This document shows positions 1 through 64,000 of a stretch of DNA of 64,000 bases, one piece after another. Under the pieces are notes generated by a model, which made no database searches, had not been told where the DNA came from, and was given only the letters and a program-made list of their open reading frames with translations. A program made the position numbers and the translations under genes. Source of the DNA: Styela clava (lineage: Eukaryota); the NCBI RefSeq assembly GCF_964204865.1, contig NC_135250.1:11160001-11224000 (forward strand). Direction: 5' to 3'. Numbering within the stretch: the stretch's first letter is position 1; the number at the start of each line of letters is the position of its first letter.

Positions 1-302
1 TTTAAAAGCATGCCACACAAGGAGAATAAATGTCATTTTGTAGTTGTTGAATAAGGTATTAAGGTCGATATCTTATTATAATTTTCTTATTTTTTTCTGA
101 TGTAGGGAAATTAGCTCTGGACGTAAACACGAATAATCATAAAGCAAAGTTTGGGTATTTTCGTGACCTACACATTGAAATCTGTGTGCCTTTTTGAATT
201 CATATCAAAATGATGCCTGTTTATTAGCCACGTTAAAAATCTTTGATTCTGTAATATCCATTCGATTAGCATATTATCTATATTGTTTTGAAACTTTGTT
301 TA

Positions 303-7751
<7,449 letters not shown>

Positions 7752-10023
7752 GATTTATTCTTTGTCTGAAACATCAAATGACAAAATAGCGTTATGAAAA
7801 TGTGGAGATTTCAACTGATACATACAGTCAGATAGACAGACTACGTTTCATTTGAATAAGGACGCCGTGTGACACACTCTCTTGAATTGCGCATTTCGGA
7901 CTTACGTAACGCCACGCATGTGATTCATTTTCCTATCCGAGGTAAAACAAACTCACAATAAAAAAACTTAGCCCTGTCTAGCTTGGGGTACTGATAAAAT
8001 GACTGTAATAAACTCACTACATGGAACTTTTATACTTGGCAATACAAGCTTTCTGAAACAAACTTACTTTAAAATTTATCAAGGTAACCGTTTCCTAATG
8101 ATATAACGTGTTACGAAGGCAAGTGAAATCATTATTAGCGTACCGCAAGTATGCAAAACTACAGGAAATGGAAAATATACAGAGAAGGCTAGCTTGCTAT
8201 GCTCCTCAACCTGTTCTAAATCCAGCAATTGCTTGTAATATTGTTGCATTATGTCCGTTGGAGAGATACAACAAAACACCACCGGGTAATCATTACTGTC
8301 GCCAATAAATTACCCCGTATATATTCATTGTTGCTTCGGTATTGGGTTATTATATTAGGACGATCATACTATATATATGTTATCTTATAATTTTTATATA
8401 CATTTTTTATTTCAATTTAGCCAAAGGTTTTTATGCATTTATGCTAATTTTTTCGTAATATAATTGGGGATTTATTACTTCATTTGTACCAGGGAAGCGA
8501 TTAAAGATCGAATTCCCGAACGCTACAGATAAAGAATTTCGAAACAAATAAAAGTAATACTAATGAGGCAATACTTTTTGTACCCTACTTCCTTTTATAT
8601 CTGACTCAATCCACTATATTGCAATCATCCGTTCTTCATGACTTGATACAGTTATATTTTTCATTTCACCTTGTATTCGTAATTCGTATATCTACTCTAC
8701 ATTCTGTTTTATAGAGTTCTACAAGAACGTTACTCGTAATCTGGAAAACATAAGCATTCATGTCATGTTAAAATTTGTAATACACACATTAGAAATGAGA
8801 CCGATAAAGAATTATCCACCTAATATGGTAAACTAACGTGGGAATATGGCTTGGGGGTTGATTCAACCAACTGCAGTGTACGCAGTTAAGAATACACAAT
8901 TAGAATACCGCAGAAGCACAGGCTTATGTGATTTCGAAATTGGACACAACTTTAGAACATCAGTAGGCCTACCGTATTTGTATTTTGAAAGATAATCGAG
9001 CGTCATAACCTTTAAATAATTTTTGAATTGGCAAAAGTTAGCTGGCTGTTACTCAGTGTATAATGAATCTTTTCTGATACTGTATGTGGCAAAATCTTTT
9101 TGAATAGGCCTAGGTGATTTATAATCCACTGTCTATATATATATATATATTTAATCGTTTTGATAAATTGTCGTCGTTGTTACAACTTGTTAGTCGTGTG
9201 GTGGCGCGTTCTATTTTGAAGAGAGAATCGCTTTTCTCGCAAGTAGCGTAATAGGTCGGCTTTGAAATTTAAAGATGGGACAATTCCACAGGATGTTGCT
9301 TTATTATTTTGTTCATTATTATCAAATTGGGTCTAAATGTTATGAGATCCCATATTTTAATCCAAATTTTTTTATTTTAATTCAATTGATGGAAATACAT
9401 TTTTTCTATTCCGTCAAATGTGGCTGCCTACGATTGTAGGCCGCGTCGAGCTAACTCTCTTTGTTACGTGTTCGACATAGTTCATTTGACACACACCATC
9501 AGGCAGATAAAAAGCTACTTACATCGGGGTGACAAAATGCGGATGCCTTTCTAGTTTCTACGGGAAATAAGATGATACTTTTATGAGTCTGAAATAAATC
9601 CACATTAATCGAAACGCATTATTCGACCCCGAACCTGGATTTAACAAATTTTGTCTGTATCTTATCTTCCTGATGGTAGATATGCGGCACCATTGCGTCC
9701 TCTCTGTTTTCAAAAGTGCGGCGGACGGATAATATAACAAAATGAATTCAAGTTCCAATCCTTTGAGAGTCAAAAATAAATTGTCAGCAGACTTTATCCT
9801 AACCCTACCTGTTCACTAGTAATAAAATATATTCTAACTTTATATTATCTTAGATCTTTATCTCCTCGGTCCTTTACACATTTTGATCATTCAAGAACAA
9901 CGGATGTTTCCCCGGGCATCGGTTCCTTGTTTATTTCTGTACCAATTACAAATCAGCAATAAGTTAACTATGACGTAACAATTGGAATTTATGCCGTCGC
10001 TCAGACACTTCTTTCGCTTAGAC

Positions 10024-11069
10024 CAGGGGTGGGCAACCCCTGGCACGCGAGCCCATTTATTCGGCACACGAGCGAGGTCTCGGAATTGAGATCATTCTCC
10101 TTCAGGTAAAAAGCTTCAAGACTATGAATTATCTGATGAAACTCGGTTTTCGTTTATTCATTATGGTTTGTTAACAATCCGTTATTTATTTAAACTCTTT
10201 TTGCCCTTTCATTGCGTATATGGCTACAAATAAATATATTATGAAGAGCGCTGTGCCTGTGCCACCCTTTCTCTTCATTTCTACTTGATTTATGAAGTTG
10301 TAAAGCTCATGTTGGCTAGAGTTACTTGCTAACTTACTGTCATAAATTGATTTCGAAAGAAGTATAAGCGATTAGGGAAGGGAAGACAAGAGAGGAGTGC
10401 AGAAACGAACTATTGCGTGATTGGGATGCCCGAGAATTTTTCGTGTTCTAAAAACTTTGCAACTGCATTACTCTCCATGTTTTCATCTACATATTATGCT
10501 TGTGAATTTTGGTTCTCAGTTATGAACTTTATTGGGGGCTCCCGAAGTATGCGAACCAAGATGGCGGACATCGGAATGTAATATGTGTACTAGGTTAGGG
10601 TTAGGCCATAATTTTAGGTATAAATACTACCGGAGGCTCTTGGCTAGTCTTCGAACTGATAATAGGACTAAAATGAGGAAAATTGGAAAAAAATTATTGC
10701 CTAACCCTAACCTGTTACCCATGTTACGTTCCGATATCCGCCATCTTGGTTCGCATACTTCGGGAGCACCCTTTATTGAGTCTCGTAATAGGAGTAGCCT
10801 GGAAGTTATAAAATATAAACCCAATGTAAAATCTTTATCAGCGGTAATGCAGCTGATATAGAATAAGAAAAGTAATCAAATCTATTTGTCAAACTGATAT
10901 TTTCCCGATTATTGAATCTGTCTGTACACGTTTAAAAGGTTTATTATTGTGTATTTCTGCTTTAAAAGTGGCAAAGCATTGTTTTTAATTTCGGTCGGCA
11001 CGCGGAACAATTTTGTCGATAAAATTTGCCGATTTTGGCACGCGAGTCAAAAAAGGTTGCCCACCCCTG
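10024..11069. mobile_element. Non-autonomous hAT (Buster/Charlie-like) element carrying a nested MITE
   Basis: Perfect 15-bp TIR caggggtgggcaacc/ggttgcccacccctg and perfect 8-bp TSD gcttagac. A second, inverted copy lies at 30329-31225. Confidence 0.92.
10535..10770. mobile_element. Merlin-like MITE with ~80-bp TIRs containing telomeric ttagggttagg, nested in the hAT element
   Basis: Starts ggggctcccgaagtatgcgaaccaagatggcgga and ends tccgccatcttggttcgcatacttcgggagcacc. 8-bp TSD ctttattg. Absent from the paralogous hAT copy at 30329-31225. Confidence 0.88.
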
Positions 11070-11188
11070 GCTTAGACAGATATTGTAGCGTGATTGTAAG
11101 TATTGCCTCTTTTTGGTAGTTTTGCGTGTTATTCGTCAGTTTTTAGTTGTGTTTCTAAAAAATAGTTATTAAATCACATAACTTAGAC

Positions 11189-12651
11189 CAGGGGTCACCA
11201 AACTACGGCCCGCGGGGCGGATCCGGCCCGCGACGTCATTTTATCCGGCCCGCGGCGTCATTTTATCCGGTCCGCAATAACACACAAAAATGGCTAAATT
11301 TTTTTCCAAGGGAGATTTTCATGAGCATCGTCGTCTTTGTTTATTTCGTAACATTGGCCAATCGGCAAGATGCAAAAAAGTGACGTAATAATAGGCCTTT
11401 CCGCGTCCGCTCAGACACTTTTGTCACCCTGACAGATTTTCAGTCGTGGTTGTAAACAAAACTTCGTTTTTGCGACTTTGAATTCTACCAGTACGTAACG
11501 TTTTCTGCGAAACACTTGTACACTCGTGGCGCGTGCTTTCGACGAAACTGTTTGTTTTTTGTGCTAAAATAAACGTCGAATGTGCATTTTGTGCAGTACT
11601 GTAATCCCTCGCGTACTGCTCCAATTTCAAAAGCCACACTAACTTTTGTACTGCTTTAATGGGGATATTCATGTAGGTATATTACAAAAAAATTGAAGTC
11701 CATCCGATTTAAATAAAAACTGCTCCAGTGGAAAGATCTGAGTAAAAATAGAAAACGATACCAAGTTTATAATAAACGGTCAAGAAATAACGGAGATATC
11801 GGAATTTTAGTACCGCCCGACAGGCCAATTTTTTCCATAATGATTGTATTACTTTTTTGATAAGAACTGAACTAAATATGGAAAAATAACACATATCAAT
11901 CACTAATCTTTCGATGTGCGTCACATCTATGGTATATTGAGACTATTTCAGACTTTTATTCTGGAAACGGTCATTGACACCGCCGAAAGATCGTCGCAAA
12001 TAAACGCTGGAGTTGTGCATGGTAGTTTGACAGTGGTTCATTGTGGGTAATAATTAACGATGTGCTGATTGTACGAACTTCATAAAAATTGTATCGAGTT
12101 AGGAAAGAAATACACACGTCCACATACATTTTATTGGTGTCCATAGACAATATCATTAATTTGCACTACGTATAACTGGAGCGTAATTTTTAAAAGCGTC
12201 GAATGTTGGGAAATTTATGCGCTAATGAAAAAAATCAAATACCAGATAATAGTTGTTTATTTTATCTAAATTATGTCAAAATTTTATAGTATTCCAAGCT
12301 ACAGCAGATAGTCGTTTTTATGAGAGGTATTTCAACTCGGCGTAACGGTACTTAGCAGACCGTAGTAGTATATATTTACGAGCAGACGTGATGCGTACAT
12401 TTTTTGCCGAGGATTTTGTAACATTTCTAATTCATGACAGCAACGTTTTGATAACAGCTAAACTCAGGATAATTGTCTAGATATAGAAATCTTGTTAATT
12501 TTTTTTCCTAGGATGTTCTCGTTCTATATTCTGCGATATTCCCAACATTTGTGAATTTATTGTATTGCATTGACAAAAATATTCATCCGGCCCGTTTCAA
12601 CACAATTTGAGTCATACCCGGCCCGCGGTCAAAAAAGTTTGGTGACCCCTG
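11189..12651. mobile_element. Non-autonomous hAT (Buster-like) element
   Basis: TIR caggggtcaccaaact/agtttggtgacccctg, perfect 8-bp TSD acttagac, and subterminal cggcccg repeats. Confidence 0.92.
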
Positions 12652-13676
12652 ACTTAGACTATGGATAGAATAGCACTAGCCTAAAATCAGCTATCAGTAC
12701 CTAAAAGCGTCACGTTGTTTATTGTTTTGAACACGTGAGTCAGTTTATAAGCGTCAACTCTCCAAAACACTCTAGAAATCAGCGTTGAAAATTTTGCAAC
12801 GATAAACTATGGGAGAATTTTTCAGGGGCCAAGGGTCGGCGAAACGTCCATTTATGTCATTGAATATGAACGAAATAAGCTATACATTACTATGACTCAT
12901 GGAATAATATTTAGACATTTTGTAGCACAATACCTCGGCTTGCGTCTTCCAGTTTCGAGTATCATATTGTAGACGTAGAGTACTGGCAGTCTATAAAATA
13001 ATTATCCAAGTTCAAAATATCTTCCAATATGATCTGACGTCAAGTTTCTTCATAATATTCACTTTAAGTTATTGTATGAGCGACAAGTACCAGGCAGAAC
13101 AATGCAAGAAAACAGAAAATACACAATAAAAACACTTTGAACAGTACTGATGATAGCTAATTCCCTGACAACAACAACAAGAGAGCTACGCCCAAATATA
13201 TGGACACGTCTGTTAGCAGTACAGTACGGTTTACCGTACCGTCGATCAGCGTAAGGAAAAAATCGTAGCAAAGTACCGTAAGGACTTCGTTACGAACCAT
13301 CGACGTTCGATTGGACATGATCAAAAAGAAGAGCAGTGTCGGCTATGCGTCCGCAGAACGTTCGGTGACGTCATAGCAAACAAGAACAAATCTCACAGAG
13401 CTAACAGAAATATTTGAAATAAATAAAAGTAAAAGCCTTCTGGAGAAAAATTTCATCTTTAACCAGTAAAAATTTCGAAGCAATCGGTCCAGTAATGAAA
13501 GAGAAAAGCGTTTTTTTAGATTTTCCACTAGATGTCCAAAAAGTATCAAAGAACAACAACAAGACCAACATAATATTGAAACGATCGTTATGTCCACTAC
13601 GTGTTCAAAAATTACAACGTTAAAATTACTGCAATGGCACTTTACTGAAACAATAATATCAGCCTCCTGTCGAGCA

Positions 13677-14328
13677 CAGCGTTTTCCAAACTTTTTTGGC
13701 CTGGGAACACTTACGCTTTTTATCTCGCCTCGCGGAACACCAAAAAATGAAAGGGTGAAATTGATAAAGAAAAATGGTGTAATGCAGCGGCCCCAAAAGG
13801 GTATGATACTAGTGCGCTGTAGCGTGTTGCAAAATGCGCCGCGAAAACTAACAGAATTGTGTTCAACATAACTAAAATATGATTGAATATTTTGCATATT
13901 GCATTTATTATAAATGTTTATTGCTCCCTATTTTAAATGCTGTGTATATTGATCAATAATTCATTTTACCTTTTTTTGTCGTTTACTTTCTATTACGTAG
14001 TGTTTGCCTCTAATGTTACCTAACAATGCAGTTAGAAGTACTTGCTGCAATTTTGCGAGCTGCAGTTTGTTTATTTGCTGAATCGAGTTTAGCGAACATG
14101 AGTGATTTTTTTCAGCATTTTAAATAAAAAACCAGGCAGAGCTCAAAAATGAAGACCTTTTGCTTTTGTCCGCTTTAGGCCGACCGTGACGCGATATTGA
14201 ACGATCGCAGGTTGGGCGACAACTTCACGATCCCGAGATAGCCTTAGCGACCAATTAAGTCGTAATTTTGGTCCCCTCTCCGCGGAACACTTGGAAGATG
14301 CTCGCGGAACACAGTTTGGGAAACGCTG
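13677..14328. mobile_element. Non-autonomous hAT element
   Basis: TIR cagcgttttccaaact/agtttgggaaacgctg, TSD gtcgagca/gtctagca, and subterminal cgcggaacac repeats. Confidence 0.88.
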
Positions 14329-14799
14329 GTCTAGCATAAAAACATCCAACAAATCCCCATCCCGCAGTCACAAAACCACAAACAGACATCCATGATAACC
14401 CACCGGAGACCAGAGGCACTCCCACAGACACTCATGACCAGAATCCAACCGAAAACCAACCACACTGTACCGGTACCAACCACATCACACCACAGCACAC
14501 GGTAACATGATTTCAAAGACAGATCGACAGTGTCACAGCGTCCTCAGTGTTGAAAATACAAAATACAGTAAGAATATGACATCATTTAACAGTTAAAACA
14601 AGGTTCGTCACAATATCATTTCAATATTGGATTCGGACTCGGAGTTCCGATAACTGACTCCGGGCCAACATTCTCCGGTTTTATTGCTGCAACGGGTTTG
14701 TGATTTTGGCAGCTAAATTTCGAGACTTGCAAGCGGTTTCTGCCTTCTGGGAGATCTTCGGCATTGTTTGTAATCTGTGAGCTGATAGGAAGGTCTAAG

Positions 14800-16825
14800 A
14801 TGGCGTCCAAGCTGGTAAGATTTTTCACCATACAACATATATGCTATTTACTGCAGTACCGGTACTAACCTGCTAACTGTTATCAGAATACTGTATTCTG
14901 GCGGTACCGGTAGCAGTATAGGTACAAAACTGAATCAAACTGCAAAACTGAAAAGAATACTTGTAATCTGTGCTTCCATATCATATCACAGTACCTTATC
15001 ACTGTATCGTGGGCACCTTTGCCGTACACAAACAAATGTTGTCAGTAAAACATCCAACAAGTTGACTATTAAACAACAATTCCTGAATTCACTAGACGAA
15101 TCCTCCGAATCACCAAATTCGGAGATTATAAATTCTAATTTGGGCGCACGTTCACTAAACGGCCGTAAGTACTTCTAATTGGCATTTAACAAACATTTTT
15201 ACATACGTTGATCCTAATCATGATTTGGGAATCCCACCATGGTTTTGCGGCAGCTCTAGGCGCCACAAAATAATTGAAACTGCACTTGCTAATTTGAGTA
15301 GTCTGGCGAGTGTATATTACGAGATTTTTTTTTTAGCAATCAAATGCCTTGTATCTGTGTAACATACGGTAGTGCAATAGTGTACAGTACGGTACCGGTA
15401 GCTATCATGACTGGTGATCTAAGCTTTTAATCTCATATCAAAAATGTTTCATCCACGTAGAAATGAATTTGGTGGCATCGTTTCGAACTATACTGTTAAT
15501 GCATTTTTGTTCAGACAACAGGGTTAGTGGGATTAGCCGTGGAAGCAAATGGCAAACAGAAATTAGCATTGCTTTACAAGAGAACACTTGAAATAGTGGG
15601 GAATATGCCACAAACTGCAGAATATCGGCAGAAAACAGAGGCTGTAACCAAGCACCGACAAACTATTCTCAACAAGGTAAATACTACTGCTATTTTTATC
15701 TTTCAAGCATTTGAGAGGTAAAATAATATGACTGGAAAAACTAGAACAGTAATTAGAGGTCAAAAATTTAGGAAATTAATTAATTTTTGTCTCATATCTT
15801 ATATCAGACTGATCCATATAATATATATTTAACTGAGAGGTGGCCACCTTTTTCGTCTTCAATATTTTAAATTCATCTACAACAATTTAAATGAGTTTGA
15901 ATTAATTTCCCTTTCAATCTTAATAATAGCTATGAGACCAACTGTATAGGTAACACAAGAATATGATAATTCCAAGCATTGTTGTGATTTTTGGTCTCAT
16001 GGCCACCCAAACACTATGAACTAATAATGGTGAAGTATGTAGGAATATTTCATTGCCAAATCTAGGCCCTTTGCAGCAAGAAACCAAGCAAACTTCTGTT
16101 ACTCTCACAAGATTCCACCAAACATTCAAAGTTGTGCATTGGTGATTAGTTCTGAATGCTAGTCATTACTCTTAATGTGTTATCAAAACAGCTTACCAGA
16201 AAATGGGCAAATCCGGCCAGTTGTGTAATTTTATCTGGCCCGTCTGATGCTGCCACAACCAAACTAAAACCAAATTTTGAAGTATACTAAAAATAGCTCA
16301 AGTTTGTTGAGATTGCGAATAAATTTAGTTTTGACATGTGGCCTATTGTTTTCCACTTTTGCTTTTCTAACACTGTAAATATTGTTCATAAAATGTAACT
16401 TTTCACACTTACATGGCCTGTGCAAAATTTTTCGCCCTGGTCCAGAAAACCTTGCCTATCCCTGCTCTTATAGCTCTCATTGACACAGTGAAAGACTCTT
16501 GATTTATATTTAATTTCGTCTAATCATTTTGTTGGAAATTAAAAAGACGAAGATCATGCACACTTGGGCAGGACTATCAGTTAAATTCCTTATCACAATA
16601 TCAACAGACTCTCATTTATCCATGATGTCTACATGCCATTTTCTCTCTATCATTTTACAGTACACAGATATGGCACTGGTAGAAGAGCATATTGGAAATG
16701 GACAAATTGAAGAACTCATAATTCAGGCCAAGAATGAACATCATCTTGCCAGGGAAATGGCAGAATGTCGACCATGGGAGACATTGGTTGGAGAAGCACC
16801 ACCTGGACAATGGGACTGGCCATGA
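14800..16825 (+). CDS. NDUFA5: NADH dehydrogenase (ubiquinone) 1 alpha subcomplex subunit 5
   Basis: Exons 14800-14814, 15515-15676 and 16661-16825 give MASKL-TTGLVGLAV...YRQKTE...GQIEELIIQAKNEHHLAREMAECRPWETLVGEAPPGQWDWP, the characteristic NDUFA5 sequence. Confidence 0.93.
16197..16464. mobile_element. Degenerate hAT-type MITE in NDUFA5 intron 2
   Basis: Decayed TIRs cagaaaatgggcaa/ttgcctatccctg with subterminal ccggcc/ggccc motifs. Confidence 0.45.
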
Positions 16826-16964
16826 ATATTTTTGAATATATTATAATTTATTTTTATTGTGTTCTTCTGATTACAACATCCACCTAATGAGCTGTGAGAA
16901 TATTTATTTCATGCACAAGGGATATGGGAATTAGGTTTAAGAAGATATTGCATAGTCCTATTTT

Positions 16965-18521
16965 CTAAACTGACCATAGTTCCATTACAGCATCATCAAA
17001 TCCACCAAACAATGTTTTTGGCGCTCTGTAATTCATAGGAGCGTCTACAATTTCCTTCTCGCAAAGTGTATCAAACATTTCTTCATAAGTATTTTCAAGC
17101 AAGTCTGTAATGTCCTGCTTTGGTCCCTTGTCAATGTTTTTTATCGCAGCGCTTACCGAAGATGAACAATGTTTCGAAAGAGCTGTCAATTCCCATAAAA
17201 AGCTTTCCATCGCTTTGCATTTTGCAGGATCAACTTCTGCTTCCAAGTATGGATCGCCAGCTAAAGCTTTCTTTTGTAAGGCTTTGGTATTTTGGTTTAT
17301 GAGAATTTTTATAGAAGGGTGTCTGTCAATTAAAGTCTGAATAAAATTTACCAATAATTCTTGCGCGCAGGTTGGTGCAACTAACGTCAATCGTGAAAGT
17401 CTTTTAGCAAATGCTGCAACCAAATATGCAGGCAAATGTGTTGATGACAGGAAAACATCCAAAAGAAAAAAAAATCTTGGCTGATATTTAGCATCAAATA
17501 CCCTTGGGTGAACCATGCTGTATAAATGAGTGTAAAAATCTGGATATTCCAGATTATGTTCATTCATTAGAATAAACAGGCTGTGTAAAGACAAGAGAGC
17601 TATACCACCTCCTTTGTTGAAAGAACGTGTAAGGAAATCAGCCAGGATACAAGGGCTTGCAAAATTTGGTATAACACATTTCTGAAGTATTACAAGAACA
17701 CTTTTGAAAAGATGACTATCCAAATCATAATTCAAAAACTCAAGCCAGGCATTTCCAAAGATTTTCCTTTGCTCTTTTAAATCTAACGCCTTAGGAAATG
17801 GAATTGACGAGTCCTGATACTTTTCAGTGACGACTGGATCTTTGTTGACCGCTGGAAAAATTCTTTCTACACCATTATTAGCCAAAGTATGTAAGTTAGT
17901 TTCATCCATGACAGCCGGCATGCTTTCAGATATTGAATTCAGTAAAGTGAATATATTTTGCAGCATCATAGACTTCAATTCTATTTTTGAAAGACATTCT
18001 GCTGAACATTTAGTAATACATTTGAGGGCAAAATATCTAACATCATCGAGTTTCCAAATATTCGTGCAAACATCTTGCATATGATTGGATGTATCATTTA
18101 TTATGAATGCACAGATCAGCGATTCTAACTCTGTTTCTGGAAAGCTAACATTGTCTTTTTGCAATGCGACCCCAATTTTACTTTCCATAAATCTTAAAAC
18201 AGTTACTATGCATTTTTCCTTTAAAATATCAGAATCGTGGTCCAGCAGGAGCACTATTTTTGCAAGGCATTCATTATAACGAATATTGATCCATTCTTGA
18301 TATTCCGACATTTCTTTAGATACTCCTTTTTGTTTGGTTAACTCATTGTTACATATAGCATTGCAAAAGTATGTGCCCACGCCATCCAAAATAACATTCA
18401 ACACTTCTTCATTTTCTTCAAAATTGATTAGCGGGATTAAATCCACAATCTTGTTACAATTTTGTCTGCTTTGTAATAACTCTTCAACCAAATTATTGAT
18501 TGATTTTAATGACATGGCCAT
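16965..18521 (-). CDS. NOC4L: Nucleolar complex protein 4 homolog (CBF/Mak21 domain), intronless CDS
   Basis: Single ORF with NLEYPDFYTHLY, FLSSTHLPAYLVAAFAKRLSRL and DPYLEAEVDPAKCKAMESFLWEL motifs. First ATG at 18521, with a tttcag acceptor at ~18550. Confidence 0.93.
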   Translation of the reverse strand: MAMSLKSINNLVEELLQSRQNCNKIVDLIPLINFEENEEVLNVILDGVGTYFCNAICNNELTKQKGVSKEMSEYQEWINIRYNECLAKIVLLLDHDSDILKEKCIVTVLRFMESKIGVALQKDNVSFPETELESLICAFIINDTSNHMQDVCTNIWKLDDVRYFALKCITKCSAECLSKIELKSMMLQNIFTLLNSISESMPAVMDETNLHTLANNGVERIFPAVNKDPVVTEKYQDSSIPFPKALDLKEQRKIFGNAWLEFLNYDLDSHLFKSVLVILQKCVIPNFASPCILADFLTRSFNKGGGIALLSLHSLFILMNEHNLEYPDFYTHLYSMVHPRVFDAKYQPRFFFLLDVFLSSTHLPAYLVAAFAKRLSRLTLVAPTCAQELLVNFIQTLIDRHPSIKILINQNTKALQKKALAGDPYLEAEVDPAKCKAMESFLWELTALSKHCSSSVSAAIKNIDKGPKQDITDLLENTYEEMFDTLCEKEIVDAPMNYRAPKTLFGGFDDAVMELWSV

Positions 18522-19180
18522 GATAAATATCAGGTACAAATCATTTAAACTGAAAAGTAAGTATGCTATTGATCATAATCTACACATGAAAACATACTGA
18601 TCAGGCACGTGATGCCTATATTCTAGTACTACACTTTTTTGGTTTCGTTTGCTTTCCCGATTCTATAATTAGTTTATTTATTTTGTTTTTATCAATTATT
18701 TTATCGTCTATTGCTGATTATGGAGTCGAAATAAACTTATACTCATAACTCGGATATAAAAATCCTTAATACAGTAATACAGAAACACCATGAAGTGAAA
18801 CTATTCAACCATATTAACCGAATTGTCACATTTTGGTAGAAAACATGGTCATTCCATAACGTAAAAACAACATAACGTAAAAATGCCCGATACGGTAAGA
18901 AGAGAAGGGCTGAACTACCGGTGGCGGTTGGTCGGCATCAAAGCGACTACAACACGGTCGGCATAAAGATTGTTTTAAATCCAAAGCAGCATGTGCAGTT
19001 GTGCAACAAAGTGAAGTTTTAGGAGTCAAAGATTTTTTGTTTCGGATCGAAATGGATCCCACTATCAATTTGGCATTTAACTACAACCATAACGATTTGG
19101 CAATCGCTATAAAATTACCAATATGATCTGGTATATTAGTCAATGGGTCTGACAGGTATATTTTATTATTTTCCAAAAAA

Positions 19181-19268
19181 TGGTAACCGGACGAGAATCC
19201 GTGGTTCGCCATATTTAAGCTATTTTATCGGCTTTATCTCCCATCGAGATAAATATATAAATCCTAAC
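19181..19268 (+). mobile_element. 3' fragment of the tRNA-derived SINE
   Basis: tggtaaccggacgaga...gtggttcgccatat...tatcggctt...gataaatat..aaatccta matches the 3' half of the 53466 copy. Confidence 0.75.
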
Positions 19269-20579
19269 CTTTTAGGTGTGTGAACAGGTACCACTTCTTT
19301 TTGGCAAACCTGTTTTATATTCTGTGCGCTTTCAACCTTGATTAATATTTTATCTGCTCTTCTGATTCTACATACAGTTTTTATTCGTTTTTTTTCCCCA
19401 CTTTATCGTCTGGTATGCTGATTAGGAGTCAAAATACATATGTGTGGACTTTGAAGGATGGTTGTAGTCAACTTTTTTTGTATTCATCCTAGGAAGAGGG
19501 AAAACCACTGCGGTTTGAATACTTCAAGCATTTGCGGGATCACCAGATTATAAAATCAACCAATCGATCAATTGTATTTTGGTCGCAACTAAAATAAAAT
19601 AACAGCAAAAACAAAATAACGACACATACACACATTTCCCTATATCTGATTGATAAACAATCGCGTTGGTGTTTACCTGATGCACAAATCAAGACGACAC
19701 GGTGATTCTACTAGGAACAATTGAGAAGACGTCAAATATATAAATTATAAAGAATAGGATTTTCATATATATATATCTCCGAGGGGAGTCGATGAGACTA
19801 GTCGGTAAATTCATAATGCCAGATGAAAGCCGTAGCCGGTCATTAATCTCGTGAACCTCCATGCTAGGAATTCAAAAAAATGCAATAATTGCAGGTTTTT
19901 AAAGTAACCATCACCCTTGGTTAGCTTTCCTGGTAGAAAAATCACTTTTTATTTAGACCTTGTGACGGATTTGGAATATCTTATCTCCTATTATGCTAAG
20001 AACTAAATTTTATTTTAATATTGCTGTGGGCTATTATTTTGCTCTCTAGCAAAATACGGTAAACTTTAGTATGTCTACGAGGAAAAAATAAACTCATACA
20101 TCGATCTTGGATGCTCAGACAAATTTCCTAGTTTCATGTGCTTGACTTGCGCTTTGTGCTATGGAAGCAATGAAGTCTCTAAAGTAGCCTACCAATTGAA
20201 TCTTATAAACATGGATTCAAAGCTCGCACACATTCTGTGTCGTATACAGCTCATTAAACAATATAAGCACGTTAGGGCACCAAGCAAAGAGTGGCACCAC
20301 AGAAATTTTAATAGTAGAATTTTATATAGTTTTTCGGTGTTTATTTAAAATATTACGAGTTCACCATACGACAAAAAACATCAAAATGTTCGCTTATTTT
20401 TCGTCTTCAAGTATCATATTAATATATTATCCTTATTTATCAGTAATAAACAATGAAACTTATTTATTGGACACGAAAGAAGCCTATGAGTCGTTTAGTA
20501 AAATTGTCGTTGTTTTTTCTTGTGCCTTTATTTTTTTAGTAAAAACACTCCTCTGTTTTCAAGCGTGGGCCATGTCATA

Positions 20580-22438
20580 TAGTAGGGCGGGGGAAGATAG
20601 ACACACGGGGTTAGATGGACACTTTTTTTCAAATTGACCTATTGGCGACATCTTATGGGGCTTGGTTCTGCAAATGCCATTGCCGAGTTCGTTGCTAAGG
20701 AGGGAATTCGTTCTAGCCATTTCGGTTCAGCGCTTGGCGTAGTTCGTCAGTTGTGTAGCTTTCCACGTGGCTTGTGATTTTTGAAGGGTGAAAAAAGGGC
20801 ATTTAGTAAGGATACGTTTTTCTTGGAGGCACTATATGCTCATTTTCAGCGAAGGAACTCTGAATCGCGCATTTGTTGGTAAGTTTATACTTACTGACAA
20901 TGATTAAGGACTAACTGAGCGACTTGTGCCATCTAGCAGCTAACTATATCTTTCAGCATGTGATCATGTAAAATGGGGGGGGTTATGAGGGGGTAATAAA
21001 TTTCTTGCGTTTTTCGGGCTTATATTTACTTTGACCGTTCAAACCCGTTCTTTGTGAATAAGATTCCAGAAAGTCTTCTTTTTAATTTTGTTATTGCTTT
21101 TACCTGTCAAAACACTTCTTGGATAATCTCAATAATCTTATGAAATTATGGGGGGTGGCCATCTTACCCTTATGTACTATCACGTTTTTCCAGATGCAAG
21201 TTTTGGATGCACGGGAAACAGAAAATCCTAAAGAATGTTGAGAAAATACCAAAGAATATCAAACAGAGGCAAATAACAAATAGAGACTAAGATGTACCAC
21301 CTCATGAGGTTAACACCACGACAGAGGTAGAAAGTGTCACAAGTGAACCATGCTGCTCTGTGCTCTCTAACGATTTTTTCAAGTAGAACTTCACCAGGAG
21401 TTCAGTTAGTTTCTGATAAAGTCAGTGATTCTTTGGGGCAAGAAAATAGCAGAGAAATGATAGCACCAGTTTATCATTTGAATATATTTGCCTCTTCCAG
21501 TAGCCACTCAGAGAGCCAAGAGGCAAAGAAAGCCATTCAGGCAGGAATTAGAGTGTTAACAAGTGAGAAATATGTAGCCGAACTGTCAGCACTCGCAGAA
21601 ACAACGCCACCTAGCTCGTTCAGGAAAACTACAGCACTCGCAGAAACGATGTCATCTAGCTCGTCTAAGAAAGTTGCAGCTCCCAGGAAGAAAAAAGAAA
21701 ATAAACGTAAGAATGAGCGACATGAAAGATATTGTTACAGTAACCTCTGTGCTGTCTGCAACGGCAATTTTTTTGACGACGAAGAGGACGAGGGATGGAT
21801 TCAGTGCCAGAAATGCCAAAAGTGGCTTCACAATATTTGTGCCGGGATTTATAGAAAACACATTGTGTTCTTCCAATGTGATGACTGCTCTGCTTGAAGC
21901 TTTTTTGTATAAATATTTTCATTCGAATGTAAAATTCCATGACGATAGCTTTCATGCTATCCCAGATGTTCTTTTGGTGTTATGATTAAGATTTGTGTGA
22001 AAGTATGATCAAATAAAATTTGGCTGCTTTACTAGGTGGTGTTTTATCATACTTTCGTGAACAATTATATGGGTTCACAACTTCAAAAATTTAAGGGGTA
22101 AGATGGACATAGGGGGAATTTTCGAATACCCCAAAAAATTTTCCAAATACATTGCTTATTTTGATATTCTGATAAGAAACAGAACGCAATACTAGTATTT
22201 TGATGCGATTTTATCACATGTCCGTCATATCCGACCATATGTCCAACTTCCCCGAATTTTTTTTTCGTTAAAAAACGTTTCTGCTGTTGCGATGGTTGGA
22301 GACCGGCGGACGCCGCCGAGTGGCTAAAGAGTTCAGCCCCTTATGTTTGTACTTGCAAAGTTTTAGGAATATTTGAAGAAAGGTTTTCGAAATATAGATA
22401 ATTTTCAATAAGGGGGGCCATCATCCCCCGCCCTACTA
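20580..22438 (+). mobile_element. Internally deleted pogo/Tc1-mariner-like DNA transposon
   Basis: 15-bp TIR tagtagggcggggga/tcccccgccctacta, flanked by TA on both sides. Carries a transposase-C-terminus-like ORF. Confidence 0.82.
21334..21897 (+). pseudogene. Remnant C-terminus of a pogo-like transposase with Lys-rich stretch and PHD finger
   Basis: C4HC3 pattern CAVC...WIQCQKCQKWLHNICAG...CDDC, preceded by RVLTSEKYVAEL and a KKK-rich segment. Lies inside the TIRs. No DDE domain is visible. Confidence 0.7.
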
Positions 22439-24187
22439 TAGTAGTGGCGAAACGCAGAGCCGACTCAACGCCGCGCAATTCAGTTTTTTTCAGCAAGGTC
22501 CCGAAATACCAACTTAGACGGACTTGGTGGTTATTTGACGATGGCAAATGACGACTTGGCGAAGTTTTCTATAACAATTCGTAATAAAATGATTGTCACA
22601 AGAAAAGTGGCATAAGGAAAACACGGTGGAAACGTATTTACTTGACCATCACGCAGTGTCTGGTTTGATTTCAAGTAATATCTGTCACGAAAGAATATAA
22701 TTTGAAGCAACATTAAACGCGAGATGCGAAAAATACAACGGTAATTCTCGGGAATTAATTTTAAAATACCTGAGAGCTTTAAATATTTATCATATTTAAA
22801 AGAACGCCACCCATGCAACATAATAGCAGTCTGATTAGAACGGTAAACTCTCGTTGTTTATCAAATTTGAAGTAAGTAAACTCGCGATATTTCGATCACT
22901 CTTGGGTTTTCTCCGACTTGCGGCCCGCGAGACTTCGTCAAAAGTTTTTGCAGTTCTTCAACTTCGAACCACCCTATGGTAGACTACTAGTACCGGTAAA
23001 ATTTCAAACTACAGTTGTGACTTGTATCCTTTGGTATTCCGAATCGCGTTGAGACTGGAGACATGAATCTTTATTAGCCAACCTACATGCGACCGCGATC
23101 AACAGAAATCGTCAAAATAGTTCGCGATCGACTAATCGGTAATAAGGTCACACACAAAAACAAACGAGTTCGAATATGCAAATAATTGCACACATACATA
23201 CAAAAACTTCCGCCACTGTCAATAGGCTCGATTCTTTGGACTCATTCTTAATGAAATCGCCATAAAATTTTGTATTTCTTATGTCCCATTTAATTTAATA
23301 GTTTGGTTATGCCATCGCGTACACAGTACTGTATTATTCCGGTTTTAAATGCGCACAACATGCGCTGCATGAAACTGGTTCAAGACAATATTTTGAGGTA
23401 CTTATTAAATTCTCAGACGTGGCGATCGACGTGTTGGCCACCCCTGTCGTATATCATCGAACTAAAATATTACGCTAATGTAAATTGCATTGCTGGTCAC
23501 TTCATCAAAACTGAAAACAAAAGCTATTCTGAATGAGCAATACCTAATGGACGACTTCGGCGCTCCTTACGAACATCAGTACATAGACATCATTGCCCAA
23601 TGGCCAATGCCCTCCCTTTTCGCCACATATTTACATTAAGACAGGTTCGGTTAAAGACCTTTTAAATTCAGATATTCAGCAAATTAATACTGGGCGCTAT
23701 GTAACGACTCCCATCAATATGTAAAATTGCACAAAAAAAATGGAACACACAACAAGTTCCGAAGCACTGATGAACACCATTCGCTAGGTCTATTCACACA
23801 AGTGCTGACCACTGATTCTGAAGCTGATAGCAAATACCAAATGTGAATGGCCCTAATTCGATAATAAAATCGAGATCAGAGAATTTATTGATCAGAATAC
23901 ATTTAATCAATATCAATTTAGTAAAATCAATATAAACAGATTTAAACAGATGAAAAAAACTTATAATAATAATTTATACTCTCGAACTGGTTCCATAAAC
24001 TCCATCTCGTTTGAATGAATTTGCTTCAGTTTCCGTTGAGCTATTAAGAGATTTTTTGTATGAATTTTTGTTAACTACATATATTTTAGAGTGCAATAAA
24101 AATAAAACACTAATTTTTACTTCGTTATGTTTTACTACTAAGCTATTGAAAGGATGGTGTAGGGGTTTGCAGTTAATCGAAATACCC

Positions 24188-27100
24188 TCATGGACAAAAC
24201 AACTCAATAAAAAAAGGTCTCCTGATCATAATTAACATGCCACCAATGAGAAGCACCCCATAGAATATGTTTTTAACAACAATAAACTAATAGAAAATAT
24301 ATCATACCATTGTGAGGTGGAAGGAACGCTCTTAATTTGCTTTGAAGCATCTCGACAAATTTGATTCAACAGTGTCTTGACAGCTATGATTGATGCATTC
24401 TAAAAATATGTCAAATTATAGAGAATTCAAACTGCTCAAACTTTCTCCAGTGAGGTAACAAAAACCAAATAGTTTAACGTTACTTTCTACTATATCCAAG
24501 GATAGGATTTTTGCATTAAACTTAATAGAAAACAAGATGAAAAATACAGATTCAAACAATAAGGCAAACCCACGGCCTCTCATGTGGGGATCTGACAAAG
24601 AAGCTATGTAGCTTTTGGCCTAGTTTATCTCTGTCCTTCCTAGGTCATTTTGGGTTGTAAAGTAGTTGAAGTATTAGACTGAACTATGATTGCACTACAG
24701 CTAGGATTGGGTATTCTAAAATACCATTTAATTTCAGAATCCACTAGAGTAGTTTTTTCGACTCCAATCTCGAATACCACAAAAATACATAAATTATTGA
24801 AAACATAGAATCCATCACTCATCAATTCACTGAGTTGACACATATGAGTTGACATAAATTAAGAAACATGTTTCACTAACATCTCACCGGGAATACAATA
24901 TTCACAGGTCAGAATTACATTGTAAAAAATAAGTCTCCAATAATGAGGAATTCATCTCAACCATAGGTGGACAAAATGGCGACATGATATAATTTCTTCC
25001 ATATCAGTGGCTTATTGTGTGCAGTACCATGTTTGAAGCAAAAAGCTTATAAATACATCACATAAATAAATATCAGTTCACTATAACACAACATCATAGT
25101 ACACAAATGGACATTATGGACTTTCCAAATAGACTGCAACTAGAGTCGAAATATGTTTACTTATTCAATAGCAATCATAGTATCTACCTCTGGTTCTGTT
25201 GGATTGAACTTTGTTACTTGATCGAAGAAAGGATGATGAATTGAAACATGCAGTGAAGCACATTTATCTTCATCACAAAGGAATTGTACCAACTGTAAAA
25301 AAGATATTGACATTCAAAGAAACATGTATAGCGCTTCCTGCACTAGTAAGTAAAACTACAATAGGATAGAATAAGATTTTTCAAATTTATCACAAAGGAG
25401 TGAAAAGTCAATGAGACAGCTTAATCATATGGCGAACCACGACCGCCCGTCCAGTCACCAGGCCGTGTTGGGTATTAGATTATTTAACCAGTTATTTGTT
25501 TCAGATGCATGGACTTGATGGAGGAAGGCGTTACCAACCAGTGGGTACGCGAAACACCCTTCAATTGAGAGTGCAGCAACCCTCTCACATGTAATTATAC
25601 CCCACATTAGTCGAACCTGCGAACCCACTCTGAGTAACCAGAGGTGGGATAGCGAGCATATTCCTAACGCTTATATAAAATGATCATATACTATAATATC
25701 TATCCAATATTGAATATCTAATTTTTTTTAAATATGTCATTCCATGGTTAGTAAGGGAACAACGAAAATGACAATTTTTAAGAACTAACCTGCACTATTT
25801 CAGGTCTACACTTTGTTTTCAAATGTTCAAAATGAATATCTTTCAGTTTCTCTTTCTGCTTTGTTTTCGTCTGTTTCTTTGAGGGATCAAGTTGAGCATT
25901 TGATGCATAATTCACAGGAAATCCAGTAGCCATCTCAAATACAATTTGGCCTACATCGAAATTAAATTTTCAGAGACATTTAGAAATTTCATGAACAAAG
26001 AGATAAATTATACATAGACATTCGATATCGTGGATGTTTATGGTAGTACGAAAATATCTTTTCTTTGGCTTGGCGGTGTGGTATTTTGTGCTAAGCGTTA
26101 GGAATACACTCGCCATCCCACCTCTGATTAGGCCCGAATCATGTGGGAATAATTATGTAAGAATAAATTGCTGACTCCTCGCCGCTGTAGGGTGGTTCAC
26201 GTAACAGCTGGTAAGTTATGGCTTTCGCAACTAGCAAGTCCATGCATCTGAAAACAAATACCGGTAACTGGCTAACTAATCCCATACCCAGCATGGACTG
26301 ATATCAGGACGAAAGGCCGTGGTTCGCCAAATAATTAGGCAGTCTTATCCTCCCTCATGGGATAAATATGCATATCCTATCCTAATTTGAGCAGTATAAT
26401 GATTTATTCGAAGTTTTGTCGTCGAGTTAATCACAACACTGAACTTAGTTACCAATGCTTCATCTTACCAACTGCATTGAGTGTTGCCCGATCATCATTC
26501 GATTCCTGAATGTACTTCGTTCTCATTTGTACAAGTTCGATTTCATAGCCAGATAATTTACAAACTCCTTGATCGATAAATACATTCCGAGCATGTAACC
26601 AATGATGAGTCTAGTTAAAACAAGACCTATCATCAGAATTTATTGTATTCAATCAAGGATTGCCAAAATTAACCACATTTTGAAATAGTATTGGTAAATA
26701 TGGAGTATCGAAAATATTTTAAATTGGGCCATTTTCAAAAAAGAACAAATACAAGGTGACCCAATGAAGGGAACTCATAAATACCAATCACTTTTTATTT
26801 AATTTTCATCATTCAATAAATAAAGAACGTTAGGTCATACTGTCAAACTGTTCAAATTGATAATTCCTCTCCCAAAACATTCTAGTTTATTTATAAAATC
26901 AATAATTTGAAATACAGAATATATTTAATTTCGAATCAATGTGATAATTTTATTAGTATTTCAACATCCCTAACAAAAAAAGACAGTGTAAACATACCAC
27001 CTTTTTCATTGGGAAACGAAGTTTATCCAAAAATATTAATCCGAGTAATATTTGCTTCGTATAAACGCATATCTTCTCCAGTGAAAAAGGTTTTCCAAAA

Positions 27101-30100
27101 TCCAATTTTTTGGGGTTCACTGTCTTTGTTAAGTGATGAAATGGTTTCTGTAAATGAACGAAATAAAATACAGTAAATAAAATTTAGCAAAATACGATGA
27201 ATGACAATTGACATTTTCACACACTTGCAAATCATTGTTGAAAACAATTATGGTCATTTTGAGTTGAACACAGCAACGTTAATTTGTGAGGGGTGAGATT
27301 TTTTGAGGGAAAGGGCGAATGTTGTATTTCAAAAAAAAAAATATATTAAAAATATTATAAAAAAAATTATGCTTATTCAAAGCTGGTATCTAATCATAGT
27401 TGGAAGCAATATTCGTTAAAGTATTTCACTAAAAACTTACAGGTGTTTAAAAATAAAAAATTTACGTTTTCCTCCTTTCTTGAAACACCATGAGCAAAAG
27501 AACTCGAATTTATATCTAACTTTAAACATTTATAAAAAGTTTATATTCCATATAACAACAGTTAATTTTTGGTTCAGATGTCTGAAGTATATAAGTTGAT
27601 AATCAATAAAATGATTTAAACTGAAGTGAGTAGATATACCCGAAATCCACATTGATTATTATTGCCTATTAATCATCGATATTTTGAGAGTAAAATATGA
27701 TAATACATTAGATACATAGTCCAAGCTGGCTGCTAGTGGGTATCATTTCACAATCATTGATGAGATCACTGATACAATCACCCATGAGCAAACAGTAACA
27801 ACATCCAGACCCATTCAGGAAATGATATTTTTGATTAGTATGGCACAATGTACGTAATTGAAACTGAGAAATTTTAGAATTGCTTTTTATGACTGATTGA
27901 AGAATTCAGATAAAATTGTCATTGTATTACTATATTCAAAAAATTTTATTCTTTCATTTGTATATTCCTGGATAATGTAGCCTAAAACTAATTAGACACT
28001 TATGACAATGATTTTCATTTTAAAAGTGTAAATTTTGCATTAAAAATTAAATTGTTTGAAAAGTCATTTATTGAATAGTAATACTCATTTGGTAGATTCA
28101 ATTATAATCCATACAATTTCTGTCAATTTGATTATTGAATTTGATTCATTTTGATTGCAAATCATGATGGAATTGGAATTGCTAACTGATTCATTTTGTC
28201 CTTTCTGACGTACCATACCAAGCATCTGATCATGCATAGAACCACGGGACTTGTATTCATTGAGTACAAGTAATGTTTCCCTGTCTGTCTGGTAGTTCAG
28301 ATCAAAAACAGGTAACAGAAAAGGACACGACTCATCTTTAATGCTGTGAAAATAGGTTATACCATTTGCTGGGTGATATGATAATTAGAGATTAATTAAC
28401 AAGACAAGAGTTGATAACGTGATGACCTTTGTTGCGCATGTGAGAAAAATGCTTGCATCTTGTTGGAGATAATAAAAAGTTCGTCAAATTATTTGAAAGA
28501 ACTACACTCGCAAGGGGAAGGGCTTCATGACCGAAACAAGTCTAAATATCTAGAGAAATGGCAATAACTATACCTTGTAAATTTACTAACTCGCTTAGAC
28601 AAGAATAAATCGCTTTCCATAAAGAGCAATAGTTGTAAGCTTTAGTTACGATTATAAAATTCTAATTTATCACTACCATGCTATGCCATTCAAGCATCTC
28701 CGTAGGATAGGTATTCGAAGTAGGAAGAACTAGTACTCAATATACAATATCTTAATATCTGCAGTTAGGTAGAATTGGAAACATTTCAAAAAAGTTTGTA
28801 ATTTCATTTATAGTAAATAAAACCTCATGTGAGGTTTCAAGCAGCAAATTAACCAAAAGAAAGCTCAGAAATGGGAAAATCCACTTCCGTTTATATTAGA
28901 AAATTTGGACATAAACCTTGCATTGACAGTATGTTAACAACAGCTCAGAATATGGGTAAACAGAGTACGCAGATAAACCCTTATTGGTCAAGCAGACATT
29001 TGAAATAAAACTGGTCGGTCACCGTCGCAGCGTAATCTTATAATTGGCGCATCATTGTTTAATAAGAAAAGTGGGAAATTTTTATGAAATAATGGTAATA
29101 GCATCATAATGATAGTTTTGTATTTAATTAGTTTAAACTTACGTTAGCAAAATATCAAGCATGCTTTCCAGTACATTTTCCCAATTGCCTTTAGTAAAAT
29201 TGGATAACTTTGGTCGACAAGATATTTTCAATATGCATTTCCCTCTAGCTGAAAACATGAAAATCACAATTAAAATAAAATATTTAAAAAAAATAGCCGA
29301 GCAGCAAGAGTCAAATAAATCCAATTCTAGAAAGCAGAGGCATATTAGAAAAAGCATCTCAAAGATTGTAAGAATCCAGTTTACTAGTCAGTACAGGTAC
29401 AAAAAAAATTTTCATTAAGCTATCAGAGCTAAATTTCATCATTTCACTGAATATCATATTCATGACAAATGCAAGTATGGTTGAATTGGGTAGTATTGCC
29501 ACTGTCAGGTGACTGATACACAAAATGTCAAGCAAGGAACAAAAGGAAAAAAGAAGCTTACAATAAAATTCATGTTTGCACGGTTTTGGAATATTTTTTT
29601 AGTAAATATATTAAAATAGGACTAACATCTTGTCAAAATTCCTCCACTTTCTCGTTTTGCTCTTTCTGTATCTCGTAACGCAAACCAGTAAGTACTTGAA
29701 CGGCTATCTGTGAATAAAAACAAAATAATTATTCGTAGTATCGTACCATTATGAATCAACAAAATTTTAAAGTGATAATTTTATACAAAATAGGATGGGA
29801 TTTTTACATATTTATCCCGGGGGAAAGGACAACCGATGAGACGGCTTAACCATATGGCGAACCACAGCCTCTCGTCCGGTTACCATTCCATGTCGGGTAT
29901 GGGATTAGTTAGTTACTTGTTTTCGAATGGAGGAAGCCGTAACCGACCAGTGGTCAAGCAATCTCTCGCATATAACCATCCTTGCATGGGATTCAAACCT
30001 GCTAATCAGAGGTGCGGTGGCGAGCGTATTCCTAACACTTAGCACGATGAGCCACACCACCGCCTACTGATTTCTTCACATACAATACATAATTTGTAAT

Positions 30101-33100
30101 ACAATAGGAGAAATATTTACAAAAATCGTCAAGATATTTTGTGAGTGATAATGTTTCTCAACCCAAATATAAGTGTGTGACTCAACAAGTATAAGTATAA
30201 AAAAACACAAAGTGACTGAAGCTTAATAACATACATCTGCTCAAATACTGCAAACACAATTTTTTTAAAATAAAATTGGTGCATTCACCAACATTTACAT
30301 TCAAAATGAAATAGCAGAACGTTTAAGGTAGGGGTGGGCAACCTTTTTCGGCTCGCGTGCCAAAATCGGCTACACGTGCCGACCAAAATTGAAAACAATG
30401 CTTTTCAACTTTCAAAGAAAAAATATACAATATTAAACCTTTTAAACATGTAGAGACAGATTCACTATTCTGGGAAAGTTTCGCCCAACAAATAGATTTG
30501 ATTATTTTCTTATTCTATATCAGTAAGACTTCTGCTGCTGTATTAGCCTGATAGTTACATTGGGTTTATATTTAGTAAGGAAATACATGAATTACTGGTT
30601 TCATCTTTCAGGCCACTCCTGTTATACTAGACTTGATGAATTTCATAACTGAGAACAGAGGTACACAAACAATATGTAAATGAAAACATGGAGAGTAATG
30701 CAGTTGCAAAGTTTTTAAGACACGCACACCAAATTTTCAGCAATGGCATCCCAATTACGCAATAGTTCGTTTTCTGCACTTCTCTCTTGTATTCCCTTCC
30801 CTAATCGCTTATATTTCTTTCAAAATCAATTTATAGCAGTAAGTTAGCAAGTACCGGTAACTCTAACCAACATGAGCTATACAACTTATTAAATCAAGCA
30901 GAAATGAGGAATAGGGTGGCACAGACGAACTATATTGCGCAATGTAGCCAAATAAATGCAGTACTCTTCTCGACAAAATTTATCGTGAGCTCACTCATTT
31001 GTTATTTCATAATATATTTCTTTGTAGCCATATGCTACTAAGGACTACTAAATAAATAACGAATTGTTAACAAACGATAATAAATAAACGAACGCCTAGT
31101 TTCATCAGATAATTCAGAGTCTTGAACTTTTTATCTAAGGGAGAATGATCTCGTTTCCGGGGCCTCCTCACTCGCGTGCCGAATAAATGGGCTCGCATGC
31201 CAAAGCCAGGGGTTGCCCACCCCTGGTTTGAGGTATTCAACAAACAGAGATGGAGTCCATGCCACTGGAACTTATTGTTTGTTCTATAGTCATTGTGATC
31301 AATTATGCTGAAAAGTTTATAGAATACAATTTTTTTGGTAAAATCAATCAAATTGGTTGAAAGTTAGGTAATTCTGATTGCATTCACTTTGTACTGAAAA
31401 GTAATTTTAAATATTAATATTATTTACTCTTAAGATAGAAATATCACCAAATCAAATTACCTATTTGTTTGTAAGATTGTATAAACTCTAATTTACTCAA
31501 ATGTCGCAAGTAATATTGACAGCTCATCAATGCATGATCATATCCTGTTAAAATAAGGTTGTATGAATAAATTTCTGTTTGCAGTTGAAATATTTAAAAT
31601 CAATGTATAATTAAATATAAGAAAACGATTGATCTTTCAATGTCTAACGTCAGAAAAAATCAAATATTGAATGCATATATAGGAAAATAAGAACTAAGTA
31701 ATAATTAGGAAAGGCAATATTAGTTTTAAAAGTCACCTAGATTTTGATTACAAAACATTTACTCAGGTTGTTTGGAACATATTCAGAAAAAACATAACTT
31801 CTGTGCAAAGCATCATAGATTACTGGAACTTTTGGGTACAATCAACGCAAACAGATGTTCAGGTGATCAATCAATTTTCTGCATTTCTGTACAAATAATC
31901 AAGAAATCAATAGATTTCATATTTTTTTTCCGGGTCACCCTGTACGTATTGTCACAATTCACACGAAAGCAAACGACATATCAATAAATTGTTCAAAAAT
32001 GGAAACAAAACTTTATTCAAATTTCTGTCAGATAATAAATCACCTTGATGGGAAGTGGAAAAGTCGGTTCCTTGTTGATGCAACAGCAACGAATTTTCAT
32101 CAAGTATTAATGTGTATTCAGATTTTTTTCTGAAATGAAAAAAAAACAAAGAGTAGAAACAGTGGATGAAGATTTGATAATGAATAACTCTCATGTTTAA
32201 CTAATTTTGATCACTTGATTTAATTGTTCCATTTAGCAGCTTATAATATGTGTCAAGTAGTAATGACCTTATTTTGGAATATAAATAAGTAAGGTGTGAC
32301 ATTGTTAGCATGAGCACTATCTGGTTATTTTCAAACACTTATCCATACATATGCCATTGGTAGCTTCCACTGCTTGGTCATAGTTAGGTTTGGTTCAGCA
32401 TTTTCTAACCAATTCATTACCCCTGGGTAAGGGATTTGAACCAGAGATTTTAACAAACCACAAGGATTTACAAGTCTCAATGATGAAACCTATAAATTTT
32501 CATATGCTTTTTACACAATATGCTAGTTTGTGCATTTGGAAAAATGCAGCCGAACACCAACAAGATATACCTTAGTTCTCCTCAAGTATAAAAATGTATG
32601 GTTGATAATCGAATAGAAATAGTGTCTAAAAATAGTATATACCTTTTAGGTGCGGCAAGCATGACTGCATTAATTAGTACTATCTACTTCAATTGATTAA
32701 TTAATGCATAGTATTATCCCTGCGTTATTATTGAATATTGATTGACCTGAAGCAAGCTGTATTATACCTATAAATATGAGAACTCACCTGAACATGCATA
32801 AAATCACTATATATAGAAGTTGAAATAAAACAAGGGCTGAGATTCCTATAAACACCTAAAATAAAATATTTTTTTGATTCTGTTAAGACTAATTTCAGGC
32901 AATTACCAGAAAAGAGTTAAAAAAATTTTACCAGACTAAATCTGAGATGTTAAAATCGATGTTATTAAAAACAACCGAAGATATATCAGGAATGTTTGAT
33001 AGCAAATTCCATGGAGCCCACTAATGAATATACTGTGTGCAAATCCCAAAGTACCAAATAAAGCTGCCATGCAAGCTTGTAGAAAACACTAATTTCATTC

Positions 33101-33175
33101 TTATGAAAGAATGTTGACACAAAAAATTAGCATTTACCTACTTACCCAAGAGTTTTGCCTTACTATGTCCCACAT
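24188..33175 (-). CDS. Slowpoke-binding protein (Slob)/PXK-like pseudokinase with N-terminal transmembrane helix (~422 aa)
   Basis: Thirteen phase-consistent exons: 33175-33146, 32855-32788, 32129-32044, 31544-31461, 29707-29627, 29248-29143, 28343-28214, 27147-26998, 26610-26469, 25950-25790, 25292-25188, 24399-24308, 24221-24188. Motifs CQYYLR, CPFLLPVFDL, SRGSMHD, KQILLGLIFL, WLHARNVFIDQGVCKLSGYE, GQIVFEMATG and HPFF. The last exon is least certain. Confidence 0.75.
25365..25672 (-). mobile_element. tRNA-derived SINE copy (degenerate)
   Basis: Reverse complement aligns along the length of the 53466 copy (atatggcgaaccac, gcatggacttg, cgaacctgcgaaccca, ttcctaacgctta). Confidence 0.85.
26068..26384 (+). 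mobile_element. tRNA-derived SINE copy
   Basis: ggcggtgtgg...gctaagcgttaggaatacactcgcca...gggataaatatgcatatcctatccta. Confidence 0.85.
29790..30063 (-). mobile_element. tRNA-derived SINE copy with internal deletions
   Basis: ataggatggga...tttatcccggggg...catatggcgaacca...gaggtgcggtggcgagcgtattcctaac...gagccacacc. Confidence 0.88.
30329..31225. mobile_element. Non-autonomous hAT element, inverted copy of the 10024-11069 family
   Basis: TIR (t)aggggtgggcaacc/ggttgcccacccctg, TSD gtttaagg/gtttgagg, and internal sequence collinear with the 10024 copy. Confidence 0.9.
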
Positions 33176-33877
33176 AAATTTGCTTTGTAGTAAAATGCAA
33201 TATGCTTTTCCGAATAGATAGAAACATCAAAGAAATGAAGAGGCATAATATAATGTTAGAAATAAAATAATTAAAACATAAAAAGAATTTCGTTACAATA
33301 CATCAAACAAGGTTTATAAATTAATCACATTTCACCGTTTTCTGTTGAAAAATCGTTCACACAAAACAAGAAAAAGAGAGCGCAATACCAATAGTAAGAT
33401 TATTCAAATGAAATACAAAACCCCAAAGTTTTTTGAAAAGATTTGCATTACAAATATTGTAATAAACATAAAATGCATAAAACACCGAAAGGATGGGAAA
33501 TATGATCAAAAGTATTCTGTTTGAACAGAGCTAACATGAGATGTAAGGTTTTGCATTGAGCTACTTCACGCTTTTCAATTGACTATATATAATAAACATC
33601 CTCTATTGGAACATTATATATCAGTGAATGCAACTCCTGAAGAAAATAAATTTGAAGCAGAATTTTTTTAAAGCAAAATATTTATTAACCTTTTTATTAG
33701 GCCTTTTTATTTTATTTTATTACAATTCAGAAGAATTTACTATAGGCTACTAGAGTCAAATCCTAATCTTTCTCTATCAACTAACCTTTAGTAATCCGTA
33801 ACAATGTGCGATAAACAACTTGCTCTCAATAATAAATGAGTTGCGTATATACAATATGAATATTGTTGCGAAAGTGT

Positions 33878-34085
33878 GAGCTGGATCGCACTGTGTGGGT
33901 TCGCAGGTTCGAATCTTGTGGAAAAAATTATATGCGAAAGGATAGCTGGACTCGTCGCCTTTCATGGGGGCATCAAAAACAAGTAACTGGTTAACGCAGT
34001 TATTGTCATACCCGGTGTGGATTGATTACCGAACAAGATACCGTGGTTTGATTGACTATCCTCTCCCATGGAATAAAAATCCTGA
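33878..34085 (+). mobile_element. Truncated tRNA-derived SINE between DDA1 and the Slob-like gene
   Basis: gtgggttcgcaggttcgaatc (B-box region), ctggactcgtcgcc and aaaacaagtaactgg. Confidence 0.75.
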
Positions 34086-34118
34086 ATTCACAATAACTTT
34101 CATAACATATTTCGATAA

Positions 34119-34490
34119 TTAAGGGTACGAAGATGTAGAAACAGAGGAAGACGGTGACTGGGGTGCTGACATTCGAGGTTGTTTACGAGGTGGACCATCG
34201 GATGACAATACATCAGGATTTTTATTAGAGTCTGTGTCAACATGGTTCATTTCTTCTGAAGAACTTTTCCTTTTTTCAACGTCGCCATTCAATTTTTTAT
34301 CAAGTTGAAGATATAAATATCGCAATAAAATATTACTTCTGTCGGAAACTATTACTTGTTCTACTGGTTGATCTTCCGTAGAAAGATAAGAAGTCAATTT
34401 TTTGGCAGTTTTGCTCGAGTCGGATTTAAAATTTGAAAAATTGTTCGGATTCTGAGAAGGTAAACCTTTCAGCATGCTTTTTCCAGACAT
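34119..34490 (-). CDS. DDA1: DET1- and DDB1-associated protein 1, intronless
   Basis: LKGLPSQNPNNFSNF...YLSTEDQPVEQVIVSDRSNILLRYLYLQLDKK matches the DDA1 family signature. The ATG is immediately preceded by a tttcag acceptor. Confidence 0.9.
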   Translation of the reverse strand: MSGKSMLKGLPSQNPNNFSNFKSDSSKTAKKLTSYLSTEDQPVEQVIVSDRSNILLRYLYLQLDKKLNGDVEKRKSSSEEMNHVDTDSNKNPDVLSSDGPPRKQPRMSAPQSPSSSVSTSSYP

Positions 34491-34596
34491 CTGAAACCAC
34501 AGTCTTTTACAATAAATAAATTGCAGTATAATCTAACCTACAAAAATACAAAATGTTGATAAAACACACATGAGAACAATTTTGCAACTGAAGATA

Positions 34597-36225
34597 TTAT
34601 CGAGACGTTTTCTTGCATAGGATGTAAAGAAATCTTCCAGTTCTGCCTTCTGGAACATGAGTATGAAAAGCAGTGGCACAAATATTGTAATTATCCAATG
34701 GGTCATAAGCTTTCAACTTATCATACAATGAATCAAATAACAGAATCCAGTAAGGTCGATCAGCGAGGATTTTTTGACTAAAAATATTATTATCAAGCCA
34801 CTCAATAGGATTACTATGAAACTGATCTGCTTCGTCACTATAATTCTTTATACCAGAAAGATTTGGAGGGCAAGTTAGGAATCTTGTGGTCACATTCAAA
34901 TGAAGATGGGAATATAGTGGTGTAGTATGACATGGCATCAGGTATAAGACGCTTCCAGGACAATTAGAAATGCAATTTTCAGCAAGCAAATCTTTCAATT
35001 TATCAGTTATTTCCAATGGACCTCTTTGATGAATGAGTCCGGTATACAAGGCCACAGGTACATTTGTAATCAATAGAAATATTAACGATGTGTTTCTCAT
35101 TTTTTTTGAAAATGTTGACAAACTAATACCAGAGAAAAGAGACGCTATTGGAACAAGATGAAGAACAAATCTAAATTCCTTGTGTCCAAGAAAACTATAA
35201 ACTAAAACAGTGAATAAGAATAGAGATAACAAACATTTGCATATTTTTAAATTTTCTGTAGATAATTTAGCAGGAAATGTATGTTTCATTACAAAAGCAG
35301 CACCAAAGATGAAAAATATCATTTGAGTGGTAAGGATAGCAGGTATACCTTGAGTGATATACCAATGCCAGGGATGAGTGCCATAATGCACACCCATATC
35401 CTCCATAACATTGAATTTAAAAAAGTTCCATGGCACAAATACGAACTTACCATAATAAAATAAATCAATTAAAGTGGACGTTATCAAGACAAAGAAAGAT
35501 TGGACTACATATGACAGAAATACCATTGCATTGCGGCTTCTAAATATATGCCATAAAGCTAATGGTACCCAAATTACAGCAGCTGTTGGTCTAATTACAG
35601 TAATTAATATAGCGATTAATTGATAAATTGCTACTTTGCTAAGATACCAGTGGGCAGTATTCCAAGGATAATAATACAATCCAATACATAACAGATTAGT
35701 TTCGAATGTATTTATTATTGTCCTTGTGGAGCAATACCACCAAAACCAGTTTATACAGTTGCATAGAATTCCGTAATTCGCAATTTCATAACCAAAATAA
35801 AGCTTCACAAATTTATAAAGATATACATCACCAATTGCGCTCAAGAAAGCTTGAAACAACCTAGGACCATATATAAGTGTCACAGGATTATCAATGCCAA
35901 GAGAATTTAAAATTTGATATATCCCAGAAAAAATAGCAGGATAAATATAACTTCGTAGTCCATATTTCCATTCCCATGTTAGATATCCATACCCAAAAAC
36001 AGACTTGTAGGCAACTTCTAATGACTGCCAATATTCATCAGGTACAAATGAAGTTCTTACTAAAAATGTATTGATGATACGAAGACAGATCAAAGACAAA
36101 ATAAGGTATTTTTCAGAATCACCAAATTCTTTATCATCAGATCTTATTTTTGTATTTGTTAACTTGTGTTGCGCCTTTATATCAGATTTGCCATCAGTCT
36201 TCTTTCTTTGAGTTAATTTTGACAT
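34597..36225 (-). CDS. PIGB: GPI mannosyltransferase 3 (Glyco_transf_22 family), intronless
   Basis: TSFVPDEYWQSLEVA, GYLTWEW, HPWHWY, HKEFRF, HQRG and LMPCHTTPLYSHLH motifs, with multiple TM segments. Confidence 0.95.
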   Translation of the reverse strand: MSKLTQRKKTDGKSDIKAQHKLTNTKIRSDDKEFGDSEKYLILSLICLRIINTFLVRTSFVPDEYWQSLEVAYKSVFGYGYLTWEWKYGLRSYIYPAIFSGIYQILNSLGIDNPVTLIYGPRLFQAFLSAIGDVYLYKFVKLYFGYEIANYGILCNCINWFWWYCSTRTIINTFETNLLCIGLYYYPWNTAHWYLSKVAIYQLIAILITVIRPTAAVIWVPLALWHIFRSRNAMVFLSYVVQSFFVLITSTLIDLFYYGKFVFVPWNFFKFNVMEDMGVHYGTHPWHWYITQGIPAILTTQMIFFIFGAAFVMKHTFPAKLSTENLKICKCLLSLFLFTVLVYSFLGHKEFRFVLHLVPIASLFSGISLSTFSKKMRNTSLIFLLITNVPVALYTGLIHQRGPLEITDKLKDLLAENCISNCPGSVLYLMPCHTTPLYSHLHLNVTTRFLTCPPNLSGIKNYSDEADQFHSNPIEWLDNNIFSQKILADRPYWILLFDSLYDKLKAYDPLDNYNICATAFHTHVPEGRTGRFLYILCKKTSR

Positions 36226-37279
36226 GCTCGGAAATTTCAGATGTAAAAATTATTAACACCAAATGAATAAAGCTGAAAAAACGAAACGAGAGGTTGAATA
36301 ATGCCCGAATTTGTTTCACTTGTTACAAATTTTACAAAGAAAAAAAATCAACGAAGTACCGGCATGTGTTTCATGATTGAATTCACACAACCATTGTCGA
36401 AATAAGCGACATTATCAACTCAGTATTCCAATGAATGGAAACAATAATCAGCAATACCAAAATGGTCCACTATTCGACTAATGTGAAAAATACCATAGGA
36501 TAGCAGAATTATTCTAAAAATTCTGCTAAATGATAATATAGAAAAAAGGGCAATATGTATATAGAATAAAATATAGAGAAAGATTCTCACAGTCGCAAAG
36601 TGGGAACAAAATAAAAATAATGAAGTTTAAAACAAATTTGGTAGTGAACATACAACTGAAAAGAGTGGTGCATGACTCAAAAAAGACAGAACATTGTAAT
36701 TTTTTTTTAAAGGCCTTATTTTACAGTATTTAAAGTATTAATAGTTAGTTCACTTCGAGTATAGAGCACTGATAAAGACTTTGCTGCATCATCAATATCA
36801 TATTAGATATTTTTAAACAGTTTAGCATTTTCAAAGCCTTCAAAAAGGAAAGAGAGTAGGCTAAAATAGAAAAGATGAGACAGCATATAGTTTTTTGGTA
36901 GTGGATATTGTAGTGTTAGATTGTCAGTCCAGAAGTATTTCTAGAATAAGGAAAAATTCAGAATTGTCTCAAATTTTACATTGGAAAAACTGATTTTGAT
37001 TGTCCCACTCCCAACAATAAAAAAAATATTAGCGAAAAGTATTACCAGTAGTACTATAAAAGTACATATACTAGCCATGCATTGAACAGCAATCATCTCC
37101 TAATCCTATATCTGACTTTGATTTGCAGTTCGTCAGACAATAACATATGCCATTCTGGTTGTCCCATTTGAGGTTGAAGACTGGCTACAGTATTACAATA
37201 ATGATTTTAAAGATTTTAACCAATTGAACACAAATCACAACAAAAAAGTTGAAAGCACAGAAAGTGTATGCTGAGATGA

Positions 37280-38557
37280 TTATTTCAACATTACCACTGC
37301 AAAAACAGTGCTTTCTCTTGATATCAGATCACTGTTCTGGTCAAAAAGTTTTTCTTGGTGGCCAATGAGATTTATGAAACCACCAATTTCTCCCATTCCA
37401 TATATTCCCAAGAGCGGAACATTTGGAATCATTTTTCTAAATGCTTCTTGTTCAAGATTACGTGGAACGTCTGCAAAATCATCAGTATCTTCTTCAACGT
37501 ACCATTCTTGAGGATTAGCACGAGAGCAACAAGCTACCATAAAGCCCAAAGTTTGCGAATTACAAGATGCACAATGGCCAAATTTATTTTTGAATTTACA
37601 CATATTTGGGCAGTTGGCACCAAAAGATTTTACAGTTTCCCGTAGCGTTTCTAAACATGCATTTAATTCTTTGATAGTGTCAACATGAGATCCTACCAAA
37701 ACTGATGCAGAACGTACATTTTTACCTTTAAAAGATACTATTACATAATCTTGAATACCATTGGTACTATTGGCTGGTCCATTATCAGGATTAAAAATAA
37801 TTAAAGTTTCGAAAATGCACCCAATAACAACAACCCCACGACAAGCTGCCGGCTTCAGTATATTCTTGTGTAAAGGTGACAAAGATGAATCTTTTGAAAC
37901 TACTGACACAAAAACTAACTTGGTGTCACAATGTTCAAGTTCGTCACCAACAGTTTGAATAAACTTATCATGATCCTCACTTGAATGTTCTTCTTCCAGA
38001 TTGAAATAATTGACAGAAAATAAGTTTGATAAACTCTGTGGAAATGATATATAATTGAAAACATCACTGATATCATCAACAATATTCTCTATTGAAGCTT
38101 TCTCACTATCCACACATACAACACTGTACACTGACCTTAGAGTTAGTAATTTATTCGCAGGTGGAAGCCAATATCGTATCATATTTTCATGATCATAATT
38201 GAAACTATTGATTATACGATCATTTGACATAGAGACAGATATCCCCGCGGTCGGTGCACAATGCCATTCTTTTCTCCACTCAGAAAATTCTTTGTACATA
38301 CTGGAGTTCTTTTCCCATGTCATTTGTCTGTTTGATCTCTTGAATTTTACAGTTTGTTTATCCTCATCACAATTTTTCACATAAGTGATATATTCCACTT
38401 GATTCACACTTTTTCTCCCACGAAGAACATCTGCAGAGCAAGATTTCCATGATTTACAAACTGATTGTAAACGTAATAAATCTCTGGCCGACAAAAAACT
38501 AAATATCCTTTCCAGAACTAATGGTATATTTGTCAAAACATATTCGACTTTTTCCAT
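37280..38557 (-). CDS. FBXO22: F-box protein with FIST C-terminal domain (FBXO22-like), intronless
   Basis: N-terminal F-box (VLERIFSFLSARDLLRLQSVCKSWK) and FIST-C motifs GFMVACCSR and EQEAFRKMIPNVPLLGIYGMGEIG. A t9cag acceptor at ~38572 precedes the ATG at 38557. Confidence 0.85.
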   Translation of the reverse strand: MEKVEYVLTNIPLVLERIFSFLSARDLLRLQSVCKSWKSCSADVLRGRKSVNQVEYITYVKNCDEDKQTVKFKRSNRQMTWEKNSSMYKEFSEWRKEWHCAPTAGISVSMSNDRIINSFNYDHENMIRYWLPPANKLLTLRSVYSVVCVDSEKASIENIVDDISDVFNYISFPQSLSNLFSVNYFNLEEEHSSEDHDKFIQTVGDELEHCDTKLVFVSVVSKDSSLSPLHKNILKPAACRGVVVIGCIFETLIIFNPDNGPANSTNGIQDYVIVSFKGKNVRSASVLVGSHVDTIKELNACLETLRETVKSFGANCPNMCKFKNKFGHCASCNSQTLGFMVACCSRANPQEWYVEEDTDDFADVPRNLEQEAFRKMIPNVPLLGIYGMGEIGGFINLIGHQEKLFDQNSDLISRESTVFAVVMLK

Positions 38558-40028
38558 TTTATAAGATACTTCTGAAAAAAAAATAACAAGCATAGGATAT
38601 AGTTACAATTACAAGCATATAAATGAAAATCATTAATAACTCATTTAAAACTAATAATACCAACAGGAGATAATTTTAAACAAATATGGATATGGGATCC
38701 TTGATTCAAGCCCATTTATAAATCACTATCCATTTAGAGTGGAAAAATAAAGTCTAACAAGACATTTCAAAATCCACTTTTCTAAAGCTTAACAAGACCT
38801 GGTGGTATCAAATCAAAACTCTATATCCCAAACATATATCATTATAATTAACTTAGTTGTGAAATCAATTACTAATGTATTAGAAAATTGAACAATACCG
38901 GTAAATGATTTCAGTCAAAACTTGGGCACAAATGAATAAATACAAATATTGTGCCATTTTGGATGTGTTTTGCACGTGCTTTATCAATGAGAAATTAGTG
39001 CCTTTTTAAAGTATATAGATTAATTACGGAAAAATAAATTGCCGCCACACACAAAATATAGTTTTGTTCAACCACAAGTTATCTATATAATAAGAGTTGT
39101 CAATGACAGCAAGTTTCAAATTAATTATATTCGAGGTACAAACATAAGAGTGCGACTCGTTAGAAAATTATCGCTTAGGTGTTCAAATGTTAAACTTACA
39201 CTTAAAAATTTATGTATTTGACAAAAACACGCAGACAAAAAAAATTACAAAATAATCCACCAAGCACTGCAGAAAAGTATAGTCACATTTATTATTAATA
39301 CACCACAATAACCAATGATCCTACACCGACATCGTTTTGCTACAAGGTTTTACAAATGGCCTTCTATTAGGTAATAAGGTTGGTTGAACAGGGAACCCAA
39401 CTTTGTGTTAACCTAGTTGAAAATACACTGCTCCGACTATGAGATGTGGATGAAGACATCTAGCAAATCATTGTCAGATTTCATCATGCTCAACAAAGAC
39501 CATTACTGGCATAAAACAATAATTTTTTAGTAAATTTAGTTATAGATCATTATTTAAGTACCTTATTTAAAGAGATTTCAATTATATCAATTGCAGCTCG
39601 TTAAGGCAGTTTATCATAAATTAGATACTCGGTTGGAAAGTGGCATAAAGTTACATACAGACAATAATGACACAAGGCAAAAATATATATATATTCGCAA
39701 CTATAGTATGAACTAGTATATGAAATAATAAAATCAGCTTTATTCCCATGTGTTGAATTTGTAGTTTCAACAAACGAGAAAAATTACAAGAAATTACTGT
39801 TTCATATAATAGATGAGGAAAGAAGATGAATTAATGGTACAATGGAAATGATATATATTCACAGTAAATTATACATCTAAAAGTACCAAATGAAAGAGAC
39901 TTTATATTTGTTCTCACACCATAAATGTTGCAAACATACTGCGGATAACAATAACAATCAAAGTTAGAGAAAAATCACAACAACAGACCTATGATAACAA
40001 CATGTATCACAGAACAACGGAGAGAATT

Positions 40029-41093
40029 CTAGCCTTGATCATCTTTCCATCGTTGTGGAGCAATATGTCCAACCAAATAAATATTATCATACAAATGTCC
40101 TGCAAAATCAGAATCAACCGCCGCAATTGCCTGAATTGGCCCTATATTCTCCTGGGGCATCCCTCTTCTATTTTGTAGTTGAATATTGCCTTGGGCGTGT
40201 TGTCTACTGTATTCCACAACCGCTGAACGAACATTGCGTACAAATTCCCGTTTTGACATTTTATTTTTGACCTGTGGACTAGTCAAATCAACAGAGAGTA
40301 ATATAAGAGAGTAACACAGTATCGCAACAATCTCAGGTACAAGAGCAATATCAGGATTATCGTTGCAAAATCTCACAGCAAACTTATCAATGAGCAAATT
40401 AAGATATTCACCTCTTGAAATCGGAGCATCGACTGCCTGGAAAAATTTTCTCAATGCATTAGGAAGGAACTGATTTTTAAAACTTTGCAACTTCAATAAC
40501 TCATCTAACACGTCATTTCGAGTGTTCAGATATTGACGTACTTTTTGCCAGACTAGTTGATTTGTTCCATGGAAAAACATGGCAATCTCAGAGGCATTAT
40601 CATCGAGGATGTGATTTTCAAAAAGGTATTTCATGCCCCATAAAGGCTCTGCGTTAAATGTGAGACTCCCTTCATCAAGAAGTAGATAAAGCTTTTTAAA
40701 TGACTTCCCTTCATCTTTCCATGACTTGTAGGCCGTACAATAGGCCCACGAATTTTTACAAAGACCTTCCCATAACATCTCATCATTTGCTAAATCAGAC
40801 CAAACACATGCAGCTAGGCATAAATCAGTTGCATTCAAATTTTTTAATACTTCTATTCCAATCTCAGGCGGCAACAAGTACAAATCGGGAAACTTTTCTA
40901 GCACATCTAGTCGACAACCTTTTGAACTATTTCGAAAGTTTCTTGCCCGCCGATGTTTGAAGATTTGCCACAAATATCCAGGTCTGTACAGATGGCTTGT
41001 CCCATTTTGACCGCCGTTGTTTAATCCACTGCGAGAAGGTGATGGAAAGGAACTTCCAACGCCATGGGTTTCACGTGAACTAAGTTGTCCCAT
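40029..41093 (-). CDS. FBXO8: F-box only protein 8 (F-box plus Sec7 domain), intronless
   Basis: MGQ start, LPPEIGIEVLKNLNATDLCLAACVW, LDEGSLTFN, FLPNALRKFF and LCYSLILLSVDLTSPQVKNKMSKREFVRN. Confidence 0.95.
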   Translation of the reverse strand: MGQLSSRETHGVGSSFPSPSRSGLNNGGQNGTSHLYRPGYLWQIFKHRRARNFRNSSKGCRLDVLEKFPDLYLLPPEIGIEVLKNLNATDLCLAACVWSDLANDEMLWEGLCKNSWAYCTAYKSWKDEGKSFKKLYLLLDEGSLTFNAEPLWGMKYLFENHILDDNASEIAMFFHGTNQLVWQKVRQYLNTRNDVLDELLKLQSFKNQFLPNALRKFFQAVDAPISRGEYLNLLIDKFAVRFCNDNPDIALVPEIVAILCYSLILLSVDLTSPQVKNKMSKREFVRNVRSAVVEYSRQHAQGNIQLQNRRGMPQENIGPIQAIAAVDSDFAGHLYDNIYLVGHIAPQRWKDDQG

Positions 41094-42015
41094 TGGTGTA
41101 TTAATTAACTAAGTCATTATAATACTGCATAATATATAGATATTCATTTTTAAAAGGATTCAAATAGTTCCATAATCAGTTTTTATTCGCATGATTTTTA
41201 TCTATCATTTTATCGCTTGCTTACTACAGTACTATGCTCACTATGGAGTCGCAATAAAATTTCTCATTATTGTAATTTAAATTGTGGATTCAGCTTATAG
41301 GATACTTGTAGCAGAATTTATTTGTTTGCCAAACCAGAAATCTAAGTTATACCGTACAGTTACCGGTATATCAGTATATGTATATTATAGTATATACCGG
41401 GCCTACATACAAAACATAAAGAATTTAAGTTTTTGATAAATGCAGAAATGATTGGTTAGTAACCATAGGGTCGTTGAGTGAGACAATTGAAGCATGTTAC
41501 CAATGCTGCAATGAAACACAAGTCTACAAGGGTTACAAGTAGACTACATAAATAAAAACAGAAATACTTTTACAGTTTCAATATTCTGATATTAATCAAC
41601 TCTCAACATCTCGCCTTAACTTGTGAACCATGCCCAAATGCAGTACGCTTTCGGTCTTTAATAATTTTGTACCATGAGCAATTTTTCCGCACGACCAACC
41701 GAAATACTGCGATTGCTAGTACCAGTAGTCAGATATCAGGATATTGCGTGTTTGAAAAGCTGACTCGCAGCTGTTTTATTTGCGATACCAGTACCTAATC
41801 TATACTGGTAGTAGTAGATACCTTTTTTGGTAATGAACAATTGATTACGGTATCCTATAACAAAGTGTTTCTAGGGACATTGGACCCATAACCAGAAAAC
41901 GGTACGGAGTAGTACGTTACCCTATTCACAAAAACATAACTAATGCACGAATAAAACCAGACCACAACAAAAGAAAATTGTCGAATATTGCGAAAAACTT
42001 TTGCAAGAATGACCT

Positions 42016-42350
42016 TTAGCGAGAACGAATTTTGGCACCTCTGATTACTTTACCCTGCGTGGGTTTGCATCCCATACGGCATACGCGCATACGGCAGACG
42101 GGGATAGTTATGTGTGAGAGGATTGCTGGACTTCTCGCCGCCGTAGGGTGACTCACATCTGCACGTAACCACTGGTCGGCAATGGCTTCCTCCACCATCA
42201 AATCCATGCTTCTGAAAACAATTAACTGGCGAACTAATCCCATACCCGACATTGACTGGTAACCTGACGAGAGGCCGTGGTTCGCCATATGATTAAGCCG
42301 CCTTATCGGCTTTCTTCTCCCACGGGATAAATATGTAAATCCTACCTACC
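42016..42350 (+). mobile_element. tRNA-derived SINE copy
   Basis: Collinear with the 53466 copy through to gggataaatatgtaaatcctacctac. Confidence 0.88.
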
Positions 42351-42890
42351 AGCTTAAGTAGGCTGTGTCTCAGCTGTTCAATGCCAATATTTTCCAAATT
42401 ACTCCGAAGCAAAATGAATCGCGGTGGACTCGTAAATATTGATATTATAGACACCTATCCATTGCATAACATTTAATGATAACCTTGCACCTGAACTTCT
42501 TTTCAGGGCTGTGGAATCGTGGCGAAATTTACAATCAAAGAACGCTACGGCGGTATCTCGTTATAAAAACTAGCCACCAATAATTAGGTAGCCTACATAC
42601 GAGAAACGTTATGCAAAAGTGGAAATTAATTATTATTATTTAATTAACAAAAAACGACCTCAACAAAAGACATTAAACCCAATTTAATTCAGAGACTGTT
42701 GCAGAAAAAGTTTCAGTAGTTGGCATTATCTGATTTAACTCGGCGTTCCTTTCTTCATTTTCGTTTGTTAACAATTTTTTTTTTGAATAACACATTTGTC
42801 TCTTTATGACATATGGCTTCAAAGAAATATGTTAGAATGTATCAACTAGATGAGCTCAAATTTGCTCGAGACAAGCGTAGTATTTTATTT

Positions 42891-43007
42891 GGACCTCCAG
42901 AAATCAGAAGTATGTGCACCAAGATGACACACAACCTGAAGCCTAACCGGGTACACATACTAAGTTCAGGTTGTGCGCCATCTTGGTGCACATACTTCTG
43001 GGGGACC
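42891..43007. mobile_element. Short hairpin Merlin-like MITE
   Basis: GG...CC termini, long inverted arms (cagaagtatgtgcaccaagatg/catcttggtgcacatacttctg) and 8-bp TSD ttttattt. Confidence 0.85.
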
Positions 43008-43807
43008 TTTTATTTGGCTACAATGTAGTCACCCGTACCACCATTATCTTCATTTCTGCTTGAATTATGAAATTGGAGAGCGCATTATAGTCGGAGTTGC
43101 TTGTTGACATATTGGTATAAATTGATAGAAGTCTGTTTTTCCTGACCAACTCAAATTGCTTCATTGAACACTTAGTCATCATTGAAAAATTTTCCATGGA
43201 AATTTCTGTGGTGCCCCTTCCCTTGGTATCCTAAACACGTGCTTATTTTTTCTTAGTTAATCCAGTACTGCATCTGATCACAATTGACGCTGTGTCAGTC
43301 ATCCTAAAATCTTGATTTCTTTTATAAGCAGTACAAAATTGATATATATAAACTTATCATCGCTGAATTTTTTTTTATTCCAATCTTAATTTTCCTGGTC
43401 TTTCTGCTGATTATATATTTCCTATATTCTCTTGACTGCTGAGTTTTATTTAATTTTCTGTGTTTATTGCTTCTTTTCATACTTATTTTTTTTCTGTGAC
43501 TGTTTGCCTTTGTCTGTATTTTCCCACAATTGCTTGCGAAGTATGTTTGGTGTAAATCTGGCCAATTTTTATTTTCACTGATGAATGAATGCGACTTATC
43601 TTTTTTTGACGACCTACAGCTGGCCTACTCGAGTTTTTTTGCTGTTCTCGCTTGTCTTTTTACACTTTTCATCCTCAAGCACCATGTTCGCATCTTACTT
43701 TTTTCAACTTCATCTCTGGCTGGCACATATCTCGCTCCCGCACTTGGTGGTGGTACCCTGACTGCCTGCGGATTGGCACTCGCTGATTCTTCCGACTTCA
43801 TCTATGT

Positions 43808-43946
43808 CTGGCTCATATTTTCTTGACCACCTGTGTGTCTGGTCTGCGTGCTGCTGGCCCACTCAAGTTTTCCGATTGGCTGGCTCATCTTTTCTTGACG
43901 ACCTGTGTGTCTTGTCTGCGTGCTGCTGACCCACTCAAGTTTTCCG
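43808..43946. repeat. 72-bp tandem duplication within a decayed coding-like segment
   Basis: ctggctcatattttcttgaccacctgtgtgtctggtctgcgtgctgctggcccactcaagttttccg at 43808 recurs at 43880 with about four mismatches. Confidence 0.9.
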
Positions 43947-44928
43947 TTTCCATTCCTTTATTTTCCTTTGCTCCCTGATGCTGTTTCGCCCATCCTGCCA
44001 TTTCTTTCCTCGACCACCCATGCTGTCTTGTCTTCTGGTTCTCATCTTCTCTGATTCAGACACTTGAATCAGACGGATTTCCGTCCGATCTCATCTCCCT
44101 TCCATCACGTTCGAACTGGCTAGCCAGGAACGTTTTTAGTGGAAGAGTAGACAACATTTCATGTTAATGATCCCGTTTTTATCAAAGATGTCGTTGGTAC
44201 TCGTTTCCAATGTGTTGTGTTCCTTGAGTGAAATGACAAAATTTGTTGACGCTATCTGAAGTTCTGAACTACATTGGTAGACATCGCCCGATCAAAGAGC
44301 TATTATGAGTCGGTGCAAAATCATGGCAGATCCTTGATGACACATCAAAGTCATGAATGTGGGCATCCACAATTGACATAAAATTTATTTATCACTGTAT
44401 TTTGAATAATTCTGAAGTTTTTCTGAAAAATTGATCTTGTGCGTTATAAACCGGTGCGCTGAATATATATATGGATCAGGTAGTGCTTCATTGCCTACAG
44501 TCAATACCAGTATCTGTATCAGTACCCGTTGCGTACCCACCCCTTATGTATGAATAAAACCCCAATTTAGGCAATTGATTGACAGTGAGCTTTATAACCA
44601 TGTGCGCCTTATTGTCCGTAAAATAGCGCATTTAAATGAAGAATACCTAGTCACGATAAAACGGCCCCTCCGACTCCGAGTTCAGAAAGTACGTGCACCT
44701 GGTAACATCGTAAATATATACTACTACAACTTGTTAACTATTTCCATGCATACCCTATCTTAACTGAAAACCTGTCATGGTTTGCTATGCGACTAAACCC
44801 TCTTCTAGATTCTAGAATATTTCACTGGGGTGAATGTGAACATCGTATATAAAATGTGGTTAGAAAGGAATCAAGTCATTTTTCAAAATGCTAACCCAAA
44901 TGTTAGCAATGTAGGTTAATTAAGAACA

Positions 44929-45185
44929 TGCAAGTCCATGCATCTGAAACAAATAAATGGCTAACTAACCCCACACCTGTAACCGGGCGAGCGGCCTGTT
45001 TCGCAATATATGATTAATCCGCCATATCGGCTTTTCGGTGCTCCAGAGGCATGCGCATCAAGATGTCGCACAACCTGAATTCTAACTGGTACACACATAC
45101 TATGTTCAGGTTGTGCGCCATCTTGGTGCGCATACTTCTGGAGGTCTGGCTTTTCTCTAAATATATAAATGCTATCCTATCCTAA
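44929..45185 (+). mobile_element. 3' part of the tRNA-derived SINE, interrupted by a Merlin-like MITE
   Basis: caagtccatgcatctgaaacaaataa...atcggcttttc[insert]ggcttttctc...atcctatccta. Confidence 0.8.
45037..45147. mobile_element. Short hairpin Merlin-like MITE nested in a SINE
   Basis: Same family as 42891-43007, with perfect 8-bp TSD ggcttttc. Confidence 0.87.
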
Positions 45186-45303
45186 CTTCCTTAAAGCGAG
45201 AAGGAATGTAGAAAAGTTTGAACGACATTCTGAATCCTGTAGTTTCACAGGAGAATTTAATATAATTGAAACTAATATATATTGAAAGTTTTTCTTAATT
45301 AAT

Positions 45304-45352
45304 GGCGCGGCGGTGTGGCTCAACGGGCTAAGCGTTAGGAATACGCTCGCCA
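45304..45352 (+). mobile_element. Isolated 5' head (A-box) of the tRNA-derived SINE
   Basis: gcgcggcggtgtggctcaacgggctaagcgttaggaatacgctcgccac is identical to the head of the 53466 copy. Confidence 0.85.
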
Positions 45353-46878
45353 CTCTGCGTGACTTATCGTTGACTTATTACTGATTAGCCATTGTTACAG
45401 AAATGAACAGAGAAATCGAGACACGAGGAAACATCAATTGTTATCTCATTGCTGATTGGCCATTGTTGCGAAAATGAACAACAAAATGGATATTTACGAT
45501 TGAAGTAACATCACAGAGATGTTTATTCCCAGTTCAGTAAAGAACTATAATGTAACAAATCTGTATTCGTTTTGTCATTTGTGTATACTTATTTATCGTT
45601 ATTCATTTATTATTATTTTATTTATTCTTTAAATATTGAATAATATAACTAGGCTAGATTGTGATTGTGGAACCATAAAAGTAAGAAAATCGTATATACC
45701 GTAAGTCTGTAAGTTAAGTACCAGTACATGTAGGAATAAGGAATAACTAAGAGTGTTTCCATTTTCCATCGTTTGCGAGAATGAGGTTATTAGAACTCTT
45801 CTCTCTTAGAAAAATTCTGAAATTAGAGAATCAGTTCCTTTTTTAACAATTAGGAAAGTTGAGACACAACTTAGGTTTAGGCTAGTTAGATTACTAAAGA
45901 ATTTGGAATAACTTAGTCGAGGCTAATAATACTGTAATATGCAATACTGCAATACAGTAGCCTATGAATTTGCATATATTTTCTTGTGATGTTCAGATGT
46001 TTGTTTTGCTGTTAATACTGTAATAAATAAAAAATGTTAATTTCTGTTATAAATAAAAATGGTGAAATCTGTGTGGAAAATACAACAATGGATTCGGACT
46101 ATTCGATAATACTGGATCAGCCAGTCAATGAAACAAATTGACAAACTGAAATTGTGATTAATAAACATATAGACTATATAGCTGTATTTTTTTTAAATAA
46201 ATTTTCTGTCTCTATATCATTATTGATTTTTTTATTAACTTTTTATTTAATGATAACTATTGGATGATCCACATTGTACAGGTGTACAACCTTTTCAAAA
46301 CGATTTGGATATGGCAGTAATAACGTTACTGTATAAAATGGAGGGAAAACTATTATTACAGTATTAGTTCATTATTTATGGGTATAATATTTTTCCAAAA
46401 TATCAGCAAATTGACCCGGGTTCAGTCGAATCCAGTCAGGCTCGTAGGAAATAATTCTGTGCGAGACGATTGCCGGGCAAAGTTTCAGGACCACCTCCAT
46501 AAGTATACTGGATAATAATAATCAAAAATTGATTTGTGATGGCCATGTGCAGCATAAAGAGTTTGATCGGTATCTTTGCCATATATAATGTAACAATGTG
46601 GTAAAATTGCCAAGAAAAGACAAAACATTAAAAAATGATATAGGATAACGTAAATGATGCCCAAAATTGAGATTTAATTCATGCACTTGCTTAAAAAGTA
46701 AGCCTGAAGCTGATGCTTTCTTCTTTCTACATGGAGGTATAATATACAAGCAAGGTTAATGAATTCGGATCATTCTTATAATTCATATATAATAATTACT
46801 TATTACAATTTTTAATGTTGTTTCATTGACTATACAGTTCAATAAATATTCATAGATTATTGACTGAAAACTCAAAAA

Positions 46879-49275
46879 ATGAGTGAAAACAATTTGACAA
46901 CAGTTGAAGAGCAGGAAAGATTGCTCGATAATGCAATTCAAATTGTAAAAGCGGAGAGTTTTCAGATGAAAAGAGAGTTGGATAAAAATCATCTAATGGA
47001 TGGATTCAAACATGCCTCTACCATGTTGAAAGAACTTCGTACGTCAGCTATGTCTCCGAAAAATTATTATGAATTGTACATGGCCGTTTGTGATGAACTA
47101 CGACACTTAGAGTTGCATCTGTCAGAAGAATTTCAACAGGGCCGAGTTATAGCTGATCTGTATGAATTGGTTCAATATGCTGGAGATATCATTCCACGAC
47201 TTTATCTCCTTGTTACGGTCGGAGTTGTTTACATAAAGGCGAAACCGTCATCAAGTCGTGTCATTCTGAAAGATCTTGTTGAAATGTGCAAAGGTGTTCA
47301 ACATCCCCTACGTGGGTTATTTTTACGCAACTACCTTCTGCAATGTACAAAAAATGTGCTTCCGAATGCATCAAGCGAAGCTAGCGAGGATGACAAAAAT
47401 GAATCAACCGGAACGGTAGCAGATTCAATAGATTTTATCCTGACAAATTTCACAGAAATGAACAAATTATGGGTTCGTATGCAACATCTTGGCCATAGTC
47501 GTGAAAGAGAGAAACGTGAGCGTGAACGACAAGAGTTAAGAATTTTGGTTGGAACAAATCTTGTGAGGCTCAGCCAGCTTGAGGGAATGGATGCGAAGAA
47601 TTATCAAAATAGTGTTCTGCCTGGAATTCTTGAGCAGGTTGTGAATTGCCGAGATGCCATTGCTCAGGAGTATTTAATGGAATGCATCATACAGGTGTTT
47701 CCCGATGATTTCCACCTTCAAACACTACGCAGCTTTCTAACTGCATGTGCGAATCTGCATCAAAGTGTCAATGTCAAAACTACAATAATCGCTCTGATTG
47801 ATAGACTGGCACAATATGCATCAAGAGAAGATACATCTGGTATTCCAAAAGAAATCATGCTGTTTGATATATTTTCTGAAGAGGTGACCAAGATTATAGA
47901 AGCACGCAATCAGATGTTGTGTGAACATGCTGTGTCAATGCAAGCAGCTCTTATTAATCTTGCTATGAAATGCTACTCTGATCGAACCGATTATGTCGAT
48001 AAAGTGCTGGAAGCTACTGTGGAAGTTATGAGCCAACGAAACATAGAGATAGTGTCTAGTCGTACTCCATTATGCAAAGAGGTTACTAAGTTACTGCAGT
48101 CAATTTTGGATTCATACAATAACATACTAACTGTGTTAGAGCTAAAGTATTTTGCTCCGCTCTATGAACATCTTGATTTTGATGCTCGTAAGCAGTTTGC
48201 TTTTCAACTCATTTCTAATGCTCTGGAAAATGATACTATTGTCACTACCTCGGAGCAAACAGATACATTGCTAATGTTGGTTTCGCCACTAGTGCGAGAC
48301 CAAGCTGATCAACCGAAGGCTGAAGAGATGGATGAACAGGACTTTGCAGAAGAGCAAATAGTGATGGGAAGATTTATTCATCTGTTGCAATCTGATGATC
48401 CTGATCAACAATTTTTGATTCTTAATTGTGCACGAAATCAGTTTGGAAATGGCGGAAATGCTCGACTGCCCTATACCTTGCCACCCATTGTATTTTCATG
48501 CTTCAAACTCGCGGCGAAATTCAAGGAAATTGAAAATGAGGACGAAAATTGGGATAAAAAATGCAATAAAATATTTCAGTTTTGTCGAGCAACAATTACT
48601 GCATTATGCAAAGCAGAGTTAGCAGAACTTCCTCTCAGACTTTTTCTTCAAGGTGCTCTTGCTGCTTCTGAAATTGACTTCAGTAATCGAGAATTGGTAG
48701 CTTACGAATTTCTGACCCAAGCAATATCACTGTATGAAGAGGAAATTGCAGACAGCCGTGCCCAACTTGCAGCAGTGTTACTTATTGTTGGTACGTTGGA
48801 GCAGATAGATTGCTTCCATGAAGAAAGTCATGAACCGCTACGTACCCAGTGTGCTCATGCAGCATCCAGACTGCTTAAAAAGCCAGACCAAAGCCGCGCT
48901 GTCGCTCATGTTTCACATTTGTTCTGGTCTGGGAAAACAATTGAAAGCGGAGAAAATAAGCTTAATGATGGCCACAGAGTGATCGAATGTCTAAAAAAGG
49001 CAGTACGTACGACCAACCAATGCATGGAAACAGCAGTTCAATTGCAGCTCTTTATCGAGATTTTTGATAAATATATCTACTTTTATGAGAAAGGGTGCAC
49101 AGCAATATCCATTGAAATACTGAATCAGCTTCTGGCTAAAATCAGAGAGAACCTTCCCTCAATTGAAGAAACTGAGGAATATGATGTAATCCACATGCAT
49201 TATAACAATACTCTGAAGCATATTAGAGACCAGATGGAATCTGGAACTTCATCATATGAAGGTATAGATATATAA
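46879..49275 (+). CDS. VPS35: Vacuolar protein sorting-associated protein 35 (retromer), intronless CDS
   Basis: 798-aa ORF with [56 protein letters not shown] and [11 protein letters not shown]. Confidence 0.98.
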
Positions 49276-49623
49276 ACTGAGTCTGACATTGAAATGACTA
49301 TCTCTAATTTCAAAATCACTGAAAGCTCCATGAGCATAAAGAATAATGATAACAAGTGTATCGCTCTAATCTGATGAATGATCAAGGAAAATGATGGGAA
49401 AAATCACAAACCATATTGAGAATGACTGCTCACAATGCAAGTTAAAATAATTACCATATACATACTAACAAATTTCAAGTATGCATCTCATTGTGTATTC
49501 AAGCATGTTCGGCATGATTCAATTTTAATCATATTTTATGTACTTATACATCTTTAACGATATATATTTTGAAACATTTATGTATTTTGAACCCTTCTTT
49601 TCTCCTCAAATAGCAGAAATTGG

Positions 49624-49813
49624 GGTACCCCTCGAATATGTGAACCAAGATGGACACCGGAACATAGTATGTGTACTGGGTTAGGCTATAATTTACGAGT
49701 TTGGTGACTAGTCAAGTGACTCCGTTGTCTTTGTACCTGAAATTATGGCCTAACCTGGTACATGTAATATGTTTCGTTGTTAGCCATCTTGGTTCACATA
49801 CGTCGGGAGTACC
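49624..49813. mobile_element. Merlin-like MITE downstream of the VPS35 stop codon
   Basis: ggtaccc...gaaccaagatgg / ccatcttggttcac...ggagtacc, with perfect 8-bp TSD gaaattgg. Confidence 0.85.
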
Positions 49814-51712
49814 GAAATTGGAATATTATTTAAGGCATTCAGTTTGGCTGTGAAATACAGTGATGCTAATATTATGCACGTCTTCTTTAACCGGTCAGAT
49901 CACAATTGTCATATTTCAACATGATTGTATGTTCTTCTAGTTTGTTCCAATTTTTGTGCAATACAATATTATTTTATATAACCTTGCTTGTATAATACCC
50001 TGCCAGAAAATATTTCTGGATATGGATGAATATTATGTCATATGTATATGGTAGTGAATTGTGCTAACGAGGCTTGTATTTTTGGCTCTCTGATTTACTA
50101 TATTTTATGTGTATATTGCCTAGTTTTCATGATTAATATTAAAAAGGCATGGATTATATTTATTTGTTCAATCACGTACTGTTTGCATTGTGCTAATGAG
50201 TCTTGATCGGTGTAGCAATCTTCAGGCACAACTCTGATTTGAATAACTCCATCCCGTTTTCAAAACTTTTAATTTCTAAACATTCATTACATATATTTGT
50301 TACATACAAAGTAAGCGTTGTTTCTCAGAAATCCAGAATTGTTAGTGATTTATCCATGTCGGGTCTGGCTTCGAGGTATTATAGATAGTATTCAAATTTT
50401 TGTAGGCTGTTCCGAAGCAGTTATTAAGTTTTATTTCTAATATAACATGCTTCAATAACTATTACAAATTGTAGTGCGTGATAATGAGAGTATTTTTGTC
50501 GCTGAGAGCTTCAGCCGTAATTTCGGTTTGCACAGGAAATTCATATTTCGAAATAATCTAATAATAAAGGTATAATATCTCGCATATTATGGCGTACGTT
50601 GAGGGATGAGGTATTTAAATATGAATTTTATAACCGCTGGCCTGAACTATCGTCCCAACCAATTATCAACATATTGCTCAATGGTTCGCTAGGACAAGAT
50701 TTTCTGCACAGCAACGAAAAGGCATGAAAGGGTCTAGAAAAGCTGCAGATGCAGGTATTAAACATTAACAAGATTTAAATCTAGAGATGGTCAATTCATG
50801 AAACGCTTCATTCTCAACCGACATATTCAGAATATGGGTGTGAAAGTACATACTAACTTATATATCATTTAGAGTTTTTCAGTATCAAGGTGCTAATAAT
50901 TATTGGTGCCAAGTTGTGACAGTCGGCTTTACGAAGGACAGACCGGTTTCCTATTACATTAAATGATTTTTTACAACGTATGGGTTCCCCAAAAAATTAC
51001 AATTCAAGTGTAAAACCTGGACGTCGATAAATGACACTGAACTATTAAATGGGTATAATTTGAACCAAGACTTTTCAAATACCGCCAAATGAACAGATTT
51101 CTCACGCTCATTTGCAGGCCCAAAGATCACTTATTTCGGAGAGATTACACAACCAGAGTCTGTTTATTTAGTCCAAGGTCGACACACGCTCTTAATGAAT
51201 GCTCAATGGTGTCCTGATCTGCCATAAATTTGCGTGCATAACGCGATATTTGTCAGTAATTTTATATATCAGCATTTAGTGATTAAATGAACTTTGTACA
51301 ATTCAAGTTGAATTAAATATTGTCAAAATTCTGAACCCGCAATTCTCGAGAGACCCAACATAACACTCTATAATACAGACAGACCATTTTTCTTTCACAA
51401 GTTCACAAAAAACCCACAACCATAAGCTAAACTCAAGTTAGCATAAGAAAGATAGGACAATAAACATACAAACAGAAAGTGATAAAAATGAAATCATTCA
51501 AGTTTTTACATCCACCGTTGTAGAAGTTACCATTTGGAGAGACATTATGTCGGCAAATACGTCGTTACCCATTTGTTATTAGTAAAATATTGAATAACAA
51601 CAGAAAGAAACTACAAAAAAGCTGTACAACAGCAAGATAATAAAGAAAAAAATATTTGTTTCTATACAACATAATCAGTTTTGAAGACCTTAGAGTGCTG
51701 AGACTGTAGTAG

Positions 51713-54700
51713 CTATACTTTTGAACCAGGTCTCTTTCTATGCTTTTGTTCTTGATCAGCAAGACTTCTTTCCTTTGCTATTCTTACATCTTCATCCTCG
51801 CTGGAATCTGAATATGGTGAGAGAATAAATAAAGGTGGCAGGATTAGGAGACTTCTGAATTACGTAAGACAGTATTTTCTTATTCACCCTGGGGAGGAGA
51901 GGTGATAAGATAATCATATGGCAAACCAGGTCTCCTATAGTTATTTGTTTCAGGTGCATGGTCTGATAGAGGAAGCTGTAACCAATCAGCAGGTACATGA
52001 ATCGCCATACAACAGCAAAGAGTCCAGCGAACCTCTCACACATAATTAGCAACCACAGAATTGTAACCTGCAAATCCACGCAGGGTAATCAGAGGTTCGA
52101 TGTATAAGCATATTTGATACTCCTACCTCTTAACACAATGTGCCAGCTGCCAATCTTGGATTAAAGAAATTTTTTGACAAAATAATATAACCCTCTATTA
52201 TAACTGGCTTTTCGCTTTAAAAAAAATAAGTTACAGTGAACCATTATATTCCAGTTACGAGACCATGTGTCTAAATAATGAGAGTTCAGCAAATCTAGAA
52301 ACACTTGAAACTACTACCAGTATACGCACCATCATAATAAACATTTGGACTTGTCCTTGATCTACCATAACGATTACTGCGTCCATGTCCATGGTGATGA
52401 CGTGAGTGACCTGCGGGCGACCAGCGATGATGATGGGAAGACCTATGGCGAGAACTTGAACCAGTGTCAATGGCAGCTTGGTCTCGACTCATACCCAAAG
52501 CCAATTCATAATCATCAGAAACACCTGTAAAATTACAAAGTTAGAACTTTGTTGTTAAAAAGCTAATTTGTTGGGTTCGCAATTGATATATAAAACTTAT
52601 ATTTACCAGTGAGGCTTCAATAACACTCTGCATGCGAGGCATCTCATAAATCTACATGCTACAAAATGCTTCACCTTTTAGCACTAAATTAATGGTTTCT
52701 CAAAAGCATCCTGTCGCAAATGCTCATTTATAAGGTATATTCGTATATATTTAATTTCAACAATACAAAATAATTCGTAGGCAGTAATTTTCAATTTAGT
52801 AAGAAAAAATTGAGCATGCAAATATACAATTTGTGTAACTTCATTCGCACATGCTTGCAATGTCTTACTTTGTTTACTCATTGTTTCAATGCGTGCCCGA
52901 TATATTAGTTAACTGATTAAGTAACTGTCAATTACATAAAAGAACTGTAAATTTTTTTTTGTTTCTGGACAAGAAATCTAATTAAATTGAGATAAACAGA
53001 AGAACAAGAACCATTGTCATACAATGTAGAAATATGTTTTAATAAAACGTAATAATGCTACAAAAATAATGGTGTGAAAAAGTTTATAATCAAAAACTAT
53101 TGTCATAAACGTCAAGTTGGTATAAGTTAATTAATATCAAAAACTAAAAAAGCCTAAGATCACAGCGGTAGGGAAAACAAGATGATCACCAGGTCACAAA
53201 TGCTAATTCTTGCGTGAAGAGCAATTGACTTGGTTGGACAAATTCAATGTTAGTCAAGTTGTAAGTCATGCACAAAGATATACCATTATTAAAGCCATAA
53301 GTTATCCATGACTTTAGTCCAATCAATTTATTGATCAAAATGACTACATCCAACCCTTTAAAAAATATATCCAAAGTCTTTAAATAAATTGCACTCAAGC
53401 CAGTAACTCGAGTAAAATGTGCAAAAAGCTATGGAAATGCGAGGAAATAATTCATGCAATCCCGCGCGCGGCGGTGTGGCTCAACGGGCTAAGCGTTAGG
53501 AATACGCTCGCCACCGCACCTCTAACTACTCTGCGTGGGTTCGCAGGTTCGAATCCCATACAGGGATGGTTATGTGCGAGAGGATTGCTGGACTCCTCGC
53601 CGTCGTTGGGTGGTTCACGTAACCGCTGGTCGGTTACGGCTTCCTCCACCACCAAGTCCATGCTTCCGAAAACAAACAATACAGTAAATCTAATCCCAAA
53701 CCCGACTTGGAATGGTAACCGGACGAGAGGCCATGGTTCGCCATATGGATAAGCCGTCTTATCGGCTTCCCTCTCCCCCGGGATAAATATGTAAATCCTA
53801 TCCTATCCCAATAGCCATCTTGTTTATACACAAATGGATATAAATGATGAATTTGGTATGAAGAGGATTTTGAATGAATATATGCAATATAAGTACTTTG
53901 GTCCCTATCAATTTGTGCATTAACTTATTTATTCCTCAAAGGTTATAGATCAATGATATCATTGATCAACCAATGATGGATAATGCAACCAAGTGGGATT
54001 ACATCTCAACACATATCTAGTGCCTTTGCTTTAACAAACACCAAAAATAAAAACAAAATAATTGCAGAAGATAGCCGCAATTTTACCACGTCATATGCTT
54101 CTTAATATATATCAAAAATATTTGGGTAAAATATGATGCAATCGCAGAAAACAGATGTGCTAGTGTTCAATGATATGCAATAGAGTCAATTTTCTCCGTA
54201 CCATCAACAACTACTGATGTCAGTTTTCCATTTTCTCTAACTTCAACTCTTTCTTGACCGTTTTCTTTGGTCCTGAAAAAATTTATTCAGTGTCATATTA
54301 TTATTAGATATTTTCAAGATTATCTTGCAAATTCTTTAAAAAAAAAATCTGGGAAGTATGAGTACTATTGAATTTAATGATGATAGAATACGTATTTACA
54401 TTTTTTATTCTCTTCACAAATTATTAATTGAGTATTAAAATGCCATGGCATACCTCATTTGAAGTAGCCTATACTGCAACTGTTCAACAAAAAAATTGCT
54501 ATCCAAGCTTATTCAAACTAATTTATGACAATGATTACGAACAACATTGCAATGTGATTGTGGCTGCAATTATATTCAGTATTATTATTTTAGGCAGTTT
54601 TTATTGTCTTAGCTAGTGTTTGAACATCGAACAGAGATTGAAAATTCGTCACATCAAATTTAAAAAATTTCGAATACATATAACATAATTCTGTTAGCCA

Positions 54701-57700
54701 TTATTATTTTCTAATGATAGTAATAGAATGAAAAGGCAAATATTGGTCATGTAAGATCTAAGTGACATGATAAATATAAGAAATATACTTTCTATCCTAA
54801 TTAGATAAAATGATCCTGGGGATTTTATCTTTGCATGACCATATAAATTACGAAGAGAATAATCAAAAAAATATTAATATCCTACTTTGTGGTTTCAACT
54901 TTTTTTCCATTAACTATCCTTGTTGATTTAGTAACTGATCTTACGTTGGCATGTGTTCCGGGACCCGATGAAAATGATGAAAAAGAAGCGAATCTAGAGC
55001 AAAAAAAATAAATTTTAAGATAAAAAGAACAATTTTAAAAACACTATAAACTCAGCACCAGACTATAAACATTATAGCATATGATTGCCACTGAGTATAT
55101 TCATGAAAAAGCACAACCACCAGTGTAAAGCAAACAAAACGTCGGCAACTTACATTCTCTTGCATTACACCGGTTGCGGTTCATTTATACTTGATATTTA
55201 ACACTATAGTAAACAGCAATTATGCAATTCAACTCATTCGTCAATATTTAATAACGAGAATATTGGTCAGAGACCGAAGACTTATCGATCGAAAGTTAGG
55301 GGATCCCCCAAAACAGGCTTCTGGTCCGACATATGATGAATGCACATGCAAAATCTGGAGCAGATTCAATCTCGCTTTTGTAAAATATCGCGTGCATCTA
55401 ATAGACAAACAGACAAATACCTATCAACATACTTACCGATAAGTAATAACTTATTAGAAATTAATGACCTACGTACAATGAGTTATAACTGTGTGGAGAA
55501 ATTATAGTCATGTATAAGAATACAAACACCAATTATGCCTTATCATACATGAACACAGGCTTGGCATGATGCAACAGATCCCCAGTAGAACAGGGTAACA
55601 AACACAAATTTAAATTGAAATAAATCATTTTTGATTATTTGATTTATGCATACCCTCCACGTCCATTATCAAGTGCTGAGAATTCAGGAAATCCCGAAAA
55701 TCCCCCAAACCCTGATCCAAACCCTCCAAAAAAGTCATTATGAGACTGTCGATTAGAAAATCCTGGAAAACCGCCGAGATCTAAAAAAAAAAATATTAAT
55801 AAAGTATGATATAACATTACAAAACAATAAATACATTACATAAACTGAATTATCCAATCTTCTTTGTGAAATGGAAAATCTATATATAAACAGGGTTGGT
55901 TTTGACCCACCAACTTGAAGAAAATTTAATACAAAATAAGACTTACCAAAAGCTGCAAATGGATCTTGACCTCCGAAAAATTCCCTGAAAATTTCGTCTG
56001 GCGATCGGAATGTAAAATGATGATGAACATTAGAACCAAAATCAAATCCACCTCCCCCTCCACCACCTCCTTGTAATCCTTCTTTACCGTAGCGATCATA
56101 TACTTCCCGTTTTTCCTCTGATATAAGAAATATTAATACACATGAAATTATTACAAAATCAGTTGATGACAAGCAGTTTATTTGGCATTTTGAAAGTTAT
56201 GTATTGGTTTTATGTAAAGAGTGTCATGTTAATGTAGCTTCCATAATGGCATATACTAATAAATGTGAAACGGTCAAGTTGGTCATATCATGTTCTTGTA
56301 TTGTTATAGAGCTATGAGTTTGACTTGTTTTTTTTTAAATGTGAGAACCCGTTGTTTCCGAGTTTGATTAAAAGAGAACCTGTTCTTAAAATTTTGATTC
56401 ACGTCACTGACTAACTATTTTTCTACAGAATACAGTCATGTATTATGTGAAATTTTTTTTTAATATTAATAATTTATACAATTGAACCATCCATATTTTT
56501 AACTTTATTACACTTTAATCAAAATTAATATTTACGAATTATTATCATAAATTTTTTAGTCTCACGAGATTTTGAACATAATATTGTGGCATATCATTGA
56601 TAAGCAAAATTAAAAGTACTGATATTCAAGAGTCTATAATCATAATAGGTAGACCCAACTTGATTAGGCTACTAATCCTGAATGATCCCAAGATTATTGC
56701 TAGACCTAGTTATTCACGAATGTATTGATTTTAGTCTTTCCTAATGATCTCTTAACTATAGAATCAATACTGCACTTAATGGAGATGCATGAGAGTTATA
56801 TCAGAAATCCATATATAAATTAACTGTTTTACATAAAAAATGGATTGTCCATTAATACGTGTTTACGCTATTATCCATGGAAGACTAAATGAAAATTTAT
56901 TCTGTTTTGTTTGGGCATTGACAATTTCGCACACAATAATCATTGTTCTCAATGTTACACTTTAAACCCACTTAAAGTCACTCAATGAGCTGTGGTTCTC
57001 ACACAAATCATTGCAACTTGGCTTTACGACTATACATATGACTTCAGATAAAAAACTTTTATGCCCCCACCCCATAGCTTTTTCCAGATTGTATTAACAT
57101 GAATTGCTTTTGAAGAATTGTGCCAATGATATTTACTAACATGCAATTCTACATTATTCCCCCTTATCAGTATCTCATAGCGTTTAAATGGTAGCAAGTA
57201 ACTTTGTTCAGAGATCATGCTCTTTAATTTCTTTAATTTTCCTTTAGAAAATAAAAAATTCCAAATATTCTCAAAAAATATCTGAGAAATAATAATTCTG
57301 ATCTTTATTAAAACAATTCATTATGTATTGCAAGAAGCTGAAACTAAATGAATAAAGCAACATACTATCAGATAAAACATCGTATGCTTCTCCAATTTCT
57401 TTAAATTTAGCTTCTGCGTTTTCTTTGTTGTCTGGATTTTTATCAGGATGCCATTGTAAAGCTAGTTTCCTATATCTGAAATAAGGTAAATTACAATAAT
57501 AACATGAGCATCGAGCAAAGTAGTGGAGTTTCAATGAACTGTTAATGTGAATAAGTCAACTTTTTTGTATGTAACATTGAACAAAAATCTACATTATGAA
57601 TGCACAGTGGCCTAGTGGGTAAAGTGTTAGACTTATGACATCGTAGGTTAAATCTTGGGTTTACATCCCATGCCCACCACTTGACCCTGGAAAAGATTCT

Positions 57701-58175
57701 AACTGTACCAGCTCTCGAGCAGTGGCTGCTTGTGCAGAGCTTTGTTTGGAACAAAGGACATAATGAAAAAATAATAAAAGTGTTTTATAAAAATTTGAAC
57801 CTTTTAAATAAGGAAGTGGACTAAATAAAACTAAATATTCCGATCATATTTTACACTAACATGAATGGGAAAGAATAATGCATTTGCCACAATTTTGTTT
57901 CTCATTATATCATTTGAATTTTGAAACTAATACAAACACAGGACAATTTGGTCAGGATTGAATTCGGTCAATTTTTGGAATATTGAATGTGACACGGATT
58001 CATTTACAGCAGGATTCAAAAATGCTAATTTGCTACGAATACTTCTAATAAGTATATCTTTATATAACTTTATGAAAAATAGACAAGACAAAGATATAAA
58101 AGGTACTTACGCTTTCTTTATTTCAGAATCAGTTGCTTTTCTTGATACTCCCAATATTTTATAATAATCTCCCAT
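51713..58175 (-). CDS. DNAJB6: DnaJ homolog subfamily B member 6/2-like, long isoform (~313 aa) with two UIM-like motifs
   Basis: Exons 58175-58111, 57475-57366, 56117-55947, 55780-55654, 54993-54886, 54272-54202, 52524-52330, 51807-51713. J-domain ([14 protein letters not shown]), G/F region ([16 protein letters not shown]), CTD ([15 protein letters not shown]...[13 protein letters not shown]), then [15 protein letters not shown] and [16 protein letters not shown]. Confidence 0.8.
51837..52150 (-). mobile_element. Old tRNA-derived SINE copy in the last DNAJB intron
   Basis: catatggcaaacca, agtccagcgaacctctcacacataa and aacctgcaaatccacgcagggtaatcagagg match the SINE reverse complement. Confidence 0.7.
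53466..53807 (+). mobile_element. Full-length tRNA-derived SINE (~340 bp), the best-preserved copy
   Basis: Pol III A-box tggctcaacgg (53477) and B-box ggttcgaatcc (53546), conserved body, and (cctat)n tail. At least nine other copies or fragments occur in the window. Confidence 0.92.
54167..58175 (-). CDS. DNAJB6: DNAJB6-like short isoform (~228 aa), reading through the 54201 donor to ...[15 protein letters not shown]
   Basis: In-frame stop at 54167 inside the intron and a minus-strand AATAAA near 53930. This parallels the DNAJB6b-type ending. Confidence 0.75.
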
Positions 58176-58339
58176 TGTTAATGAATGTGCAATATACTTC
58201 AATATACCCTAAGTAATTTTTTTAGTTTATTAACTGAAAATAATAGGATATTGAGAAATAATTTGGAAAAAAAGGATTGCTTCTTGGCATGTGAAGAAAA
58301 AAGATTTCTAGTTCATTCGGTTTCAACTATACTATGTTG

Positions 58340-58553
58340 GACGCTCCAGGAGTGTGTGTAACAACATGGAGGTAACTAATATTGATCGCCCACTTTACAT
58401 CAAGTTGTGTAAAGGAACAGAAACCTATGGGCAGGGGGTATATTCACTTGGCTAACACACACAGTTCCCGAACTCGTAATAAAACTAAAGTGAGGGAAAC
58501 CTGAATAAAATTATGGCCTAACCCTAACCTAGTACACACACTACAGGAGTACC
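58340..58553. mobile_element. Merlin-like MITE variant in the DNAJB 5' intron
   Basis: Ends aattatggcctaaccctaacctagtacacacactacaggagtacc like the family. Degenerate TSD ctatgttg/caatattg. Confidence 0.65.
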
Positions 58554-59297
58554 CAATATTGTGCTATTAATATTATTTTCCTATAAATGTCAGTCAACGA
58601 TGAAATGTAAAGTAGATTTGAGTGTGATAAGCAAAACCCAGCATTCAAAACTAATAGCAGTCAGACTGTCACCGGTCTGTGGATCAACAGTTAAAAATCT
58701 CAATAACGTCAGGAATACTGTTTATATAGACTGAAGACTGAAGTCACAATTTTACAAACAGTATTTCATCCTATATTAGACACATTTTTAATCAAACTAA
58801 AGACTACAATTTTTTGTAGATAAACACATAGATAACAAATGTATTTATACATTTACTTCGAAAATGCGGTTCGTTTTACTTAAAAACAACGAGTGTACAT
58901 TAAAATCGTCTAAATATTTGTAAAACAGAATAGTTGTAAACTGAATTAACAAGATTTCAGTTTGTGATAACTGTTAACATCTTTAAAAGAAAGGATACAA
59001 TCTCATTCCAATAAATGCTGTAAAAATGTCATCCTAGTAATGTCACTGGCAAAAAAGAATTTAGTAACAAAGAATTAAATTAGATAGTTTTATTTACAAT
59101 CATACTTTCCATTTGTATATTATACTATTATAGTAGAAAGCTTACATTCGGACATTACTCATAAAACAGAAAACTGCCAACTAAATAAAATACACATGGG
59201 AATACGGTGTAGCATGAGTGTTATCGTTTAGCATGCATTGGTCATGCTTCTAAATAAATACTGGAAAACATTGACGTAAGAACTTTAGGGTGTAAGG

Positions 59298-59975
59298 CGG
59301 GGGTCTCCAACACGCGGCCAGCGGGCCGCATGTGGCCCGTCAAGCATTTTTTTGCGGCCCGCGTCGTGGTTTGGATTTTTCTACAAAAAACTAATGTCAC
59401 TATTAGTAAGTTTTATCATGTCATTTATCATCAAGAGTCCAGTCCGACAAACTGTATAAAGTGAAGCTAAAATTTCCCCCTGTTATCCATGTTCATGTTT
59501 TATTCCATTGTTATAATTCAACTATAAATGCAACAATTTCATTTCGCATGTTCATTGTGACGAAATAAACGATTTTGGTTCAGTCCATTGCGCCGAAAAA
59601 AGGTTTGCAAAGCATATTGCACATCACATTCACATCCCATACCTGTGATGTTTGACATTTCTTATATTTGGGAGCAGTTTTTTTTTTCAACTATGAAAGT
59701 TAGCAAGTCTGTCCTACGCACACGACTAACGGACGAGCATTGTCATGTTGTCTTAAGACTAGCAAACCAACGCAAAATAAGGCCAAACATTGAGACCAAA
59801 TATCCAGCACAAGTAAATGAATATGTTTCATGTCACATTTGCTGTAAGGTTCAAGTGTAATTTCAACACATTACATTCAGATACCCTCTTTCGTACCTAA
59901 TTTATTAGCTTGCGGGCCCGCGTGGTGAATAAATTTCAAAGTGGCCAGCGACATGTTTTGAGTTGGAGACCCCTG
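59298..59975 (+). mobile_element. Deleted hAT (Buster/SPIN-like) transposon retaining a transposase C-terminal dimerisation remnant
   Basis: TIR cgggggtctccaac/gttggagacccctg and TSD gtgtaagg/gtgtaagc. ORF 59588-59860 contains SYIWEQFFFSTMKVSKSVLRTRLTDEH (hATC-like). Confidence 0.88.
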
Positions 59976-60119
59976 GTGTAAGCCATATGAGTCAGCTTTT
60001 CAAATCTCATACTTTAGCAAAACAATAAATAATTCAGTTCATTACAATAAGTATCCAGTTTGTGAATGTATGTGTTGTTGTCAAGCAGTAAAATACTTAA
60101 AATTATAAAAACACTGTCA

Positions 60120-60867
60120 ATGCCTGAAAGATTCCCCACAGAAGATTTGCTTTTCTAAGGCATGTTTTCAGTCTTCAGGGTCTTTTTCAAAACATTGGGT
60201 AAGTAAAGGGTGTAAAATGGCTTTGCTTAAAGTTAAAATAACATAAAAAATATCCAATCTATTTGCACTGCCACAGATAAGTATAACGCTGTGAAACCAT
60301 TCAGATAAACATGTAATAGTCGCAGTGCAGTTTTCCATTGACATTGAAGCATATCCTGTTTACAGATGTCGCTGTAGAGCCATCTAATATGTCATAATCA
60401 TTGTGGCATCTCACAGTTTATTTCGAATTTCATGTTGTTTTTACTCTGTATAATTGACTTTAATGTAAATGTCTAATATCCCATAGTTATCATGGCATCC
60501 TGTATTTTATTTTGGAACTTTGTTGTTCTTTTTTGTATGATGAGTCTAATTAAGTGAATGTTCGGGTAATATTCCATAGCCGTTGTGGCATTTGCAGTTA
60601 ATTTGGTATTCTTTTTGTTGTCATTTTGTTTTTATATACGATTGTGTCGAATTTAGTAAATGTTTAATATTGAGTTGTTCGGTTGCTATATTTGCTGCTT
60701 CAATGCAGCCACAAGGTGTCGTTGACCGGATGACTTTTTGAGTCTTTCGCGACCCCTCGTCTACTGCAACAAGCCGATTACTTTTTTTATAATTTGTTAT
60801 GTACTTTTTATGTATTTCATATCGTACATTGGTTTTGCATAACGAAAATAAATATCTGAATCTGAAT
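60120..60867 (+). mobile_element. Possible decayed non-LTR retrotransposon (CR1/L2-like) 3' fragment
   Basis: KIPHRR-like RT remnant at ~60128, ending in aataaa followed by a (ctgaat)2 tail. Confidence 0.35.
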
Positions 60868-62056
60868 GGGCAAGGCGAGGTGTCATTGGTTCGCGATGAC
60901 CTGAGTACTGGTCTGGAGTAGTAATTGGTTTAGTGATGAAAAGAAACCGTGACAAGTAGGCTACATATATTTTCATATCACATGTTGCTTCGATCTTTAA
61001 GGTGGTTGGATATTTGGGTCTAGTTAATTTATTACCATAAACCTTTATTAAAATAACACCAAATAAAAATGTGATGTGAAAATAGCCGAAGCTGCTTAAA
61101 TAACGCCAAACAGAAATGTGATGTGACGTTTATATGTTTTTTTAAAATATCTCTATGCCGCGGAATGAAATTCTTAACAGACCCATTTAGTTAAAATAAA
61201 GTCCACTCAATTTTCAACTAAGCAGGTATATTCCATGCCAAACAGGGTATAGCAACTTTTATTTGAAAAAATAATGAAGTTTGTTCGGTGTTATGTTATT
61301 TAAGCAGCAATAGCATTTATTTTCACATCCGAATTTTGTTTGACGTTTTTAGGCATTTGCTGCGTGTACCTCGTTCTGTCGTTAGACTCAAAAATTTGTA
61401 AATAAAGTACCGTTGTTTGCTTTCATCTTACATGACTGTGATCTTCAGTCTTGTATTTTATAATTTGATATCTCCGATCTGCTACCTAAAGTCTCTATTT
61501 GAAGTGAATAATATAAAATAATCTTCTGAAGGTTGGCATCAATATTTTAATACCATACCGGTAACGCATAAAATTAGTAACTAAATGTAGTAGTCTACTG
61601 ACTGTAGTAAAAAAATAACTGACAAGCAATGTCTAAAAATTATTCAGTAATTGAACTACTTTCAGACTTTAGAAGCGATTAATTAATACAGTACGGTACC
61701 GGTAATAACAATTAATTGTAAATTTTATGCTAAACTTCAACACGATAATGGTTATCAGACTATCCAGCAGTTCTCATACTGCTGCACTGAGATATCACGA
61801 CTGTGTAGACTGCAGTAAAATTTCAACCGTGTTAGTGTATACCGGTACCGTAGGTACCCTACTGACAGACTGTCTGTACGAGCACTTTTCGCCACCAGTC
61901 TAAGGTATTTTCAAACAACTGATACGAAATTCACTAGTTCAATAAAGAACTACCAGTACAAATAATCAAAACACGCAGCTAAACAATCAACTGGAGAAAT
62001 AACGCTAACCTTAACGAAATACAGGTGCATGGGAAAATATATTCAAGCCTGTCCAT

Positions 62057-62071
62057 AGAAAATTCTGGAAC
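62057..62071. promoter_or_regulatory. Heat-shock element (three perfect nGAAn units) upstream of the putative non-coding first exon of the DNAJB gene
   Basis: aGAAaaTTCtgGAAc. A minus-strand donor aag|gttagc at ~62009 could pair with the acceptor at ~58234. Confidence 0.6.
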
Positions 62072-62614
62072 TTTGACAACACGTACCATTCTTCTCGTTT
62101 TACAACAAAGAATTTTGGGGGGTTCCCCATCGGAAGCCACGGGTTGTAGCTCATTCTCAACACAATGATGTAATTATGTAAGACGTAATTTCATGCGAAT
62201 TCGGTTTATGTCAAAGCGTGAGATTGGAACTAGTCTGAATGCGTACGGGCACGAGAATCACCAAACTCTACAATGCTGTGGATTAAGTCACTTCGTATCG
62301 TCATATACAACATGGGGATGCCCATACTGTCTTTATTCGCTTCACAGCGTCTAACCCTAACTCATATGCACAGCTGAGCACTGCCTTGAAGCTTCTTGCC
62401 AACAAGACTGAAAAATTACTTGAACTTGATCGTGGCACATTCTTATCATAATGAAGCAACGTCTGCTGTTCATTCAGCGGAAATGAAATGCCAATGAGAA
62501 TATACAGCACTCCACTTTGTAGAAACTCTAAATCATCTATACAGTACTAACTGATCTGATAAATGAAGTGATATTATTCCGGGATATAAAATTTTATTGC
62601 AACATAAAAAAAAA

Positions 62615-64000
62615 TCAAGATGGTGTCACAGCATAAGGTTGATAGGAAATTATCCTTTGTTGGGCTCCACACTGAAACAACCACCCCGGCCTGACAAAAA
62701 CCAATCCGGCATTTTCAGTAAGAGCCTGATCAAAGTTATCATCCCAAGGTTGCTCAGTAATAATATATTCAACATCTTCATTCATGTACTCTGTGATTTT
62801 GCTGTATTGTAAGAGTATAAAACTATTAGGTTTATTATTAGGATTACATCAAAATATAAAAATAACATTCATATAAAATTGATTACTGCCACATTAGATA
62901 TAAATACTCTGTGCTCGGTGAAGATCTGTTTATACAGCAAACATGTTAACCAGGGTGTGGAAATTTAGATGGATTATACCAAACCAGGGCCCCCATTCTC
63001 CAAACTTTGTAAAAAGATGCATTTATGAGCACGTAACCTTGTCTCTCAAAAACGTAGTTACGGAATCTCGTTAAGTGCGATTCACGAAACATCTCGTAAA
63101 AACTTTACGAACAGTCACGCCAGTTCTCTCGAAATCTTACGCACGGTCATCGTTGAACAAAAACCACTGTATGATCACTCAACCTATCACTCACAGCAGC
63201 CCGGCGCGGATAAGCCTATTTTGCAATGATCTCTGTTTTACATTTTGCAGCCAAACTACTTCTGTAACAGACAACAAAATAGATGAATATGTAATCCCAT
63301 ATTTGATGTTGGTACGCTGTTAGTTGGCATATATAAGTGGGTCCACAGCCACTAGACTACAGTCACTCTTACCAAAGTTGGGCCTTTATAAATTTTCGAT
63401 ACCAATTTTTGTATGCTAACACAACAGAATTTGTTGGGGTGCATGTCGCCATACTTGTCTAAGGCCAGTAAGGTATTGAACATGTATCCCGTCTTAGTTA
63501 CACCGTTTAATTATTATGTAGATACTCTGTAAAATGAGAGAAGGCACTTAACGAGACGTCTGTTTTGGCACGCTAAAAATTCTCTCGCATATTAACGATA
63601 CTTCGAGAATACCATTTTTGCATTTTACGAGAAAGTGGGTGCTTTACTAACACGTTAAACGATAAAGAAGTTTGGCGAATGGCGCCCCTGATAAGCTCAA
63701 AACATTTCAAACTTATAATGACTCGGCGTGTATCAGCAGATGCTCGTATAGACCCTAGTTTCAATTGAGTGGAGGTGTAAAATACTAATAGAAAAACTGG
63801 AAAGAAAATGAACAGGACTAGCTGAATACCACTTGGATACAGGGTTATCAAAATAAATCTTTTAAACTTGCAATCAGTTACTCACCCTCCACAGGCAACA
63901 ATATGTCTCCTTGTTAACCTTCCAGTTTTTGAAGCAAATTTTCCATACATCATAAATGTCTTGTCATGAAAATAATCAGGCAATTCTGGTAAACCGTTTT
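62615..64000 (-). CDS. XRCC1: DNA repair protein XRCC1, last two exons (BRCT2 domain); gene extends beyond the window
   Basis: Exons >64000-63886 and 62801-62615 give LPELPDYFHDKTFMMYGKF...IVACGGKITEYMNEDVEYIITEQPWDDNFDQALTENAGLVFVRPGWLFQC...QPYAVTPS*. AATAAA lies ~17 nt after the stop. Confidence 0.9.

What the first reader, a model, noticed from the sequence alone, without database searches (positions are those of the whole stretch)
14468..61856. TA-flanked micro-motifs behave like stacked DNA-transposon excision footprints marking gene 5' ends
Seen: TACCGGTA occurs at least 13 times (4505, 14468, 14857, 14905, 15393, 22991, 26259, 30852, 38896, 41361, 61556, 61697, 61840). A rough composition estimate at ~33% GC predicts fewer than one. 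Related TA-CCG/CGG-TA, TA-CAG/CTG-TA, TA-CCAG-TA and TA-GGC/GCC-TA are also common. They cluster around the NDUFA5 start and first intron, upstream of FBXO8 (41226-41850), in the VPS35 5' region (45690-46020) and in the DNAJB first intron (61550-61960). Known: Tc1/mariner/pogo elements insert at TA, duplicate it, and leave a few terminal bases on excision, for example the TACAGTA/TACTGTA footprint. Inference: repeated insertion and excision in open germline chromatin has left a scar record that marks promoters and generates new CpG-containing palindromes.
Basis: partly seen in the sequence, partly recalled or inferred. Interest (0 to 1): 0.8.

Follow-up and report, generated by a model that had tools for sequence, protein, structure and literature searches.

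The report
Transposon excision scars, source element found
The oddly common word TACCGGTA in this sea squirt genome is very probably the scar left when a TA-targeting cut-and-paste transposon with CCG...CGG ends jumps out again, and about 30,000 such scars record past jumps.

Summary
TACCGGTA occurs 13 times in the window against 0.33 expected, and 30,656 times in the 377-Mb genome. The control words ATCCGGAT and ATGGCCAT occur 2,702 and 4,861 times.

The excision-scar reading holds.
- Two window sites (26259, 30852) lie in dispersed repeats whose other copies have a plain TA there, so TA became TA-CCGG-TA.
- At that same TA of the SINE, 739 copies are unchanged. Sixteen carry an insert, 13 of them TA-X-TA (X = CCGG, CGG, CTG and others).
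It is a 1.46-kb non-autonomous element with TA flanks, perfect 27-bp inverted ends and termini CCG...CGG. About 164 ends and up to 348 places were found, and copies are 95-98% alike.
- Twenty-three of those ends directly abut a CCG, CGG or CCGG scar, where about 0.5 is expected.

Several points remain open. The transposase that moves the element was not found, although at least 126 pogo-type genes are present. Enrichment at gene 5' ends is only suggestive in this window. Polymorphism could not be tested.

The mechanism is textbook Tc1/mariner/pogo biology. The scale, the stacking and the identified source element are new for this genome. Other first-reader notes of this scan flagged similar scars elsewhere in this genome.

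The parts
4505..4512 (.). TACCGGTA scar candidate
   Evidence: flanks unrelated to the other sites
14468..14475 (.). TACCGGTA, 332 bp upstream of the NDUFA5 start codon (14800)
14857..14864 (.). TACCGGTA in NDUFA5 intron 1
14905..14912 (.). TACCGGTA in NDUFA5 intron 1
15383..15400 (.). Stack TA-CAG-TA-CGG-TA-CCGG-TA (18-mer). It includes the TACCGGTA at 15393. TACGGTA at 15365 lies 18 bp upstream.
   Evidence: the same 18-mer occurs 23 times in the genome with unrelated flanks, control 0
22991..22998 (.). TACCGGTA scar candidate
26259..26266 (.). Proven insertion: TA became TA-CCGG-TA inside a tRNA-derived SINE copy (about 26135-26385)
   Evidence: 28 other copies read AAACAAATAACTGGC; 739 genomic copies are unchanged at this TA.
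30852..30859 (.). Proven insertion: GCAAGTAACT became GCAAGTACCGGTAACT inside a dispersed repeat copy (at least 30700-31000)
   Evidence: the five closest copies (L002-L005, L028) lack the 6 bp. One search agrees.
38896..38903 (.). TACCGGTA scar candidate
41225..41852 (.). Cluster upstream of the FBXO8-like ORF (start 41108, minus strand): TACAGTA 41225, TACCGTA 41350, TACCGGTA 41361, TACCAGTA 41720 and 41786, TACTGGTA 41803, TACGGTA 41846
45650..46022 (.). Mixed cluster about 0.9-1.2 kb upstream of the VPS35 start codon (near 46879): X = GGC, CCG, CCAG, GGC, CTG, CAG, GCC, CTG
61556..61563 (.). TACCGGTA, about 3.4 kb upstream of the DNAJB start codon
61687..61704 (.). Second copy of the 18-mer stack TACAGTACGGTACCGGTA
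61840..61852 (.). Stack TACCGGTACCGTA (CCGG followed by CCG, sharing a TA)
20578..22440 (.). TA-flanked 1.86-kb non-autonomous element. Its inverted ends (TAGTAGGGCGGGGG...) resemble those of an intact pogo-type element (L064). It shows that TA-targeting elements reside in the window. It is not the CCG family.

Best explanation
The TA-flanked micro-motifs are excision scars of cut-and-paste transposons that insert at TA (Tc1/mariner/pogo type).

Shown:
- TACCGGTA and TACGGTA arise as 6-bp and 5-bp insertions at a pre-existing TA.
- The genome holds a young family of 1.46-kb non-autonomous elements, flanked by TA, whose inverted ends begin CCG and end CGG (5'-CCGTAAAAGCGCCTAACTTCGGACA...).
- Resident copies of that family sit directly beside CCG, CGG or CCGG scars about 50 times more often than chance allows.

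Inferred from the known chemistry of this superfamily: the transposase cuts the non-transferred strand about 3 nt inside the element, so the donor keeps TA-CCG-3' and 3'-GCC-AT overhangs. If these pair through the 2-bp CG overlap and the gap is filled, the product is TACCGGTA. If all three bases pair with a central C:C mismatch, the product is TACCGTA or TACGGTA. A 4-nt or 2-nt cut would also yield TACCGGTA.

Each scar creates two new TAs, and insertion seems to favour TAs next to CGG or CCG. Scars therefore stack into chains such as TACAGTACGGTACCGGTA and short (CCGGTA)n runs. Rarer X values recur (CTG/CAG, GTC/GAC, TCG/CGA, AGC/GCT, GCC/GGC) and are probably scars of other TA-targeting families. 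TCG/CGA fits a mariner found here with TA|CGAGGTG ends. The scars themselves need have no function.
For: Insertions at TA:
- two window sites are 6-bp insertions at a TA relative to 5 and 28 other repeat copies.
- all five private 5-6 bp insertions seen in repeat alignments, each with at least 5 copies lacking it, are TA-X-TA (CCGG twice, CGG, AGC, AGG).
- at one SINE TA, 739 copies are unchanged and 16 carry inserts. Thirteen are TA-X-TA: CTG x3, CAG, CGG x2, CCGG x2, the stack CGG-TA-CCG, CCGC, GTC, TCG, GCC.
- at a second SINE TA there are 12 inserts, including CGG x2 and the stack CCG-TA-CG. No other non-duplication insert recurs.

The source element:
- L061:2009-3470 has perfect 27-bp inverted ends, TA flanks and CCG...CGG termini. 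Further copies lie in L069, L088 and L090.
- the pattern TA-NNN-TAAAAGCGCCTAACTTCGG has 79+85 hits against 0 for the control. NNN is CCG in 99 of the 100 listed, and hits come in +/- pairs about 1,440 bp apart.
- 348 candidate places; all 40 scored are near full length at 95-98% identity.

Association of element and scars:
- 45 ends have a TA 3-4 nt further out, with X = CGG x10, CCGG x8, CCG x5. I estimate about 0.5 expected by chance.
- 3 of the 21 other loci that hold the 18-mer stack (63 kb in all) contain this family, against about 0.06 expected.
- the one quasi-random locus that holds the element has the highest scar density of 59 (14 in 3.25 kb, median 0).

Background:
- at least 126 pogo-type DDE_1 matches, many with long open frames.
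- (PMC6943129): Tc1/mariner scars are the first or last 2-4 nt of the element flanked by TA; for Sleeping Beauty, TACAGTA or TACTGTA.
Against: - No autonomous partner or transposase was tied to the CCG element. It has no ORF over 71 aa, and none of the listed pogo hits lies beside a listed terminus.
- No locus was found with the element in one allele or copy and the scar in another, so the link between this family and the scars rests on matching termini and adjacency.
- The copy number (up to 348) is small next to roughly 30,000 TACCGGTA. Either many excisions per copy or further families with the same ends must be assumed.
- No 6-bp indel polymorphism was seen at 14468, 14857, 14905 or 15393, though those data could hardly have shown one.
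- TACCGTA/TACGGTA is no commoner than its reversed word genome-wide.
- The cut position (2, 3 or 4 nt) is not determined.
Confidence: 0.85

Rival explanations
1. TACCGGTA is a selected binding site for a transcription factor or a core-promoter palindrome, comparable in form to the fly DRE TATCGATA or to the ACCGGT core of CP2/Grainyhead-type sites. On this reading it is common because it is used at many promoters.
For: The word is a perfect 8-bp palindrome with a sharply defined length. Several clusters lie near gene 5' ends.
Against: Sites arise as 6-bp insertions inside SINE and other repeat copies. They stack head to tail and sit beside transposon ends. Many lie in introns and repeats far from gene starts. 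A matching transposon terminus explains every letter. Secondary use of some scars as binding sites is not excluded.
Confidence: 0.03
2. The motif comes from a repair or slippage process unrelated to transposons. One version is a nuclease that cuts at TA, followed by fill-in and short added nucleotides. Another is growth of a (CCGGTA)n microsatellite.
For: About a tenth of sites are tandem at 6-bp spacing. The X values at a given TA vary, as untemplated additions would.
Against: Slippage cannot create CCGG next to a TA where none existed. Untemplated addition would not give one 4-mer a tenfold or greater excess over ATCCGGAT, or threefold over TAGGCCTA. It would also not match the first and last three bases of a resident TA-flanked element, or abut that element's ends.
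Confidence: 0.06
3. The scars are real transposon scars, but most were left by other families with CCG...CGG ends, extinct or undetected (for example short MITEs). The 1.46-kb family then merely shares the transposase or the target preference.
For: There are only up to 348 copies against roughly 30,000-50,000 scars. Old copies at 82-88% identity (L088, L090) show the lineage is older than the young burst. I could sample only about 340 kb of the genome.
Against: TIR scans of about 340 kb found no other TA-flanked element with CCG ends, apart from one single-copy 501-bp inverted repeat. The adjacency statistics are specific to this family.
Confidence: 0.25

Closest known systems
Canonical excision footprints of Sleeping Beauty and other Tc1/mariner elements (PMC6943129)
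   Same: The target TA is duplicated and encloses the first or last 2-4 nt of the element. For Sleeping Beauty this is TACAGTA or TACTGTA, from 3-nt 3' overhangs joined by end-joining. Here TAC[C/G]GTA is the exact analogue for CCG...CGG ends.
   Different: The commonest product here is the 8-mer TACCGGTA, which I explain by the 2-bp CG overlap that CCG/CGG ends allow and CAG/CTG ends do not. The scars are seen as a genome-wide fossil record rather than in an assay.
pogo-superfamily elements such as Passer (PMC9976928), and pogo-type transposases in this genome
   Same: They target TA and have terminal inverted repeats with subterminal repeated motifs. Passer leaves footprints of 0-4 bp. This genome has at least 126 DDE_1 matches. 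The CCG element's repeated motif TAACTTCGGACA resembles TAATTCGGACA in the inverted end of an intact pogo-type element.
   Different: No transposase is encoded by the CCG element, and no pogo copy was found between such ends. Assignment to pogo rather than Tc1 or mariner is therefore a weak inference.
Genome-wide excision surveys of Mariner/Stowaway elements in rice and other grasses (PMC4423477, PMC5023962)
   Same: Excisions were recognised by comparing filled, empty and scarred sites. DNA transposons insert preferentially near genes, and excision repair is a source of mutation.
   Different: In rice, 94 excisions were catalogued and most carried deletions or filler DNA; only 8 were perfect. 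Here one clean scar type is abundant enough to rank among the most over-represented 8-mers, and scars stack into arrays.
Minos 6-bp footprint
   Same: TA plus four terminal nucleotides of the element, a net 6-bp insertion, as for TA to TACCGGTA.
   Different: A 4-nt cut would require CCGG as the first four bases. The element begins CCGT, so a pure 4-nt model fits less well than the 3-nt model with a CG overlap.

Membership tests
Transposon excision footprint (Tc1/mariner/pogo type) | The site is an insertion relative to an ancestral empty site | tested here: met
   Window 26259 and 30852 compared with 28 and 5 other copies. 739 copies are unchanged against 16 modified at one SINE TA. A second TA gives 12 modified copies.
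Transposon excision footprint (Tc1/mariner/pogo type) | The target TA is duplicated around the extra bases | tested here: met
   In every proven case TA became TA-X-TA.
Transposon excision footprint (Tc1/mariner/pogo type) | The extra bases equal the terminal 2-4 nt of an element present in the same genome | tested here: met
   The element's ends read CCG...CGG in 99 of 100 listed termini. The scars are CCG, CGG and CCGG.
Transposon excision footprint (Tc1/mariner/pogo type) | The same locus is seen filled (element present) and scarred in different alleles or copies | not tested
   No such locus lay in the DNA I could fetch. An earlier unverified note (s1-819895) claims one in a tandem array elsewhere in this genome.
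Transposon excision footprint (Tc1/mariner/pogo type) | Presence/absence polymorphism of scars within the species | tested here: inconclusive
   One search lists no 6-bp indel at four sites, but the contigs laid were near-identical to the assembly and the raw-read run barely covered the unique parts.
Tc1/mariner/pogo superfamily element (the 1.46-kb CCG element) | TA target-site duplication | tested here: met
   TA precedes all 100 listed termini with 0 mismatches and both ends in L061. That it is a duplication follows from the scars, not from an empty site of this element.
Tc1/mariner/pogo superfamily element (the 1.46-kb CCG element) | Terminal inverted repeats with repeated subterminal motifs | tested here: met
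   The 27-bp ends are perfect, and the motif CCTAACTTCGGACA is repeated near both ends.
Tc1/mariner/pogo superfamily element (the 1.46-kb CCG element) | DDE/D transposase of the superfamily, encoded or supplied in trans | tested here: inconclusive
   The element has no ORF over 71 aa. The genome has at least 126 pogo DDE_1 matches, 3 mariner and 2 weak Tc1-type matches, but none was linked to these ends.
Selected promoter or transcription-factor motif | Sites arise and persist by substitution and are position-constrained relative to the start of transcription | tested here: not met
   Sites arise by insertion inside repeats. Positions range from 332 bp upstream of a start codon to introns and SINEs. 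Conservation across species was not testable.

The most novel reading that the evidence does not exclude
Scars may act as landing pads. The element would prefer TAs flanked by CGG or CCG, which mimic its own end-flank junction, so each excision raises the chance of another insertion at the same spot. pogo-type transposases in this genome that carry chromatin-reading modules could steer this to active gene 5' ends: a PHD-like finger seen here, and a Tudor-like module noted by another reader. The result would be self-growing arrays of CpG palindromes that record germline-accessible chromatin and may be taken up as regulatory sequence.
Probability: 0.2. Interest if true: 0.75.

Novelty: new member of a known kind. 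Interest (0 to 1): 0.5.

Why it matters
1. It explains one of the most over-represented 8-mers of a chordate genome by a mutational process. Anyone doing motif discovery at tunicate promoters should know this before calling TACCGGTA a regulatory element.
2. Clean scars in tens of thousands give a rare record of transient insertions, that is, of where a DNA transposon landed and left. Resident copies cannot give this record, because selection and excision remove them. With an annotation and chromatin maps, this makes germline target choice and excision rates measurable.
3. In repeat alignments every private 5-6 bp insertion was of this type. Excision repair may therefore be a main source of short insertions and of new CpG and TA sites here.
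4. The 95-98% identical, perfectly terminated copies suggest a family that moved recently and could be developed as a native genetic tool for ascidians.

Tried and rejected
1. I tested whether TACCGGTA is part of a longer dispersed repeat. The flanks are unrelated, so no.
2. A 501-bp structure in L058/L061 with TA flanks and perfect ends beginning CCGG looked like the source MITE, but it is single-copy.
3. The Tc1 (PF13358) and mariner (PF01359) searches gave only 2 weak and 3 hits. Their ends are TAGTAGG... and CAAGGTG/CGAGGTG, not CCG.
4. I considered CpG decay as the source of the TACAGTA/TACTGTA excess. Decay of TAC[C/G]GTA should give as much TACCATA/TATGGTA, which is not enriched (14 vs 10.9). 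Decay therefore explains little of it, though old element copies do show CCG decayed to CTG or CCA. It may still explain TACCAGTA/TACTGGTA.
I fetched no further loci. Later genome searches only counted patterns or read up to 9 variable letters at defined sites.
6. Reads: much of the first 2.6 kb of the chosen stretch (12001-14600) shows very high depth, as repeats do. Contigs of two runs matched the assembly almost exactly in the unique parts, and the Hi-C raw reads gave almost no depth there. No statement on polymorphism is possible.
7. Large insertions in repeat copies and general TA-flanked TIR scans revealed hAT-type MITEs with 8-bp duplications but no further element with CCG ends.
8. Literature searches for the word itself returned only primers and barcodes. 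I found no paper on such scars in tunicates.
Full report
**Observation**

One hundred dinucleotide-preserving shuffles give a mean of 0.33 and at most 3. The window has about 35% G+C, with a CpG observed/expected ratio of 0.84 and TpA of 0.81. Against a first-order model the word ranks second among all 8-mers (13 vs 0.4). ACCGGTA leads the 7-mers. Thirteen of the 72 CCGG in the window carry TA on both sides.

The related words are enriched more mildly: TACAGTA/TACTGTA 25 vs 8.7, TACCGTA/TACGGTA 13 vs 4.0, TACCAGTA/TACTGGTA 9 vs 1.6, TAGCCTA/TAGGCTA 15 vs 4.6. The 30 bases on either side of the 13 sites are unrelated to each other, so this is not one dispersed repeat.

Earlier notes of this scan call the organism a sea squirt. 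In the whole assembly (377 Mb, window at C1:11,160,001-11,224,000) the word occurs 30,656 times. The control words are much rarer:

| Word | Genome count |
|---|---|
| TACCGGTA | 30,656 |
| ATGGCCAT (reversed) | 4,861 |
| ATCCGGAT (flanks swapped) | 2,702 |
| TAGGCCTA | 9,691 |

TACCGTA plus TACGGTA total 52,224. That is about twice a first-order expectation scaled from a 254-kb sample, but no more than the reversed word. Sites are strongly clustered: among the first 100 genomic sites, 14 gaps are under 100 bp against 0.7 expected, and 19 are under 300 bp against 2.2 expected.

**Origin by insertion at TA**

Two earlier notes on this window (s1-817596, s1-817615) claimed that sites 30852 and 26259 are insertions inside repeat copies. 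I tested both.

- **Site 30852.** The stretch belongs to a dispersed repeat. Its five closest copies read GCAAGTAACT where the window reads GCAAGTACCGGTAACT.
- **Site 26259.** The stretch is a tRNA-derived SINE. Twenty-eight other copies read AAACAAATAACTGGC and the window reads AAACAAATACCGGTAACTGGC. One further copy has TACGGTA at the same TA.

I then ran an all-against-all comparison of the roughly 340 kb I held. Every private 5-6 bp insertion that at least five other copies lacked had the form TA-X-TA, with X = CCGG twice, CGG, AGC and AGG.

Next I asked the whole genome about that one SINE TA. 739 copies are unchanged and 16 carry 1-9 extra bases plus a second TA. Three of the 16 are simple tandem duplications. 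The other 13 have X = CTG x3, CAG, CGG x2, CCGG x2, CGG-TA-CCG (a stack), CCGC, GTC, TCG and GCC.

A second TA nine bases away gave 12 modified copies. These include CGG twice and the stack CCG-TA-CG, and no other non-duplication insert recurs. The word is therefore created by a process that duplicates a TA and places a few defined bases between the two copies.

**The source element**

Scans for TA-CCG...CGG-TA pairs with inverted ends first found a 501-bp structure that proved to be single-copy. A rescan of all loci found, right beside it, a 1,458-bp element at L061:2009-3470. It has perfect 27-bp inverted ends reading 5'-CCGTAAAAGCGCCTAACTTCGGACA, TA on both sides, and repeats of CCTAACTTCGGACA near both ends. 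It has no open frame over 71 aa, so it cannot move by itself.

Genome-wide counts show a young family:

- The pattern TA-NNN-TAAAAGCGCCTAACTTCGG has 79+85 matches against none for the control.
- NNN is CCG in 99 of the 100 listed.
- Matches come in plus/minus pairs about 1,440 bp apart.
- A DNA search gave 348 candidate places. All 40 scored are near full length at 95-98% identity.

Older copies at 88% and 82% identity (L088, L090) have termini decayed to CTG and CCA.

**Link between element and scars**

Three results tie this family to the scars.

1. Of the roughly 164 termini, 45 have another TA 3-4 nt further out. There X = CGG x10, CCGG x8 and CCG x5, plus TGG x2, CAG, CTG, CAGG and scattered others. 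From the genomic frequencies of these words and of TA I estimate about 0.5 such neighbours by chance. That estimate is my own arithmetic.
2. The 18-mer stack TACAGTACGGTACCGGTA occurs twice in the window and 23 times in the genome, with unrelated flanks and a control count of 0. Of the 21 loci outside the window (63 kb), three contain a copy of this family, where 348 places in 377 Mb predict 0.06.
3. Among 59 quasi-random stretches, the only one that holds the element has by far the most CCG-type scars: 14 in 3.25 kb against a median of 0.

**Mechanism**

[quoted passage not shown] This leaves 3' overhangs, and end-joining gives scars equal to the first or last 2-4 nt flanked by TA. For Sleeping Beauty these are TACAGTA or TACTGTA (PMC6943129). 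A pogo-family element leaves 0-4 bp (PMC9976928).

With CCG...CGG ends and a 3-nt cut, full pairing with a central mismatch gives TACCGTA or TACGGTA. Pairing through the perfect CG overlap, followed by fill-in, gives TACCGGTA. This step is inference; a 2-nt or 4-nt cut cannot be excluded.

Each scar adds a TA. The bases beside unbiased TACCGGTA sites favour CGG on the left and CCG on the right. Both facts, together with local re-insertion, would produce the observed stacking.

The rarer recurrent X values probably come from other TA-targeting families. TCG/CGA fits a mariner found here with ends TA|CGAGGTG. The genome holds at least 126 pogo-type DDE_1 matches, many with long open frames. One intact 565-aa example has TA flanks and ends TAGTAGGTCGG, and a 1.86-kb relative of it lies in the window at 20578-22440.

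CpG decay does not explain the TACAGTA excess, because the sister product TACCATA is not enriched. It may explain TACCAGTA/TACTGGTA.

**Position relative to genes**

I verified the following gene features:

- the NDUFA5 start codon at 14800 and two later exons;
- a 535-aa ORF at 18572-16968 on the minus strand;
- an FBXO8-like ORF at 41108-40032 on the minus strand;
- VPS35 from about 46879;
- the first coding exon of DNAJB near 58166 on the minus strand.

Ten of the 26 CCG-type sites lie within 1 kb of these five start codons, which cover 16% of the window. Those ten sites form only three clusters. The 5' bias is therefore suggestive only. DNA transposons inserting near genes is known from grasses (PMC5023962).

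**What could not be done**

- Reads laid on 12001-18000 showed no 6-bp indel at four sites, but were uninformative.
- The transposase that moves the CCG element remains unknown.

**Comparison and novelty**

The kind of event is textbook. Genome-wide excision catalogues exist for rice, where clean scars were rare: 8 of 94 (PMC4423477). I found no paper describing such scars in tunicates, or as a leading over-represented word of a genome.

Other first readers of this scan flagged similar TA-anchored micro-insertions elsewhere in this genome. Those notes are unchecked and do not count as support. I file the finding as a new member of a known kind. The mechanism is known, while the source family, the scale and the stacking are newly documented.

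Noticed in passing
L064:775-2472 (minus strand); element L064:116-3098: An intact 565-aa pogo-type transposase (HTH_psq, Tc5/CENP-B HTH, DDE_1 at 3e-22) ends in a Cys4-His-Cys3 PHD-like finger. The finger scores 19.6 bits, below Pfam's cut-off. A second match with the same 570-aa open frame is listed at C14:7646063. A chromatin-reading transposase could bias insertion towards active promoters.
   Followed up: partly
G000:C6:21824814-21839924: Six pogo-type DDE_1 matches with identical scores and 403-aa open frames lie exactly 2,937 bp apart. This is a tandem array of a transposase-bearing unit.
   Followed up: no
L061:1473-3493 (= G000:C6, about 7452673-7454693): Nested inverted structure. A single-copy 501-bp palindromic unit with TA|CCGG ends and 146-bp arms lies next to the 1.46-kb element. 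Both are enclosed by an inverted copy of the flank ATACAGTAATATCTGAATA. The region is dense with scars and may be a product of aberrant transposition or break repair.
   Followed up: partly
L008, L014, L017 at about 250-1020; window 10530-10770: hAT-type MITEs with 8-bp target duplications, for example a 771-bp element with ends CAGGGATGGCGAACC...GGTTCGCCATCCCTG. They contain GCGAACC and CGCGGG-type strings, so such elements probably account for the window's other over-represented GC-rich words (GCGAACC, CGCGGGCC, CGGCCCGC).
   Followed up: partly
window 58100-58175 and about 57450 (minus strand): DNAJB coding exon 1 ([22 protein letters not shown]) and the exon holding the HPDK motif lie here. 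The 61.5-62.0 kb scar cluster is therefore upstream of the coding region, not shown to be an intron.
   Followed up: partly
window 12001-18000, run X6: A Hi-C raw-read run labelled with the same species gives depth only on repeats and almost none on unique sequence at 90% likeness, despite about 5x nominal coverage. The sample may be divergent or the label may be wrong.
   Followed up: no
G000:C3:12122936-12124409; also C13:7648935-7650407: Some element copies carry a scar on both sides, for example TACGGTA[element]TACCGTA. This looks like insertion into the central TA of a pre-existing two-scar stack such as the TACGGTACCGTA seen at a SINE site.
   Followed up: no

What the first reader, a model, noticed from the sequence alone, without database searches (positions are those of the whole stretch)
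24188..41130. Candidate five-gene trans-spliced operon: FBXO8, FBXO22, PIGB, DDA1, Slob-like
Seen: five consecutive minus-strand genes with stop-to-start gaps of ~1.47 kb, ~1.05 kb, 106 bp and ~0.94 kb. The four intronless CDSs each have a splice-acceptor-like site just upstream of the ATG (~41126, ~38572, ~36273, 34491). Promoter-like CpG and footprint-rich sequence is concentrated upstream of the first gene (41200-41950). Known: ascidians resolve polycistronic pre-mRNAs by SL trans-splicing. The operon is inferred. Three of the five products are cullin-RING ligase parts (two SCF F-box receptors and the CRL4 subunit DDA1), which is unexpected functional coherence.
Basis: partly seen in the sequence, partly recalled or inferred. 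Interest (0 to 1): 0.7.

Follow-up and report, generated by a model that had tools for sequence, protein, structure and literature searches.

The report
Leader-resolved four-gene sea-squirt operon
Four intronless sea-squirt genes sit end to end and each carries the same spliced-on leader tag in transcript assemblies, so they are likely read as one long RNA and cut into four messages, an ordinary arrangement in these animals; the fifth gene's membership and a shared ubiquitin role remain untested.

Summary
The core operon is real and of a known kind. In contigs of RNA-like runs one identical non-genomic leader hangs off the acceptors of FBXO8, FBXO22, PIGB and DDA1. It equals the published chordate spliced leader and is encoded in a gene array elsewhere in the genome. 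FBXO8 contigs end within 3 nt of the FBXO22 acceptor in 4 of 6 runs, with no AATAAA nearby, as in Ciona operons. The 'gaps' are 3' UTRs.

Corrections: the DDA1 site seen is 34538, not 34491. No leader was seen on gene 5 (membership about 50%). The CpG signal is unremarkable. The cullin-ligase coherence is not shown: the three products are not one complex, and three orthologues lie on three different chromosomes-size contigs in Clavelina. Ciona has 36 four-gene and 8 five-gene operons.

Side finding outside the window: two Ty3/gypsy families carry the complete leader inside their LTRs (30 of 30 and 23 of 24 copies examined). The scan noted a similar thing before in Perkinsus, and nothing on this operon.

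The parts
41127..41515 (-). Outron / 5' region of the primary transcript; the start site lies at or upstream of 41515 (inferred)
   Evidence: X5 contig runs 41515-39727 unbroken; X2 contig 41248-41488 at depth 4.7
41125..41126 (-). Trans-splice acceptor AG of cistron 1
   Evidence: 9 leader letters loose behind 41126 in X2, 1 of 4 runs
40029..41093 (-). FBXO8 CDS, intronless, 354 aa (F-box + Sec7)
   Evidence: Pfam; 58-63% identity to proteins named FBXO8 in Clavelina and Ciona
38572..40028 (-). FBXO8 3' UTR (1457 nt), ending at the next acceptor
   Evidence: contigs end at 38570 (X1, X9) and 38575 (X2, X3); nearest AATAAA at 39293
38572..38573 (-). Trans-splice acceptor AG of cistron 2
   Evidence: 20 leader letters loose behind 38573 in X9, 1 of 4 runs
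37280..38557 (-). FBXO22-type CDS, intronless, 425 aa (F-box + FIST C). The in-frame ATG at 38593 lies upstream of the acceptor, so it is not in the leader-spliced mRNA
   Evidence: Pfam (FIST_C 21.5 bits, under the 28.5 cut-off); a hit named FIST C-domain protein. The name FBXO22 rests on this architecture (recalled)
36273..36274 (-). Trans-splice acceptor AG of cistron 3
   Evidence: 10 leader letters loose behind 36274 in X9, 1 of 4 runs
34597..36225 (-). PIGB (GPI mannosyltransferase 3) CDS, intronless, 542 aa
   Evidence: Pfam; named homologues
34538..34539 (-). Trans-splice acceptor AG of cistron 4, 58 nt after the PIGB stop
   Evidence: 23 leader letters loose behind 34539 in X9, 1 of 4 runs
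34119..34490 (-). DDA1 CDS, intronless, 123 aa
   Evidence: Pfam DDA1 E 3e-21; single match in the genome
33681..33721 (-). Four AATAAA signals after DDA1; the other two internal junctions have none and FBXO8 none within 700 nt
33637..33638 (-). Best acceptor-like AG between DDA1 and gene 5; use not seen, and skipped in one contig each of X9 and X3
24288..33175 (-). Gene 5: spliced, predicted N-terminal membrane helix and degenerate kinase-like motifs (PXK/Slob-like by recall only); operon membership open
   Evidence: introns 33145-32856, 32787-32130 and 32043-31545 joined in X1, X5, X9 but not X10; later exons only modelled

Best explanation
FBXO8, FBXO22, PIGB and DDA1 each receive the same spliced leader at an AG just ahead of their start codons and are likely transcribed as one RNA from a promoter upstream of 41515, which trans-splicing would resolve into four messages. 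[quoted passage not shown] DDA1 probably ends at a conventional AATAAA cluster; gene 5 is either a fifth cistron reached by read-through or a separate gene (about even odds). The gene set is most likely a lineage-limited cluster of intronless housekeeping genes sharing one promoter, not a ubiquitin-ligase regulon.
For: One leader in register at 4 of 4 intronless genes, from two studies (X9 three sites, X2 one site); it is absent from the window, equals 'Chordata 1' in PMC3795323 Table 1, and is followed by a GT donor in a tandem array on contig C8. FBXO8 contigs stop at 38570-38575 in 4 of 6 RNA-like runs and no listed RNA contig crosses 38572, while the DNA-like contig runs 36819-41621. Listed contigs cross 36273 in 1 of 6 runs and 34538 in 4 of 6. 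No AATAAA between FBXO22 and PIGB or PIGB and DDA1. Same layout described for Ciona (PMC1488885 passages; PMC2760879 section 10).
Against: Each leader site was seen in only 1 of 4 runs, as one contig; the FBXO8 site rests on 9 letters. The runs are 'RNA?' by guess (supported by spliced joints) and are contigs, which cannot show starts, ends, strand or a single molecule. Internal promoters are not excluded. FBXO22 contigs stop 4-42 nt short of the next acceptor in 5 of 6 runs, so exact abutment is shown only at one junction. No leader seen on gene 5.
Confidence: 0.85

Rival explanations
1. Tightly packed but independent genes: each has its own promoter inside the upstream gene and is trans-spliced as a monocistronic pre-mRNA.
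For: About half of Ciona genes are trans-spliced and most are not in operons (PMC4691747 and PMC1488885 passages). CpG o/e rises locally near 38751-39250 and 36001-36750 (0.85-0.87). Contigs cannot map start sites.
Against: FBXO8 3' ends coincide with the FBXO22 acceptor without a poly(A) signal; only 58 nt separate the PIGB stop from the DDA1 acceptor; PMC1488885 argues that such abutment requires transcription across the boundary.
Confidence: 0.12
2. Full five-gene operon, gene 5 being trans-spliced between 33637 and 33183.
For: RNA-like contigs cover DDA1 to gene 5 exon 1 without a gap in X3 and to 33207 in X2; a good acceptor at 33637; each proven site was itself seen in only 1 of 4 runs, so a miss is weak.
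Against: No leader among 12 of 14 loose-end rows shown; four AATAAA after DDA1; 12 upstream ATGs between 33637 and the start codon; the AG at 33637 is skipped in one contig each of X9 and X3.
Confidence: 0.45
3. The operon is kept by selection to co-express cullin-RING ligase parts.
For: 3 of the 4 leader-bearing genes are ligase parts; for this one class chance gives 0.0004-0.05 cases per Ciona-like operon set (assumed shares 1-5%). FBXO8, FBXO22 and PIGB relatives at 71, 37 and 50% identity each lie on a Logan contig of 48,406 bp, probably the same one. The two F-box genes are not a tandem duplicate (best E 1.5).
Against: Different cullin systems (recalled). The Clavelina orthologues lie on contigs of 28.8, 26.5 and 15.7 Mb. 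The linked core in the relative includes the non-ligase PIGB; none of 3 DDA1 relatives found is on that contig. 15 of 32 stop-free F-box hits in this genome lie in frames of 280 codons or more, so F-box genes are often intronless here, the class that fills operons. 0 papers hold all three gene names.
Confidence: 0.12

Closest known systems
Ciona intestinalis SL-resolved, intercistron-less operons (Satou et al. 2006 PMC1488885, passages; Satou et al. 2008 PMC2760879, passages and section 10)
   Same: Same-strand genes, one leader on downstream cistrons, upstream 3' end at the acceptor AG, no AATAAA, many single-exon genes, first gene may itself be trans-spliced; 36 four-gene and 8 five-gene operons are listed.
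   Different: A different, 24-nt leader; a 377-Mb genome; 3' UTRs of 1.0-1.5 kb; four single-exon genes in a row. This particular gene set was not found in print (0 papers each).
C. elegans SL1-type operons without intercistronic DNA (as described in PMC1488885 passages)
   Same: Abutting cistrons resolved by the general leader.
   Different: Those keep AATAAA in the upstream cistron; here only DDA1 has it.
Retrotransposon-associated leader copies in flatworms (PMC12582326, one passage) and SL on Hydra transposon transcripts (PMC12220107, passage) - for the side finding
   Same: Leader sequence at LTR/LINE loci, read as retro-copied trans-spliced RNA.
   Different: There the leader pieces are partial and were discarded; here the whole exon sits at one fixed place in both LTRs of two unrelated families.

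Membership tests
Ciona-type SL-resolved operon | Consecutive same-strand genes | tested here: met
Ciona-type SL-resolved operon | Spliced leader on downstream cistrons (genes 2-4) | tested here: met
   loose ends at 38573, 36274, 34539 in X9
Ciona-type SL-resolved operon | Spliced leader on gene 5 | tested here: inconclusive
   none among 12 of 14 rows shown, 4 runs
Ciona-type SL-resolved operon | Leader encoded by SL RNA genes (exon + GT donor) elsewhere | tested here: met
   129 exact exon+GT matches, most of the 100 listed in an array on C8; 7 of 7 array copies read have TATA upstream and a GT donor
Ciona-type SL-resolved operon | Upstream mRNA 3' end abuts the downstream acceptor (under 100 bp) | tested here: met
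   FBXO8/FBXO22 within 3 nt in 4 of 6 runs; FBXO22/PIGB within 4-42 nt or crossed in 6 of 6; PIGB stop 58 nt from acceptor
Ciona-type SL-resolved operon | Poly(A) added at the acceptor G | tested here: inconclusive
   X9 contig has 6 extra letters after 38570 that were not printed
Ciona-type SL-resolved operon | No AATAAA within 40 nt of upstream 3' ends | tested here: met
   met at the three internal junctions
Ciona-type SL-resolved operon | Single promoter, one polycistronic primary transcript | not testable with these tools
   only contigs available; needs CAGE or long nascent reads
Functionally coherent (ligase) operon | Linkage conserved across ascidian orders | tested here: not met
   three Clavelina orthologues on three different contigs of 15.7-28.8 Mb
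Functionally coherent (ligase) operon | Excess over chance within this genome's operons | tested here: inconclusive
   rough model only, shares assumed
PXK/Slob kinase-like family (gene 5) | Profile or sequence match to the family | tested here: inconclusive
   single exons gave 0 hits; the spliced protein was not searched

The most novel reading that the evidence does not exclude
A lineage-specific ubiquitin-ligase operon: one promoter doses two SCF receptors and the CRL4 subunit DDA1, the cluster is held together by selection in one ascidian order, and competition between trans-splicing and 3'-end formation at each junction sets the ratio of the ligase parts.
Probability: 0.12. Interest if true: 0.55.

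Novelty: new member of a known kind. Interest (0 to 1): 0.27.

Why it matters
It extends the abutting, AATAAA-less operon design described for Ciona to an ascidian with a different leader and a larger genome, and gives three junctions with long 3' UTRs on which the open question of how the upstream 3' end is made can be tested. As a class it is expected. If the ligase coherence held up it would be a rare functional operon in a chordate. The leader-in-LTR side finding may matter more: it suggests how an LTR element copies itself when the host replaces the 5' end of its RNA.

Tried and rejected
No run is on record as RNA; 9 holders are 'RNA?' by guess, of which 6 were laid, plus 1 of 4 DNA-like holders. 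Contig depths differ between cistrons but were not used to rank expression. The loose-end table was swamped by the repeat at 41842-43092 (932 rows hidden), so X1 and X5 were not scored for leaders. A 23-letter loose end at 38536 in X6 does not match the leader (it looks like a sequencing adapter, recalled) and was dropped. Joints to 42100 with sides of 18-26 letters were dropped as repeat matches. CpG island as promoter marker: rejected (Ciona lacks CpG islands per PMC4691747 passages). Tandem duplication of the two F-box genes: rejected. A second F-box pair at C2:14.28 Mb: only one long ORF there, cyclin-F-like by recall. Rfam: 0 hits in the window and two array loci. Gene 5 identity: Pfam 0 of 5 exons, PDB 0 for 1 exon, no paralogue in the genome for 1 exon; it stays open. 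Metagenome scan for the leader: 2 short contigs, both SL-gene-like, no synteny data. A cap-derived G in LTR copies: not claimed for family 2, because the one copy without leader has the same G. Papers read without bearing: PMC9911081 (passages). PMC2860165 was not held. Supplements were not opened; the Ciona operon list of PMC2760879 could show whether these orthologues are in operons there.

Full report
Observation. The four intronless minus-strand frames and their gaps are as described. Pfam gives F-box + Sec7, F-box + weak FIST_C, Glyco_transf_22 and DDA1. Named homologues confirm FBXO8 and PIGB, with tunicate proteins the best named hits for FBXO8. FBXO22 is named from its F-box + FIST layout (recalled). 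The window lies on a 32.7-Mb contig of a 377-Mb genome.

Leader evidence. Six RNA-like runs from three studies and one DNA-like run were laid. All are contigs. RNA status is a guess by the tool, but three gene 5 introns are joined in X1, X5 and X9 and not in X10, and cover at 43093-43500 is 0-1 in the three. In one search the same non-genomic letters hang off 34539 (23 letters), 36274 (10) and 38573 (20) in X9 and 41126 (9) in X2, each exactly at an AG 14-47 nt before a start codon. Each site shows in 1 of 4 runs. The leader is not in the window and equals the 'Chordata 1' leader in Table 1 of PMC3795323 (passages). The genome holds 129 exact copies followed by GT, most of the 100 listed in a tandem array on C8; the 7 array copies read have a TATA box upstream and a 24-nt exon preceded by T. 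The extra 5' G on the DDA1 contig is therefore not templated by those genes and is likely a copy of the cap (inference). The DDA1 site seen is 34538, not 34491.

Junctions. FBXO8 contigs end at 38570 (X1, X9) or 38575 (X2, X3); X5 and X6 stop at 38626 and 38604. No listed RNA contig crosses 38572, while X10 runs 36819-41621. The nearest AATAAA is 721 nt upstream. FBXO22 contigs end at 36277-36315 in five runs and cross 36273 in X3. PIGB contigs cross 34538 in X1, X2, X3 and X5; X6 passes it by 16 nt. So the 'gaps' are 3' UTRs of 1457, 1007 and 59 nt. If two mRNAs abut, words across the joint can only come from precursor RNA or DNA; the DNA background looks low but is not zero. This is the layout in PMC1488885 (passages): 19 operons with directly juxtaposed cistrons, poly(A) on the acceptor G, and 16 of 18 without AATAAA. 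One X5 contig reaches 41515, which places the start at or beyond it. The CpG claim fails as a marker.

Gene 5. RNA cover is continuous from DDA1 into exon 1 in X3 and nearly so in X2 and X6, but no leader shows among 12 of 14 loose-end rows. DDA1 alone is followed by four AATAAA. The best acceptor (33637) is skipped in two contigs and leaves 12 upstream ATGs. Membership is about even. An open model of about 430 codons exists but was picked among 2960 stop-free chains, and only the first three introns have RNA support. The Slob/PXK likeness is recall only.

Coherence. For the single class 'cullin-ligase part', with an assumed share of 1-5% of operon genes and Ciona's operon sizes, 0.0004-0.05 such operons are expected; over 50 comparable classes 0.02-2.7. 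This neither shows nor excludes selection. FBXO8, FBXO22 and PIGB relatives each sit on an unnamed contig of 48,406 bp, probably one contig; order was not seen. In Clavelina they lie on contigs of 28.8, 26.5 and 15.7 Mb (FBXO22 orthology from a full-length match at 24% identity). The DDA1 search found only 3 relatives, none on that contig. F-box genes are often in long open frames here (15 of 32 stop-free hits of 43 matches), and other intronless genes (VPS35, a CBF/NOC4-type gene) are in the same window. In Ciona 38% of operon genes and 60% of first genes are single-exon, and operon members were found not to be tightly co-expressed.

Mechanism. Shown: leader addition at four acceptors; the FBXO8 3' end at the next acceptor; SL genes elsewhere. 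Inferred: one promoter, one precursor, 3' ends made by the trans-splicing cut, DDA1 ended by AATAAA. Open: gene 5.

Side finding outside the window. The leader search also gave 60 dispersed copies, many in same-strand pairs 5.0 or 6.5 kb apart (control 0). These are the two LTRs of Ty3/gypsy-type elements (protease-RT-RNase H-integrase order in family 1, RT-RNase H-integrase in family 2; primer-site and purine-tract positions). The two families share no BLAST similarity in the flanks tested. Family 1: 30 of 30 LTR copies read carry the whole leader (29 exact; the best 30 of 40 listed, 192 candidates). Family 2: 23 of 24 (21 exact; the best 24 of 40 listed). Copies are not independent, and the queries came from leader-bearing elements. 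The leader lies between a pyrimidine tract and a second acceptor-like AG. In family 1, 3 copies have it joined directly at that second AG, and 2 (both LTRs of one element) have it joined at the leader's own internal AG. That is what retro-copied trans-spliced RNA would leave. Likely reading (inferred, about 50%): the host replaces the 5' end of the element's RNA with the leader, and a leader copy in the LTR keeps both RNA ends alike for strand transfer. Precedent: partial leaders at LTR/LINE loci in flatworms (PMC12582326, one passage), leaders on about 30% of Hydra transposon reads (PMC12220107, passage), and C. elegans Cer1, whose full-length RNA was not trans-spliced (PMC3315495, passages). 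Four searches listed no paper on a fixed leader in tunicate LTRs; most listed papers were seen as titles and abstract starts only. The scan's own unchecked notes report the same in Perkinsus and leader-headed LINEs in this genome.

Verdict. A real four-gene, possibly five-gene, leader-resolved operon: a new member of a known kind, interest 0.27.

Noticed in passing
G000, e.g. L006 (C1:17975500-17984500), L007 (C1:23216500-23224000), L020-L049, L054-L077: Two unrelated Ty3/gypsy families carry the complete host spliced-leader exon at a fixed place inside both LTRs (30 of 30 and 23 of 24 copies read), with variants that match trans-splicing at neighbouring AGs. It may let a trans-spliced RNA do strand transfer. 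Probably more interesting than the assigned finding (about 0.55-0.6) and worth its own follow-up.
   Followed up: partly
G000:C8:about 4.23-4.58 Mb (L014, L015): Tandem SL RNA gene array: 1634-bp unit, TATA box, 24-nt exon, GT donor; some units are interrupted by long ORFs; the intron parts differ between L014 and L015; no Rfam hit.
   Followed up: partly
L084, L088-L091, L094, L095: Leader copies outside the two LTR families (8 of 20 further matches read were classed 'other'; L092 looks like a shortened family 2 copy). They may be retro-copied mRNAs or other elements.
   Followed up: no
window 41109-41117 (-): Two-codon upstream ORF between the FBXO8 acceptor and its start codon; the AG at 41109 could be an alternative acceptor that skips it.
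   Followed up: no
window 36095-36229: A strongly diverged haplotype of the PIGB 5' end (about 20 changes in 135 nt) is present in RNA-like and DNA-like runs.
   Followed up: no
window 46879-49275 (+) and 16965-18521 (-): Further intronless housekeeping genes: VPS35 (divergent from FBXO8, 5.8 kb away) and a CBF/Mak21 (NOC4-like) gene tail to tail with a spliced gene at about 14801-16825 that looks like NDUFA5 (recalled).
   Followed up: no
window 41842-43092: Very high-copy repeats (summed contig depth above 40,000 in the DNA-like run) directly upstream of the operon's 5' region; related pieces at about 33880-34050 lie in the DDA1 3' UTR.
   Followed up: no
window 300-6070 (-): Exons that read like a GH9 cellulase with Thr-rich linkers (recalled, not tested).
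   Followed up: no

What the first reader, a model, noticed from the sequence alone, without database searches (positions are those of the whole stretch)
30852..30859. Direct evidence 1: CCGGTA inserted at a TA within a hAT MITE copy
This copy reads aagttagcaagTA-ccggTA-actctaaccaac. The paralogous copy (reverse complement of ~10311-10335) reads aagttagcaagTAactctagccaac. The difference is a clean 6-bp insertion of CCGG plus a duplicated TA, which is the geometry of an excision footprint.
Basis: seen in the sequence. Interest (0 to 1): 0.7.

Follow-up and report, generated by a model that had tools for sequence, protein, structure and literature searches.

The report
Transposon excision scar inside a MITE
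One copy of a small repeat carries six extra bases at a TA that no other copy checked has; they are most likely the scar left when a resident jumping gene with matching ends landed there and cut itself out, one of probably ten thousand or more such scars in this animal genome and a large natural record of a known process.

Summary
Confirmed. TACCGGTA at 30852-30859 is a 6-bp gain private to this MITE copy: 1 of 100 listed family sites has it, it is the only CCGG at that TA genome-wide, its three closest sister copies lack it, and an independent contig carries it. The word occurs 30,656 times (control 4,861). At five repeat TA sites, 164 gains include 8 CCG, 8 CGG, 5 CCGG and no CATG. This fits a 3-base staggered cut whose CCG overhangs usually give 3-base scars and sometimes pair by their terminal CG (0.55); fill-in of two 2-base overhangs remains open (0.33). 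Excision footprints are textbook, and this scan has noted the same signature in other genomes (diatoms, a ray, other animals). What is added: matching donors and a polarised scar spectrum. No allele with the element still at this site was found.

The parts
30852..30859 (.). TA-CCGG-TA: duplicated TA around a 4-base core; the gain is 30854-30859 (CCGGTA)
   Evidence: contig without differences
30329..31225 (+). Host repeat: 897-bp non-autonomous element with (C/T)AGGGGTGGGCAACC inverted ends (hAT-type MITE)
   Evidence: no ORF of 110 aa or more
30321..30328 (+). Left copy of the host's 8-bp target duplication (GTTTAAGG)
   Evidence: 7 of 8 identical to the right copy
31226..31233 (+). Right copy of the host's 8-bp target duplication (GTTTGAGG)
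10024..11069 (-). Paralogous MITE copy with the plain TA at 10311-10337 and a perfect 8-bp duplication GCTTAGAC
26259..26266 (.). Second polarised TA-CCGG-TA gain, inside a SINE-like repeat
   Evidence: 15 of 40 covering paralog alignments show a clean 6-bp gap
15388..15400 (.). Nested scar TA-CGG-TA-CCGG-TA (not polarised)
61692..61704 (.). Nested scar TA-CGG-TA-CCGG-TA (not polarised)
61840..61852 (.). Nested scar TA-CCGG-TA-CCG-TA (not polarised)

Best explanation
The six extra bases are private to this MITE copy and are most likely the excision scar of a pogo-type cut-and-paste transposon with CCG...CGG ends, which likely cut three bases inside its ends so that the two CCG overhangs left behind paired through their terminal CG before repair. 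Shown: the gain, its polarity, its recurrence at unrelated TA sites, and resident TA-flanked elements with CCG ends and DD35D transposases. Inferred: (1) such an element inserted at this TA and duplicated it; (2) it later excised; (3) each flank kept TA-CCG-3'; (4) full three-base overlap with a central mismatch gives TA-CCG-TA or TA-CGG-TA, whereas pairing by the last two bases (CG with CG) and filling one base on each side gives TA-CCGG-TA. Steps 1-2 together with the rival join geometry below carry about 0.88; the 3-base version alone about 0.55. Which of the four CCG-ended families did it cannot be told.
For: Private, polarised gain. Donor ends match: at least four DDE_1 families read TA|CCGT...ACGG|TA; 2,061 ends of the CCGT(A/G)TTT type against 49 control matches; six unlinked copies of family A are 100% identical over 2,942 bp. 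TA is the duplicated target for family A: the L064 site is a single TA in paralogs (92 alignments), and other copies of that same repeat TA carry CCG, CGG and CCGG. Of 164 gains at five repeat TA sites: CCG 8, CGG 8, one nested CGG-TA-CCG, CCGG 5, CC 2 (may be locally templated), GG 0, CCGCGG 0, CATG 0. Equal CCG and CGG mirrors the two canonical 3-base Sleeping Beauty scars (PMC6943129, passages; 3-base overhang in PMC7827188, passages). In 882 kb without paralogs: TACCGGTA 48 vs 5.2 expected, TACCGTA 115 vs 56.9, TACAGTA 213 vs 148.9, but TACATGTA 26 vs 22.7: CAG-type scars have no 4-base partner, as expected when the overhang tip (AG) cannot pair with itself. Scars sit next to scars: 13 of 118 neighbouring slots hold CCG, CGG or CCGG, against about 0.24% at any TA, and an intact CCG-ended element lies inside such a nest (L078). 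Passer excision gives 0-4-bp footprints (PMC9976928, passages) and its TIR oligo starts TACCGTATTTTCC like family B here (supplement row).
Against: No allele or paralog with a full element at this very site was found. The one end-to-end junction of family A, in a 7-copy array, has lost a single base (ACG/CCGT), not the three expected from a 3-base overlap (one event). GGC/GCC and GGCC scars are enriched too (112 vs 47.8; 22 vs 4.1), yet no TA-flanked GGC-ended family was found, while GGG-ended TA elements exist and TAGGGTA is not enriched (51 vs 52.4), which suits a 2-base cut for that family. TACCTA is mildly enriched (388 vs 294.5 at order 2, 346.4 at order 3). Two of five test sites showed no scars of this kind (0 of 17, 0 of 10). 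Of 39 TACCGGTA sites with any paralog, 11 showed a 6-bp gap; the other 28 did not, so much of the genome-wide count is copied within repeats. The ratio of 3-base to 4-base forms differs between repeats (about 3.6:1) and unique DNA (about 1.35:1).
Confidence: 0.55

Rival explanations
1. Same donor class, other join: the transposase cuts two bases inside, and both CC overhangs are kept and filled in (CC + GG); loss of one base gives CCG or CGG.
For: Explains GGCC/GGC/GCC from the GGG-ended TA elements that are present without an unseen family; fits the one-base loss at the family A array junction; TACCTA excess and two CC gains; ACGT, AC, GT and AGT gains at one site. The C. elegans Tc1 scar TA-CATG-TA is of this kind (recalled; the original paper is not held). 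Earlier notes on other genomes read GG...CC donors this way (unchecked).
Against: No CATG among 164 gains and no excess of TACATGTA although CAG/CTG gains occur; 3-base scars outnumber 4-base and 2-base ones; single TAG and two GGG gains match the first three bases of resident TAG- and GGG-ended families, though the GGG cases may be mutated local duplications.
Confidence: 0.33
2. Not a transposon scar: a repair or replication habit (templated or untemplated insertion at a break, template switching) that adds a short palindrome at TA.
For: The product is a perfect palindrome; most gains at the test sites are ordinary slippage products (for example 17 of 47); no filled allele seen.
Against: CCGG cannot be copied from the flanks here (AAG|TA|ACT) or at AAA|TA|ACT and ATG|TA|AAT. 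Of 16 palindromic 4-base cores only CCGG, GGCC, TATA and weakly ACGT, ATAT, AATT, TTAA exceed expectation. The words equal the ends of resident TA-targeting elements, and frequency depends strongly on the site.
Confidence: 0.07
3. The word is kept or made because it is a functional site (for example a transcription-factor site), and its abundance reflects selection.
For: All 13 window sites lie outside the six long host reading frames tested; the window has 203 per Mb against 59-81 per Mb genome-wide.
Against: It appears as a ready-made 6-bp gain in single repeat copies, with CCG and CGG variants in equal numbers; absence from coding frames is expected of insertions. Function was not tested.
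Confidence: 0.04
4. The other copies lost six bases, or the assembly is wrong here.
For: None found.
Against: Tree polarity, family census, a read-derived contig with the gain.
Confidence: 0.01

Closest known systems
Sleeping Beauty / Tc1-mariner NHEJ excision footprints (TACAGTA, TACTGTA; PMC6943129 passages; PMC7827188 passages)
   Same: Duplicated TA around the terminal bases of the element; two reverse-complement 3-base forms in equal numbers (CCG 8, CGG 8 here).
   Different: Ends are CCG, the donor is pogo-type (DDE_1; DDE_3 gave only 2 weak matches), a 4-base form joined from both ends is common, and the scars are natural germ-line products counted in thousands.
Passer (PS) family of the pogo superfamily (PMC9976928 passages and two supplement rows; PMC7386202 passages)
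   Same: Family B here has BrkDBD + HTH_Tnp_Tc5 + DD35D, 440 aa, 25-bp TIR, TA flanks and the same first 13 bases as the PS TIR oligo; the paper reports footprints of 0-4 bp.
   Different: The paper's footprint sequences are in a figure that I could not see, so CCGG may already be shown there. Families A and D (HTH_psq, DD35D) share the CCG end and could equally be the donor.
Tc1 footprint TA-CATG-TA of C. elegans (recalled; Plasterk 1991 is cited in PMC2874221 but not held)
   Same: Palindromic 4-base core made from both element ends.
   Different: Attributed to 2-base overhangs (recalled); here CATG is absent and 3-base scars dominate.
Natural excision sites between two rice genomes (PMC4423477 passages)
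   Same: Excision scars read from genome comparison.
   Different: In rice most excisions were messy (8 of 94 perfect, frequent deletions and filler); here short stereotyped scars recur often enough to distort word counts.

Membership tests
Tc1/mariner-pogo excision footprint | Gain relative to an empty TA, with the TA duplicated | tested here: met
Tc1/mariner-pogo excision footprint | Core equals the terminal 2-4 bases of a resident TA-targeting element | tested here: met
   CCG...CGG ends in four families; TA duplication shown for family A at L064
Tc1/mariner-pogo excision footprint | Same core recurs at unrelated sites regardless of flank | tested here: met
   3 of 5 test sites; absent at 2 of 5
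Tc1/mariner-pogo excision footprint | Filled allele at the same locus | tested here: inconclusive
   Two read/contig lay-downs listed no element end at the site; tables are truncated and dominated by paralogs
Tc1/mariner-pogo excision footprint | Produced by the transposase in an excision assay; length of the staggered cut | not testable with these tools
   needs a bench assay
Passer (family B as candidate donor) | BrkDBD + HTH_Tnp_Tc5 + DDE_1 in one ORF of 400-500 aa | tested here: met
   L040, 440 aa
Passer (family B as candidate donor) | DD35D spacing | tested here: met
   (L040). The 418-aa copy L054 of family C has a shortened spacing and looks internally deleted.
Passer (family B as candidate donor) | TIR under 30 bp, TA flanks, 1.6-4 kb | tested here: met
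   24-26-bp TIR, 2.2-2.3 kb; the empty-site comparison for L039 was too divergent to prove the duplication
Passer (family B as candidate donor) | Phylogenetic placement in the Passer clade | not tested
   no reference transposases were aligned
hAT MITE (host repeat) | Short TIRs and 8-bp target duplication, no coding capacity | tested here: met
   window copies 7 of 8 and 8 of 8; L002 only 4 of 8; no long ORF
hAT MITE (host repeat) | Autonomous hAT partner with the same ends | not tested
   no search made; the hAT label rests on the 8-bp duplication and on recalled CAGGGG-type ends

The most novel reading that the evidence does not exclude
This genome holds a readable archive of ten thousand or more germ-line excisions in which the scar is set by the three terminal bases of each family: every end gives a 3-base scar, and only ends whose last two overhang bases pair with themselves (CCG, GGC, ACG) also give a 4-base palindrome. 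Scars then serve as new targets, building nested TA arrays. Word counts alone would then reveal past transposon families, including ones now lost such as a GGC-ended donor, and their cut geometry.
Probability: 0.4. Interest if true: 0.58.

Novelty: new member of a known kind. Interest (0 to 1): 0.36.

Why it matters
The single site is ordinary. Its value is as a clean, polarised example of a genome-wide process: surviving CCG-ended elements number in the low thousands at most (2,061 ends of the commonest type), while the 4-base scar alone is in excess by about 49 per Mb of unique DNA, roughly 12,000 if scaled (my estimate), with a similar or larger number of 3-base scars. Excision history is usually invisible; here it can be counted, tied to donor ends and used to test how pogo transposases cut. 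It is also a warning that enriched palindromic motifs in invertebrate non-coding DNA can be scars rather than regulatory sites. Identical family A copies point to a recently active element.

Tried and rejected
1. I predicted a TA-flanked GGC-ended family and first took the TAGGCTTGCACG elements (L177, L193, L208) for it; they have 8-bp duplications (2 of 3 clear), so TA belongs to their TIR. Rejected; no such family was found in 1.8 Mb. 2. All-against-all screen for private insertions: 175 events, 0 CCGG among 7 six-base gains; the 70% cut-off also dropped the focal site because of the +3 subfamily. Too little power. 3. CpG decay as the source of CAG/CTG scars: CpG observed/expected is 0.98 and TACCATA is not enriched (165 vs 154.5). 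Not favoured. 4. Hairpin-opening (hAT-style) additions: these copy the flank, and CCGG does not. 5. Polymorphism: a 19-kb lay-down was swamped by repeats and listed no 6-bp indel among 12 of 84 rows shown; a 421-bp lay-down showed the gain in one contig of sample S1, and depth 300 across the site without the 3-base gap in S2, which only hints at its presence there. S1 may be the assembled animal. 6. Tc1-type donors: DDE_3 gave 2 weak matches. 7. TIR search around 22 further loci found no new end type. 8. Literature: nine searches (a tenth was for cut geometry) listed no paper on a genome-wide TACCGGTA scar; I saw only listings for most, subscription journals are missing, and Figure 4D of PMC9976928 is a picture that I could not read.

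Full report
1. The observation. The window reads GCAAG-TACCGGTA-ACTCT at 30852-30859, inside an 897-bp element at 30329-31225 with inverted ends and an 8-bp duplication, 7 of 8 identical. The copy at 10024-11069 has a perfect 8-bp duplication and a plain TA at the site. The element lies in non-coding DNA between a CBF/Mak21 frame (16965-18572) and a DDA1 frame (34119-34532). The genome has 377 Mb; earlier notes call it a sea squirt, which I did not test.

2. Polarity. A search with the 221 bases around the site scored 40 of 490 candidates and gave 30 loci. None of the 30 other copies aligned has CCGG: 7 are plain and 23 carry a subfamily-specific 3-bp gain. A gapped pattern found 139 sites, 100 listed: 61 plain, 37 +3, one 4-bp duplication, and this copy. 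A whole-genome count with a second pattern confirms that it is the only CCGG at this TA. The copy sits in a well-supported clade with three plain copies (12 of 31 rows used). One contig from run X3 matches 30806-30890 exactly. The six bases are a real gain in this copy.

3. The word is genome-wide. There are 13 in the window (0.33 expected) and 30,656 in the genome (reversed control 4,861; order-2 expectation about 2,900). In 882 kb with no paralog in my sample, the non-simple TA-X-TA words that stand out are CCGG (48 vs 5.2), GGCC (22 vs 4.1), GCC/GGC (112 vs 47.8), CCG/CGG (115 vs 56.9) and CAG/CTG (213 vs 148.9); CATG does not (26 vs 22.7) and CCGCGG is seen once. Part of the total is copied inside repeats: of 39 sites with a paralog, 11 show a 6-bp gap. 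Scars cluster: 13 of 118 slots beside a TACCGGTA hold CCG, CGG or CCGG (that count includes six stretches chosen for holding the word), and 3 of 13 window sites are nested.

4. Polarised spectrum. At five conserved TA sites of high-copy repeats I listed every TA-N(1-8)-TA variant with exact flanks: 70, 20, 17, 47 and 10 matches. Many are local slippage. The rest include CCG 8, CGG 8, one nested CGG-TA-CCG, CCGG 5 (one is window 26259), CAG/CTG 7 plus one nested, GGC/GCC 6, GGCC 1, ACGT 2, CC 2, and no GG, CATG or CCGCGG. Two sites had none of these, so target choice matters. G precedes the word in 40% of cases against 18% for any TA (partly through nesting), and 12 of 14 family A ends have G before the TA; the focal TA has G on one side.

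5. Donors. DDE_1 matched 126 places. Among 50 loci examined, four families read TA|CCGT...ACGG|TA. Family A: 2.94 kb, six unlinked copies 100% identical and a seventh with a 6-bp deletion; HTH_psq and DDE_1 in two frames that a GT...AG intron from about 1103 to 1307 would join in phase (my arithmetic); DD35D. Family B: 2.2-2.3 kb, about 99% alike, 440 aa, BrkDBD + HTH_Tnp_Tc5 + DD35D, ends matching the Passer TIR oligo over 13 bases. Family C is similar; family D (L078) sits inside a nest of scars. Short derivatives are common: 2,061 ends against 49 control matches. For family A the TA duplication is shown by empty paralogs of L064, and that same repeat TA carries CCG, CGG and CCGG in other copies: empty, filled and scarred states of one target sequence, though from independent events.

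6. Mechanism. Tc1/mariner enzymes nick the non-transferred strand a few bases inside the end, three for Sleeping Beauty and mariner, and end joining leaves the first or last 2-4 bases between two TAs (PMC6943129 and PMC7827188, passages). With CCG ends and a 3-base stagger, full overlap gives CCG or CGG, seen 8 and 8 times, and pairing by the terminal CG gives CCGG. CAG ends could not do the latter, and CATG is missing. Against this stand the one-base loss at a family A end-to-end junction, the lack of a GGC-ended donor while GGG-ended TA elements exist, and a mild TACCTA excess. I give 0.55 to the 3-base route, 0.33 to fill-in of two 2-base overhangs, and 0.12 to all non-transposon readings. 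The excision itself is inferred: no filled allele of this site was seen.

7. Known and new. Footprints of this family of enzymes are textbook, and Passer is reported to leave 0-4 bp (PMC9976928, passages; the figure with the sequences was not visible). My searches listed no paper on TACCGGTA as a genome-wide scar. This scan has noted the same or sister signatures in other genomes and one three-state array in this genome; those are unchecked notes and are not counted as support. Papers seen: passages of PMC9976928 (plus supplement hits), PMC7386202, PMC6943129, PMC2874221, PMC4423477, PMC7827188; all others as listings only.

8. Verdict. Observation confirmed, interpretation supported and extended with donors and a scar spectrum. 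New member of a known kind; interest 0.36. The boldest open reading, an end-sequence code for scars readable from word counts, has probability 0.4 and would merit about 0.58.

Noticed in passing
L234-L236 (G000:C6, about 21.8237-21.8413 Mb): Seven identical family A copies head to tail with no TA at the six joints, each joint lacking one G, the array flanked by normal ends and TA. Looks like an excised circle that was amplified and reinserted, or local tandem expansion of one dimer.
   Followed up: partly
window 20578-22440: A 1.86-kb element with TA|TAGTAGG ends and a PHD-finger remnant (21331-21894), inserted in another repeat; related to DDE_1 elements L057, L058, L076. Reads from other copies skip it.
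   Followed up: partly
MITE family, site equivalent to window 30849-30853: A young subfamily (37 of 100 listed copies) has a separate 3-bp gain at the same TA (AA-ATAGTA-AC), so this spot changed twice.
   Followed up: partly
genome-wide; e.g. L208 7341, L170 6106: TAGGCCTA/TAGGCTA, TACAGTA and weakly TAACGTTA behave as sister scars; their donors are unresolved.
   Followed up: partly
L078 1223-4618: A CCG-ended element with a 443-aa transposase is flanked by CGG, CCGG and CCG scars on both sides, suggesting repeated use of one spot.
   Followed up: partly
window 10532-10771: A 240-bp fold-back repeat of a very abundant family interrupts the second MITE copy.
   Followed up: no
window 46864-49275, 34597-36249, 16965-18572, 37280-38602, 40029-41108: Housekeeping genes lie in single long frames: Vps35 (all 726 profile positions in one 803-aa frame), an Alg9-like mannosyltransferase, CBF/Mak21, and two F-box proteins. 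Unusually intron-poor for an animal.
   Followed up: no
L177 5668-7419: An element with TAGGCTTGCACG ends and an 8-bp duplication is inserted in a copy of the same MITE family.
   Followed up: no
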